The position numbers were made by a program, and so were the translations under genes. The notes beneath the pieces are model-generated. The model did not search any database. It was not told the DNA's origin and worked only from the letters and a program-made list of their open reading frames with translations. From contig JBLDXI010000007.1 in NCBI GenBank assembly GCA_047495785.1, positions 1,984,001-2,048,000 on the forward strand: a stretch of 64,000 bases of DNA. The letters are read 5' to 3'. The stretch is from Lepidodermella squamata. Its lineage: Eukaryota; Animalia; Gastrotricha. Shown here piece after piece: positions 1 through 64,000 of the stretch; within the stretch, counting starts at the first letter, position 1, and the number at the start of each line of letters is the position of its first letter.

Positions 1-1425
1 GAAGAAGTGACGGGCATTAATCAAACTGCCGGCCATCATATGCATTAGACCTATGCATAAAAATGGCATTACTGAGCCAGGTGCGACTTGAGCAGCGGTA
101 ACATAGGCCGTAAGAGCATGATCGTGTTCACGTTGGTCCGCGAATGAATGGCCTCGAGCTAACCATGCAGCCGCAAAATGTGGCTGACGTTGAACAGCAC
201 GCGCAAATTGTTGCCTCGCGCCATCGTGATTACAAATTGCCAAATAGTAAACACCGGAAACGTAGCTGAAATTCGAAAATGCTAATCACCTCCAATAAAT
301 TAGACGGAACAACTTACTAGCACATGGCTGAACCAGGCTCATTTTCGGCGAGAACAGATCCGAGCCGGAAAAGTTCGTTGTAATCACCAGTCGAGTAAAG
401 AACAGCTACAAAAAGTAGCAGAGCTCGGTGATTGTGAGGATTACGTCGAACGCATGGCTCTAACAACCGCCTTGCACCGACGTAGTCCAGTTTCTGGTAT
501 AAAGATTCTGCTTTAACGCAAATGAGATCAGCATCGTCGAGAAAATTGTCGTGCAACACGGCGATTATGTTATTTTCATCGGTTGAGTTGTTCATATTGA
601 TATTCATTGGGGCAGTAGACGTCATTTGACAGTAAAGCAAGTAGGCAAAATTACGGCTCGAGTCGTTACTTCCGACGTTTTGACGCATAGCTGACAAAAT
701 CTCAGCTTCTAAAACACTCGAAGTTGAAAATAAGAAGTTGCGAGAGAATAATATTCTTACTCTTTGTGGTGGGAAGCAGATTTCCAGTAGCCAGGGCGTC
801 GAATGCCTCAATGCAGAAAACGTTATGTTGCAACGCCGAACGATAATGATGGACAGCAAGATCGATGTTGTTGAGAGACTTGAAAATTTCGGCGAGAAGG
901 AGGTGACATGATGACTCCAGCTGATAGATAAATTCCCCTGAAAATGCCTCGGGCAATTCGTTCTTGGCGGGACGGAAATTACGCACAAAGGCGGAAACGC
1001 TCTCCATAAAGCCGTCAGCTTCCAACAACTGGAGCGCTGGGCCGACTTTGTGAGCCGAAAACTATAAATTGAATCGTAAGCACAGAAATACTAGCCATAA
1101 CCATAACACTTACGTAGCACTTGGCCATAAAATAAGTGAACAAAGGAGCTCCCTCATGCCACCTGTTAACTTTGATAAGATCAGCAGCTTGTACGAATTT
1201 TCCAGATAAAAACAGAGATTGCACAAGTAAAAGCTTCGCCGTCAAGTTATCGGGACATATTTTCACCAATTTGTCGCTCCAAAACACAGCAGAATTGAAG
1301 TTGAACTAATGGAAAAGTCAATTAAAGTTGCGAAGAAAACGACCCAATAGAATGCGAACCATTTTCAACTGATTCAAAATCTCAGACATGAGCTGCTGAA
1401 ATAACGGATTCTTCGTTGGATCCAT
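1..1425 (-). CDS. CDC16: Anaphase-promoting complex subunit 6 (CDC16/APC6), 3' part runs off the window
   Basis: Exons 1425-1360, 1305-1114, 1061-761, 708-318 and 265-<1, joined by 52-54 nt GT-AG introns in frame. Protein reads MDPTKNPLFQQ...FNSAVFWSDKL...NVFCIEAFDAL...YVSGVYYL...AAWLARGHSFADQREHDHALTAYVTAAQ, matching remembered CDC16 motifs (ALFWADK; AWIAYGHSFAVESEHDQAMAAYFTAAQ). Confidence 0.92.
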
Positions 1426-2386
1426 TATCGTGAGCTGCAAACAAAATTCTAGTTAAAAGAAAACAGCAAATGAAAGAAAAAACCGGGCACAGAGGAACTG
1501 TGTGCGAGCATAAGTATTTCTGATCTGGGGAAAAATTCATCTGATAGGAAAGAACAATAATACACTGCACGGCAACGAGCAAAACGAGCTAAGGAGCCAA
1601 ATTAATTGTCAAGGAAGTTCACGAGTGATTTCAAATGAAGTAAGTAAGTAATTCGATGGCATGTGGCCCGCAATTTCCCCCGGCTTGCTCAGATGTTTTT
1701 CCTTGCGCATAATTTCCGAGTTTCGAATGACGCTTAAGTTCCGAGACACGAGACATCACCAAGGTTGAGAGAGGCCTGAATGAAACTAGGCCAAAAATAC
1801 TAATGCGAACGTTCGAGAAATCTTGCATCACTCGCATTCTGAAAATTGCGCGCGCAAAGCGTAAAATGATTAATTTTTCGCGAAAATTGGCAACAGAGTT
1901 GACAGAAATCTTGTTTCTAAAGCATATGGAATTTGCTTGATCAATGTTGGTAAATTATTATACGGCAAGGTCATCTGATGTAGTGGGCCGCGAAATCTTT
2001 TGCGCGTTGTCATAAACCGCCCAGCCCAACCGGCGTTCAATTGTGGGCACATTGGCTGTCTGCTGGCTAATGGCATGTGACATGGGCTACGGTTTGTGGG
2101 ACACGGTTTATAATTTAAGCATTTTTCATCTGGCTTTTCCGCGAGACATAGCTTTGCATGAGCGTATTCAGCAACCAGTGTCCAGTGTCCAGTGTTTTCT
2201 TGTTCTCCGATACGTTGTGTCAATGTTGCTGTTGGCTGTCATTGCTATTATCTTGCTTTTTATTTATCAGCTATCAATTATCAAGTATGGCATAATCGAA
2301 TCTGGTTCTCTATTCACTATATACGATGCGCAATTTGTTTAATAATCGGATCTCTATCGATTTTTATCAAAATGACTTTATAGGGC
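1426..2386. promoter_or_regulatory. Probable bidirectional promoter between CDC16 and the plus-strand gene array
   Basis: Only head-to-head junction between host genes in the window. Contains palindromes TTGCGCGCGCAA (~1846-1857) and TTTTCGCGAAAA (~1875-1886). Inferred from gene geometry. Confidence 0.4.
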
Positions 2387-4633
2387 ATGCGTATTTCAGA
2401 GTATTTTCGCAACTTCGAGGCGTACCATCATAGTTGCGAGGTCTTAGCTGATGAGTTCATATCCAGCGAGATTTTAAAGGTTCCTGTCGCTAATTTTGCT
2501 ATGAAAGTAGTCAACGAGATCCTCCCGAATTCCGCGGAGAATCCAGCTGCATTTGCGTCAGGGACCAAGCTAAGGTCTGAAGGAAACGACTTCTTTATCG
2601 ATCGGAAATACGATGCTGCTTTAGCTAGCTATCAACATGCCATCCCGTTGATGCCCTTTGACGCAAAGCTTCGCACTAACATAGCTGCGGTCTATTTGAA
2701 GATTGATAAGCCGGAGTTAGCCGCCGCGTCTGCTTTCTCCGCTTGTGCCTTGGACCCGTCTTGGTCGAAAGCATATCATTATGCTGCAGTCGCATATTTT
2801 TACATTGGTTACACTGACTTGGCGTCGAAAATTCTGGCGATTGATGGGTCAGTTGAATCCTTGAAAACGATGCAGGCTTTTGAGAAATTGGCTCTCATGA
2901 GAGACATGGAGAGTATTTTATTGGATGAGAGAGATCTATTAACTACCATCGACCGTTTGAATCATGAGATTTCCGCCGATTACTCCTTGTTCTTGCTGGG
3001 ACATATATTAAAACACGTTGAATTCAATGGCTCGAGCTTTGTTGCCTCGCGGATCTCATACAATGATTTTGCTAATGCCGGTGTCTTGACTCGCTTGTTA
3101 AATTCGGCAGTGTCTATTGTTGACCTCAGCGATTCCGAAAGAATTTTGCTTCAACTATTTCTGCGCATCATTGGAAAGCTAGGCCTTGATGTGCCAAGCT
3201 TTCTGTCCGGTTTGATTGCAGACTGTCGCTTCGTTTCGTTTTTGACTTTTCTGTGCAAAGACATTCTCAGTTTGGAAATGTCTCGTGACATCTGGAGCAA
3301 TAATCTTCTGGTGTCGATGCTCACCAATCTATCCAATATAATATGTGCGATTCTCAAGTCTAATTCGCAATATTCCTTGTTGGACAAGAATTTATTTGCT
3401 AGCCCTGACACATACGTTTCACTGATGTTTCGCTTGATATTATCGTTTAGTTGCAAACCATCTCGTGTGGCGTTGAGCGAATCATTTATTGGCCTCGCTG
3501 AAACTCTATCGAACCTGATAATGTCGGATCTCTTGTATCTTCGACCTCTCGGACCTCATGTTAATTGCACCTTCTCACTGTGGACCGCAGTCTCGTTTTT
3601 GGGATTCTGGTGCTCGGTAGAAGCCAAGTTCGGTGACCGAACAATCAACGAAAAGGATCTGCCGGTCAAACACCGCTTTTCTTTCGCTCGAATTTTATCT
3701 TTTCTAACAAAAGACCCAAAAATAATCCGATATTGTGCTCATCGATCTGAAACTTGGGCTGTATGTTTTCGAACCTTTTCCCTGATTCTTGCGAATGCGG
3801 AGAAGTTGTCGATGCTCGGATTCGATGTTCAACAAGAAGTCTATGGTGTAATGAGCGTTGCTTTGAAATTTACGGCGCATAATTCCTTAGCACACATCAA
3901 AGAAATGACTGCTATCTGGACGCATGAACTGAGCCGGGATACAGCTCGTGTATTCTGTGATATTTTCGAGAAATGTATTGAAAACAACTCATTACTGCCT
4001 CAAAAGTTTATATTCGGACTTTCCACTTTGTGCCTTCGATTACTGCAATGCTCGAGTGCCTTTTCTAACGCATTTTTTAAAATCTGTGATTACAAGCTGT
4101 TGTTGAGTGTGATTACTCACATCGTGACTCTTGACGAGTCAAAGTCAAATTCCCGGTCTGCTTTCAGCATCTATGTTTTGTCGCTTCAGTCGCCTTACGC
4201 TGTCGCTCCTGATTATGGCAGGTTGTATTTTTTGTTCGAATACGCTGTCACAACGATTTTTGACCCAAGCTCGTCCTCAGCGGATGTTGCTAATGCTTGT
4301 ATTTGCCTTGATTGTTTAATCGGGTTCTCGGATGAGAATTTCCTAATTTTGCGCCAAGTTTTGACAAAAAGGCCTGCTGGTTTGCTACGTCTAGTCGATT
4401 CTTTGGTTTCGTTTTTCGCCTACTTGAACACCTGTCGATCAGTTGCATCCGAAGCCCGTGCTCCTCCGGTTGCCTTTCTCGTCACAGATTTGGCTGCTGC
4501 CTCTGCCACAAAATTACTGGCCACGTTTATTGAACAAGACCCTGGTATCAGAGATTTGATGTACCCAAAATTTACAAATGACATTTATTACGACATTTGC
4601 CAATCAATGGCAAATCTTAATTCAATCAATTGA
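2387..4633 (+). CDS. TPR + alpha-solenoid (ARM-like) protein, paralog 1 (748 aa, intronless)
   Basis: LRSEGNDFF..KYDAALASY...P.DAKLRTNIAAVYLK...DPSWSKAY is a three-TPR co-chaperone-type domain, followed by a long Leu-rich helical region. Architecture resembles TTC12/UNC-45. Confidence 0.8.
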   Translation: MRISEYFRNFEAYHHSCEVLADEFISSEILKVPVANFAMKVVNEILPNSAENPAAFASGTKLRSEGNDFFIDRKYDAALASYQHAIPLMPFDAKLRTNIAAVYLKIDKPELAAASAFSACALDPSWSKAYHYAAVAYFYIGYTDLASKILAIDGSVESLKTMQAFEKLALMRDMESILLDERDLLTTIDRLNHEISADYSLFLLGHILKHVEFNGSSFVASRISYNDFANAGVLTRLLNSAVSIVDLSDSERILLQLFLRIIGKLGLDVPSFLSGLIADCRFVSFLTFLCKDILSLEMSRDIWSNNLLVSMLTNLSNIICAILKSNSQYSLLDKNLFASPDTYVSLMFRLILSFSCKPSRVALSESFIGLAETLSNLIMSDLLYLRPLGPHVNCTFSLWTAVSFLGFWCSVEAKFGDRTINEKDLPVKHRFSFARILSFLTKDPKIIRYCAHRSETWAVCFRTFSLILANAEKLSMLGFDVQQEVYGVMSVALKFTAHNSLAHIKEMTAIWTHELSRDTARVFCDIFEKCIENNSLLPQKFIFGLSTLCLRLLQCSSAFSNAFFKICDYKLLLSVITHIVTLDESKSNSRSAFSIYVLSLQSPYAVAPDYGRLYFLFEYAVTTIFDPSSSSADVANACICLDCLIGFSDENFLILRQVLTKRPAGLLRLVDSLVSFFAYLNTCRSVASEARAPPVAFLVTDLAAASATKLLATFIEQDPGIRDLMYPKFTNDIYYDICQSMANLNSIN

Positions 4634-5694
4634 TTACCTAGACATACTTGCTCAACCTGTGCCTATTATTACCACTAATTTTTTCACTTAATAAATTTCA
4701 GTGTATTACAACATGTAATAGGTGGTTAAATAAAACATGGGTGAATGTTTTATTTGGCTTGAATTGAATGGCACAATACGATGAAAATTTGTTCAAGGAT
4801 GCTTTAAACTACGGCAAGCAATTCATTTACGTTTCGGTTCAAGACAACGAACATGTTTGTCACACTGCTGTCGCTGAAAATGTTATCGTGACGTTTCGTC
4901 ATACCGTTCATACCTCCTGGCCCATCAAGTTTCCAAAGTTCGCGCTTACTTCTCCCGGTAAGTTGAAACTATTTCTTGCCAATGCAATATCTGAACTATA
5001 TGTCGATATAGACATGACGTACTTTCAGCTTGGCTTTTCTCCAGAAACTCCAGAATCGTTGAGTTTTACTGTCGGTAATATCACCAGTCAGCCTTATGAC
5101 AGTTTTGGGCATGTTTTCGGCGATGCTGGATTTCGTCCTGGAGAATCTGGGGGACCGTGTTTTAACGCATTTGGAAGGGAACTTGTTGGTATTGTCGTCG
5201 GCGCTGCTATTGCGACGGGCATCTCAGGATCAACTACGTTCAATCACTTGGCTACTCAGTATTCGCCACTAGCTCTTATTACCCCACACATCGTTATTCA
5301 GGCGCTGATTAACTTGCCGTAGCGTTTTCCTCCTAGGATTTTATTTTTCGTTTTTCGCTGAAATAAAATAAAAAAATATTTTTTGAAAACAGATAAAAAA
5401 TATATAAAAATTTTTGAAACAAAAATACAATATATACATTTGTTTCAAATATTTCATTTTATTTCTTTTAGTAGTAGAGTAATACCGGAATATAAACGTC
5501 GTTATATCAACTAATTTTTTATTCCTTAAATTAAAAAAAAAATTAAAATTGAAAATTGAATTTTTTTAAATTAAATCTTAACTCAATCATTGCTAACTTG
5601 CTCAACTTGTGCATATTACTACCACTCATTTTTCACTTAACAAATTTCAGTGTATTACATGTAATAGGTGGTTAAATAAAACATGGGTGAATGT
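4612..5694 (+). repeat. ~125-135 bp direct repeat (4612-4748 and 5573-5694) flanking the protease-like ORF
   Basis: Both copies read aaatcttaa.tcaatca...cttgctcaac.tgtgc.tatta.taccact.atttttcacttaa.aaatttcagtgtattac...atgtaataggtggttaaataaaacATGGGTGAATGT. Confidence 0.92.
4768..5322 (+). pseudogene. Trypsin-like (Trypsin_2-type) serine peptidase ORF, probably internally deleted
   Basis: VIVTFRH (His motif) and GFRPGESGGPCF...ELVGIVVG (Ser motif). The His-to-Ser spacing is short and an out-of-frame upstream ATG at 4737 overlaps its start. Confidence 0.6.
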
Positions 5695-6171
5695 GGCGAT
5701 CAAAATTACCCACCGCCACCGCCTTATTACGCGCCACCACCTAGCTACTGCCAACCCTCTGTCTGGTACGGAAACGATCCTAGTCGAGTCTACGTCATCT
5801 TACCTCAAACAGTTCAACTGCAAACGCCTACGACAATCAAAGAAAACGAATGTCTTCGCAAATTCGCTCTTCCTATGTCAATAGCCAGCATGTTTTTCGG
5901 CTGTATTTGCTGTTCCATTCCTGCGCTGGCACTCGCGGGCAAAAAATACGGCGATAGTCAGAGCTACCGAGCTTCCATAATTCTGGCCTGCGTTGCCATC
6001 GCAACTAGTCTCGCAATCTTAGCCGTTGTTTTGATCGCTGTCGTTCATATGGTCAGCGTTTTCAACGACATCACTGCATCTCTTATGGCGCCTGAATTTA
6101 ATCACACAAGTTATTTGATGGGAGCCTTCGAGAACATTCGAAATGATTCAATCCAATTATTGAGAAATTGA
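5683..6171 (+). CDS. Proline-rich membrane protein, CD225/dispanin-like
   Basis: N-terminal YPPPPPYYAPPPSY, then SIASMFFGCICCSIPALALA and a second hydrophobic helix SIILACVAIATSLAILAVVLIAVV; typical dispanin/PRRT layout. Confidence 0.6.
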   Translation: MGECGDQNYPPPPPYYAPPPSYCQPSVWYGNDPSRVYVILPQTVQLQTPTTIKENECLRKFALPMSIASMFFGCICCSIPALALAGKKYGDSQSYRASIILACVAIATSLAILAVVLIAVVHMVSVFNDITASLMAPEFNHTSYLMGAFENIRNDSIQLLRN

Positions 6172-6557
6172 ATGTATTTTCTATTTTCTGCTGTAATCTT
6201 TGGTTATCTATTAGCTCAACATTTATATTTACAAATACTATCCTATATTTGTATCCTGGAATAACGTTACCTCAGACCCCCTATCATTCTTTCTATCTGG
6301 AAAAATGTTGTTGAAAAAGCGGTTTTATAATTTTACATGGAATAGCAATAGATCCTATTTTCTAGTATCGCTGTGATCTTTTGTTCATGAAATTATTTCT
6401 TAGAGTATTATGTGCATTATCAATCTCAGTTTATATATGGTGGAACTCATAAATGGTGTCTCTTATATTATATGAAACTTTAATCGAATTAAAAAAAAAT
6501 TTAATGAATTTTTCTGAAATTAGTTTGGCGGTGATTTTATTGATTTACAAGTGAAGA

Positions 6558-8950
6558 ATGGCGCAAAGAACGCCGCTGCTATTGCTTGAGAAGGTGTTTG
6601 GCGTTGAAGGGGCAAGCACGCCGCCGGACACGCGTGATAACTACACGTGTTTAAGCGAGCTGACATCGCCTGAGCGGGTTCGTGACTTTTTCGAGCTTCT
6701 TCGCCAGCAAATTATCGCTCGATCTCACGAAGAACGGCTAAACAATGCAGAACAACTGCGATTGGCTGGGAATAATTTCTATAAAGAGAAGAATTTTCTG
6801 GAAGCTCTTAGATGCTACAATGAAGCTGGCAAAGATGCGCCTTTTGAATGGCGAATTTTTTCAAACAAGGCGCTGTCTTTCATCGCCCTTGGTCGGTACG
6901 AAGAAGCAGTTATGAGCGCTCAATGGGCTTCGATTGCGAACCAAACCAACGGAAAGGGGGTTTCGCTTCAAGCCTCAGCCTATGCTCATCTAGGTTACGT
7001 TGATGTAGCTGAATATTTGATCGCGACAATGCTAGGGCGATTTTCCCGAGTTGAACAGAATGCTGCAAAGGCTGAGATTGAAAAGATTGCGGCGAAATTA
7101 CGCCCGGAAGATAAGAAATCGCTAACAGCTATGGACATGCATCGCAGTTGCGAAAAGTTGTTCGGTGACGAAAATTTAACGGCTGAAAATTGCGCCTTCT
7201 TAATCACTCATTTATTCCAAGCGGTGATCACATTTGGGAATGATGCCGTACTTCGCCTTGAATATAACGATTTTTTCTCTCGAATTTTCGCTGTCAAAGC
7301 CCTGAAGCGAATTTTCGTGCCTGATGCTGGCTTTGAGAATCACGGCGATTTGGAGTGGTACGTCCTGTACCAATTTTTCATGTTACTCCACATTTGCAGA
7401 CGTCAATTGGTGCGAAATGGCGAGGACATTCAGGCGTTTTTACGCCGATTGCTCAGCAGTCAGATTTTTGTTAAATTCCTGCAAAATTTTTGTGTTTATC
7501 TATCGAAGCGAGAAACCACCTTGACTTTCATTAAGCGGCGAACTTTCGGCCAGTGTGGTTGTGCTAACTTTTGCATTCAATTTTTGGGTTACGTCGGTGG
7601 CTTTGCTGAAATAAGGCGGAATTTTTTGAATATTACTCCACTGAACGTGCCGACCTGGTACCCTAAGGTATTGCTGCTCACCCTGTGTACGTATGACCCT
7701 TCCACCGGGTTGACAGACGGACTGCTATCGCTGCTGAATAATTTTTCAAAAGACGATTTTTTCTTCGATCAACTGCAAAATCTTCCGTCAGAAACTGTGG
7801 ATAAAGCGTTTGGGTTACTAGCTGTTGAGTCGATTATCTACGCCAGATTTCGACCCTCTGTAAAGCAGGGCCCGGATGACACTTCCTACCAGTACACGCC
7901 GCTAAAGGATGCATTTCCACCCCCGGCTTCTTTCATCCCATTCTGGCTAAATGCGACTAAAGATCAGAGGGCGTTGCCATTTTGCACGCGTCGATTGGGT
8001 CTGTGGTTGGATGTGACGTCAAGATTTACTCTATTCGGTTGCTGCGTTCTAGTCGATTTAGCTAAAAGGTCTTTCGAAAATAACGGTGAATTATGTGATT
8101 CAATCACGTTGCTGTCAAATCTCGTTTCCGGCGTTGATAAAATCGATGAATTACTCGCTCGTAACCCTCCCTGGGAAGAATACCCGCTTGTTATGCAGCA
8201 AATCGTCCCATCAATGCGGGTCCTATTGTCTTGTATCAAGAAGCGGATGAGGAGGAAGACGGCTTTGCCCGATGAAACTGCTGAGATGGTGCTCAATCTC
8301 ATTTCGTTATTGGCCGCTCGTTCGCAAAAATTCAGCACGGAAATGTCGTCTTCATATTCCGCAGCTGACCCAGGTATGTTCCAACTGTTTTAAGGAGGAA
8401 TTTTTAATAATTGGAATATTTTAATTCTCTAGGTTCTCTGTCGCGCTTGGCAGCTATATCAACGGCTGAGGGTGTCTCAAAAATGCCGTTGGTCCTGCGC
8501 CATGGAGCCCTGCATTGTTTTGCCCTATTAATCGGCGATGCTACGTATGAAAGTCGAACGAAACTATCGAAAAACAAGCATTTAGGCGGCTTCATCCGCC
8601 ATGCAATCAAAACCGTCGTCGATTTCCCGCCCGCCGGTGATAAATGCTCGCCAGTCGTCAAAAACGCATGCATAAGTTTATACCACCTATTAAATCCGGC
8701 CAATAGCGCTGATGTGCCTCGAGACGAATGCATTGGCATCGTTTTGCGGGAACTTCGCCAGTTGGACGAGCGAACTTTGGAATTGTTCGTCAAGCCGGTT
8801 TGCCGATTTGCGAAGCAGGTCGAGAGCGACCCGGCTAAAAAGAAGAAGAATCTCCTCGATGTCGCGGTTCCTTTTGCGAAATTGCTCAAGTCACTATGCA
8901 AAGTTGATGACAGAATCACTGCTATTGTTTCACTCGAATTCGGTCGCTGA
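6558..8950 (+). CDS. TPR-ARM paralog 2 (777 aa)
   Basis: Exons 6558-8373 and 8433-8950; 59-nt intron (CAG|gtatgt...ctctag) joins the two ORF-track entries in frame. TPR: LRLAGNNFYKEKNFLEALRCY...IFSNKA. Confidence 0.85.
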
Positions 8951-9499
8951 ATTTTTCTGAAAATCGCATGAAAATAACTTGTTAGAGATTTTATTCAGCG
9001 GTCGTTATTACTTATTTTTTCGAATTTATCCGTTTTGTGATCGCGTACTTGAAAATCTGATTATATTAGGGCCATAATATTCGAGAAAATTGGCGGGATT
9101 CAACAAATAATGAAAATCATGGTTTTATGATTTTGTAAGTCTCGTCGATTTTCATGGGTTGTCTTGAGCCGAATAATGTTAAAAAAATCTTATTCATAAA
9201 TGACAAGCATTTTCTTATCTGATTGGATTTATCACCGTTCTCATTCTAATCAATTTTTCACTTTTAGACATTTATGACGTAGTATTTTGCCGGTGTATTG
9301 GCTTATCGCTTGCGTGGCTTTCAGTCACTATAACCACGCACAAGGCCTCAATGTTTGCTCAGCGCCGCTTGCCATCTTTTTCCCATTGTATAATTGCCCA
9401 GTTCTGGTTGGACTAGAAAATCATTTTGACCCATTTCCGTAGTCCGTAGTGTACCTATTTAAGGCGGCTCAGTTCTTAATAGACTCCTTCATTTCTACA

Positions 9500-10492
9500 A
9501 TGCCTGCAATTCCTCAAGTCAAACGTTTGTCGTCCGGCTACGACATCCCTGTTGTCGGCTATGGTACTTTTCAAGCAAGGGATGCCGAGCAGCTGAAAAC
9601 CGCAGTCAAAGCTGCGATTCATGCCGGCTATCGTCACATTGATACAGCCCAATGTTACCTCAACGAACACATCATCGGCGAGGCCCTGCAAGAGCTGTAT
9701 GATGCTGGTGCTGTGAAACGGGAGGATTTGTTCCTCACGACCAAACTCTTCTGCACGCATTTCCGACCCGATTTGGTCGCTGATCAACTGCGGAAGGAGC
9801 TGAAAGACCTGCGTACAACTTATGTAGATCTGTACCTCATCCACTTCCCTGTTGCTTTTCAACCCCCGGAGCCAGGTCAGATGCTTCCATTCGGTGCTGA
9901 TGGCAAGATTAAGCTGGATTTGGAGACTACCCTTGAACAAACCTGGGCTGCTATGGAGAAGTGCGTCGAGTTGGGCCTGACTCGTTCTATCGGAATTTCG
10001 AACTTCAACATCGGCCAAGTTCAGCGAATTCTAAATGTTGCGAAAATAAAGCCGGCCGTCAACCAGGTCGAGTCAAACCCTGGCTTCCAAAACACTACAC
10101 AAATCGACTTCTGCCTGAAAAACGGGATTGAAATCATGGCTTACAGTCAATTTGGATCACCCGGCACTAAAAATTCAGCGACTGGCAAGGAGATGTGTGA
10201 TAAGAACTTCTTGGAAGATCCGACCTTGGTTGGAATCGGGGCGAAGTATGGCAAGAACACGGCCCAGGTGATTCTGAGATGGCAAATTCAACGCGGGCTG
10301 TTGGTGATTCCTAAAAGCACAACCCCTGCTAGAATCAGTGATAATATCAACGTGTGGGATTTCGAGCTGAATGACGACGAGATGAAATCAATCGCTGCCA
10401 TGGATTTGAACACGCGATTTATCTGGTTCGATTTACCTGGAATGCGAAGCCACCCCGAGTACCCTCATGCTCCCGATGGCACTAGTTGTTAA
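9500..10492 (+). CDS. Aldo-keto reductase 1 (intronless)
   Basis: GYGT, GYRHIDTAQCY, TTKL, LIHFP, IGISNF, VNQVE, VIPKS: full D/Y/K/H catalytic tetrad and NADPH-binding motifs. First ATG is at 9500. Confidence 0.95.
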   Translation: MPAIPQVKRLSSGYDIPVVGYGTFQARDAEQLKTAVKAAIHAGYRHIDTAQCYLNEHIIGEALQELYDAGAVKREDLFLTTKLFCTHFRPDLVADQLRKELKDLRTTYVDLYLIHFPVAFQPPEPGQMLPFGADGKIKLDLETTLEQTWAAMEKCVELGLTRSIGISNFNIGQVQRILNVAKIKPAVNQVESNPGFQNTTQIDFCLKNGIEIMAYSQFGSPGTKNSATGKEMCDKNFLEDPTLVGIGAKYGKNTAQVILRWQIQRGLLVIPKSTTPARISDNINVWDFELNDDEMKSIAAMDLNTRFIWFDLPGMRSHPEYPHAPDGTSC

Positions 10493-10602
10493 TTTATGCA
10501 GAAGAACAAATGACTGCTTGGAAAGCTTGAAACTAATTATTGATTCTTTTCGAGTAATTATCGAATGAATTTATTTTTAGATTTGTTAATCTATTGAATC
10601 TC

Positions 10603-12976
10603 ATGTCTGAGATCAAAATCACGCCGCTTGGAGCTGGGCAAGATGTCGGCCGGTCTTGTATTTTGGTCACTTTCACTGCTGGTGGCTATAATATTATGCT
10701 GGATTGCGGCATGCATATGGGCTACAATGACGAGCGTCGATTCCCTGATTTCAGCTTCATAACTGGCGGCACTCAATCCGAGCCCGGCCGGTTAGACGAC
10801 TACCTGGACGCTGTCCTAATCTCGCATTTCCACCTCGACCATTGCGGCGCCATGCCTTACATGAGCGAAGTTGTGGGCTATAACGGGCCGATTTACATGA
10901 CCCTACCAACTCGAGCGCTTTGCCCGATTCTGATCGAAGACTTCCGGCGAGTTGCCGTCGAAGCGTCAGGCGGTATTGAGCCATTTTCGACCAATCAAAT
11001 TCGAGATTGCATCGCCAAAGTCAGACCAGTTCGTCTTATGGATTGGGTGACTATCAAAAAGGGCCCTCCTGATCTTGAAATCTGCGCGCTGTATGCTGGC
11101 CATGTTTTGGGGGCGTGTATGTTCCTGGTTCGATGTGGTCATCAGTCGATTTTGTATACCGGTGATTTCAATATGACGGCCGATAGACATCTTGGACCTG
11201 CCAAAGCTCTGCGCTGCTATCCTGATGTTCTGATTTCCGAGTAAGCCATCTAAAGTTCCTTTATTTTGCGGCAAATTCAACTAATTCGATTAATTATCAA
11301 TGATACTTATTTAAAATTCCACGTTTAATAGAATCATATACTGCGATGTGGAAAAATTGGGGAAAATGAACAATTCGAGCAACAACCTCGAGCTTTTCAT
11401 TTTATTAGCATATTTTATAGTGGTCGCAATATACGAGCCTTGTTGCAAAATTGATTTGCTACAAGGCCGGTAGCCTCAACTTGATTGAAGTACACGGCAT
11501 CCGTCAAAAAGCACCCATCGATGCCCTGGTAACCCATCCAATTGCATGGGAATAAATTCTATCAATTGAATAATTTTCGATATTTTATTGAGGAATATTA
11601 TTTAATTTTCTGCTTTCTTCTTCAGGTCTACTTATGCGACAACGATTCGAGACTCGAAACGTTGCCGCGAACGCGATTTGCTTCAACGCGTATGCGACTG
11701 CCTGGAAGTCGGAGGGAAAGTCTTAATTCCAGTATTCGCCCTCGGCCGTGCTCAAGAGCTCTGTCTCCTACTCGAAAATTACTGGCAACGCATGAATCTC
11801 AAATACCCGATCTACGTCAGCAAAGGTTTAGCCGAAGCCGCCAATGTGTATTACCGCCTTTTCGCCGCATGGACCAACGAAGCAGTGAAACGAGCTCTGA
11901 TGCGTCATCACAACGTGTTCGATTTCAAACACGTTCGACCCTTCGAACGCTCGCTGATCGATCAAAAAGACTCTGGGCCGATGGTTGTTTTCGCCTCACC
12001 GGGTATGCTCCACGCCGGTATGTCTCTGACCCTGTTCAAAAAATGGGCGGATGACGCTAAGAACATGTTGATCATCCCTGGTTACTGCACGGCTGGTACT
12101 ATTGGGTGGAAGGTTTTGCAGGGCCAAAAGCACATCGAACCCCCGAATGGCGGTCCGACGATCAACGTCAAATTAGGCGTGCATTACCTGTCGTTCTCAG
12201 CTCACGCTGATGCGAAAGGAATATTGCAACTCGTCCAGCATTGCCGGCCGAAACACGTTCTGCTAGTCCACGGCGAGGCTGAGAAAATGAATTATATGAG
12301 CAAAAAGATCTCGTCCGAGTTCGGAATCGAAGGTTTCTGCCCGGCTAATGGTGAGACAGTTTCGATTAAAACCCCACTTCAAGTCAAGGTTTCGGTCGAG
12401 CGGTCACTTCTAACGAAACTGATTCCAGTCTCAAGCAACCCTGGTCTTTCGAAGCAGCTGAATTTGAGCCGAATGAAGCTATGCCACGGTTTTGTCATGA
12501 CAAATAATTCCTCCACCGCGCCTAGGACTTCGAGCGACGGGTCTCCACTTCTTCACCTTAGAGACCCGGCCTCTGCCCTGGCTGATCTAACGGCTACTGC
12601 CGGGGCTGTTCGAGAACATGCTCTACGAGTCGCGGTTCGCTACGAATTCTCATCAGTTCTATCTATCGACAAACTGACCGAGTCATTAGCCGCTCTTCTC
12701 GGCAAATATTTTCCGGCCCCGGGTGTTCAAGTCGCTGTCGATGACGGTTTCCCGGTAGTCTCAGTCCGAGACGCTGCTTTTGTCAGGCTTAGCGAGTCAG
12801 TCCCCGATGATAGCGATGATGGGGCGAAGGAAGAGCGTAAAACCGAACAGGGCGATGCGCCGATCACGAAATATCAAGCGCTGATCCGGTGGACGTTGAC
12901 AAATGACGAACTTGGTTCTTCGGTTTTGCGTATTATTCGTAATAACAAGAGTTACGCCTATCCTGATAAGGCGTAA
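10603..12976 (+). CDS. INTS11: Integrator complex subunit 11 (CPSF3-like beta-CASP endonuclease), 662 aa
   Basis: Exons 10603-11240 and 11626-12976 (GA|gtaagc...ttcag|G rebuilds [20 protein letters not shown]). Motifs [68 protein letters not shown]. Confidence 0.96.
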
Positions 12977-13078
12977 TTGAAAAAACAGCTCAATTTTTTC
13001 TGTGAAAATTATTTTCTCTCATTTTTAAAATGTAAAATTTAGTAGCCATCCGATTATTTTCATTAGATTTTATTAAAA

Positions 13079-14065
13079 ATGGTTTTGGAGAAGACTGTCA
13101 AACTAAATTCTGGGTATGATTTTCCTGTCCTTGGCTACGGGACTTGGCAGGCAAGCGATTCAGCTGAGTTAGCTACCGGCCTTAAGGCGGCGATTGATGC
13201 TGGTTATCGGCACATTGATACAGCTTATATCTACGGCAACGAACAAGTCATCGGTGATACCCTGCAAGAGCTATACGATGTTGGGAAAATCAAACGAGAA
13301 GAATTATTTTTGACGACTAAAATATTTCTCACTCAACTGCGACCTGAAACTGTGGAAAGCGCGCTGAAAACGCAACTTGCCAAGCTGAGGACTACATATC
13401 TCGATCTTTGGCTCATTCACTTCCCTGTCGCGTTGAAACCGCCGACCGAAGCCGGTGAAATGGCTAAGAAGACCCCGGATGGTAAGGTTGAATTTGAAAC
13501 CGGTTTCACCCTGGAAGACACTTGGGCTGCGATGGAGAAGTGCGTCGAAGCCGGTTTGGTTCGATCGATCGGAGTCTCAAATTGCAGCATCAGCCAAGTT
13601 GATCGATTGCTGAAATCGAAAATTAAGCCAGCGGTCAATCAGATCGAGTCGCATCCTGGTTTTCAAAATACGAAACTAGTCGAATTTTGCCTGAAAAACG
13701 GCGTCGCTGTCACTGGTTATTCAAGCTTCGGGAGCCCTGGGACCATCTCGATATTGACTGGAAAGCAGTTGATTCCTGTAAATTATCTCGACGATCCAAG
13801 AATTGTTGAAATCGCTCAGCGGCATGCGAAATCAACGGCTCAGGTTATTTTAAGGTGGCAGCTCCAGCGAGGCGTGACCGTCATTCCAAAGAGCTTGACT
13901 CCAGCCCGAGTGATCGATAATTTCAACGTTTGGGATTTCGAGCTAACTGATTCTGATATGAAGGCAATGGCTGCGATTGATGCGAACAAAAGATATTTCT
14001 GGCTGCCTTTCCCTGGTATCCGTGAACACCCGGATTACCCGTTTACGGAAGAGGGCAGTTGCTAA
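13079..14065 (+). CDS. Aldo-keto reductase 2 (intronless)
   Basis: GYGTW, IDTAYIYGNE, TTKI, LIHFP, GVSN, NQIE, VIPKS. Confidence 0.95.
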   Translation: MVLEKTVKLNSGYDFPVLGYGTWQASDSAELATGLKAAIDAGYRHIDTAYIYGNEQVIGDTLQELYDVGKIKREELFLTTKIFLTQLRPETVESALKTQLAKLRTTYLDLWLIHFPVALKPPTEAGEMAKKTPDGKVEFETGFTLEDTWAAMEKCVEAGLVRSIGVSNCSISQVDRLLKSKIKPAVNQIESHPGFQNTKLVEFCLKNGVAVTGYSSFGSPGTISILTGKQLIPVNYLDDPRIVEIAQRHAKSTAQVILRWQLQRGVTVIPKSLTPARVIDNFNVWDFELTDSDMKAMAAIDANKRYFWLPFPGIREHPDYPFTEEGSC

Positions 14066-14262
14066 TTTTGCTGAGATATTTAATAACTAGTCATTTCTTG
14101 GAAATCATCAGTATTATGTTTTGAATAATTTCCTCTCGTTGAGATTCGTATTTACCTTCCTTAATCAATATAACGGTGCCCATTCACAGTATTGATTTTA
14201 GTACTTTATTAATACGAAATTTTGTGTAGTACCTAGAGTTATTCTATTTTACATTTGTCTAA

Positions 14263-15225
14263 ATGGCTGCCAAGCAAACTTTCATCAAGCTGTCGTCGGG
14301 TTTCCAAATCCCAGCTTTCGGCCTGGGTACCTACCTCTCGAAAGACCCAGCTGTCCTCACTGTAGCCGTCAAGCATGCTATTAAGTTGGGTTATCGCCAC
14401 ATCGACACCGCCATGATGTATGGCAACGAGGCGGTCATTGGCCAGGCCGTGAAAGACCTCATCGACGAGAAGGTCATCACCCGTGACGATATTTTCATCA
14501 CGACGAAGCTGCCGCCAAGCTGCAACGCCCCGCAGTACGTAGTTCCGACAATAAAGAAGCAACTGCAACTGCTTCAGCTCGATTACATTGACTTGTACCT
14601 GATCCACTCGCCACTGGCTCTTCAATTCACCCCGACCGGCGCTTTCCCTATTGACAAGGACGGCAACTTCATGCTTGACCTCGAGACCAAGCCGGAAGAC
14701 ACGTGGAAGGCTTTGGAGGAGGCTGCCAAGACCGGTTTGACCCGCTCGATCGGTGTTTCGAATTTCAACCAAAACCAACTGGAGCGCGTTTTGAAAATCG
14801 CGACCATCAAGCCAGCTGTCAACCAGGTTGAATCGCAGCCCTATTTCAGCAACTCAAAACTGATCGAGTGGTGCCAGGCTCATGACATTCAAGTCATGGC
14901 GTACGGCCCTCTCGGCTCGCCTGGCAGCGGTAAAATCGCAAACTTGCTTGAAGATGAGCGTCTGGTTAAAATTGCTGCGAAGCACGGCAAGTCCGCGTCT
15001 CATGTCGCCCTGCGTTGGCAACTCCAGCGCAAAAATATTGTCATTCCAAAGAGCGAGAACCCGAAGCGTATCGAGGACAATTTCAACGTTTGGGACTTCG
15101 AGCTTGACGCTGCGGATATGGCCGAGCTGGCTAAAATGGATACCGGTGTTCGCGCTTTCAAGGGCGCCTTCCCCGGTGCTGATAAGCACCCTGAATTCCC
15201 GTTCACCGAGCTTCTCCCACAATAA
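14263..15225 (+). CDS. Aldo-keto reductase 3 (intronless)
   Basis: GLGTY, IDTAMMYGNE, TTKL, LIHSP, GVSNF, NQVE, VIPKS. Confidence 0.95.
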   Translation: MAAKQTFIKLSSGFQIPAFGLGTYLSKDPAVLTVAVKHAIKLGYRHIDTAMMYGNEAVIGQAVKDLIDEKVITRDDIFITTKLPPSCNAPQYVVPTIKKQLQLLQLDYIDLYLIHSPLALQFTPTGAFPIDKDGNFMLDLETKPEDTWKALEEAAKTGLTRSIGVSNFNQNQLERVLKIATIKPAVNQVESQPYFSNSKLIEWCQAHDIQVMAYGPLGSPGSGKIANLLEDERLVKIAAKHGKSASHVALRWQLQRKNIVIPKSENPKRIEDNFNVWDFELDAADMAELAKMDTGVRAFKGAFPGADKHPEFPFTELLPQ

Positions 15226-15439
15226 ATGTGTGACTCGGCTAGCGAGGTACAATCACGGATAGAGACCAGAAAATGTTGCTATTTTGTTGCAATTCTAACT
15301 CCTGTTGTGAAATTATTGTTGCAATCTTCAAAATTCTCGTGTTGTGCTTGCTTTGCTTTAAATTTTATCGAATTGAATAAATTTATTTTATCGGCATTAA
15401 TTTAATATTTATATACGAATTAAGTAGTGATTATTTGAA

Positions 15440-16390
15440 ATGGCATCCCGGCAGATGATGTTTGCGACTTTGTCTTCTGGCTTTAAATGTCCCATGTTGG
15501 GACTGGGGACATGCCGATCGACGGATCGAGAAGTGCTGAAAAACGCCGTGAAAATCGCAATCTATATCGGCTATCGCCACATTGATACTGCCTACGTCTA
15601 CGATAACGAGGACATTATTGGCATCGCAATTTTCGAGTTGATCAACGAGGGAGCCGTGAAACGAGACGAGCTATTCGTCACAACTAAGCTGTCATCGACC
15701 TGCCACCGGCCTGAACGTGTCCTACCGGCTCTCCGCGGGCAATTGAAGGCTCTCCAACTGGACTATGTTGACATGTACCTGATTCATAACCCAAGGTCGT
15801 TTCAATACTCGGAGACCTCCCACTTCCCAACTGGACCTGATGGCAATGTATTACTTGATTATGGCACGAAACTTGAAGAAACCTGGCAATGCATGGAGGA
15901 ATGCGTTAAATTAGGCCTCGCTCGGACAATTGGAGTTTCTAACACTAATGAAAAGCAACTCGAACGGCTTATGAAATGCGGTACGATAAAGCCTGCGATG
16001 AATCAAATCGAGTCGCACCCGTATTTTCACAACTCATCGCTAATCGAATTTTGCCATCGAAATGGCATTGGTGTAACAGCTTATGCTCCATTCGCTTGCG
16101 GCCGGGCTGATGGTTTGTTGCAGGACCCTGTTTTGAGTCGAATTGCGTCGAATCACAACAAAACTGTGGCCCAAGTTTGTATTCGTTGGCAGATTCAACG
16201 TGGTAATGTTGTCATCCCAAAAAGCAACACCCCGTCGAGACTTGTTGAAAATTTCGACGTTTGGGATTTTGAGCTATCTCAGGAGGAAATGGCTGATATA
16301 GCGAAATTGGATAAGAATTTGAGAACTTTTAAGGGAGATTTACCTGGCGCTAAACTTCATCCTGAATACGCTTTTACAGAATTGCTTTGA
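15440..16390 (+). CDS. Aldo-keto reductase 4 (intronless)
   Basis: GLGTC, IDTAYVYDNE, TTKL, LIHNP, NQIE, VIPKS; closest paralog of AKR5. Confidence 0.95.
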   Translation: MASRQMMFATLSSGFKCPMLGLGTCRSTDREVLKNAVKIAIYIGYRHIDTAYVYDNEDIIGIAIFELINEGAVKRDELFVTTKLSSTCHRPERVLPALRGQLKALQLDYVDMYLIHNPRSFQYSETSHFPTGPDGNVLLDYGTKLEETWQCMEECVKLGLARTIGVSNTNEKQLERLMKCGTIKPAMNQIESHPYFHNSSLIEFCHRNGIGVTAYAPFACGRADGLLQDPVLSRIASNHNKTVAQVCIRWQIQRGNVVIPKSNTPSRLVENFDVWDFELSQEEMADIAKLDKNLRTFKGDLPGAKLHPEYAFTELL

Positions 16391-16452
16391 ATTTGCTAAA
16401 TTATTTTATCGAATAACGTGTATTGATTTGAGCTTATCTCTGAAAATAGGCC

Positions 16453-17400
16453 ATGGCCACCCGCCAAATTTATGTTAATTTATCATCTGGTTTCAAATGC
16501 CCGATTTTGGGCTTCGGAACGTATCAAATCACTGATGTTACTGTTTTGAAAAACGCTCTGGAAGTCGCTGTGAAAGCTGGATATCGCCATTTTGACACCG
16601 CCTATGTATACGATAACGAATCTGTGATCGGCGAAAAATTGGCAGAATTGATTGAAAAGGGCGTAATCACTCGGGAAGAGTTGTTTATCACTACGAAATT
16701 GGCGTCGACGCATCACCGACCGGAACGAGTTCTCCCGGCTTTGAAGCGTCAGTTGCAAGCGTTGAAGCTAGATTACGTCGATTTGTATTTAATCCACAAC
16801 CCGAGGTCGTTTGAATATTCTGAAAATTCCCATTTCCCCACCGGACCGGATGGTAACGTCTTGCTCGATTTTGGCACCAAACTTGAAGAAACTTGGGCCT
16901 GTATGGAACAATGCGTCAAAGCTGGCCTAACACGATCAATCGGGGTCTCGAATACAAATCAGAGCCAACTCGAGCGGCTGATGAAAAGCGGATCCATAAA
17001 ACCTGCTATGAACCAAATCGAATGTCACCCTTATTTCCAAAATAAGGTCCTAATTGATTTTTGCCATAAAAATAACATTGCAGTTACTGGTTTCGCTCCA
17101 TTTGGCGGCGGCAGAGTTGGCGGGTTGATGGACGATGAACGCTTGACGAAAATTGCAGATAAATACAACAAATCAGTTGCTCAAATCTGCATTCGTTGGC
17201 AAATTCAATGCGGTAATGTTGTGATACCGAAAAGTAACACGCCCTCGAGAATTTTGCAGAATTTCAATGTCTGGGATTTTGAAATGTCGCCTGAAGACAT
17301 GGCAGAGATCGCTAAAATGGACACAAATATTCGAGCTTTCAAGGGAGACTTCGCTGGGGCGAAACGTCATCCGGAGTATCCCTTTACCGAGCTTCTGTGA
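16453..17400 (+). CDS. Aldo-keto reductase 5 (intronless)
   Basis: GFGTY, FDTAYVYDNE, TTKL, LIHNP, NQIE, VIPKS. Confidence 0.95.
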   Translation: MATRQIYVNLSSGFKCPILGFGTYQITDVTVLKNALEVAVKAGYRHFDTAYVYDNESVIGEKLAELIEKGVITREELFITTKLASTHHRPERVLPALKRQLQALKLDYVDLYLIHNPRSFEYSENSHFPTGPDGNVLLDFGTKLEETWACMEQCVKAGLTRSIGVSNTNQSQLERLMKSGSIKPAMNQIECHPYFQNKVLIDFCHKNNIAVTGFAPFGGGRVGGLMDDERLTKIADKYNKSVAQICIRWQIQCGNVVIPKSNTPSRILQNFNVWDFEMSPEDMAEIAKMDTNIRAFKGDFAGAKRHPEYPFTELL

Positions 17401-17499
17401 TTTCTGAAACATCTATTGACACTGAAATATGATATTTTTGATTTGAAACTGAGCTGCATGATAAATTATTTTCAGTTTTTATAGTTTTTGTTGTTGAAA

Positions 17500-18447
17500 A
17501 TGAGTGTTCCAAACTCGATAATGCTTTCATCTGGGTATCAATGTCCTGTTTTAGGACTCGGCACTTCAAAGTCCATCGATCATGAAATTATTTTGAAATC
17601 GATTGAATGTGCTATAAACGCTGGATATCGACATATCGATACTGCTTATATCTACAAAAATGAAGAGGGCATCGGTTTAGCCCTGAAAGAAATGTTCGAT
17701 AACAAAGTTGTAACTCGGGAAGAGATGTTCATTACCACAAAGCTTTTTGGCACTCATCAACGTCGCGATAAAGTTCCCGAGCTCGTCCGAAAACAGCTAA
17801 AACTACTGGGCCTCGACTACATCGATTTGTACCTGATTCACAGCCCCTTATCGCTGAAATACCACGATGAACCTTATTTTCCAAAGGACGAAAATGGCAA
17901 TTTGATTTTCGACCTCGAGGCCACTATGGAAGAAACTTGGCTTGGAATGGAAGATTGCGTCCGATTGGGCCTCGTTCGATCGATTGGCGTGTCAAATTTC
18001 AACGAAATTCAACTCGAGCGAATTATTCGAGCGAGTTCGATAAAACCGGCTATGTTGCAAATCGAATCTCACCCGTATTTTCAAAATAATTTGTTGATCG
18101 AATTTTGCAAGAAGAACAATGTTGCTGTTACTTGTTATTACCCTCTGGGTAGTTTGAAGACGAATCTCTTACATGACGAGCGACTGATTGCTATTGGGGC
18201 GAAATATCATAAAACTGCTGCTCAAGTTTGTATTCGATGGCAAATTCAACGTGGTAATGTTGTTATCCCTAAAAGTGTTACGCCTTCTCGAATTATTGAA
18301 AATTTTAATGTTTGGGATTTTGAGCTATCAGAGGCTGATATGAAGGAAATCGCATCGCTCGATACAAACAATCGGGCTTTTAAGGCGGATTTTCCTGGAG
18401 CGAGACTTCACCCTGAATTTCCGTTCAGAGATTTACTGCATAATTGA
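17500..18447 (+). CDS. Aldo-keto reductase 6 (intronless)
   Basis: GLGTS, IDTAYIYKNE, TTKL, LIHSP, GVSNF, VIPKS. ATG is at 17500. Confidence 0.95.
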   Translation: MSVPNSIMLSSGYQCPVLGLGTSKSIDHEIILKSIECAINAGYRHIDTAYIYKNEEGIGLALKEMFDNKVVTREEMFITTKLFGTHQRRDKVPELVRKQLKLLGLDYIDLYLIHSPLSLKYHDEPYFPKDENGNLIFDLEATMEETWLGMEDCVRLGLVRSIGVSNFNEIQLERIIRASSIKPAMLQIESHPYFQNNLLIEFCKKNNVAVTCYYPLGSLKTNLLHDERLIAIGAKYHKTAAQVCIRWQIQRGNVVIPKSVTPSRIIENFNVWDFELSEADMKEIASLDTNNRAFKADFPGARLHPEFPFRDLLHN

Positions 18448-18509
18448 ACCGGTCATAAATTGCTCGAATTCATGGATTTTTTTCTGCATTTTGATAGACT
18501 TTTAATATA

Positions 18510-21374
18510 ATGTTTGATTTATTATTCGGGGACGCTTTCACCCCTGGCTCAACTCAATCAACCCTTCACGAAGCTGATGGAGTGAACTTTCTGACCAATT
18601 TTGCCGCGGAAAAGTCTGTTCTGGGCATTCACCGCAGCCTGCTGGACGAATTCGACGACCCGAGTCGCAGGAACTCGCCTCAAGCGGTTGAATCTAACAA
18701 TTTCAAGCGGACTGGTAACCATCATTTCGCCGTAGGCCGCTATTGTGACGCCATAGAAGCATATAAAAGTGAGTTTTAATCTGATATCAAGAGGAACTAT
18801 TTCCTTTGAAAAATGAATAGGGAACTTGCAGGAAATTTTTTCGGACCTTCCATAGCTTTTGTTGCTCAAAAACCTTTGAATAAGTAATATCTCAGCAACA
18901 AAGACCGTGAGACCCATGAAGGCCGATATGTAGCTCTAACCCAAGCCATGGCCAAACATTTCGCGAAAAGGTCCGAAAATCGATAAATCTGAATATTATC
19001 TGAATTTATTTTAGTGAATTTGTGTTCTAATATTGTCCCGTTCAAATTTTCAGAATTTTAGGCTGGAATTTTCATTTATCGCTAATTCGAATAGGTGGTT
19101 GGCATTGAAAAGAAATTCGAAAAAATGAATTTTTTAACATGCGCGCTGCAATTGTGAACTCACAATTGTGTTTTATTTCTGCATCACAGAGTTCGAAATT
19201 GAGGGCGGATTGTTTAAAACAACCCTATGTTCACAGTTACCATTTTTTATCAAATTTTTTTTAAGGAGCCTTGGACCTTCAACCCGGAGACGCTCGAATT
19301 TACACCAACATTGCCCTGGCCTTGATTCGATGCGGCCGATATGAAGAGGCCGTCGCCTATGCGCATGGTGCGACCATTATCGACCCGTATTTCTCGAAGG
19401 GATACGCTCTACTAGCCATTGCCTACGCCCACCTCGGCTACACCGATGTCGCTACATTTTACTGCAGCGATTGCTTGAAACCGTTCGGATTCGACGTTTC
19501 AATGGAATGCGAACGTGCGATTGGGAACAGCATTGCTGGAAAGCTCAACCCGTCGATGTACCGAACAACAGATGGGCCTGACCTTCAAGCGACTTTGAAC
19601 CGATTTTCAGATGCGTATCTCAACATTGATCAGTTGATCTACCTATTCGCCCACCTTGACTTTCATATGAGCTGCAAAGACCAGAATCAAATGCTGCAAG
19701 TTGGCGGGAAGTTGCGCCAAACTGGTTTTATCCGGCGTGTTTTCCGAGAAATTCCACTGACCAGCGGTGTTATCAGCCATAGCCAAGATTTATTGGCCCT
19801 TACGCCGGAAGATGCTCATCTTTTGGCGGCTTGCCTTAGAATCACCGGTTTTGCTAGCAGCGGATCGCCCCAGGCTTGCAATGAACTACTCGGCTGTCAA
19901 GAATTTCTATATTTCATGTCGTCTTCATGCCGCCAAATCGTATCCGGCAATTTTATGAAGAAAATCCTGGCTGATAAAAACCGATATGCCTTTCATCAGT
20001 TGATTGTCGACAACTTACTGAGGACACTTTGCACCGCAACGTCGCAGGGTGGTCCGTTTAATCGGTTTTTACGCTCGACTGACCCGTTCAAGAGCTTCTC
20101 TTGGCATTCAAAACTGTTCGGAGTTTGGTTTGCGCTCTTCAACCCTGTGAAAAATGCCGACGTAATGTGCCATTTAGTCGTTTCGCTATCAAAGGTCAGT
20201 TTTGCCTTGATATCACTTATTAATAGCTAATTAGGGCATTTAATTTTCGATGTCTATTGAATTTTTTTGCCAATTGAAACCTCGAATGTGCTGTTTTTAG
20301 GTTTGCGAAGAAAACCCGTCCTATCTCGAGGAATTGGGCCAGCTGCCGAAAGAAGAGCTGAATTCGTTGTTCTCACTGTTAGCCACAGCTAGTCAAATCT
20401 TTGTCGAATGCTCGATCCACCCTGCAATCCAGCCGCCAATTCAGCTCGATTTACTCCTGGTTTTCTGGCTATTTTTGACGAAAGACCATCGGGCTGTTCA
20501 AATCTGCGTCAACTGCCCTCGTGTTTGGACATTCTTCGCGAACCGGCTTCAATCTGTTGTAGCCGGGCAGAACCCATCGACGCTGAACGGCGAAATCTGG
20601 TTCCTGCTCGAGTGCCTGTGCAATATGGCGTCGTTTGTCAAGAAAAACGCTCAAACCGCGGAAAATTGTTTCGAAAACGGCCCGTGGTTTCAACAGATTG
20701 CCGACTCAACCGCTGAAATCGCGTGGCGTAAATCGAAACACCACGTTTTCATTCGATCCGCCTTAATGCTCGCCTCTCGTCTCGCCTCATTTTCGCCGAA
20801 ATTCGGCGAAGTATTCGTGGCGAAACTTACTTTCACTCGGCTGGTTAGGTTGGGCTCTTGCGGCGAGCCTGATGTCGACGCGCCAGCGCTGCATTGCCTA
20901 GCCACCCTATTGAATAACCGCTCTAGTCCTGAAATCATTCGAGAAATCTCTGATTCACCGCACTTCAATGAGTTTGTCGCGAAGGCGGTCAGTTCAGTCA
21001 CCCACGCGACCAACCCATTAGCCGCATTGGGTAATGATTGCAAAACGTGTTTATTCCACCTTATCGACGACAAAAATGGCGAGGAATTGACGCAGAAAAC
21101 GCGTTCTGCTGTTTTGGCGGCGGTGAAAAAAACGTCGCACAGCTGCGATGCGTTTGTCAAGAAAATTCAGGGCGGCAGCAGCGGCGATTTGCCGGCTGCC
21201 CCTGCCCAACCGCCGAAGCGACGCCCGCCCCGGGGTGACGCCGGCATGTTCTCGGAACCACTCCCGGACGACGTGTCGCCCGATGAATGCGCCAGTTTGA
21301 CGTCGCGACTATTCGCCGCGCTGACTCGAGTCAACGACGAGCTTGGAACAATTCTACGGACTCCTGCTTTGTGA
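18510..21374 (+). CDS. TPR-ARM paralog 3 (753 aa)
   Basis: Exons 18510-18768, 19266-20194 and 20301-21374, all in frame. First junction rebuilds TPR1-2: FKRTGNHHF..AIEAYK-R-ALDLQPGDARIYTNIA. Confidence 0.85.
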
Positions 21375-21628
21375 ATTGGGGCGAACAAAAAAATCATCAC
21401 GTTTGCGGAAAAACTCGCGAGAAAAAATTATCTGTTGAAAAAAGTTTAAATTTTTAAGGTGGATTTTTTGATGCATTAAAACAATCTAGTTTCGATCTGA
21501 TCGTGTGTGTAAATTTGTGATGAGCAATTATCATTCATGTTGAGAAATAAAACTGCTAGGTAACCGCTGTTTTTCAGTGAAATAAAGCTGTCAACAACTT
21601 TTTTTTTAGGAAAAATTAACCTAAAATA

Positions 21629-24041
21629 ATGTCGTTCGCGAAGACATTATTCGGTGCCCCGATCGTTTACCCGAAGTTGATTGAAGATGACCCGGTCGAT
21701 AAGGAAGAACACATGAAGTGCCTGATCGAAGTTTGCGAAGAGCCGCAGAAAATGCTCGATTATCACCATCGAATTCAAAAAGAGCTGATTGATGACGATT
21801 TCGAGAAGAGAACCGCATCAGCTGATCAGTTTCGAACTGAAGGCAACGCGCATTTCAGTGAAGGTCGACATGCTGAAGCGCTGAAGTGCTACCATGAGGC
21901 GTTGAAATTCACGCCGAATGATTCAAAGCTGTACACAAACGCGTGTTTGTGCCATTTAGCGATGAAAAATTACGAAGAAGCTGTTGTCGACTCTTTTGCT
22001 TCTTACATTTCGAACCAGTATTGGCCAAAAGCTTACGGATTGTTGATTGCTGCCTATACCCATTTGGGGTAAGTTTTATTTGGAAAATTTGGTTAAAATT
22101 AATCGATTTTCTATAAATAGCTACCCTGATGTTATGGCTGAATATATGGCCTACGGTCAGGGAAATTTTGGTGATGAATTTTGCAAGCAAGCCAACGAAA
22201 AAGTCTTGTCAATTATAAAAGCCGCTGGTGCCAATAAGCCGAAAACTCGTAAATTGGATCGGTCCGATCTGATCGCTACTCTTCAACGATTTTTCCAATC
22301 GAACCACTCGCCTCGGACTTATTCGTTCCTGCTAACTCACATTGTGCAGCACTGCGAGTTTGACGATGATGGAGCGACGGAGAGATTCTTGTACAGCTCA
22401 GATTTTTGCAAGCGCTTACTGCTAATTCCGTACTTCAAGCAGCTATTTTCAACGAATATTGATCTCACAAAAATCGAAATTCAAGACGCGCTGAATTTGA
22501 AACTCACAATTCGTCTCCTCGGCTGCATTTTGATGATGATGGAAGACGTTTCAATCCCACCGATCCTCCTTAATTTCGCCTCGGCCCTGGCACCATTTTG
22601 GACGAAAGAGTACACCCATAAATTGATTGCTAATAACTTGATTCCATTCGGCCGTGAATTGTTCGATTACTTCATTCGATTTATGACGACGATCGCGAGC
22701 TGTAAATCTAGCCGGGTTCAATTTTTCAAATCAACCCAGGTCGTTAATCGACTCGATTGGCTTCTTCGATTACCTGCTGTTTGCTTCGTGATGATGAACC
22801 CGGTTCGTTATGTAGGGTCATATTTCGCCCTGCTGCGACTGATTTGTGTGCTACGAGTTCAAAACTGGTTCTCGGAGCTGGTCGCTAAATGCCCGGAAGC
22901 TGATTTGAACCAGGCTATCACGATTTTCGCGTCATTCGGAATAATCTGCGATCGTTTGATGGACTATGAGCCGTCGAGTCATGGCTGTGGTGATGATTTT
23001 CTACCCGACGAGGCCTATTGCTTATTCTGGGACCGTTCGGCCATAAATGATAAAGCTACGTTTGAAAAAGCTTTGAATATCCCTGAATTATGGATGATGT
23101 TGGCCCGTCGTTTGTCGAAAGACACGAAAGACCCGTCTAGCTCAGCCTGGGTCCTAATGGCCATGGAACACATGCTACATAAATGGGCTTACGAGACCGA
23201 TGATGAGGACCAAAAGCCTCAAGTTGAAAATTGTCTCGAAAACGGGCCCTGGTTCGATATGTTGCTGTTCAGTATTCCGAAATTGATGTGCCCGAAACGG
23301 CGTTATCAAAATACCTATATTTCGGCTGTTACAGTCGGCGCTAGGTTGGCAACGGCCTCGAAAAAATTTGCTGAGCGGCTGATTTCCGAGGTCCCGCTGT
23401 TGAAATTCAACAAATTCATGGATCAAGGAGTAGATGAAGAGGGGGCTCTTCATTTTTTCGCGGTTATGATGCGTGTTATTGATGATAAAACACTCAGTGA
23501 TCTAGTTTTGGATGAAACTGAGGACTTCCATACTGCTTTACAACAAGTTTTCTTGTCGCTGTCTATGGTCGATAGTTGCGATGATGGTGACTACGATGAT
23601 CAAACGATTTACCCGAGTTGCGTTGGTATGACTCGTTTACTCGAGGCCGCGACTCGATTTGTCGCATCTGAGGACGATCGGCTGAAAATGGCTGGTTACG
23701 AAATTCGGAAATTAGTCATCGACGAGATAAAAGAGACCTATGAAACGACGCTACCTCAATTTTTCAACGACTTAATCAACTGGGTCAAACGGCCGGTGAA
23801 TGCGAAAAGCCAGCAGCGTGGTAAATCTGGTAAGGGTAAAAAATCGGGTAAAGGCGGTAAAAATCGTAAGCAAAGCAAAAAGAATGAAAATCACGATGAA
23901 GATCCATTCGGCGATACTGTCCCTCTTCCGGCTGAACTTTCATCGCCGGCTTTGCACAAGTTGTTTGCGAATCTTCAAAGCATCGATCCATTATTCGCCA
24001 AAGTTCTGATGCAAGTCAAAGCGAAACGGCGGCAATTTTGA
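21629..24041 (+). CDS. TPR-ARM paralog 4 (786 aa)
   Basis: Exons 21629-22068 and 22121-24041; 52-nt intron rebuilds AYTHLG-YPD. Shares ENCxENGPWF with paralog 3. Basic GKSGKGKKSGKGGK tract near the C-terminus. Confidence 0.87.
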
Positions 24042-24765
24042 CTTGGTGATATTTTCCACGAGTATTTTCCGATCTGAAACATGACAATCTCGAAACCCCT
24101 GCTGAATAAATGATCTTTCAATGTATTATGATTTGAAATAAAATCAATCAATCTCAACTGGCTATTGAAGATATTTGGTTTTCGTTTCTAGGCTTTTGAA
24201 ATATTTATTTTCAATCGAACTGATTTCAGCTCGAAGATCTCTTACGGAAAATAATGGTATGGACCTTTTCTTTCTTCAACACCTCCTTGTTGAAAGTGAC
24301 AATGCAATTCTCAGCCGAGATTGTAGTAATCAATTTTTTATTGTTATTGGCATCAAATCATCTTTGGGCGTCGAATTTTTAACGGTGAATAAAATTGAAT
24401 TGTTCATTGTGTGGCAACAAACCTTTGGGTTTTTTTCTTTGGAACAATTCACAATATTTTAGAGTAGATTTGTTGCCATTATAAAGCAGGTTTTCTACCC
24501 CAATTTCTAATTAGCCGCTCACTTTCTTTCCAGACCGAAGCTGAAAAGCTGCGACGCAATCAACACGAATATCATTCGACCAGCTCATTAGCAGCCGCAA
24601 TTTATTTCCTCCTGTACGTCTTTTTCTCATCGACCGACTTGCATGCCGATGGTCCTTATTGCATTAACATAACTTATACCAGCCCTGCTTTAATCTCATT
24701 CTAAAAACATTATCGATCACTTCGAGAATTTTAATTTTTTAATTTTCTAGTTTTTACCTTATAAA

Positions 24766-27700
24766 ATGGATCAGTGTTTATTCCATTCATTTTTCGGGCC
24801 GTTTGATTTTGAAGATTTCGTAAAACGGCGAACCCAGCAGAAACAGTTTGACTGGTTTTTATACGACATGCCCGGCGCGTTGGATGCCATTGGCAAGTTG
24901 AATTTGGCCTCAGATGCCGATGAACTGGTCGAAAGTCTTCAAGACGACTGTATTCAGGAGGATGAAATGGAGGAAACTGAGGAATTTTTTGCTTCAATGG
25001 AAAACGCTACTAGAGCTTTTAATTCGTCGCAATTTCCGAAGGCCTTGTCGCTTTATGGGAAAGCGCGTGAAATTTGCCCATTGTTACCTGAGGTCTACGC
25101 CAAACTATCGGTTACCTTCTCAAAAAATGACCAGCACGAACAGGCCGTGGCGTGTGCGATTGCTGCGTTCATGCTCGACCCACATGACATGGAAGCCGAA
25201 TCGATGTATGCGATGGCTTATACGAAAATGGGCTACATCGATATGGGCAGTAAATTTATCAGCGAGTGCCCGAATAGTGAGGAGGCGAGTTTTGTGAAAT
25301 CTTTGATCAAATCAATGCCGCCGGGTCATAGAAGGCTGTTGGACGATGCGGATTTGAAAGCGACCTTGGAGAATTTGATCAAATGCTCAGAATCGAACGA
25401 AGCGAGCGCTCTCAGGTAAAATCGCGTTTTGATTATTTATTTTGATTGTTATTGACGACACCATGGAAACTGACCAAAACAGAAAAATAATTGATGCTCC
25501 AAATTCCGAATGATAAATAGCGAAATAGAAAATATTTTTAGAAATTTAAAAATCCTCCTTAAGAAATTACATTTTTGTACAATCTCGAAACATTTTATCG
25601 AAAGCATTGAAATTCTATGTTTTATAATTGGCAATTATATGAAAAAAAACGAAACACCAATTTATTACTGAAATTTTACTTGTGAAAGTTTGGAAAATAC
25701 TGAAAACCGGTGACTCATTTCTAATCAATTTTTTCTTGAAAAAATATTTTATTTATATTTATATTTTATTTTATATTTTATTAAACCGCGGAAAAGCAAA
25801 GTAAAAAAATTGATGAGAAAATCAGTAAATCCTCCTTGAAATATTTCTCTAATATTTTCGGATTTCCAAATGACCAAATGACCAAATGAATCAGTTTTAT
25901 TTTTCGTCCTCCGTAGGCATGTGATGTTAATATTAGAGAGTAGAAAAAAGGCCTTACCCGTGAGGGTTTAGGGGACGGCTGATGACAGGCGATCGGCTTC
26001 AGGGGCCGACAGATCGGTCGCGAACAACCTGCTTTTGCCCAAAAATTCATAATTTTCGATGCTATTACACACTAATTGCCATTCATCCCGATCTCTGGCA
26101 TTTATTTCCGCTAATTCTAGATCCGCAATTTTGTGAATTTCAGTGCGTCGCATTAACAGGGTCGACTTACGAGGTCTCCCGCGTCTAACTGGCTCGTTTG
26201 GGTTTTTAATATATTTCACATGAATATCGAACAAACCAATTTTAAGAAGACTCCTTTTCAAGCTATCGGTCCAGCGGGTTGGCGGTTTACCGCGAGGCAA
26301 GTACCAACTCGGGTCGACCGCTTTCCAATGATATATGGCATTCGTGAGACTTTCAGTGTCATACTCGTCTTGGCGAATAATGTGCCCGAAATATTTCAAA
26401 CGATGCTTTTCAATCATTTTACTTAATTCCATAACGTCACAGATCAATCTAATATCGATGTTAGGTATATAATCTGTTCTAAAAAATCCCATAATGGTTC
26501 TGAGCCAGCGCATGAAAGTGACATTTAACCTTTGTTCCTGCTTAGTAGTTAGGTTCCAGGTTTCACAGGCGTAGGTGACGGTAGGAATTACCACACATTT
26601 TAAAACTTTCAATTTTGTGGCTAGGCTTATATGTTTTCTGTTACACATCAGCTTGTTAAGAGCACCAAAACAGCTACCAGCCTTCGCTAGGCGAGCTTTG
26701 ATTTCCTCGTCCATTTTACCGTCTGATGTGATTATGCTACCTAAATATTTAAAAGATGTAACTTTCTCCAATAATTTTCCATCTAGTTCCAGTTGATAAT
26801 TGTTTCGGATTTCCTCCAGTCATAATTTTTATTAGTACTACCCCGCAGGGGCACTACTAGGTTATTAGGGTCGGCGCAAAACGTTTTATTGCTGCGAGTG
26901 TGTTATTTCGAGTCATGATGGCTTTGCACGTTCTTACTAGTCATTAACCCGCTAGCGTAAATCATGACCACCTATTATTGCCTGCGTTTCTACGTTGTAG
27001 CTACAAAATTGATGCTTTTATCTCGACATAATGTATTTTCCTTTCATATAGATGTATGTTCTTGCTGTACCACATTCGCTACCACCACTGGCTACGTGTC
27101 GACTCTCAGGCGAAAATTGCGCAATATCTAGTCCGTTTTCTAGCCGAAAGTGCGCTTATCAAAGAAATCTGTGCTACCGCCGTGAAAAATCTCGAAAAAG
27201 TCACTCATCTATCTCATTGCGTCCTGTACTCGCTGTTCAGTTTACTGGCCGACATTTGCCGAAGCGATGAAGCAACTTGCGCCCTCCTCTGGTCTGCTAA
27301 AGCCGTTCGCATTTTTCTGGCGAATATCGGCATCCAAATTTCGCGTGATAAAATCCTGATCGAAACCGTGACAACCACCGGCAATTTCGGCCGTGGTGTT
27401 GTTCTTAGCTACATCGATTTGATCGCAGCGTTGATGCAGCACCCGAAAGTTCGGTCTGAAATGTGTAAAATTCAACCGTTTTCTGAGGTTCTGTGGTACG
27501 GATTGATTCATGGGATCTACCTCCGGCTCGGCAATGACGAGTTGTTCCATCATGAGTCGAAAATCGAGAGAAAATTGCCAGTTCTATGCCCGGCTTGTAC
27601 CGAGGGAAAATTACCACCGCAGTCCAAGTACCATTCTTTCCTCGATTTTTACTTCGACTGCGACGAGCCCGGGCCTTCGTTCGATTTTTTCGGGAAGTTA

Positions 27701-30700
27701 TTCCCGGTATTTCCGATGCTGGTCGAGCAGTGTGGAATTACGACTAGCATGGAGACGTATGCGATGAACAGCCTTGAATACACGACTCACGTGTTCGCGC
27801 TTCTCAGTGCTATTGGATTATTCGTCAAAATGGACGATCGCAATCGGCTGACGAAGAGCTGCACAATGATGACGAATTGTAAGTATAATTTTTCCTAAAT
27901 GAAAATGTTCGCGATCCAATGAAAGCTTAGCACTCGTCATCTAAAAATATCTGGTTGATAAAATTGAGATAAAATTGAGAATTGAGGAAAAATGTACGGA
28001 GCCAGGTGTTTGATCAGAGTTGCCATCAGGTCCGAAATTCAAGACCCGGCCGCTATTAAAAGCCTATCAATTTGTTTCTAGTCCTTTCATGGTATTTTCT
28101 TTGACGTTTTTGTAGCAAGATTAACAAAAAAATGTTCCAATTTTGCGAAAAATGTTCAAATATTAACAATATAGGAACGTTTTTTCAGTCCCTTGACATC
28201 GTTTAGGCATTTTGCATCAATTACCTGGTTTGGCACATAAAGGTTGAGGTTCAGTGGGAAGTGGGAACCCGGGAATTAAAAAGATATTCAAGTCAACGGC
28301 CTTGGGGTGTGAAACAAGAGAGGTTGGCTTCACAGCTCACTCACTTTGGCTCCGATTTTCCAGGTTCTCAAACCGTTGGAAGGCCATGCTCAAACACCGG
28401 GGTGGGAGAAAAAGAGGGGTAAGCACTGTCATCTTTATTCAAGCCAGTACGGCCATACCAGGCATAGTGGATATCGGGGCCAAGACCCAAAACATCATCG
28501 TTACCTTCGCCTTCGCCTTCACCAAACTCATCCATCGCATTGACAAGAGCGAAATCGTAGGTCGTTTCGTTCGTCGAAGTCGTATCGTTCGTGGCAACAC
28601 CACAAGTCGACTGTCATCGAAAGCAGCGGTCTTCAGACGCGACTGGTCGAAAGCAGTGGGCTGGGCGGGCGGGTCGTGGGCGTCTCAGCTACATAGGCAG
28701 CAGCATCAGCGGCGGACTTGTAGACCCGTCGGTCGCGACTCGGTTGCCACTGCCGAGGACCACGGTAAGCGTCTTCGTGGTTCGCTGATCGAGCTCCACG
28801 ACCATTTCGGCTCATTCCACGAAACGAGTCGTTCAGGCGTCTAGGTGCTAAACGAGGCTTGAAAGAAGTGCGCAAGTTACGGGGCAAGTAGAGCGGGTAG
28901 CCCTCATCATCAAATGATGGCTTTCAACAAGCACCGAAGTAGTGCCCAATCTTACCGCATCCAAAGCAGGTAATATCTGACTTACGGCAGGTCGTACAAC
29001 CAGGCCAGATGTCCGCAACGGGCATTAACTGCGGCGTTGGTGCCACCGGGATCCACCGCCTGGGTGGTTTTAGCGGACTAGGCGATGGCGTATTTGGCGA
29101 TGGCGACAGCTTGGATCGCTTGGATCTTCTTCGTACAAACTCAGTACGTTTTCGAATGTTTTCACATTCGTCATCCAATGCTAAAATTTATCCGCATAAT
29201 TTCAATAATAAGTCCGGCAGGGGGCGATGGCTTCATACGCGATGGGCCACTAGTAATTTTCCTCCGCTCATCGATTGGGCGACCAGGTTCGACAGGTTCG
29301 ATTGGTTCAACTGGGCGACCAGGTTCGATTGGGCGACCAGGTTCGACAGGTTCGATCGCATCGATGTTGAGGGAACGCAACCGTGAATTCGTAGAATCGC
29401 TCACATGACATCGGAAAGAGTCCCATACCAACAGACGCGGCTTCGCAATGGCGGCACCGAACACTCTACCGAATGTTCGTTGCAAGTACTTGGCGGTAAT
29501 CGCATCATCAAACCACACGGTTCCTAGAAAAAGTCAGGAGAAATTAAAAAAAAAATTAAATTCAAAAGAATCACAACAGCCACTCCACCGCAAATACATT
29601 TTTTAAACGTATTCGGTCACATGTCAGTGAGACTGATTGGTTAAATGTTTCGTTTTCCAATTCGACCGTGAAGCATAACTTCATTTTTTCCGCTTGTCAA
29701 GAAAACAGCATTAGCTGAATCACGCCGGCCCGGCAGCTATGAAACGGATAAATGGGTCCCTGAGCGATTGCTGCGACCGCCTCGATATCAACGTTTTCGT
29801 ACCGCACTAATAGTTATATCTATGAGAGCATTGGAAAGATTTTTTAGACGGCCCTCCACTGCTATCAGTTTCGGGTCGAACCCATGATATATTCATAGTT
29901 GTCACTTGAACGATGCGTTAACCATACCTGCTCGAAGGCGACTTGGTTTTTTAGTCAAGAAGTTGAGCCTATGTTTTGAACTACAATGATTTTGCATGAC
30001 CTTGGGTTTCACGGTCTTGAGCCCGTTGATAGAGGGCTTTGCCGGGCTTGGGCGACGAGAATTTGGCAGGGAAGCGTTTCCTTTCGCCACTACTTTTACC
30101 GAAGATGACACGTAACCATGTGGTTATTCCTGCGACCTATCGTTGCATAGGTTTTCCTTCCTGCAGCATGCAACGGTATTGTTATCTTTCCTTGACAAGG
30201 TTCTTGCAGCAGTTTCAGGAAACTGGCTGCGGAAACGTGAACGCACACATTGGGGAACAGCTTCATAACTTCATTCTTCAGGAAGTAATGGGAATTATTG
30301 AATTTGACATGATGGAATTTTGGAATCATTTTTTGGGCGGGTCGAGGCATTTTACGTTTTCATCGTTTGAGCATCAAACCGCAGTTTCCGATTTGATTTC
30401 ACGTATTCATTATTGTTATTGATAACACTTTATTTTCTCTTAGTTTGGCTGAAAATCACCGGCTCCAAGCGCATTGCTAGTTCCTGCAGCGCCGATGTAT
30501 GGTTTTTCCTCGCGAAAAAGCTGTCGCTGTTCCATTCAGAACCTGAAAATCTGAAAGACTTCAAAGCTGATCTCAATAAAACCCTGGATATTATGCTCAA
30601 CCTGGCTGCTGTCGACGATATTGACGAAATTCCGCACATTGAAAGGTGTTGGCTGGCTCTAACCGGAGCGTTGTACCGCTTCGTCGACTGCATAAATGCT

Positions 30701-31372
30701 CCTAAATCGACACCGGCTTCTTTTCTTACCGAAATTTCGATCAAATCTCTTAATATAATGACGCATTTGTGCGCGAAATCGGCGAAATTTGCTCAGCAAT
30801 TTATCACCAATCCGAAGGTGTCGGCCCACCAACTCGTAATGTGGTGCACACCTTTCTCACAAAAACGAGAACAATCAGCGAATTGCTCTTATTCACTCAA
30901 ACTCCTGGCAGCAATTCTGAAAACTATACCTAACTATGCGGACAATTTAGTGAGAAAAATTCCCGATGTTGTATCAAACATGATTGTTGAACTCGTATTT
31001 TGCATTGCAACGAAATCGAAAAATCTCGATTTTATCGCATCTGGCTGTTTGGTACTGTCTCGGCTGATAAAATCATCGGAAAAATCTCGCAACCTTCTCG
31101 CAAAGTCGCTGAAATCTTGCTCTGTTAAGGCGGATGCTTTGATGGAAAAATTGTTCGGATTTATCGCATCGCCTAGCAGTTATCCTGATGCGAAGAAAAT
31201 GCCGAAAAGCGATTTGACGATGGTTACAATGACGATTGTTACGTTTTTACCCTTACTTATCGAGATGGAAGAAAATTGCCGTAAAATCATGTGGAACGAT
31301 TCCAAATTCCGAGCTGCCCGGAAGCGTCTTTCTGCTGATCTGCACGATGAAACGAATGCAATCAAAGCCTAA
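24766..31372 (+). CDS. TPR-ARM paralog 5 (801 aa)
   Basis: Exons 24766-25415, 27052-27878 and 30444-31372. Junctions give ALR-CMFLLYH and MTN-FWLKIT (family FW motif). Degenerate TPR; DDADLKATL family motif. Confidence 0.8.
25745..26820 (-). mobile_element. 5'-truncated RTE-clade LINE (RT C-terminus, 3' UTR and A-rich tail) in intron 1 of paralog 5
   Basis: LDGKLLEKVTSFKYLGSII...IKARLAKA...TYACETW...RLKYFGHI.R...PRGKPPTRWTD. Minus-strand (TAAAA/TATAAAA)n tail at ~25745-25782. Confidence 0.9.
28633..29178 (-). mobile_element. Gag-like fragment with CCHC zinc knuckle
   Basis: CFGCGKIGHYFGAC (C-X2-C-X4-H-X4-C) after a Pro/Ser-rich segment, in intron 2 of paralog 5. Confidence 0.65.
29270..29358 (-). 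repeat. 9-bp-unit minisatellite encoding (I/V)EP / GRP repeats
   Basis: Units ggttcgaca / ggttcgatt / gggcgacca; minus strand reads IEPVEPGRPIEPGRPVEPIEPVEPGRPID. Confidence 0.8.
29362..29525 (-). mobile_element. pogo/Tigger-family DDE_1 transposase fragment
   Basis: WFDDAITAKYLQRTF...RLLVWDSFRCH matches the second catalytic Asp motif of pogo transposases. Confidence 0.8.
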
Positions 31373-31491
31373 TAATTACCGAACGAAGACAAAAAACATT
31401 ATAGCTGATGAATCATATTTAGCATGTCAACATATTGTTTGCATTTTTGAAGATTTTTTCATTAATTTATTTAGTTATTTTCTTATTAAAA

Positions 31492-33909
31492 ATGGCTGAC
31501 TATGATGAAGAATTTGAACTCCCATTTTGCGGGGTGTACACGAACGATGACGACGGTATCGCAGAGGCGATGACTGATATCACGTCAGAGGACGATGTTT
31601 TCGAGTTTCGATCCACCCTAACGTCGTGTCTCGCCGACCAATACACCGGCCGCATAAATACGTCGAAAGCGCTGGAAAAGGCTGAGCATTATTTCAGAGA
31701 AGAACGTTTCGAAGATGCTGTGAAAGAATTCAACCGTGTTATGAAAAGCAATGCAACTTACATGGCCGCCTATCTTGGTCTTATCAATTCCTATGCCTGC
31801 CTTAACCGATGTGAAGATGGGTTCGCTGTAGCTCTAGCTGGCACTCGGACTGTTGCTTACGAAGAACACTGGGAACAAACCTATCGCCTTCAAATCGCTA
31901 TGTTATACGCTCATATGGGCTATGTGAAGAAGGCGTTGGATCAAGTTGCAACTTCTAGAAAGGAATTGGCTGCAGAGAAGAAGAAGCCATTGCCTAAGGA
32001 TGAAAGAGAAAGTCGCGAAAAAATTTGCAGGGCGGTTGAAATGATTGCGCAAAACAACCAAGGAAATCGCGTACTGGACACTCTAGATCTTGAACATACC
32101 CTTGCAACTTTAACTAATCCCAAAACTAGCCAAAGCCCATCGACCTGCGCATTTTTGATTCACCACCTTAACGAACACAAAAAGGTAGCTTCAAGTTCCG
32201 GCAGTTTTTGGGCAAAACTCGAAAAGGCTGGCGTTTTCTCGAAAGTTGAGTCTATTCATGCGTTGAAAGTCGCCTTCACTCGAGCTGATTTTCGGCGTTG
32301 GTCCCTTGCCGAATGTACGCTGATTTGCGAATTTTTCGACCTAGTCTACGCCGATCATCGCGAAGAAGAGAGATTGTACGAAATTCTGTTCGAGCAACCC
32401 GTTGTCAAAACTTTCCTAATCAATTTTGGCCAGACTTTGACCGCCTCTGATACGTTGATTTTCCTCGCTCATCAATCTACAGTTATTCACTTCGACATTA
32501 TTTCGTCTTGGCTTCAATTTTTATTGGCTGTTAGCGAGAAAAAATTCGATGATAAACGAGCGGATTTCTTCAATCAACGGCCTTTCAACAACATTTATTG
32601 GCTATCGAAATTGCTGTATTGCTCAACTGTCGGCATGTTTGGGTCGGTATCGGAACAATTGACCAATATCCATCGCAGCTTTTTCGGGAGGGCTCGAAAT
32701 ACTTACGTTGAATCTCTTCGCCTATTCGAGTTCATTTCCCAAAACGAACCGTGGTTTTCAGACGAAGTCAAACGAATGAACCCTCAGACGTTGCTTGAAA
32801 CGCTGAATTTTCTCGATCTGACCCTGCATTTAAATTTCTATGGTTGGAACAGTATGTCGCTCCAGCCTCCGATTGAAAAAATGATGGAGTTGTCCAATAT
32901 GAGGCGGGATATTGGCTACTCGCCGAGACGATCGCTTGATTTGTACGAAAAATTACTGAATCAAAATCGCGAATTTCTGGTGCCGATTTGCCGCCAAAGA
33001 CCTGGTTTGTGGACGCATTTGTCGCAGAGATTGACCTTTTTCGCGAAAAATTTGGACAATTTTATCGACGATACTCTTCTTGATCTACGCAGTACTTTCA
33101 ATGTTCTCATTATGTTATGCGAAATCGGGCAAAATGTCGAAGCGGATGCTTTTGTAGAAGACAGTGATTTTGAAGATGCGATCGTGAAATCCTGCCATTT
33201 AATTATGGGTCAAAAATTCGAGAAGCCTATCGAAGCTCTGGCTGGTTTAAAGGCTCAAGTTGTTCGACTAATTGTTGGCCTGAACGCCTTGAATCCCGAA
33301 ATTGCGGCTCAGATGGCGAAAGATTCGAAGCATTGCCGAGTTTTCCAGTGTTTTCTCGACCTGCCTGATTATGTACCGATCTCGGCGAAATATTTCCTGC
33401 TCATGGTGACTCATGCGGAGAAAAACTGGATCGCCTCTTTGGCAAAACACCCTAGGATGAACAATTTTCTGGCGAAATTGCTCAATTTTGTCTACGAATT
33501 CAAGGAATATCCGAAAAAAGAAATCGCTGATGTCTGCATGTGTTTGACGAAAACGATTTCACGGAAGCCTGAAATTGTCAGCCGGGAAGTATTGATGGAG
33601 GCTGTTCTGTTTTCTCTATTCGAAGAACCTCAAAAAGTCGTCGCTAAGTTGTCTGCAATGATTCGGCCGACTCGTCGGGCCAGAAGAGCGAAGAAGGAAG
33701 CGGCTGTCGCTGAAAATTCGACTCCAGCTGCTGCTGAACCTCTACCGATTCTACCTCTGAGTGCTGGGTTTCTTTTAGCTGCCTTGGTTCGAAAAGATTC
33801 GACATTTCGCGAGGCTCTTGATGAGGAAAATAGCTTATTTGGACCGGTTTCTGATGAATATCGAAAACTTATTGAAAAAGCCGTTGAACATCCTAGTGTT
33901 GCGTGCTAA
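31492..33909 (+). CDS. TPR-ARM paralog 6 (805 aa, intronless)
   Basis: Degenerate TPR (KAEHYFREERFEDAVKEF), YAHMGY, DLEHTLATL, PFNNIYW, EPWF and RPGLW family motifs. ATG is at 31492. Confidence 0.82.
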   Translation: MADYDEEFELPFCGVYTNDDDGIAEAMTDITSEDDVFEFRSTLTSCLADQYTGRINTSKALEKAEHYFREERFEDAVKEFNRVMKSNATYMAAYLGLINSYACLNRCEDGFAVALAGTRTVAYEEHWEQTYRLQIAMLYAHMGYVKKALDQVATSRKELAAEKKKPLPKDERESREKICRAVEMIAQNNQGNRVLDTLDLEHTLATLTNPKTSQSPSTCAFLIHHLNEHKKVASSSGSFWAKLEKAGVFSKVESIHALKVAFTRADFRRWSLAECTLICEFFDLVYADHREEERLYEILFEQPVVKTFLINFGQTLTASDTLIFLAHQSTVIHFDIISSWLQFLLAVSEKKFDDKRADFFNQRPFNNIYWLSKLLYCSTVGMFGSVSEQLTNIHRSFFGRARNTYVESLRLFEFISQNEPWFSDEVKRMNPQTLLETLNFLDLTLHLNFYGWNSMSLQPPIEKMMELSNMRRDIGYSPRRSLDLYEKLLNQNREFLVPICRQRPGLWTHLSQRLTFFAKNLDNFIDDTLLDLRSTFNVLIMLCEIGQNVEADAFVEDSDFEDAIVKSCHLIMGQKFEKPIEALAGLKAQVVRLIVGLNALNPEIAAQMAKDSKHCRVFQCFLDLPDYVPISAKYFLLMVTHAEKNWIASLAKHPRMNNFLAKLLNFVYEFKEYPKKEIADVCMCLTKTISRKPEIVSREVLMEAVLFSLFEEPQKVVAKLSAMIRPTRRARRAKKEAAVAENSTPAAAEPLPILPLSAGFLLAALVRKDSTFREALDEENSLFGPVSDEYRKLIEKAVEHPSVAC

Positions 33910-34143
33910 ACTTTTTCATAGCTGTTTGATTACAGAGCCATATTATTCAGAAAAATAAAATATAGTGCAATTGAAAATTTAATTTATATCTGATTTTTAA
34001 ATTGGAGGGAAATTGTTTTTTTAAGGAATTTTACCGAAAATCGGGCTTTTATTAAGGCGGGTTTTTTTAATTTATCGCAAATTTCAGTGATTTTCTTTCA
34101 TTTAAAATTGAATTATCGTTGAAATTTAGGTTTTTATTTCACA

Positions 34144-37100
34144 ATGTTCTCTTGTTCATCCGAATCTCCATCCGAAGATGAGGATGCCATTTTGCAACGT
34201 GAGCAGATGGACGCTGCGAATGACAACTACAAACCGATGGAAATTTTCCCTGGCATGAAATGGCACTCTCAAGAGCGCAAAGAAATGTTCGAAAAGCTAT
34301 TTGGCTGCATCAATTACGGTACAGAATCGAACGCTCAACCGCCTGATAATAAGGACTGCCTCGAATATTTGAATGTTTGCTCATCGCAAGAAAAGGCCGA
34401 TGAACGCCATGACGAAATTCGACGCGGATGCCGCGGCATGATCTCGCACAATCCTTCGGTTTTCATGGGGCTTTCTAACGATACTCACACCGAGGGTAAC
34501 AAACTGTTTGCGGCCGGGCGTTACAAGGAGGCTTTGATGAAGTACAAGAAAATGATCCAGGACTCGCCGTATGATAAGCGTTACTACACCAATGCTGGGT
34601 TGTGCTATATTAAGCTGGGTAAATACGAAAAGGCGATCGCTGTTGTCTCAGATGCTGTTTATATTATCGGCGAAAATTGGGCGAAGGGCTATCTGGTCTA
34701 TGCGACTGCTTATTGCCACCTTGGTTATGTCGAATTCGCGCGTCGGTACATTAGAACCTACGCAAAGTCATTTGAAGGTGCGGATCGTCAGGCCGCTATC
34801 GCTAAAATTGAGGAAATTGCGAAGGAGCTGAAGGTCAAGAAGAAGCTGCTCGATGATCAAGATTTGAAGGCGACTATCGATCGATTGTTGGCGCCGAATG
34901 TGTCTAAAAAGCTATTGACGGTTCTGCTCATCCACCTCAACAATCATTTCCAGCAATCTCAAGGAATGTGCACAGGTTGGTAAAATTGAATTATTATAAA
35001 TTAATTTTGATTCGTGTTATCTGACGGTAAACGGATATTTTTCTCATAATTACAATTTCTCAAAGGCCAAACGCCGCCGTTCCGACTGCCGACTAGTTTC
35101 GACATTTATTCGTCATCCTCAGGATCAAACCATAAATTAGAGTGATAGAAATCATACAACGGCATGAAACATCATCGAAAAAGTTGAAAAGAGAGTTTGT
35201 CTTCCTCCGTTTTAGAGGAAGTTGAGAGGCTTCGCCCCTACGACGAAGGGGTTATTTCTTCTATAGATTCCACCATCATCTCAGTATCGTCTTACTCACT
35301 GGAGATGTCCATTAAAGGGGCCCTAACCGGGTGTCCAGAATAAAGTTCCCAACCTCCACGCGGTATGAACTTCTTCCATTCTTCATTAGATCTTTTGGCA
35401 ATGGCTACGTCGATGTTAGACAATAACCAGAGCATTTTCACCAAGTAAGCCTTGAATAGTCCAACTGGCTTCGAGGTGACGTTTATTGGAATCCGCTCTG
35501 CAGTAATGTGACTCTACAGCTGGTAAGCTGAGTAGAAATTTCTTGATTGCGTCTCGTAAGCTCAAGGCTCTTCAGACTTCGGCTTGTAGATGGCTTGTGA
35601 TCAAATTGGATTGCGAAACATCACGTTACCAAGACAGCATTTTTGGTTGATTTGATTGCACTGCGTACTGTGTATCTGCGCTAGTCTGCATGCGACGCAA
35701 GCAAAACAAACATCACAAATGAGACTTTATTGACTTCACTTTACACGCGTATAGCCAAGTTGAGCGCAAGTTGTGCGCGCGATAGAATCTAGGATAACAT
35801 ACACGCCACCTAGCCCGACAATCACACCAACAACGATAGCGACGAAAATCGTGGCTAACCGCTCTCGCCATTCGATTCGAGGACGACGGACGACCAAATT
35901 CTCTAAATCGCGAGGCTCGACGTTTGGCATTGTCGACGATAGTAAATTATTTGCGGATCTAAACAATGGCATATTGTTTATTAATAAAAGAAGTTCTTAT
36001 TCGGACCGATTAATCTGGTAAATATTGATTGCCTGATAAAATTCCTGAACCTTAACCAAGTCTGTTCAGAGACGGTCTTTCGACAAAACCGCAGCTCGCT
36101 TACATTGAAAACGACTGCCTTTAAAGCATATAGTTCGCAATATTTTGTCCACACCGGCGCACGCTCTTGTCGTGCATAGTCAATTAGTTATAATCGTGTA
36201 GCCAAGAACCCACTAGATTCTCTAATAGCACTAACACGACTGTGGAAGTAGACTAGTCAAACAGAGATGAAGAAAATAGCAAGTGCTAGGATCCAGGCTA
36301 ATTGCCTTGTGTCTGTGGCTTGCAACTGCGCGTAAATCCTGCGTCATATTGTTCAAGTCGCGGAAGAACCCGCACTTTACTGTATTGCTGTACTTTACTG
36401 GTGATTTTTTTATTTTACTGTATTGCAAAGTACAGCCCATTAGAGATGAGTCATTCGTTTTAAAATTGGAGAATCTAAAGAAAAAAGAAGACTTTTTGGT
36501 ATTCTTTTCACAGTATTATGCATCAATCTTTCCATCACAATATTATGGAGGTCGATACGCGTAGAATATAAAATTTTCCTTCGAAATTGACTCATCTTAT
36601 CGTACACATTAGTGATTTGGCGCCCTGGAAAAACCGAGTCGAAATTTTGTTCTTACTCCTCGATCTGGATTTTCTCCAAATGATTGGCAGTAACCAGCCT
36701 CTTTCCGCTCGTCAGCAAATGTAATTGCTAGTACAGCTAAGCGAACTGTACTCGCAGTACAGCCTAATTGAGCTGTGCTCATGATGGTCATTGCGGAGAC
36801 GATCTCCTCGGCAGCTCCGTTCCAGAAGCGCATCGGTAGATCGGGGCAGACAGATGCCTTCTTAGACGCCTTCAGGTGGTTCTTGACTTTGTCGCAGTCG
36901 ATTTCGACTTCGGTAGCTTTCTCTGTAGGCCGGTCTTTGAGGAACTTATTGAACTCATCGGATGGTGTCGAGTCGCGGAGATCTTCATTGATTTTCTGTC
37001 CTATGGAGCATTCATGCGCGAGTGTAAAGACTCGTCGTATATGAACATGAATTGACAAGATTTGAAATGAAAAATCAAATTTAATTCTGTAAAACTGTTC

Positions 37101-40100
37101 AATTTCAGGTGTACTGCTGCCTGCTATGTGCAAAGCTATCAACAAGTGCCAAGCTCTGAACACCCTGCTCAAGCAGAAGATTGACATCCCGAAAATGTCT
37201 TTCGTCGACGCTCGAAACATTTACTTGTTCTTCATGATGAACGTTCTCTTCGCAATGTGTTGCCCGACGTGCTCGGAAGAACTCCTGAAACAAGGCGTCC
37301 TAGTCTCCTACATTGTCGACTTCGCCAAAATGTTCGCAACACGAGGTGTTATGCGCCAAGTCCTGCGAAAACAGCAGTTCGGCCAGTGCGTCTGCGTCAC
37401 CTTCTGCTCTTTCATCGCCAGCCTCGCGCAACACGAATCAATCCGCCAGACCTTCTTCCTGAAAACGGCGCCTTTCAACGATTTCATCTGGCACACCAAC
37501 TTCCAAGCTGCTTATTTCGTCATCATGGGCTACGATGACAAAATCTGTGATGTTATCAGCACTTTATCTCTCGAAGAGCCGTGGTTTTTCCAACGCATTG
37601 AAAAATCAGTGACATCTGGCCAGAAAAACGATGTTTCAGTCTGCCTAGCGATTTTGGCTAATGTCAGCCGATTCGAGTTCAATGCCCATGATGAAACCGG
37701 GTCTTCACTTCGCTTCTGGACCAAAGCTACAGGTGATAAGAGAACTGCAGCTCTTTGCTCGGTTCGGCCTAGTATCTGGTGCCTATTCGTCCGCCGTCTC
37801 GAATATTACCGCGGTAAATTAGCCTCCCACCCCAAATTATCGACTGATGTTGAGATGGTTCTGAAAATCATGGATAATTTGCTGCTAACCTTCCGCCGGC
37901 AGGATCAGCGGAAAGAAATCGCCCCGTTAGCCACCCCGGCTGAGGAGGAAAATGTCAAATCTCTCGCTAAATCTCTCGTCTACCTGGTTAACTGCAAACG
38001 GAATTGCCCGAAACTACCCCCGGCTAGCGTTGTAACTATTCGAACCGAGGCGTTTAGAATGATCGCCCGCTTCGCGGCCTGCTCCCTGCAATTCCGCCAG
38101 GCCGTGTTCAGTTCGTCGTTCTCCGTCGCTGATATTGTTGGTGCATGTGCGTCTGAGGAGATGAGCCGCGTGCCTGGTTCGGCCCTGTATTGCCTGGCAA
38201 TGTTTTTGAAGCTGTCGAAGAATTTGAATAACGTCTACAACGAACTGGCGGATTTGCCGATTTTGCCAGATTTGGTGAAACGATTGATGGCGTTCATCAC
38301 GATTATGAACGATACCGATGCTTTTTCAAATGCCTGCTTGTCATTGTAAGTTCTTAATTGCATATCGGATTGCCAATAACACGTAACTAGTGCCGAGCCG
38401 CTTATTACTACTTCGTCATTGGGCTAATGAAACCCGCTAAGTCTACAGGAAAAATCCTATATACTTAGCGGGTTTCATTAGCCCAGCGGCGACTTCTTAC
38501 TAGTAAGATTGCCAGCAGTGCAAACTAGAAAACGCGAAACCTACTCAAATTTAGCTCGGCTAAGGCGCAGTGACGGGCTTATCGAGGCCCAGCTTTCAGG
38601 TCGTCAATTAGTTTGCTTAGAAAATTGCTTGTTTCCGAGCCTTGCAAATTTTACCGAGGGTGTGTCGGTTTTTGAAGGGTTGATATCCCTGACCTGGTTC
38701 GGGGAACAGCAGCAATTGGACTGAATAAATCAAGATCAAATCAAATCAGGAGAAAAATTAACCTTCCAGCATTTTCATCACGATTTTTTGCTTGAGATGC
38801 TTCGCCAAGTCATCACTTGCTTGCTTTGGCTTTGGACGCCACAGAATCCCCCAACAGCGGAAGCACGGTCAAGTTTGCCGCAGTGCGAGCAAGGCAGGGC
38901 CGGGCGACGAAAGTTGCCAGCGCCAAAAGAAGAGCCAGGGCAGGGGAAAGAAGCGCAGCAGGAGCATCCGGCACAGCAGGGACGGTGACGACAGAGGACA
39001 GGAGAGCAGCAGCAGGAACAGCGAGGGGAGGAGCAGGCAGAAGGGCTTCCTTGAAGGCGGTGGCGATGGCCTTCAAAACGCGGGTCCTGATGGGCGCAGA
39101 CGTGATGTGCTGAAGGATCAGAGGGATGAACAGCAGCTTCCAGTCGCGTTCGCCACTCAGGGAGGAAGCCGCTTCGCCAACCTGGGCCCTAGTTAGACGG
39201 AAGTCGAACTTAGCATCGAGGATGCCGTCGGAAGGAAAAGCCGATTGAGCCATGGTTTTTACGAAAAACTCGTTTTCGGACTCGGTTTCGGGCAGGGCTG
39301 CGCTGAGTTGATGCATTTCGATATCAGACATGCTACAGGAAGGTAATAGTCGAGGGGGAAAAAACGGGCTGTTTTGGGGCCACTTACATGATTAATTGAA
39401 ATTCCTTTGAGAAAGCCACGATCAGTAAGTAGAACGTCGGGTATTCCGTACTGCAAGAAATATGATTCAAGGGCATCGGCCGTCGCTTCAGGTGTGATTG
39501 TTTTCATCGGTTTTGCTTGGGCGAAGTGGCAAAGATGTTCAACAATTGTGAGAATGTGAGCATTGCCCCTTATAGTGTTGTTGGTGTTGCCGGCAGTTGT
39601 TGCTCATTCGAGCTTGTCACTGTAAGTTCTTTCCGCCACGTCTATTTGTTAGAGTTGGTTTAGAGTTGGGCCTAACACACTCATCAGGTTTTTGAAAATA
39701 GTAAAGTCAAATAAATGTTTTCATCTACGAGTGAACGATTTGTTTGAGTGATTTGATAAAACTCATCAATGGTCATCTCTCGAATGCTGAAATGGCTTGC
39801 GGGTCCGAGTTCGCTCAGTAACGCGGCGGCTGTTGAGCTATCTCTCTGCTTCACGGCTTCAACGGTGACAAATTGTCGATAGTTACCATTTATCGCATGG
39901 TGCGTGAATTTTAGCTAGTGAATATTGCAGATGGAAAATGAATTGAAAGGCTTTTAATTTTAGATGAAGCAAAGCATGGTGAAAATTTAGTTAAGCCGTG
40001 AGCTCATGCAAAGAAGCGCTATAAGCTTGATTTCAGACTTGAGATATTCTATAGCCGTTACCTGATAATGCCAACCATTTCTGATGAATCTGATATAAAC

Positions 40101-43100
40101 ACAAAGCTCATTTTCAATTTTCAATTTCTATACGACTAAAAATTATCTCTTCGTTTAAAATTCACTTAGTCATTGGCGTCGAGCCGCCGCCATCGCGTGT
40201 TGTACGCGGGGCCATTGGCTTCAGACAGATCGGGCTTTTTTGGATACCGAACAACGATTGGGGTCGAAAAGGCGGTCGACGCCGTCGTGCTGCCGCTGCC
40301 TGAAGTATTGTCCAAAAGGCCTAACTCAACAGCGTCTTCGTCGCGATTCGTCGCCTGGCGGCGATCGCGATCGCGATAGCATATAATGTGGTAAACACCG
40401 GAGACAACAGCCGCGAAGGCCACTCCGGAAATTAAACCGCCAAAAAAATAATCCATGAACAATAAAATCTATTCAAATAAGGAATCGTCGATGTCGGTTT
40501 GAAAGGGGCCGCAATATTTTTAATTAGCCCGCTTCCGTAGATTCCTATTTATTTTATTGATAAAATTTATATCACCATTTTTGTCTGACTGAGGCCTATC
40601 CATTGGTGACGATTGTGATTTCGTCATCACCTTTAGGTCCATTTAAAACCGCAATTGGGCGAAATAACGGTTTATTGTTATTATGCCGGCTCCATCACAT
40701 AGTTGCTATTATTATGATGCGTCGCGCGATGTCGCTCCCTCGGGATTCAGCGTGATTCTGCATTCAAATACAGCCAGTTTTAAACAGCGGGAGTGAGACG
40801 ATGGCCTGTTACAGCGTAATGCGAAGTAAATGAGTCAGTGATAAGCCATTTCTTCGAAACCTTATTAACTGAGTAATATTTCTTTTTCGATATGCGAACT
40901 TCATCAAGACAAAAGGGTGTGGCTTAGATGATACATAGATTGAAACTCTTGTGAATTTGCTCGTACGGGAAGCAGGGTTAGGGATAGCTCACACCTCCCA
41001 CCTCACCCACGAAAAATATAATAATTCCTCTCATCAATCTCCTAAAATTTAATCATCTCCATCTCTGGAAACTCAAGAAGCTCGAAAATTATTCATTATT
41101 TTAAATAGAGCTACAACTAAAAATACATCCAATATAATTAACCCCCAAATAAATAATTGTTCGTAGTCATGTCTACGAAATTTGTGCCGCTGCAATCGAC
41201 GCATTTCTGACATTTCTGATAATATTGAACTTCTCTAAATAAGCAAGCAATACACGATTATTCATGCATTTATTTTATTGGTGTTTTCACTTGCTTCGGC
41301 TCTCATTTCGGATGAAGATAGCTGGCATGCTTTCTTGGCCCCAACTGCTCTGTGTTGAGCAGTTTGGCGACGACCCTAAGAAGTCCGCTGAGACATGAGA
41401 CTATCTATCATCTGAGAGGCTGACTGAAACATACAGCCTGGACCACTTTTATTGTGCTAATAAACGCATCGCACTGAGGATGAATCCGGCCCCAGGTGAT
41501 CTGTGAAGAGAACTTTGGCGACGACCCTAAAAAGTCCGCCGGCCTCAGTAAGATAGACTGAAGATAGCACCTTAAACGTCCAGAAATATATTTCGCTTAC
41601 TCGAGAAAGTTCGCTTTTTCTTCGACTAACCAGATGCTAAGATTGCAGAGCAGATTTCTTAATTCTTCCAGAAATTTAGTTCTTCTGTCAAACGTTATAT
41701 GGGATGATATTCGTTGTGGCTCTGTTTCAAATTTATGTGAACATTATATCTGAAGAAAAGGGGATGTAGACATCTGCCGCTTGTATTGAGCATATTATTA
41801 TGGTGCTTGGTTAGAGGGGTTGTGATCGAGTGATACTCATGGTAAAAATTGCGCCGTAAACTTTGATGATTTCATCTCAACATGTTTTCAATCGCTAATT
41901 AAGTTTATTAGCCTATTTTGTTGAATTTCGACCAAAGAAGCTTCAGAGCCACTACTTCAAAATCTATACATTTGCATGTAAAAAAATTGCAGTTTGCATT
42001 TTCATCCGGTTGTTCCGCTAATGCATCTGGCGGTGGAATATAAACCCTTTCTACAACACAATGCCTGAAAGGAGGACGTTAAATAAAATGTATTCATTTG
42101 ATCATTCATTCTAACCCTTTCTATGGCTAGATAGTTGAGCGCCGATCACAACCCCGTAAAAAAAGAGTAGGTTTATTGGAATAAAAATGGGATAAGATTT
42201 TGCGTTATTAAAGAATTCCCATGGGACTGCTTCACGCCAGTGGACTGATAAAAAAATAAATCATAATATTCCGCTGAGAACTAAGTGTGGCATAAAACCA
42301 ATATGAGACAGAAAACAGAAAACACAAGTTGACATGAAGAAAGCCGGATATTGATCAACGACAAGCCCGAAACTACGGCACTGCTACGGTGCCGCTGCGG
42401 CCGGTAACTTCGGCGCCGTAGCATTTTTCAAATTCGCCCTGACTTGAAATTTGCGGAGTAATAATACCTAAGCAAATAAACAGGAAACAATAGGTTTCAG
42501 ATAGGGTTGTGATCGAAAAAGTGCAAACTTTGAGTCTTGAAAACATTTGAATGGGAGATCCTGACGGACCAATTATTCGACCACAGGTAGCTCTTAGGTA
42601 TGGCTAACGCCAGATAAAATTCGGTTCTAATCGGCTCGTTCATTGTTGCCATAGAGAATAGAGTTACCAGAGATGAAACTCCTACCGTAATCTGGTACAA
42701 GTTTGAACAGGTACAAGTTTGAACATTTCAACGGAAATAAGAGTTCGCAGGACCTTTTTGAATTGTTTCTGAATTGTCTGAAATCTTGAATTGTTCATAC
42801 GCTTCGAACATAAGCTAAGCCCGTGAAATCCTTGGCCATAGACCAGAAGTTTTGCTTCTTTAAACCGATTTTCAAATTCCGTCATAACGTAAAACCTCTG
42901 ACGTAAACTCAATTGAAACATGACCATGCGTAGTCGCGAACTTTATTTTTCTTCCGAACAGACTCTCTTCCAAACAAATGAAAAATTGCACTCGACTTGC
43001 CAAGAATGAGCGCAAAACATTTGTCAAATTTGCCCCGCGATAAGTCCAGATTCCGTAAATAGATTCACAAATGACTGTTTTTCTTAATTAACTAATTGTT

Positions 43101-45518
43101 TCCTTGAATGGCTGCTCATTATGCTATCGAGTTTAAGTTCAACTAGCCGTTAAACCATCGGAACGAAAACGTGCATTATTCCATCGGAACACACGATTAT
43201 TTCATCGGAACACGCCATTAATAAATCGTTCGGGGAGAAGAGAGGCAAAAACGTGGAGATTGATCGCATGTGGCTTTAATCACAGAATAAAATGGCCGAT
43301 TAACAATACCCAGGCGAACACAGGTCATTTGATTCGTCAATTCATCACTTTTCGAAAGAACTTATTTTTAATTAATGTTTTGAAGGATCTTCAGATGCTT
43401 GATGGCTGAGGATCCTGCTCCTCAGGACCTAGGTCACCAAGGTAACCCAGTCACTCGAGTCACCCTACCACGGGTACACTGACCTGGGTGAAAACGCACG
43501 ATAAGGCTTATTACAGTACTTTCTGGCTTGTCTGGACTTGCAGAGGTCGGACTTTGCCTAATTCGAACGGATTCAGGTGGCTCGTGCTGTGGACTTTACA
43601 TATAAAACGCATTGCTTTATCCGGGCTCCGCATAATACGGACGAATTTCTGTGGCGCGCTCTTTTTCCGGTTTACTGTAGATACCCGACTCGCCGATAAA
43701 ATTGAATTTCAGGGTTCCCAGATCACGCGGCGAATATAATACCGAACTTGCACTATGCCGCGAGATATTTTGCAAAAAGGTGAACATGTATAATTGTCAA
43801 GTTGTAACGTGGATGCCCCATTTTTCCTGTAATCCTGTAATTTTCCCATTCTTGTAATCGTCCTTCGTCATCCTCGCGCTAAGGCCGGCTGTTTCTGAAT
43901 GCGAAATCACGCTGACTCCCGAGGGACCGTCGTTGCGAAGCACATAATAATAACAAGTATGCGATGAAGTCGCCATAATAACAATTAACTGTTATTACGA
44001 CAAATTGCGGCTTCAACTAGAGCCAAAGGTGATAACGAAATCACCATCGGCATCAATAGATGGAACTCAGTTAGACAAAAATGGTGATATAAATTTTATA
44101 AATAAATTAAATGTATAACTGCGAAATCGGGCTAATAAAAAAATTTGCGGCCCCTTTCAAACCGACATCGACGGAATGTAATATTAGCCATGTTACTATT
44201 TCTAGCAAGGCTCGCGTGATGCTGCTTAGTTTAGGGAACAGCCTAAGTGAGTGGAAGGAAATAGCTTTTTCTTCACCTGGCTAGAGGCCACTAGAATTTA
44301 AATACTGGACATTTACCTCTTGGCCTCGGCATTCAGCTTCTCGGCGTCGTTCTAGGTAACTTTTCAGGCGCTCGAAGGCGCTTGTGTAGAAAGAATCGAG
44401 GCCACAGCGCTAACGCAGCCCCACGAACAAATCCGGCAATAAAAATGTCCATTATACCATGAAATTAACCTACGAATTAGTTGAATTATTTTGAGCTTCC
44501 ATCCAAGTTTCTACGCCTTGGGTATGAGTTGAGCGAAATTAAAATCGAAAGTGATTAGCTGGCACTAAGAAGAGAATGCTGCTAGCTGTAGAGGAGCAAC
44601 AAAAATTAGCCATCGACATTTTCAGAAATTGAGGTGCCGGCCGTGCTGCCGGCAGTGTTGTTCAGAAGACCTAGCTCTACGGTGTCTTCGTCGCTGGCCT
44701 GGCGATCGCGATCGCGATAGCGCGATATTACGTGGTATGCGCTGGAGGCAGCAACCGTGAAGGCTACTCCAGAAAGCAAACCGGCTAAAAATTGTTCCAT
44801 TAATGCGGCCAGCGCTTCAATTGTCAGTACTGTTATCAGTTCTAAGAGTGCGCAGACGGCAACAGAAGCTTCCATTACTCAAGTTGGTTTTAATGCTGGA
44901 AAAGATCTAAAAGATAATGCATTGGCTAGAAATGAGGAGCGAATTTCATCTGAGCTGAACATTACGATTTTGAGTGTACTAAAAACATCAGCCGTAGTGA
45001 TAGTAACAGGTGTTGTAGAATCCGGTGGAAGTGTAGGATCGGATTGAGCTTTGTTTTCAGCTACTTTTTCTCTTTTAAGCTGGGGCCGCTTATTTCAAAG
45101 CGGAGTCACGATTAATTCAGCTTCATTAAATTTAGTCCCTTCAATCTTAATGATAAATTTACCAAATTTGCATTTTAGGTACTACCTGCTGACGATGAAA
45201 GACCGCGTGAAAGCTCGCGTGGCCGCCGCCCTCAGCTTCGACACCAACGACGAGCAGAAGCGTTCGATGGGAATGGTTCAGAAACTTGTGAAAACCATCG
45301 TCTCCACACCTGCGCCCACCTCACAGCGAGCTAAAGCAGCTGCGGTCGACCCCATTGTCGGTTCATTCGCTGCGGGCATCGTCCTACCGGCTATTCTCAA
45401 CGCTGATCGGAGCTATCGAAATCTGCTTAAAAAGGCTGAAAAAAATGCGGAAGATAGCTGCATCGATGCTTTGGACCGATTGATCGAATCTCAAGAAGGA
45501 GATGATGAAGATGATTAG
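34144..45518 (+). CDS. TPR-ARM paralog 7 (802 aa)
   Basis: Exons 34144-34975, 37109-38345 and 45179-45518. Last junction rebuilds NACLSL-YYLL, parallel to NACISLYHLL in paralog 2. TPR HTEGNKLF..RYKEAL; motifs PFND, EPWF, RPSIW. Confidence 0.82.
35736..35972 (-). CDS. Small single-pass membrane ORF nested antisense in an intron (virus/TE-like or nested gene)
   Basis: 78 aa with TM IFVAIVVGVIVGLGGVYVIL. Minus-strand AATAAA 4 nt after the stop; an upstream ORF ends in TATTAATAAACAAT directly before the ATG. Confidence 0.4.
   Translation of the reverse strand: MPLFRSANNLLSSTMPNVEPRDLENLVVRRPRIEWRERLATIFVAIVVGVIVGLGGVYVILDSIARTTCAQLGYTRVK
36775..37010 (-). mobile_element. LINE ORF2 fragment (region just N-terminal of RT; CR1/L2-like)
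   Basis: VKNHLKASKKASVCPDLPMRFWNGAAEEIVSAMTI resembles the LINE motif V...L....KA.GPD.IP...L...A.E....LT.I. Confidence 0.55.
38413..38492 (+). ncRNA. Intronic hairpin (pre-miRNA-like or tiny foldback element)
   Basis: Perfect 23-bp inverted repeat 38420-38442 / 38463-38485 (tgggctaatgaaacccgctaagt), extended by AGGA/TCCT pairing around an AAAA loop and a basal stem with G-U pairs on the plus strand. Confidence 0.45.
39415..39575 (-). mobile_element. Gypsy-type integrase core (rve) fragment
   Basis: RGNAHILTIVEHLCHFAQAKPMKTITPEATADALESYFLQYGIPDVLLTDRG: classic G.P...LTDRG motif. Confidence 0.88.
40166..40462 (-). CDS. Small N-terminal-TM ORF, antisense intronic, copy A
   Basis: MDYFFGGLISGVAFAAVVSGVYHIICYRDRDRRQ...EDAVELGLLDNT; clear homolog at 44606-44800. 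Confidence 0.4.
   Translation of the reverse strand: MFMDYFFGGLISGVAFAAVVSGVYHIICYRDRDRRQATNRDEDAVELGLLDNTSGSGSTTASTAFSTPIVVRYPKKPDLSEANGPAYNTRWRRLDAND
40486..44173. mobile_element. 3.7-kb non-autonomous element with ~290-bp diverged terminal inverted repeats and a candidate 4-bp TSD (GAAT)
   Basis: 40486-~40775 is the reverse complement of ~43887-44173 (outer end CGTCGATGTCGGTTTGAAAGGGGCCGCAA is exact). GAAT at 40482-40485 and 44174-44177. Confidence 0.75.
41337..41539. repeat. Two ~52-bp direct repeats, period 151 bp
   Basis: ggcccca...ctgtg..gag.a.tttggcgacgaccctaa.aagtccgc at 41337-41388 and 41488-41539. Confidence 0.8.
44606..44875 (-). CDS. Small N-terminal-TM ORF, antisense intronic, copy B
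   Basis: MEQFLAGLLSGVAFTVAASSAYHVISRYRDRDRQASDEDTVELGLLNNT, homologous to 40166-40462. Confidence 0.4.
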   Translation of the reverse strand: MEASVAVCALLELITVLTIEALAALMEQFLAGLLSGVAFTVAASSAYHVISRYRDRDRQASDEDTVELGLLNNTAGSTAGTSISENVDG

Positions 45519-45667
45519 ACTGTGACGAAAAATGAGGACCAAATATATCAGAATTTATAGGCGATAAATGCTTGCTCAAAATCATAGATACGTTTGACGA
45601 AAAATAAAAAACAGCATTGCCAATATTTGCTATTTTTAGATTATTTATTAATTGAATTGTGAGCAAA

Positions 45668-48600
45668 ATGGAAACCGTTCGTTCAACTTTTGGAGCTGAC
45701 TTCGATTATGCAGCTGCTGCGAATGGAACTAACGTCCCACAGCCGGTCGATACCGTCGAGCATTTACGGCTTTTTGCTGATATGACCAACTGCAATCGTG
45801 TTGCTGAATTGTTCAAGAAAATGTGTGAGTTTGAGATTTTTAAGGTGGCAATTTTATTTTCGACATGGCTATTCGTACTTCGCTTTGCAATACTCATTTT
45901 TGAGGCCTACAGATTTAGCGATAATAACCGGGGGACTAGAGATTGAGCAAAAAAACAGCTCTGCGTGTAATTTTCCTCTTCGGTATTGTTCGCATTGTTG
46001 CGCCTGATTTTTCAATCCAGCAGCCACATTGCGGCTTGTCGGAGTCGGTAGTGAGGTATTTATTTGAGGCGGCCGAAAATGCTGCTCAGGTCGCCGCTGA
46101 GAAATTCAGCGCGGTTCTCATCAACCGAGGTTGCCGGTGCTCGCTGGGTTGCAAAAGCTGGTTGTTCTGGGGTCGAAATGGCCGTTGGTTGCGGGAATGG
46201 ATTAGCCGGTGGTTGAGTTGCAGGTGTTGATTGTGGAAACAGGGTAGGCGCAGGCCGCCCAGGAGTCGGGGTAGGCCGCTGGTGACGATCATTAAACCCG
46301 GAATTTTCGCGCATGCGTATGGCCAACGAGATACTATCGAATACGGGGGCTGGAAAAATTGAAAAATAAATATAAACTGTCAATACAATTTTTTAGCGAA
46401 CTCACCCTTGGATTTGAGCGACCGTCCTTGAGGACCGGAATCCCAGGAATAGCCGGGTAGTTTAGGAGCATGGTGTCGAAAAAATTGGCAAACATAATGC
46501 GCCGTTGTACTGGGCTGCCAACACCTCGAGGAAGAATCATTATCAAAATTCGACGGACATCCTGAGTTTAGACAGATGTCTTTTAGATATTCGTAGATCA
46601 TGGCATCCGGGACCTTGTAGAATTCCCTTCTCATCAAATTGATGACGGCATCCCGACCAAGTTGTCCATGAACGTCATGGATTTTCCTAACCATGGCCGA
46701 AACATACTATAAACACCTGTGAATTCCGATGGCCTCCATCTACCGCTTCGCGGTAATGAAGCCTCCCGCCGATCGCCACAAACTGCCTATGTTTTTGAAA
46801 AGAATCGAAGAGTATTGAAATGATGTAGGAATATAATTAGGACTGCATTACAAAGCAGACATTGAGAAAATTAAAGCAATTTTTTCAGTGAGACCAGTGA
46901 TAAGTAAGTTGGTCTTATTTCAAATCAATTGAGTAAGCTTTTGTCAAAAGGTAAAACAGCCTAATTGTAGCAGCGGGCAGTGTCTAATAATTTGGGTAAG
47001 AATTATGTGTCAAAAAGCTTACACGAATATTGAATGTTTTTTTACGACGAAAGCCCCCGGACTTTCATTGCCCTTTGGCGTCTCCACTGCTTGAAGAAAC
47101 AGCTTTTTCTTCTATTGGATCGAGAGGAACAAGCAATTTTGTTGTTGGCACTGCCTGAAGACCATCATTGTGAATGAATCAAAAAATTGGATGAACGAAT
47201 AAAATCTGGAAACACGATTAACGGTACAAATGTGTAGAGACCTAAGGAATTCATTCGACCTTCACTTTTTATAGTGAGAATCGATAGTGAGGACCTTAAC
47301 GTTCGAATCGCGAACCAGAGGCGTCGCTTGACCTATAAATTGATTGATACCTGTAAAGTCACGGGAGGTGCGCTTAGCCCTGATCCAGAGCCAGACGGAG
47401 TAGCAGAAGGGTCAGTTGTATTGAATCAGAGGTGTGTGACGAACTGAGGTCTTTCCTTAGGTCTCTACAAAATGGTGAAAGAATTAAGAAATTTTTAGGC
47501 AGATGAGTCTTCGCCAAATTTCGCCGAATTCTCCTGATTTTTTATGTTTATTCTTTAATTTGGTTTTTTTAGCGATCGAAATGGAAGGAGGGCGCTCTAA
47601 AGAAGACCGGCTAGTCGACGCCGAACCGATTCGACAACTTGGCAACAAATTGCACGGCGAGGGAAAGTACACGGAGGCTATCGAAGCCTATCGTCGAGCC
47701 TTACTTCTCGCTTCCTACGACGTTCGTCTGTTCAATAACATTGCAATTTGCTACATGGCCCTGGGCCTTCACGAAGAGGCCCTAGCTGCTACTAGCATGG
47801 CGATCGATGTGGGTCGCACTTCGGCTAAAGCTCACTTACTCATGGTCCAAGCAACGGCTAACCTCGGTTTTTACAAGGCGGCGAAGTCGTGGGGGCTTGA
47901 TAACATGCATCTAATCGACAAGGCTGATAAGAAGACCTACAAGTCTGAACTGGAGAAAATTATTCGCTCAGTCCCGCGTGACTTGCAACATGATCGAAAC
48001 GATCGCCAGGATATGGAAGAGTTCGGCCGGCGATTGCTGACCAGTGGCGAGCGATCCGCGGAGGTCTATCTCTTTTTGAGTGAGCATTTCATGGATGCCT
48101 CTCGAAATAAGCTTCACTGCCCGGTGGAATGGCTTGATGTTATCTGCAAAATGTTCACTGAAACGCCGTTTATCGCCGAATTTGTCCGGGACCCTGAAGG
48201 TCGATTGCCCCAGATGACTGGAAATGAATTTCGATTCGTTGGCGTTTTCTTGTTACAGGTTCGTATCCTCTGAATTTTTATTAATTTCTTCAATACTTTT
48301 GTATGCATTTCATGTATCGTATTTATCTTTCGAGTCTTAGTTTTGGCCGTGTTAAAGTTTGGATAGATGATTCACCCAAAAAATGCCTTCTCAATTTTCT
48401 CAGGAATTTCTGCGGTTAAAGGTTGAAGTGCCGGCTATGAGCGCCGGGCTGATCAGGTCCGTTAACTGCGGTTTGACAGAGGTTGACCGAAAATAACCGC
48501 TCTCGTTATAACGTATTATTTATCATCTGAGCTCATGTCAATCATTTGAGAGTTGGCCCTTGGCCCCAGTTCTCATTGCTTGCAAATAGAATTTGAGCTG

Positions 48601-51600
48601 GTCGTGCAATGTTGTAGTGGGAAGGGTGGGGTAATTTCAGGCGCCTATTACCACGAGGCTGGTCTTTAAATCGAGAACGCACGGGGGCGCATTAAGTTCT
48701 ATCTTGCCGAAATGGTTTGATGCTCAGCTTTTTCTTTCTTCTTATAGTTCAGCCAAAAGATAATCCATAGCGCAACTCAAAATTCAATTCTTGAGTTAAC
48801 TCAACTCAACGCGACTCAATTATTTGAAGTGAAACTTTGGAATTGGCAACTGCCAGTGTTCGGCAACAAAGAAATGAATGTTTGTTGGCACTGCAAAACC
48901 AACTTTTGCGTCAGTGCAATTTCGGCAATCTTTTGGCGCGCTCATTGGCACGTTCAACATGAGAACGAGCAGAAGAATTTATTCTAGGTACTGGTAAATT
49001 TGCACCCAGGATCATCGGAATATAGTAGTCGTACCGTCGTAGCCATAAGCTCAGTTTCTGTCATGGTTTCATAATCCAGTGCAAGTTCCGATTCAGATTC
49101 GGCTTCGTTCTGTTCCTCGTATTCTTCTTAGTACGATACAGCTGACAGTAGTAGGTTGGCGAAGGTGGCGGCGATTGATAATATTATCGAACAGCCCAAG
49201 GGCGATGGAACGGTCGACCGTAGCAGGGTCCGGTTGGGTTTTGGATAGCCATTTCCGACCATCTCCGCCTTCCAGCTGGACAGCCGGCTAAATTTTTCTC
49301 TGTGATTAAAGACTCCCAACTTCGGCCCGACCTTCTCAATGAGCGGTAGTATTTTAGCTGTATTAAACCCGTGAGGTACTCACCAAGTATGACGAGGCCG
49401 AAGTTGTATTTACATGCTACGCTTAGACTCGGAAACTTCTAATAAATCGTAACTGATGTGTGCTATCTTTGCGGTGTTAGCATCGCAAGACGCAAATTAT
49501 GCGTGGCGTGTTCATTTTGGACCACTGATTTGGCAGGGTAAGCAACTTGAAATGCCAGGTGATGCGCGGTCATGACAACTTTAAGTTTGAAGTTGATTGT
49601 TCGTGCGCCCAACTGGCATAAACTGGCAAATAAGCCACCAGCTGTGGAAATGCAGTGTTATCCAGGTATCTAAGCTTGCCTCTCGCTGTACAGTTTCGAA
49701 TGCCTGCTGAGACGGCTGTTTTTCCGACCCAACAGCACTGCTTCCGGCCTGATCGTCTGCTTTGCTGAGGACTGCGGAAATAGCAGCAGTGCTGATTCCA
49801 GCCTGATAGTTGACGGTGGGAGGAACCTTGGCAGCACCTGAACTGGCGGCGCCCAGCTGTGGCAGCGCCCAGCACAAAAACTAGAGCTGAGAGCTTTTGA
49901 ATAAGTAATCCAAGACTTCCACCTTGAGATCTTCGGGCGCTGTGAAGTCATCTGATATGTGGGACTATGAGCCATATACCAAGCAACAACATATTCTCTG
50001 GCTTGAAACTAGTGATCTCCGGCGAATTTCAGATGCTAGCAACTAATTGCCAGACTTCAGTTCAAGTGCCAGCATGCTTGAAATAAAAGTTATTCCATCA
50101 AAGTTCAGTCGGAGATTCAGAGAAACCTGGTTATGTTCTAACTTAACAAGTCTTTGTTCGATTAAATCGCTCAATATTACAACCAAGATTTCGGGTATGT
50201 AACACTAGAAATTTTGCTAACGCTTTGATTATGGGCGTAGGGGCTGCTAAATACTACCTGAAATGCATGGGCTGCATGGGTTGAGGAAAAAAACAAAATG
50301 AATTCAGAATTTCGGCACATTTTTTCGTTTATTTTTTTTAATTTATTTTAATTATTTTAGGTAAACTATGCATGTCAAGAAAGCTTGGAAAACGCGAAGA
50401 AATTGGTTGAATTACCTTGCTTCATGCCATTCATGGCTAAACTCGGCCTCGCCCTTACGAAACGAGCCAACGTTCAAGCTTGCTACAAAACCGTCGGAGC
50501 AAGTTACATTTGTGGCGGATTTTTCACAGCTTACATGCAAATTTTAACCGCCTTGATCGGCTATCCGTCGATTCGAAATTCCGCCATCAAGGAAACGGCG
50601 CCTCTGAACGATCTGTCTTTCTATTGCCATTACTTCAGCATGATGCTGACTGTTTTCGACACGATTGAATCACCGAAAACCGACGCATTTGCCCGCGAAG
50701 TTTGCAACCTTCTCTGCGAACAGTGGTCTATTCAAAAAATGGAGAAAATGCCGAGAAAATCGCTCGATCATTCGTTTTCATTATTGAACACTTTAAGTGC
50801 AATTCTGTATAGCTGTCGCTATAATATGGCTGAAATTGATAACCCGCCCTTCTCGTCTTTCCTCAATTTTTGGCTGAAAATTTCAGCGAATCCGGTTCTG
50901 GGTCCAATCGCTGCTGATCGGCCTGGTCTTTGGCTGCATCTGTGCGGCCGTTTGCGTAAGGCAGTTGCTCATATTTGCGTTTTTGAATCGACGAATTCGA
51001 ATTGCCGAGGCCATTTGGAGGACACGATTCGAACTCTTCGTAACCTGGCGAAGTTCCCGCTTAATCCTGTGATTTTCGACCAAAATCCTTGCATGGAAGA
51101 ATTTCCAATCGCCTTTGAAATGTTGCTGGAAATCCCAACTAAAAAGAGCTTGAGCAGCCTTTCGCCCACTTTCATCGACTCAATATCTCGTGCTACGTTT
51201 GAAATTATCAACGCAATCTCTGAATGCCGTCCTGAATTCCCTGAATTAATTTTGAAGAGGCATGCGAAAGGTCTTCGAAATGCTGTTGTTGCCTTAATCC
51301 AGACCAAATTGACCAATATCGACACGTTATCTGTTGCTTTAATCAGCTGCGCTAAATTGGCTCGGAAAGCTACTCAAGATTCGATTGCGAAGTTGATGAA
51401 AGACGAAAAATTTGCCAAATTGATTGATCGTCTAGTCGAAATCATCGCAACTTTGGACAAAGACACGGTGAAGCTTGCGGCTGTTGATTTGCTTGAAGCT
51501 CTTTTTAAGGAGGAATTTTTAGCTGCTGGGAAAGAAAAATTGATCGCTGCGATTTTAGCCTCGAAATATCAAGATATGGCAAAGGGAATCGAAAAGCTGT

Positions 51601-51725
51601 CTAAATCAATGCCGGAAAATTCTAATTTGCCTAATCTAGTTTCGAAACTGACGGCTGCAGATCCGGCTTTCGTTGAGGCAATTCGCATGTCCAAGCTTGA
51701 TCTGAACAGCGCAAATGCGGTCTGA
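45668..51725 (+). CDS. TPR-ARM paralog 8 (735 aa)
   Basis: Exons 45668-45824, 47573-48258 and 50361-51725, in frame. IRQLGNKLH..KYTEAIEAY; GERSAEVY, PLNDLSFY and RPGLW motifs shared with paralogs 9-11. Confidence 0.87.
46555..46700 (-). mobile_element. Integrase H2C2 zinc-binding-domain fragment (SCAND3/KRBA2/Ginger-like)
   Basis: IHDVHGQLGRDAVINLMRREFYKVPDAMIYEYLKDIC resembles H...GH.GRD.......Y..I....I..YL..C. Confidence 0.65.
47233..47469. mobile_element. 237-bp TG...CA element with 17-bp terminal inverted repeats and 5-bp TSD (solo LTR or integrase-type MITE)
   Basis: TGTAGAGACCTAAGGAA (47233-47249) ... TTCCTTAGGTCTCTACA (47453-47469), with AAATG immediately on both sides. Confidence 0.88.
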
Positions 51726-51985
51726 AGCTATCAAGGATCATTTTTGGCGAGAGTGATAAAAACATAAATTGACGCTTATTTTCATGCACCATCGTCTTGT
51801 AAATAGTGTTACTCCAGTTTTCCAGATGTAAAATAATTATTTTCTGAAATTGCGGATAAGTAAAACGCATTTTCTGCGGATTTAGAAATGCCGAGATTTT
51901 ATGAAAAACTCCGAGTTTTGAGGCTTGGCTCATTTTTCTTCATTTTTGCACCGCAATTTTACTGAACCTTTTAGGAGTTATTAAA

Positions 51986-54285
51986 ATGGCTTATTGGAAA
52001 ACGCTTTTCGGTGGTAAATTGAATTATGAAGCGATTGAATTTGAGGACATAATTCCTAATCCCATCGATACACCAGAAAATTTGGCCGCTGTATCGAAGA
52101 TAGAAAACGCGAATGTGATATATACGCACGTCCACATAACGCTCAGTAGGTGCTTCAACTTTCATTTTCCTTTATTTGAAATATATCGATTTTCCTTTCA
52201 GGTGATCAAATTTATGGTGATTCCGTCAAATTAGACCGTCAGCTCGAGGCTGAAGATGTTCGTGAAGTTGGCAATGAGCACTATCGTAAGAAAAACTTGA
52301 AAGAAGCCATCGCTAACTACCACAAGGCGATTAGCATCGACCCTTACGAGGTGAAAAATTACTCAAATATCGGAATAGCCTACATAAACGACGGCTGCCC
52401 TGAAGAGGCGTCGTGTTTCCTGAGTGTTGGCGCTGATATGGACTTGCATGGCTCGGTGAAGCTGCAGTTGCTGACCATAAGAGCTTATTGCGAATTGGGC
52501 CGAGGTGACGAGGCTCGTTTCCACTACGAGCACAGCCATCACCTTATCCCTGAAAAGGACAAAGCTTTCTATAAAAGCGAGACAAACCGGCTGATCGATT
52601 CGATTCCTTCCTCGAAGCTTATCAAAGCGAAAATCGAAGAATTGGACGAACTCGAGCGAAGATTGACGACGGAGGGTGAACGATCGGCTGAGGTGTATTT
52701 AGCGCTTGAAATGACGTATTTCTACATGGCTAATGCCGACATTGACGATAGTATACTACAACGTTGGTATTGCTTAATCCCTCAAATGGCGATGAAAACG
52801 CCTTATATCCGCGAATTTATGGAAGAACCGATGCCTGTTATCAGCAAAATGACCCAGGGCGAGGCTCGTTTTGTCGCATCGTACTTGAACGTGATCGAAA
52901 GTTTTTTCAGCGAAAACATGGATATCTTACTATCGATAACGCCTCTGGGCATAACTCTGGCAAAATTGGCGTTCAGTGCGACTAATTTTCACAGTTATCA
53001 AGAAATCTTCCCCAAAATTGGCCACAGTTTCGCGGTTGGAATTCTCGTCGGAGGTCTTTTGCCTGTACTGAACAACATTTTGGCCGATGAAAAATTGCGA
53101 AATTCTTACATCAAAGATACCCCGCCTTTCAACGATCTGTCCTTCTACGCTCATCTCATGAGTTTTCACATCGCGGCTTATGACGTGCGAAATTCGCCGA
53201 ATACCAACAAGTACAACAAGCAAATCACGTCTGTGCTATGCGAACCGTGGTTTCTCGATAGTTTGGAACTGATGAAACCTGAAAAGCTCGAGCATGCAAT
53301 ATCGCTGCTAGCTACCCTCAGCTCTCTGTATCTGGTGTCGAGGTCTGAAATGATGAGGATGACCATGCCTATTTACGAGTCTTTCCTACCGTTTTGGCTC
53401 GCCGCGTCGGAACGGCCGAATTTAAGGAGGATTCTAGCGGCTCGGCCTGGTGTTTGGCACCACGTTGCGACTCGATTGAAATACGCTGTGAATTACTATT
53501 GGGCGGAAACTAGAGTGGCCAAAGAACATCTGAAGCAAACTTTGACACTAGCCCTGAATCTTTCATCTGAAGGTGGTGTCGATTTGAATGAAATTTTAAC
53601 CGACTCGAATCTTCTTGGCCGTCTCGCGAAGCATTTGGCGGCTGTTTTTGTGGATGAAGATATAAGAAAGTCGAAATCTCACGTCGGGGATGCTGTGAAA
53701 ATCATCAGAAATCTCAGCGAGAAGTGTCAAGATTTCGCTAAAGTTTCCCTGCAATTGGAGTCTTGTGATGTTCTGAAGAAAATATCCTCCCTAATTTCAC
53801 ATCGCGTGCATGAAAAGGACGCTTTGGCCTGCTTCGCTGCTTTGATGAAACACGCAGATTCGAACGCGCTGGTAAAGTTGTTGAATTTACCAAAATTGAA
53901 GGACTTTTTGAAGAATCTCATCACCCGATCAATCGAAGCTGACTCTTTTATCGATGTCGAATTTTTGTTGGCAATTTTGGCTAAAACCTGTTCCTCGATT
54001 CTGGAAGTTCCGGATGATCGTGTGAAAGACATGATTGTTGCTAATACTCCGCTTCTGGTCAATCTTGCCAGCCGAATTTTGGCTAAAACTGGGTTGAAAG
54101 ATGATCTGCTCATTAAGGCAATCGAACTATTGGCTGATTGGTCGAGAATCGATGCCAGTTTGTTTGAAAAATGCCGGCTTATTGATAATTATGGTTCCCT
54201 TCTGAACTCAATCAAAGAAATTCGCGTTGATGAGACCTACTCTGACAATAAGCTACTCGTTCAGTTTTGTGAAAAATTCGATTAG
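51986..54285 (+). CDS. TPR-ARM paralog 9 (747 aa)
   Basis: Exons 51986-52145 and 52202-54285 (56-nt phase-1 intron). VREVGNEHY..; GERSAEVY, PFNDLSFY, CEPWF, RPGVW. Confidence 0.87.
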
Positions 54286-54649
54286 AATGAATAGAGTGTG
54301 ATTTTCGGTACTTGATCCAAGCAGTCATGAACTGTTCAATTGAAAAAATGAATGGAAAAAGTTATCAAGTGCGCACTGCGCACGCGTTTTTTGGCACGCG
54401 ACTAGCTAGCTGGCGCGTTACGTAATATGGCCATGCTTAATTATCTATATCGATTCGCTATTTCTCTTCTTATTTCGAATTATGCATTTCCGGGCTAACT
54501 TTCATTCTGCGATTCACGCCCTATTTGTTGTGAGCATGCTCGATGGTATTTTGGATTCAAACTTCCACCTTAATATCTCATGTGGAATTGTGCAATATAT
54601 TCTAAACGGCTTTGTATTTGTAGGTTTGATTATTTTTTCTATCACATCA

Positions 54650-57600
54650 ATGAATACTTGGGCTGTATTATTTGGTGGAAAATTGGACTACGAAGCGATT
54701 GCAACCGATATTGAAGTGCCTCCGCCAGTCGATTCGCCGCCGAATCTGGAGCTGTTATCCACTATTGAGACTGGTGACAGCGTGTATTCGTCTCATACCA
54801 AGCTTTGTGAGTTTCCTAATTTTTTTCAATGGTTACACAATGGCGGATCTTACTCCTCGCCTGATAAAATCTCTGAGAATTTTTTCAATGACGATTTGTT
54901 ATTAGTTTTCAATCCGTCGGGGAAGAGCCCGCACTTTGGTGATTTTCGAAAACCTAGTAGTACGTGAATAAAAATGTTTTCCTTGATCGTGAAAAAATCC
55001 ACACACGTACATATTTCTTATCTAGTCCACTCACGTTTAGAGTATAATTTCAACGAATTTCTTGATGTTGACCCTTGTAGCCGGGGATATCCTACGATTG
55101 CAACCCGCAACCGGTTGCGGGCTGCCTAGGGGTTGTGTGGGAACAGACATAAACCATAAGTTGAGCCTAATAACGGAACGGATAAGGCCAAACTCCAGCA
55201 GTCCTGCGAGAAAAAGGAAACCACTAAACCGATTAAACTTCTTTCTTGCCTTTGAGGACTCGCATCTTTGCTTGAGAAATTATCAGTACTACAGCCATGC
55301 AAATGTATGGGTACAATTCGTAATTCTTGAATATAGACGGAGAGATAACCCAAGGAGAGAACTGGGTGGTTGGTGGCCCAATCCATGCATAAGTGTTGCA
55401 GATATTTTGTAAAAATCCTTAAGGTTAAGAAATAATATATTATAACATCGTTCCAGTCGCGGACACATTGATCTAGCTCGAGACGTGGTACCGCTGCATA
55501 CTTGTAGTCCGTGAATTGTCGACACCGTTTCTTCACAGTTCATTGATTTCGTCCATTTCGATGTCATTGTCATGGGCGGCGATGGCGGCGATTTGATTTA
55601 AACGGCACTGCCCGCGGCAGCCGCACTGCGGATTGCAGTGTTTTCCCGGGTGGCGCAACCGCACAGCAGCTCGCGTCTGCATTGGCAAGTGTGTCGAGCA
55701 TAATAATCGAGATGTTCGCGGGGAATAATACCATCAGCAATGCATCCAAGTAAATCAAGCTTCAAATCCAAGGAATCCCCGCAACCGGGGGCAACCGGGG
55801 ATCCAACCAACCTACAACGCCTGCGATCCGGCTCGATTGTTTGACCGCCATCCTTTATCTTCTTTGTTAAATTGTACTCCAAAAATTTCTTTCCAACTGA
55901 TAGCGCCTTTTTGATCAATTCCTTACAAACAGGAATAACGGCGAGACTAACAGCCCTTGTTGGCCGCTCAGATTCAATATCGTACTTAGCTTGAAGTGAA
56001 TAAGTGATGGTCCATCTCTTGGATTTAGGCTCAACGGATACGTAACGGCAGATCCGTCTGAGCTGGTCATCCAGACTTGCGTTTTTCGATAATCGTCACA
56101 GATCTGTGTAATACTCGCGTCTTCGAATTTTAAGTAGCATTTGAGCTTTTGACAACGCAGCTGATTTCTGTAAACAGGATTTCGGCGCTCAGATACCTGG
56201 GCCATTCTTACTCGAATGCAAGGTGCCATCTTATAAATGAGGCAAACAGTTGCGGTGATTAGAACGGCTAAAACAACAATAATAACGAAAATAAATATCC
56301 AGTTTGCCAGGAAACCAGCCTCCAGCGACAAATCCGAATGGAGAGCACAAAATTGCAATTATCGGTAATTGACGCGCGGCACTTCAGGATGTTGATAGGC
56401 GATAGGCAGTACCAAACACTTTTCTTCCGTTTTCTGGAATAGCTATAACGGAACTGTTCTTCTTCAGATCGTAAGTGTCGAAAATTGCGCGATGGTGCGC
56501 CGAAAATGAAGAACTTCACGATTGTATTATTCACCATTTGCTGAGCTCGAGCTCGAGCTTTTAATGCGCGAATGCTCGCAGCATTAACAGCTTCCAGTTC
56601 AGCAATTTTTCTCATCAACTTGGCGTCATTATGGCCGGTGGATGATGACTTTTTCATTGCCATGATTGCTTCCATGTTAGAATTCATCTTTTGCAGCATC
56701 TTTTGCTGCTCGAGCTCGATTCGAGAAGCAAAAGCTGAGGTATCGAAAAATAATAAATTTTATGAGACCGATTGAGACCGAAGAGGTGGCGACGACTACG
56801 TCGAACATATTGGCAAATCGCAGGACAGCATTTTGCCGTTCTATGAATCGAGTTTCACAAACGTTGATCAGTCGATCAACATCACTAGCTGTTTTAAGTG
56901 GCTCTACCTCCGCCTTGAAAATTTAAAGTCTCGCAGCTGATCCCATTACGAAATTAATTACTTGCTCCATCATAGCGAAAATGTTCTGAAAAGCTCGAAC
57001 CAAGCTCGCAGACGACGCAGCCGTTCATCAGAGCGGGTTTATTTTACCCGTGGTATTTTCGTGAATAATTGTGTGGAACTTTTTATCGTAGATGAATGCT
57101 CATAGGCGTCTATTTTCGTATGACACAACACCAATTTGCTATGTTGCTGTGTATTGATCACGCGATTTCCGCGCTCAATTGATGAAGTGCACAAGGCGTC
57201 AAGGTTTTCAACCACCTCGCGAACAATTCGTTGGAAAGCAACTGTTCTAATGAGAAACTCTTCAATGCTGCACTCGATTGAAGACAACCCACAACCACAA
57301 AATGTGAGAGGTCGAGGCCAGCAGCCAGATGGCAGTTATCGTGGGAGCCCATCATTTGCAAAGTATAAATTACAAAATTGTGAGAGATAGCGAGTAGTTT
57401 TCCGAGAGCGATGATTTCATCACGTGATTCCAGATGAATTTCGTTATTTTCAATTTTTCAATCAGATCCATTTTCGTTATCACGGTATACGAGCAAGTTT
57501 TTGCGGTGGAAGTCGTCATCTCAATGTTCTCTAAAATGAGATAAAATCGAATTTTTAACTAAGCCATGATCACGAGTAATGAAAATTGGTTTTTATGCAT

Positions 57601-60600
57601 TTTTTAACAGTAAAAATAAGTTCTATAAAAGGAACTGTCGGTGTTCAGCCAGAAGGGCATGAGAATATAACGAACTATTCCCAAGTACAGGTTTTGCAAC
57701 CGGCGCATTTTCAGTTGGATCGAGATTTGGCATATCAAGAAGGCAAGCCCAGGCTTTAACGCCGTGGTCCACCACCGCCTGGCAGACTGGCGCCAACTAT
57801 CGTCCGTCCTGGCTTCATAATTGCCGTTCGGATAAACAGTTTTTCCGCTGCATCTTACGCCGGGAATTAGACGAAATGGGCATGGCCAGTAGCCACCATG
57901 ACTCTTCTGTTCGAAAATCATATCACGAGCAGGGCTGTCAAAAATCCCAACGTCATGTCGAACTTTGACAATGGCCCCGTTTGCAAGACGGACGCCTACG
58001 TTCCAGAGTCTAGTCATGTCGTGAACGAAAGGTCTCAGTACACAAGAAGGGGTGCGTGATTCCAATCCATGCCATCGCCAGAAATGGTATCGACACCCCA
58101 GGAAACCGGCAAATCGGCAGCCATGTGTTGCGGCCGTAGGGAGTAAACCCGTCAAAAAACCATCGCAGTCGCAGTTCGGTTACAACTCGATTGACCCACA
58201 AAGACCCACAAAGAGAGACTAATCAGTGGTTTTGCAGCTCAATTATTCTACCCGTGGTACCTTCGTGAATAATTTTATGAAATTGTTCATAATGACTAAA
58301 CGCGCATAGGCGCCTATTTTCGAACTTCATAACGTCGAACGCAGTAACAACGCCAGTTTGCTACATCGACATTGCCTCGCGGACGCGCTTGAGAACGCGA
58401 TGGCCGCGCTTGATTGAAGACATGCACGTGGCGAGAGGTCAAGGCCAGCAGCCAAATAGCAGTGGAAAAACACACGAAATTAGTTGAACACACGAAAATA
58501 ATAGTAAGGATAGAAGAGAATTGTTCATTAATTGCGCGACGGCGCTCAGTGAAAACTGGTTCACCCTCGAGCGAAGTGATGATCGCTCGCTTCTCAACCC
58601 GAGTAGTCAAGCATTTACGTTGGAACCGATGTACAGGCAGCAGAATTTCAGGTTTTGTCTTGAAACCCTAAAACGAGTGTGTACTTGTCCTTTAAATTTT
58701 AAATTTTTTCCATATTTCTCTATAAATAATGTTTATTTTTAGGCGATGAAATTTACGGAGGCAAAACTAAAGCAAGTCGAATCGCTGAAAGCGAGTCTCT
58801 GCGCGAATCCGGCAACGAACACTTCCGCAATAAAAACTACAAAGAAGCGATCGAATGCTATCAAAAAGCTATTGTTCTGAACCCTGTCGAGCTGAAAAAT
58901 TACACAAATATCGGAATTGCCTACATCAACCAGGGTCTATTCGAGGAAGCGCTCTGCTATCTAAGCTGCGGTTCTGATATCGACAGGACCGGTTCCGTCA
59001 AGATGAACCTACTCATCATCCGAGCTCATTGCGAACTAGGTCGAGTCGACGAAGCTGTCTTTCAGTTGAAAAATAGCTTGGAAGATATTCCAATGGGTGA
59101 GAGGTCTTTCTATCGCCAAGAGGCTGAAAAATTCATCAAATCAGTTCCAAATGACAAGAAAATAGAAGGTAGTACTGCTGAGTTGGATGAAATCGAAAAG
59201 CGCCTCCTATCTCCCGGCGAAAGGTCGGCCGAAGTTTACCTGGCCCTGATGTCAACCTATCTAACCATGGTGATGGACGAAAAGTTCAACGCCTTTGATC
59301 GTTGGTGCGTATGCCTCGTGAAAATGATGCAGAGAGCACCGTACATCAGCGATTTTCTGCGAGACCCCGAGACTCGAGGCGCTGAAATGACCCCAGGCGC
59401 AGCTCGGTTCATCTCGTCGTATTTCACGCTAGTCGACTCGTTTTTCACTCGTGATGATGGGACTAAGCAATTTCTGGCCGAAGAAGCGCCGCTCGGTAAA
59501 GCTCTATTCAAAATAGCGTATTGCTCGACTAAATTTGAAACATACGAGAAATGCTATCCGAAAATTGGGTTCAGCCTTACTGGTTCTGTTTTTGTCGGAA
59601 GTTTTGTCCCGATTTTGTCCTCCCTCCTAACTGCGAATGCAGTTAGGAATGGATACTTGAAAAATACCCCACCTTTCAACGATTTGTCATTCTACGTCCA
59701 TTTAATGGCAAATTACATCGCGGCGTATGATACTAGAAATTCGCCTGATACCGAAAAATTCAACCGAAATATTACGAGTATACTATGCGAGCCTTGGTTT
59801 CTTGAAAAATTGGAGTCGATGCCACGTGATAAATTGGACCATGCCTTGTCTCTTCTCGCTGCAATCAGCACGATTTTTATGAATTCAAGGCACGAAATGT
59901 TGAGGTCGCAACAGCCTCCGTTTGCTTCGTATCTACCTTTTTGGATCGCAATGTCCGAGCGGCCGAATTTGAGACTGGTTTTAGCGGCTCGTCCTGGTGT
60001 TTGGCATCATGTAGCCGCCAGATTGGCCTACGCCACGACTAATTTTTCGGAATATTCGCCATTCAGCAAGGAACATTTGAAGGAAACGTTAACTCTACTC
60101 GCGAATTTGACGGTGGAACAAATCGATCTTGACGAAATTGTGGCCAATACGGCGTCATTGGAGCGTTTGCGGAGGGGTTTGGCGGCTGTTTTGTGTAACA
60201 AGGATCTGAGATTAAAGTCTAATACTAAAAATGCATTGGTGATTGCCAAAAATCTGAGTGAGATGAATTCGATTTTTCCGAAAATCTTTCTGGCTGTTGA
60301 TGAGCCGATATTGTCGAGAATTTCTACTCTCTGCTTGAACAAGGAGTTCGAAAATGTCGCTTTTCCTTGTTTTGTGGTTTTGACGAATTCGACGTATTCG
60401 AAAAAAATTGTCAAATTTTTGAAGTTAGCGAAATCTGAAGATTTCGTTAAAAATTTATCAGCGCGTTCTATGGAGATGAATACGAGCCTTGATTTCGAAT
60501 CAGTAATAATCGTTTTCAAGAAGTTTATTTCATCGGCTTTGGAGCTTTCTGACGATGAGGCGAAAAATCGAATCAAATCGAATTCTGAGAGTTTCGTGAA

Positions 60601-60820
60601 TCTGGTCGCTCATTTGTTGACGCAATCGGCAATCAAAAGTGATATTCTTTATTCTGCGATGGAAATGTTGACCGAAGCATCTAATATCGATGCTAGCATG
60701 ATCGATAAATGTCGATCGATCGCCAACCATGGCTCTTTCCTCAATTTGGCGAAGGAAATTCGAGCTGATTCTGAAAACGCTGCGAAGACAAATTTGCTCA
60801 ATTTTTGTGCCAATTTTTGA
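54650..60820 (+). CDS. TPR-ARM paralog 10 (744 aa)
   Basis: Exons 54650-54806 and 58743-60820 (3.9-kb phase-1 intron at the same position as in paralog 9). Closest paralog of 9 (SERPNLR..LAARPGVWHHVA.RL). Confidence 0.88.
57040..58465 (-). repeat. Two diverged copies of one unknown sequence (~57040-57340 and ~58245-58465)
   Basis: Shared blocks tacccgtggta..ttcgtgaataatt, cataggcg.ctattttcg, gattgaagaca and gagaggtc.aggccagcagcca.at.gcagt. Confidence 0.7.
57610..58200 (-). mobile_element. CMC-superfamily (EnSpm/Mirage-like) transposase fragment with a frameshift
   Basis: FFDGFTPY...AWIG..HP / LRPFVHDMTRL...G...DSPARD...KSHGGYWPC...YP.....RT...NLYLGIV matches the DG / D.PAR / H.G...C / LYLG motif order. 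Confidence 0.8.
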
Positions 60821-61001
60821 TTGAATAATTGTTGTTAAGGATTTTAATTTGCGTTTCATTGTTGAATATACGATTTGCGATACAGATATCCATAATTCGT
60901 GAAGATGTTATCCAACTCGTGATAATTTGAAAAATAACATTCCTAATACTGAAATTCAATCAACATATTAAAAACGTTCACTCGGGTTACTTTTTAGAGA
61001 A

Positions 61002-62772
61002 ATGGCTGAAATGAATGTTTTCAATACTCTCTTTGGTGAAAGTTTTGTTTACGAGACTGCCGCAAATGGCGAAAATTCAACTGTACCCGTGGATGGGCCT
61101 GAACATTTGAACTTCATATCAACGATTACGTCTTCTTCGGCAGTCAGCGATTTGAATATTCGGATAGGTTTGTAAATATTTCGTTATTTTTTGTAATTTA
61201 AACGGGTTTAATTTTCAAGGTCTTGATTTGGCTGGAGGAAGGTCCAAGTACGAGAGGCAAATTGATGGCGCGAAACTGAGAGAAGAAGGCAATGAGCTAT
61301 TCAAGGCGGAAAAACACGTCGAAGCCATCGAAATTTACAAGAAAGCTCTCGCATCAGATCCTTACGACGTTCGAATCTACAACAACATGGCCATTTGCTA
61401 CATTCATCTCGGCCTGGACGAAGAAGCATTCGCAATCTGCCAACAAGCCCTGGAAGTCGATCTTCAATCGCCGAAGTTACCTTTGCTCCTTGCCCAGGCA
61501 AAATGTAACCTCGGACTCGCCGGCATTGTTCCTCGCGAGTTGGACAACGAAGCCGCTTCAATGCAAGAACGCGATATTTATCGAAAGGAAATCGAGAAAA
61601 TGATTAAGGCGGTTCCGGAATATAACCGGAGAAAATTTGATGAGGCGTTTCTAACTGAAATCGAGCAGCGTTTGTTGAAAGAAGGCGAAAGGTCCGCCGA
61701 GGTTTATTTTTTCCTACTCCATGTCTTTTTCGGTATTACCCTTTATCGATTGAAAAATCACGGGTTTTCTCATTACTTGGAGGTTATATGCAAATGCATG
61801 GGTAATACGCCGTATTTGAAGCAGTTTTTGACCGATCCGAAGGGCCATTTCAAGAAAATGTCCGGGGCCGAAGTACTCCTTGTCACTACCTATTTCCAGC
61901 AATTTCAAATGCCGATCGAGTTCAACAAATCAATTGCTGAGACCTTTGTCGAGCCGGAATTTATTCGAAAAATGATGGTAAATTTAGCGTATGCCGTGAC
62001 TGATAAATCGAATGTTCAAGACCATTTCACGCGGCTGGGCGCTTCGTATGTCGTCGGCGGGTTTTTCGGCCCGTTTGTCAGCATGCTGTCCACCTTAATC
62101 AAGAACGAAAAGGTTCGAGGTGGCTTCATCAAATCGACCGCGCCTTTCAATGAATTTTCATTCTATGTCCATTTGATGGCGATGTATTTCGCGATTTATG
62201 ACACGAAAGAATCGTCGCCTTGTGAAGAATTTACTCATGCTTTTACGCAATTGATGTGTGAACCTTGGTTCATTGAAAAATTCGAAAATTCGGGCCGAAG
62301 CAATATTAATCATGCTTTATCTATGCTATCCTGCATTAGTTCGCTTCTTCTTCAGAGTCGAATTGAGGTGAATCGACTTCAAAAAGCGCCTTATGCGTCT
62401 TTCCACCGAGTTTGGATGAAATTATCTGAAAATTCGAAAATTCGCGTTGAGATGGCTGACCGTCCTGGCGTTTGGCTTCACCTCATTTCTCGCCTTGGTT
62501 ATTCGGCTAAGCACATTTCGCTGTACAACACGGTTTCGCATCATCGCAGCCACCTTGAAGACACTCTGTTGGTTTTGAAAAATATTTCTCAACCGGAAAT
62601 TATTGCTATTGGCGATGCGCCTGGTGCTCGTGACAGCCTTGAAGAATCTCTGACTGTTCTGCTCAATTTCAAATGTGCCAATACGGAAGTGAAAATTTAT
62701 TTTGACAATATTGTTAAACTTGCGACTGAGTTGAAATCTCGTTTATTTGAATCATCAGCTGGTGCTGTTTAA
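61002..62772 (+). CDS. TPR-ARM paralog 11 (572 aa, shorter C-terminus)
   Basis: Exons 61002-61167 and 61220-62772 (52-nt phase-1 intron). LREEGNELF..KHVEAIEIY...YNNMA; GERSAEVY, PFNEFSFY, CEPWF, RPGVW. Confidence 0.87.
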
Positions 62773-62840
62773 ATTTTTTCTGACAATATTTTCCGGCTAT
62801 GATTTATTTTCTATTTTTTTCGATAGATTTTTTATTCGGA

Positions 62841-62997
62841 ATGGATTATTTGGCTACGTTGTACGGACCAGTTTTTGACTATGAGGCTATTGTGAAGGAG
62901 AAAATCGTCCGCCCGCCGGTTGATACCACTGATAATTTGAAGCTGATTTCCAAAGTCGACTGTGCGAATGAAGTCAACGATTTCAACACCCATACAT
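62841..62997 (+). CDS. TPR-ARM paralog 12, first exon only (rest lies beyond the window)
   Basis: MDYLATLYGPVFDYEAI...PPVDTTDNLKLISKV, homologous to exon 1 of paralogs 8-11, ending at the same phase-1 donor T|GTGAGT. Confidence 0.8.
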
Positions 62998-63269
62998 GTG
63001 AGTTGCCATTTTTTATAACTTTTCCGATGTTTTGCGATTCCTCTCTTGATCACTATAAGGTTGTACTCTTTAAATATGAGATTTTAAAATATATCAGAAT
63101 TTTGAACCTGTCTGGCGATTCTCCTGAGCCAAGAGAACTTCCTTTGTTGTGTATCGAGTGCTCGGAAAGTGTCGCACCCAGGGATTAAACCCGGGCTGCC
63201 TTTCTGAGAAGGAACTTCCTCGAGGTCGGGGTAGTTGCGTTGGCTCATTTGTCTATTTCTGGAGCGGTT

Positions 63270-63500
63270 TATTTTTGGGCCATGGAAAATTGTTTTCTTC
63301 CATGTTTTGAACTTGCACGCGTTCTCGACGAATTCGCCTTCAGTCCCTTCTCTCCTGATCCAGTACAGATTTTGACCTGCGGGTCGAACGATAGAATAGG
63401 GTCCGTCGTAACGATCTTCGAACTTTCCAGATAGGCCAGGATTTATCCGACGCCGAGCCATGTCACCGGGTTGGTAACTGATATCACTGGCGCCTACGTC
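63270..63500 (-). mobile_element. Gypsy integrase C-terminal GPY/F-domain fragment
   Basis: YQPGDMARRR...SGKFEDRYDGPYSIV. Confidence 0.8.
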
Positions 63501-64000
63501 CCAAGTGGCTTTTCGCTTTGCCTCGGCCTTAAATTGAAAATTTAATTTGAATTAAATAAAAACTAGTTGAAAGTTACTAGTTAAAAAATCTGCCTTAATT
63601 CCGTAGCTAATGTGTGCGGTCATTTTTGTGAGGATTTTTAATAACAGCACTTTTGAATTTGTAAAGAATGAGCAGTAACACAGCCACTGTTCAGGTGGAG
63701 TGATGTCGGATGAGTTTGCTGGCATGCAAAGAGATCATTTAGTTGGTCGCAGAATAAGGAGGCGTCGTTTGCTCGTTTCCGTGCTGATGTATATTTCGAA
63801 GGAAAACCTCGACCATGAGCTGGATTGACGCTCATCGATGTATCTCAGCAAGTTTTATATTCAATCGAAGATATCTTTTAAATACGAAATTAACGAGGGT
63901 ACTCCGTAAAATGGAATAATCGATTCTACGCCCATCAAATAAGCATCACGTTGATCGTTTGAGCCGTTCATTTTGCTACAACTTGCTTCTACGTATCGGA

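Follow-up and report, generated by a model that had tools for sequence, protein, structure and literature searches.

Antisense-biased transposon debris in the large introns of a TPR-ARM gene array of Lepidodermella squamata: a plausible graveyard filtered by selection

Among the closest described counterparts of the locus analysed here are the human intronic transposons (PMC3517506, in the sections cited), in which remains of several classes lie in spliced introns and face against the host gene. Antisense bias was found there in 7 of 8 families, with hAT and TcMar among the eight compared; it reaches ~2:1 at its strongest and is attributed to the loss of sense inserts. A motif-independent cost, falling on any family with antisense piRNAs, is known from Drosophila OSCs, where, in the part of the report cited, Piwi-dependent H3K9me3 is nucleated by sense intronic inserts but not by antisense ones (PMC3504300). 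One-orientation mosaics antisense to a Pol II transcript are also found in flamenco and the flam-like clusters, dedicated loci with demonstrated piRNAs, which the cited account describes as somatic ERV traps with an LTR strand bias driven by Gypsy elements (PMC10643416). Similarly, host transcription supplies antisense invader sequence in the genic and read-through piRNA clusters of mosquitoes (bioRxiv 10.1101/2022.08.22.504762) and at a gene-linked source in which Tirant lies antisense within a 3' UTR (PMC13226689); the material in these excerpts comes from downstream read-through, gene-overlapping clusters or 3' UTRs, and often includes viral elements. For Aedes albopictus, the cited passages report piRNA reads mapping to introns, with inconsistent statements on strand (PMC5041409). 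According to the portions cited, introns are removed from mouse pachytene precursors before processing (PMC7782496) and moth piRNA precursors are rarely spliced (PMC5844692).

The window, which is the whole 64,000-nt stretch of DNA analysed, contains an array of expressed TPR-ARM genes (Table 1), with an RNA-like contig depth of ~24-118 in exon-dominated bins. The array is a section of a co-directional gene run that extends from ~2387 to the window end, and its genes appear, from their arrangement in the sequence, to have operon-like spacing. At one gene boundary, a poly(A) loose end at 31443 is followed by a T-rich AG at 31474 and the next ATG at 31492. The transcript of the array is likely polycistronic, and we infer trans-splicing; no leader sequence was seen in the array data.

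The eight large introns proposed in a preliminary description of this DNA are real. All eight have a GT donor and all seven complete introns end in AG; removal of these seven leaves stop-free CDS of 802, 803, 736 and 745 codons in the four host genes whose large introns are complete, and introns 2, 4 and 6 are skipped exactly in RNA-like contigs (GT..AG joints 27878-30444, 38345-45179 and 48256-50359). Among the matches listed, no RNA-like contig bridges introns 1, 3, 5, 7 or 8. Introns 5, 7 and 8 share the codon position and phase of a 52-nt intron of one paralogue and a ~56-nt intron of another. Large mosaic introns are regional: none of the 5 introns on the plus strand ahead of 25.4 kb is of this kind, but 8 of the 10 beyond it are, with a boundary that was chosen post hoc. 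Exon alleles differ densely between haplotypes, which would fit a large population in which selection is efficient. No version of the array locus was found in a relative, and INTS11 falls on a long branch of no assignable position.

Table 1. The TPR-ARM array, its large introns and the pieces within them (positions in the window)
Feature	Position	Strand	Remarks
Host array of expressed TPR-ARM genes	24766..62772	+	TPR Pfam matches; open spliced CDS; RNA-like contig depth
Intron 1	25416..27051	+	1636 nt; ~690 nt without RTE insertion; open spliced CDS
RTE LINE, 5'-truncated	25868..26814	-	Own tandem-repeat 3' tail; E 5e-72; relatives with RVT_1
Intron 2	27879..30443	+	2565 nt; exact skip by RNA-like contig of run X2
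Gag-like CX2CX4HX4C zinc knuckle	28927..29025	-	E 0.093; weak
pogo-type DDE_1 transposase piece	29354..29533	-	Pfam DDE_1 E 1.4e-4
Intron 3	34976..37108	+	2133 nt; open spliced CDS
Small membrane-type ORF	35739-35936	-	Intron 3
Coding-like piece, putative LINE of preliminary description	36687-36959	-	Intron 3; codon model only
Intron 4	38346..45178	+	6833 nt; exact skip by RNA-like contigs, two runs
172-codon ORF, no family match	38816-39331 (block 38816..39555)	-	Intron 4; bin depth ~6x exon depth
Candidate integrase-core-like piece	39412-39555	-	Intron 4; before 55-nt GT-AG segment
Small membrane-type ORF	40169..40456	-	Multi-copy family; paralogue 44609-44800 (-)
3688-bp inverted-repeat element	40486..44173	.	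~290-bp terminal inverted repeats (29 bp perfect, 82% overall)
RTE-family 3' tail	~42046..42115	+ (sense)	Non-coding; AATAAA-bearing
146-bp piece of high-copy repeat	42504..42649	.	Run X1 depth ~4000-5850, 35-42 contigs
Intron 5	45825..47572	+	1748 nt; same codon position/phase as 52-56-nt introns of two paralogues
Integrase H2C2-like piece	46560-46706	-	E 0.043; weak
237-bp TGT...ACA element, solo LTR or MITE	47233..47469	.	17-bp perfect inverted ends; 5-bp target-site duplication
Intron 6	48259..50360	+	2102 nt; RNA-like contig skips; coding-like pieces of no named family, mostly minus
Intron 7	54807..58742	+	3936 nt; near single-copy
hAT transposase piece	56785..57021	-	tblastn E 5e-11; relatives with Dimer_Tnp_hAT and DUF4371
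Two decayed histone-H3-like copies	~57039-57340, 58243-58470	-	CMC piece between; different internal gaps
CMC/EnSpm-like transposase piece	57640..58038	-	Best E 2.8e-12; Transposase_21 weakly in 1 of 8 relatives scanned
Intron 8	62998..64000	+	Past window end; shares the position of introns 5 and 7
Gypsy integrase C-terminal GPY/F (SH3-like) piece	63318..63470	-	SH3_Tf2-1 E 0.003; moderate support

At least five unrelated kinds of element (RTE, pogo, hAT, CMC and LTR integrase) are present in ~22 kb of intron. Eight pieces had been named previously, of which the RTE, pogo and CMC pieces are solid, GPY/F (atlas neighbours MLVIN_C, Integrase_p58_C and SH3_Tf2-1) has moderate support, and the H2C2-like piece and the zinc knuckle are weak; repeated searches did not confirm the other two, a Gypsy integrase core and a second LINE. 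The hAT piece is new here. The knuckle is the sole CX2CX4HX4C motif across all six frames of the introns, and coding-like minus segments run on from it to 28419; after the H2C2-like piece comes a minus-strand GT-AG mini-intron of 56 nt (46350-46405). The virus-like fragments of the preliminary description were not recovered, as Pfam, three IMG/VR scans and one low-confidence BFVD fold search, all insensitive for short divergent pieces, gave no viral match.

This debris bears the marks of ordinary insertion, nesting and in-place deletion inside old ~50-nt introns. The RTE copy in intron 1 is flanked by a 12-bp target-site duplication (25856-25867 and 26803-26814), belongs to a high-copy family (run X1 depth 1163-5462) and is absent from one haplotype (empty-site joint 25848->26803, depth 53.8). 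The inverted-repeat element has a 4-bp target-site duplication and an empty-site contig (joint 40480->44173), and it interrupts the membrane-type ORF family; the sense RTE tail shows an opposite-strand joint (25987->42053). The earlier statement that the pieces mostly lack termini is overstated: three elements, amounting to 4,872 of the 21,956 intron bp, have ends and target-site duplications, and one is still absent from a haplotype. In intron 7, the second haplotype carries deletions and replacements of 50-350 bp. The H3-like sequence is matched at E 0.036 by Pfam Histone and at E 0.97 by a PDB H3 variant; its second copy has no PDB match.

Four minus-strand ORFs without a transposon match run from ATG to stop or keep an intron (38816-39331, 35739-35936, 40169-40456 and 55601-56095). 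The 55-nt GT-AG segment upstream of the 172-codon ORF (39333-39387) is missing from one DNA contig. Two minus-strand pieces retain GT-AG introns of their own, which points to DNA-level insertion, although the mini-intron scan overall was not above its null.

The strand bias of the debris exceeds chance. With a codon model trained on only the genes before 25.4 kb, which called 10 of 10 held-out exons correctly, the non-overlapping intronic coding-like segments on the plus and minus strands numbered 0 and 9 at ≥15 bits, 2 and 14 at ≥12 bits, and 8 and 21 at ≥10 bits. The corresponding Markov null means were 0.5/2.0, 2.0/6.1 and 5.8/12.9, and the observed strand difference was reached in 0, 0 and 4 of 100 nulls; a separate run gave a comparable outcome. 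The minus segments, whose median is 216 bp, cover 5,544 of the 21,956 intron bp. All seven tool-supported transposon coding pieces, including all three identified DNA-transposon pieces, are on the minus strand, and a search of 141/141 plus ORFs of at least 38 aa found no transposon coding match except one to IN_DBD_C, likely noise (13 residues, E 0.086). Odds of 1/256 had been put on this orientation, a figure that presupposes p = 0.5; when the codon-model counts are tested instead against an intronic ratio of 2:1, p is 0.026 at ≥15 bits, 0.059 at ≥12 bits and 0.33 at ≥10 bits. The debris is also not entirely antisense, as first claimed, since the non-coding RTE tail is in sense. Spacers and smaller introns, which total only 6,532 bp, agree with the earlier report of no recognisable debris in spacers, with one plus and one minus segment at ≥12 bits and no RTE, hAT or CMC protein match listed.

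Two explanations of the bias that invoke neither selection nor small RNAs can be weighed against these data. That integration itself is strand-biased, for instance by the direction of transcription or replication, with no later selection, we consider highly improbable: the RTE, which is still polymorphic and the most recent of the insertions, is indeed antisense, but a sense RTE tail is present, and a bias common to LINE, LTR and cut-and-paste elements is unlikely given their unrelated integration chemistry. Hardly more credible is the idea that part of the minus signal is owed not to many independent transposons but to host genes or pseudogenes nested in antisense, or to one large gene-carrying element. 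It draws on several intron-keeping or ATG-to-stop minus ORFs without transposon match and on the two H3-like copies, but four pieces in three introns belong firmly to different transposon superfamilies, with abrupt junctions and broken frames.

The explanation that we favour, with modest confidence, is a graveyard of transposons from which selection has removed the inserts lying in sense to the likely polycistronic transcript. Selection of this kind yields the same bias and explains the orientation without the introns being a source of small RNA. The host sequences are true spliceosomal introns of functional genes, and the graveyard explanation is further favoured by the canonical insertions with empty alleles, by the small paralogue introns at the positions of introns 5, 7 and 8, by the haplotype deletions and replacements in intron 7 together with the differing gaps of the H3-like copies, by the presence of the bias in coding pieces while the sense RTE tail is non-coding, and by the operon-like packing of the genes. 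Against it, the bias is stronger than the ~2:1 human maximum at two cut-offs (not significantly so at the loosest), with 9 to 0 strong coding segments, and all three DNA-transposon pieces share it. The array also differs from human introns in its fused 100-500-bp remnants, its compact, intron-poor, operon-like genes and its undepleted processing motifs: sense and antisense counts are 9 and 9 for acceptor-like, 9 and 11 for donor-like and 24 and 27 for AATAAA motifs, and an AATAAA-bearing RTE tail is tolerated in sense. These counts therefore show no sign that processing signals were simply purged, which lowers the motif-purge form of selection but not the forms acting on Piwi targets or exon-like sequence. 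The regional concentration of the mosaic introns also counts against a graveyard.

The proposal at the outset was that the array may double as a uni-strand piRNA cluster distributed over its introns. In the general form of this idea, unspliced or excised intron RNA of the plus transcript would yield antisense piRNAs or other guides, with remnants kept for use, and we consider it possible but unlikely. Its fuller form, a polycistronic array that is a one-strand piRNA cluster over its introns, holding an antisense archive of LINE, LTR and DNA transposons, some without a close genomic copy and with turnover between haplotypes, seems to us rather doubtful. The anatomy resembles such a cluster: unrelated, short, mostly low-copy pieces in one orientation, DNA transposons included, at a bias above 2:1, concentrated in one region, variable in content between haplotypes and undepleted in sense motifs. 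The strong antisense bias and the dense many-family mosaic are cluster-like, and open frames of 150-190 codons, which many near single-copy pieces have, suit a retained archive no less than a graveyard. Gene-linked sources also have precedents in the mosquitoes, the 3' UTR Tirant and the Aedes albopictus introns. However, RNA contigs pass cleanly over three of the introns, and in known precursors splicing either comes before processing or is poor; a minor unspliced or lariat-derived pool would be invisible in assembled contigs. The flam-like loci differ in content and are dedicated, whereas the pieces in the array, known from sequence, lie in spliced introns of intact protein genes, and their bias extends to DNA transposons and a LINE. 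Unlike the mosquito and Tirant sources, its material is distributed among eight introns that splicing removes, and our searches, insensitive for short divergent pieces, found nothing viral in it.

For the selection-filtered graveyard, the following course is suggested. LINE, LTR and DNA transposon insertions, some nested, enlarged old ~50-nt introns, probably the sole tolerated landing sites in such a gene run; deletions in place, seen in two haplotypes and two duplicated pieces, then left remnants of ~100-500 bp. A sense transposon gene co-transcribed with the array might be subject to operon-style processing, cutting off host and downstream genes; alternatively, antisense piRNAs could target the sense insert on nascent RNA and silence the array, although the OSC precedent (PMC3504300, in the part cited) concerns individual insertions in cultured fly cells and a long-term evolutionary filter would be an extension of it. 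Antisense copies would evade either outcome and so be retained. On this view, pressure from small RNAs and from RNA processing would have shaped the introns, and a role as a small-RNA source is not required.

A piRNA cluster inside genes is not identifiable from strand bias alone. If introns such as these make piRNAs, then an archive of transposons can reside in the spliced introns of ordinary genes, contrary to the view that precursors have to be unspliced or exonic. If selection explains the bias, an operon-like genome filters the orientation of intronic transposons much more stringently than mammalian genomes, with no motif loss to be seen; the cost of a sense insert would then probably lie in targeting of the nascent RNA or in operon-style processing.

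The large introns claimed in the preliminary description for the plus-strand TPR-ARM genes are borne out by their borders, by the reading frames that open on splicing and by RNA contigs. A GT donor begins all eight and an AG ends the seven that are complete, and removal of the large introns yields open frames of 802, 803, 736 and 745 codons with TPR domains (paralogue exon models at 18510 and 51986, which had wrong boundaries, were left out of this count). Of four sequencing runs, read as assembled contigs, X1 behaves like diploid DNA, and adapter and poly(A) loose ends mark X2 and X3 as RNA-like; among the contigs listed, RNA contigs exactly skip introns 2, 4 and 6. The low intron depth of the RNA-like runs was left out of the evidence. 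Two paralogues have introns of 52 nt and ~56 nt at the same codon and phase as introns 5, 7 and 8, and thus these three are enlarged old introns.

Features of the gene array and its introns
Feature	Position	Strand	Remark
TPR and helical-repeat family, ~twelve genes	2387-8950 and 18510-64000	+	mostly 570-830 aa
Six tandem single-exon genes, presumed aldo-keto-reductase-like	9500-18447	+	mutual similarity
INTS11	10603-12976	+	
Large introns 1-4	25416-27051, 27879-30443, 34976-37108, 38346-45178		
Large introns 5-8	45825-47572, 48259-50360, 54807-58742, 62998-64000		
RTE insertion	25868-26814	-	
Short GC hairpin, then CTAG	26826-26860		beside RTE insertion
Pogo piece	29354-29533	-	
Near-perfect palindrome	38413-38492		80 bp; start of intron 4
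Large inverted-repeat element	40486-44173		3688 bp
TGT...ACA element	47233-47469		237 bp
hAT piece	56785-57021	-	
H3-like copies	~57039-57340 and 58243-58470		
CMC-like piece	57640-58038	-	
GPY/F integrase tail	63318-63470	-	

The introns contain pieces of several transposons. Eight pieces had been named from the sequence, of which three are confirmed by homology, all on the minus strand: the C-terminal part of an RTE reverse transcriptase (E 5e-72), a pogo DDE_1 piece (Pfam E 1.4e-4) and a CMC-like transposase piece. The GPY/F integrase tail has moderate support, whereas that for the H2C2 finger and the CCHC knuckle is weak, the expected family being the sole Pfam match for each. The Gypsy integrase core and the second LINE, labels that reflect motif resemblance, were confirmed by no search. 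Homology added a minus-strand hAT piece absent from the earlier list, and the introns also hold two decayed H3-like copies (Pfam E 0.036). The description of some pieces as ‘virus-like’ fared less well, as there was no viral match in searches that have little power with short fragments. ORF-wise Pfam at E ≤ 0.01 returned only DDE_1 among 141 of 141 plus-strand and 150 of 162 minus-strand ORFs; at E ≤ 0.5, with 150 of the 155 ORFs of at least 53 aa (the five omitted lie where intron 1 begins with AT-rich sequence), it added SH3_Tf2-1, Histone and a plus-strand IN_DBD_C match that is likely due to chance. Whole-frame Pfam found no transposon family in introns 6-8, and the blanks of a PDB sequence search carry little weight, since the RTE piece itself went unmatched there.

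Several small membrane-type intronic ORFs have no family match. Single-sequence folds of two ORFs without a family match had low confidence (pLDDT 36 and 51), and fold searches with the latter low-confidence model gave no match; the ORF at 55601-56095 led in a protein atlas only to unnamed eukaryotic clusters, with a low recognition value. A Cys-rich minus-strand piece (30127-30270) ends in a CCxxxxLCN-like motif that we take to recall three-finger domains, although Pfam has no three-finger family there. The palindrome and the GC hairpin presumably resemble the ends of rolling-circle or foldback elements.

Because Pfam is insensitive here, we measured strand bias with a homology-free codon model, trained on the genes before 25.4 kb, which gave the correct strand for 10 of 10 held-out exons. 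The minus-strand bias of coding-like segments in the introns exceeds chance: at ≥15, ≥12 and ≥10 bits, plus/minus counts were 0/9, 2/14 and 8/21, differences reached by 0, 0 and 4 of 100 Markov nulls, respectively, with plus-strand counts near the null; a separate scan gave a similar result. Minus segments of at least 10 bits are 78-828 bp long, with a median of 216 bp, and together make up 5,544 of the 21,956 bp. At ≥12 bits, the 6,532 bp of spacers and small introns hold a single plus and a single minus segment. The strongest intronic antisense bias in human is 2:1, according to the accessible part of PMC3517506; against this baseline, P values are 0.026, 0.059 and 0.33 at ≥15, ≥12 and ≥10 bits.

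The structure of the pieces points to a mosaic built by ordinary insertion, nesting and in-place deletion. The RTE is a standard 5′-truncated insertion that ends in a repeat tail and is bordered by a target-site duplication of 12 bp; it is present in many copies, and one contig at haplotype depth has the empty site. The 3688-bp element, which has long inverted ends and a duplication of 4 bp, splits a multi-copy small-ORF family; for it, too, there is an empty-site contig, although this may derive from a paralogue. The 237-bp element has a 5-bp duplication. These three elements are exceptions to the statement that most pieces lack their own termini. A scan for ends with duplications gave 118 candidates versus 76 and 68 in two shuffles and is mostly noise; we kept only the two elements whose perfect ends measure 29 bp and 17 bp. 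The 3688-bp element contains a 146-bp piece of high copy number and, facing in the sense direction, an RTE 3′ tail, so that the original claim of an all-antisense mosaic stands for the strong coding segments but not for this tail.

In the second haplotype, intron 7 has gaps and replacements of 50-350 bp, and internal gaps differ between the two H3-like copies. DNA depth is 82-302 in introns 5-8 and ~87-141 in exon bins, indicating that for many pieces further copies at ≥80% identity are rare or absent. GT-AG introns are still present in two of the minus-strand pieces; a mini-intron scan, with 4 plus and 6 minus against a null mean of 8.3 per strand, is uninformative as a count. Capture of the pieces from cDNA is not favoured, given the two pieces with introns and the paired copies with in-place gaps. 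One X1 DNA contig lacks a 55-nt minus-strand GT-AG segment (39333-39387), with a short side of 21 letters, a hint of a possible intron-less processed, perhaps reverse-transcribed, copy elsewhere.

The plus strand carries every gene from ~2387 to the window end. Spacing between the genes is tight, and a T-rich AG lies just 5′ of most start codons; one RNA contig has its poly(A) end at 31443, with a T-rich AG 31 nt on and the next ATG 49 nt on. This run looks like an operon, probably with trans-splicing, although no leader sequence was seen. Five aligned pieces of the TPR family share 29-48% identity. INTS11 sits after the first of six genes that, by motif resemblance, we take to be aldo-keto-reductase-like; it has one relative at 80% identity, the named ones among the 120 matches listed being animals at 43-62%, and its tree did not resolve the lineage's position. 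The DNA is from a eukaryote, probably an animal with a very long branch. Seven window proteins had no entry in a protein cluster collection, JGI metagenomes yielded no locus of a relative, and Rfam had 0 matches to the window DNA. CpG observed/expected is mostly 1.0-1.5 across the window, with no depletion, which suggests little DNA methylation. Just 5′ of the first TPR gene, a plus-strand coding-like segment (2052-2339; 17 bits, codon model) could be a small gene or an exon missed by the annotation. Near-duplicate ~100-bp segments (4640-4740 and 5590-5690) lie upstream of ORFs at 4768 and 5683, the first with an out-of-frame ATG at its end. Haplotype exon alleles differ densely, for example at 11 listed positions in 52647-52764.

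We lean slightly toward selective loss of sense inserts as the source of the single orientation. In a tightly packed, co-transcribed array, insertion would be tolerated in neither spacers nor exons, and an intronic transposon gene in sense orientation would be transcribed with the array and could be processed like an operon gene. Alternatively, a sense insert might be targeted on nascent RNA; in fly cells, Piwi-dependent H3K9me3 is nucleated by sense intronic inserts only (PMC3504300, in part). Two observations count against the simplest form of selection: acceptors, donors and AATAAA are not depleted on the sense strand of the introns, and large introns are concentrated in one region (0 of the 5 introns before 25.4 kb but 8 of the 10 beyond it, a boundary set post hoc).

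The introns might also double as a one-strand piRNA source, as first proposed, an idea we hold tentatively and think rather doubtful, and one that can coexist with selection. It matches the density, diversity and low copy number of the pieces and the strength of the bias, and the portions consulted of bioRxiv 10.1101/2022.08.22.504762, PMC13226689 and PMC5041409 describe piRNA sources tied to genes. Against it, as far as the excerpts extend, introns of mouse pachytene precursors are removed before processing (PMC7782496), moth precursors are rarely spliced (PMC5844692), and LTR bias at flam-like loci is driven by Gypsy (PMC10643416); the word ‘intron’ is absent from the available part of PMC4662822. 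Among the paper listings and abstract openings covered, we found no description of a one-strand cluster distributed through introns of genes in a polycistronic array. The feature is well supported as an extreme form of intronic antisense bias, in a genome that is itself unusual, and the array is a reasonable, though unproven, candidate piRNA source.
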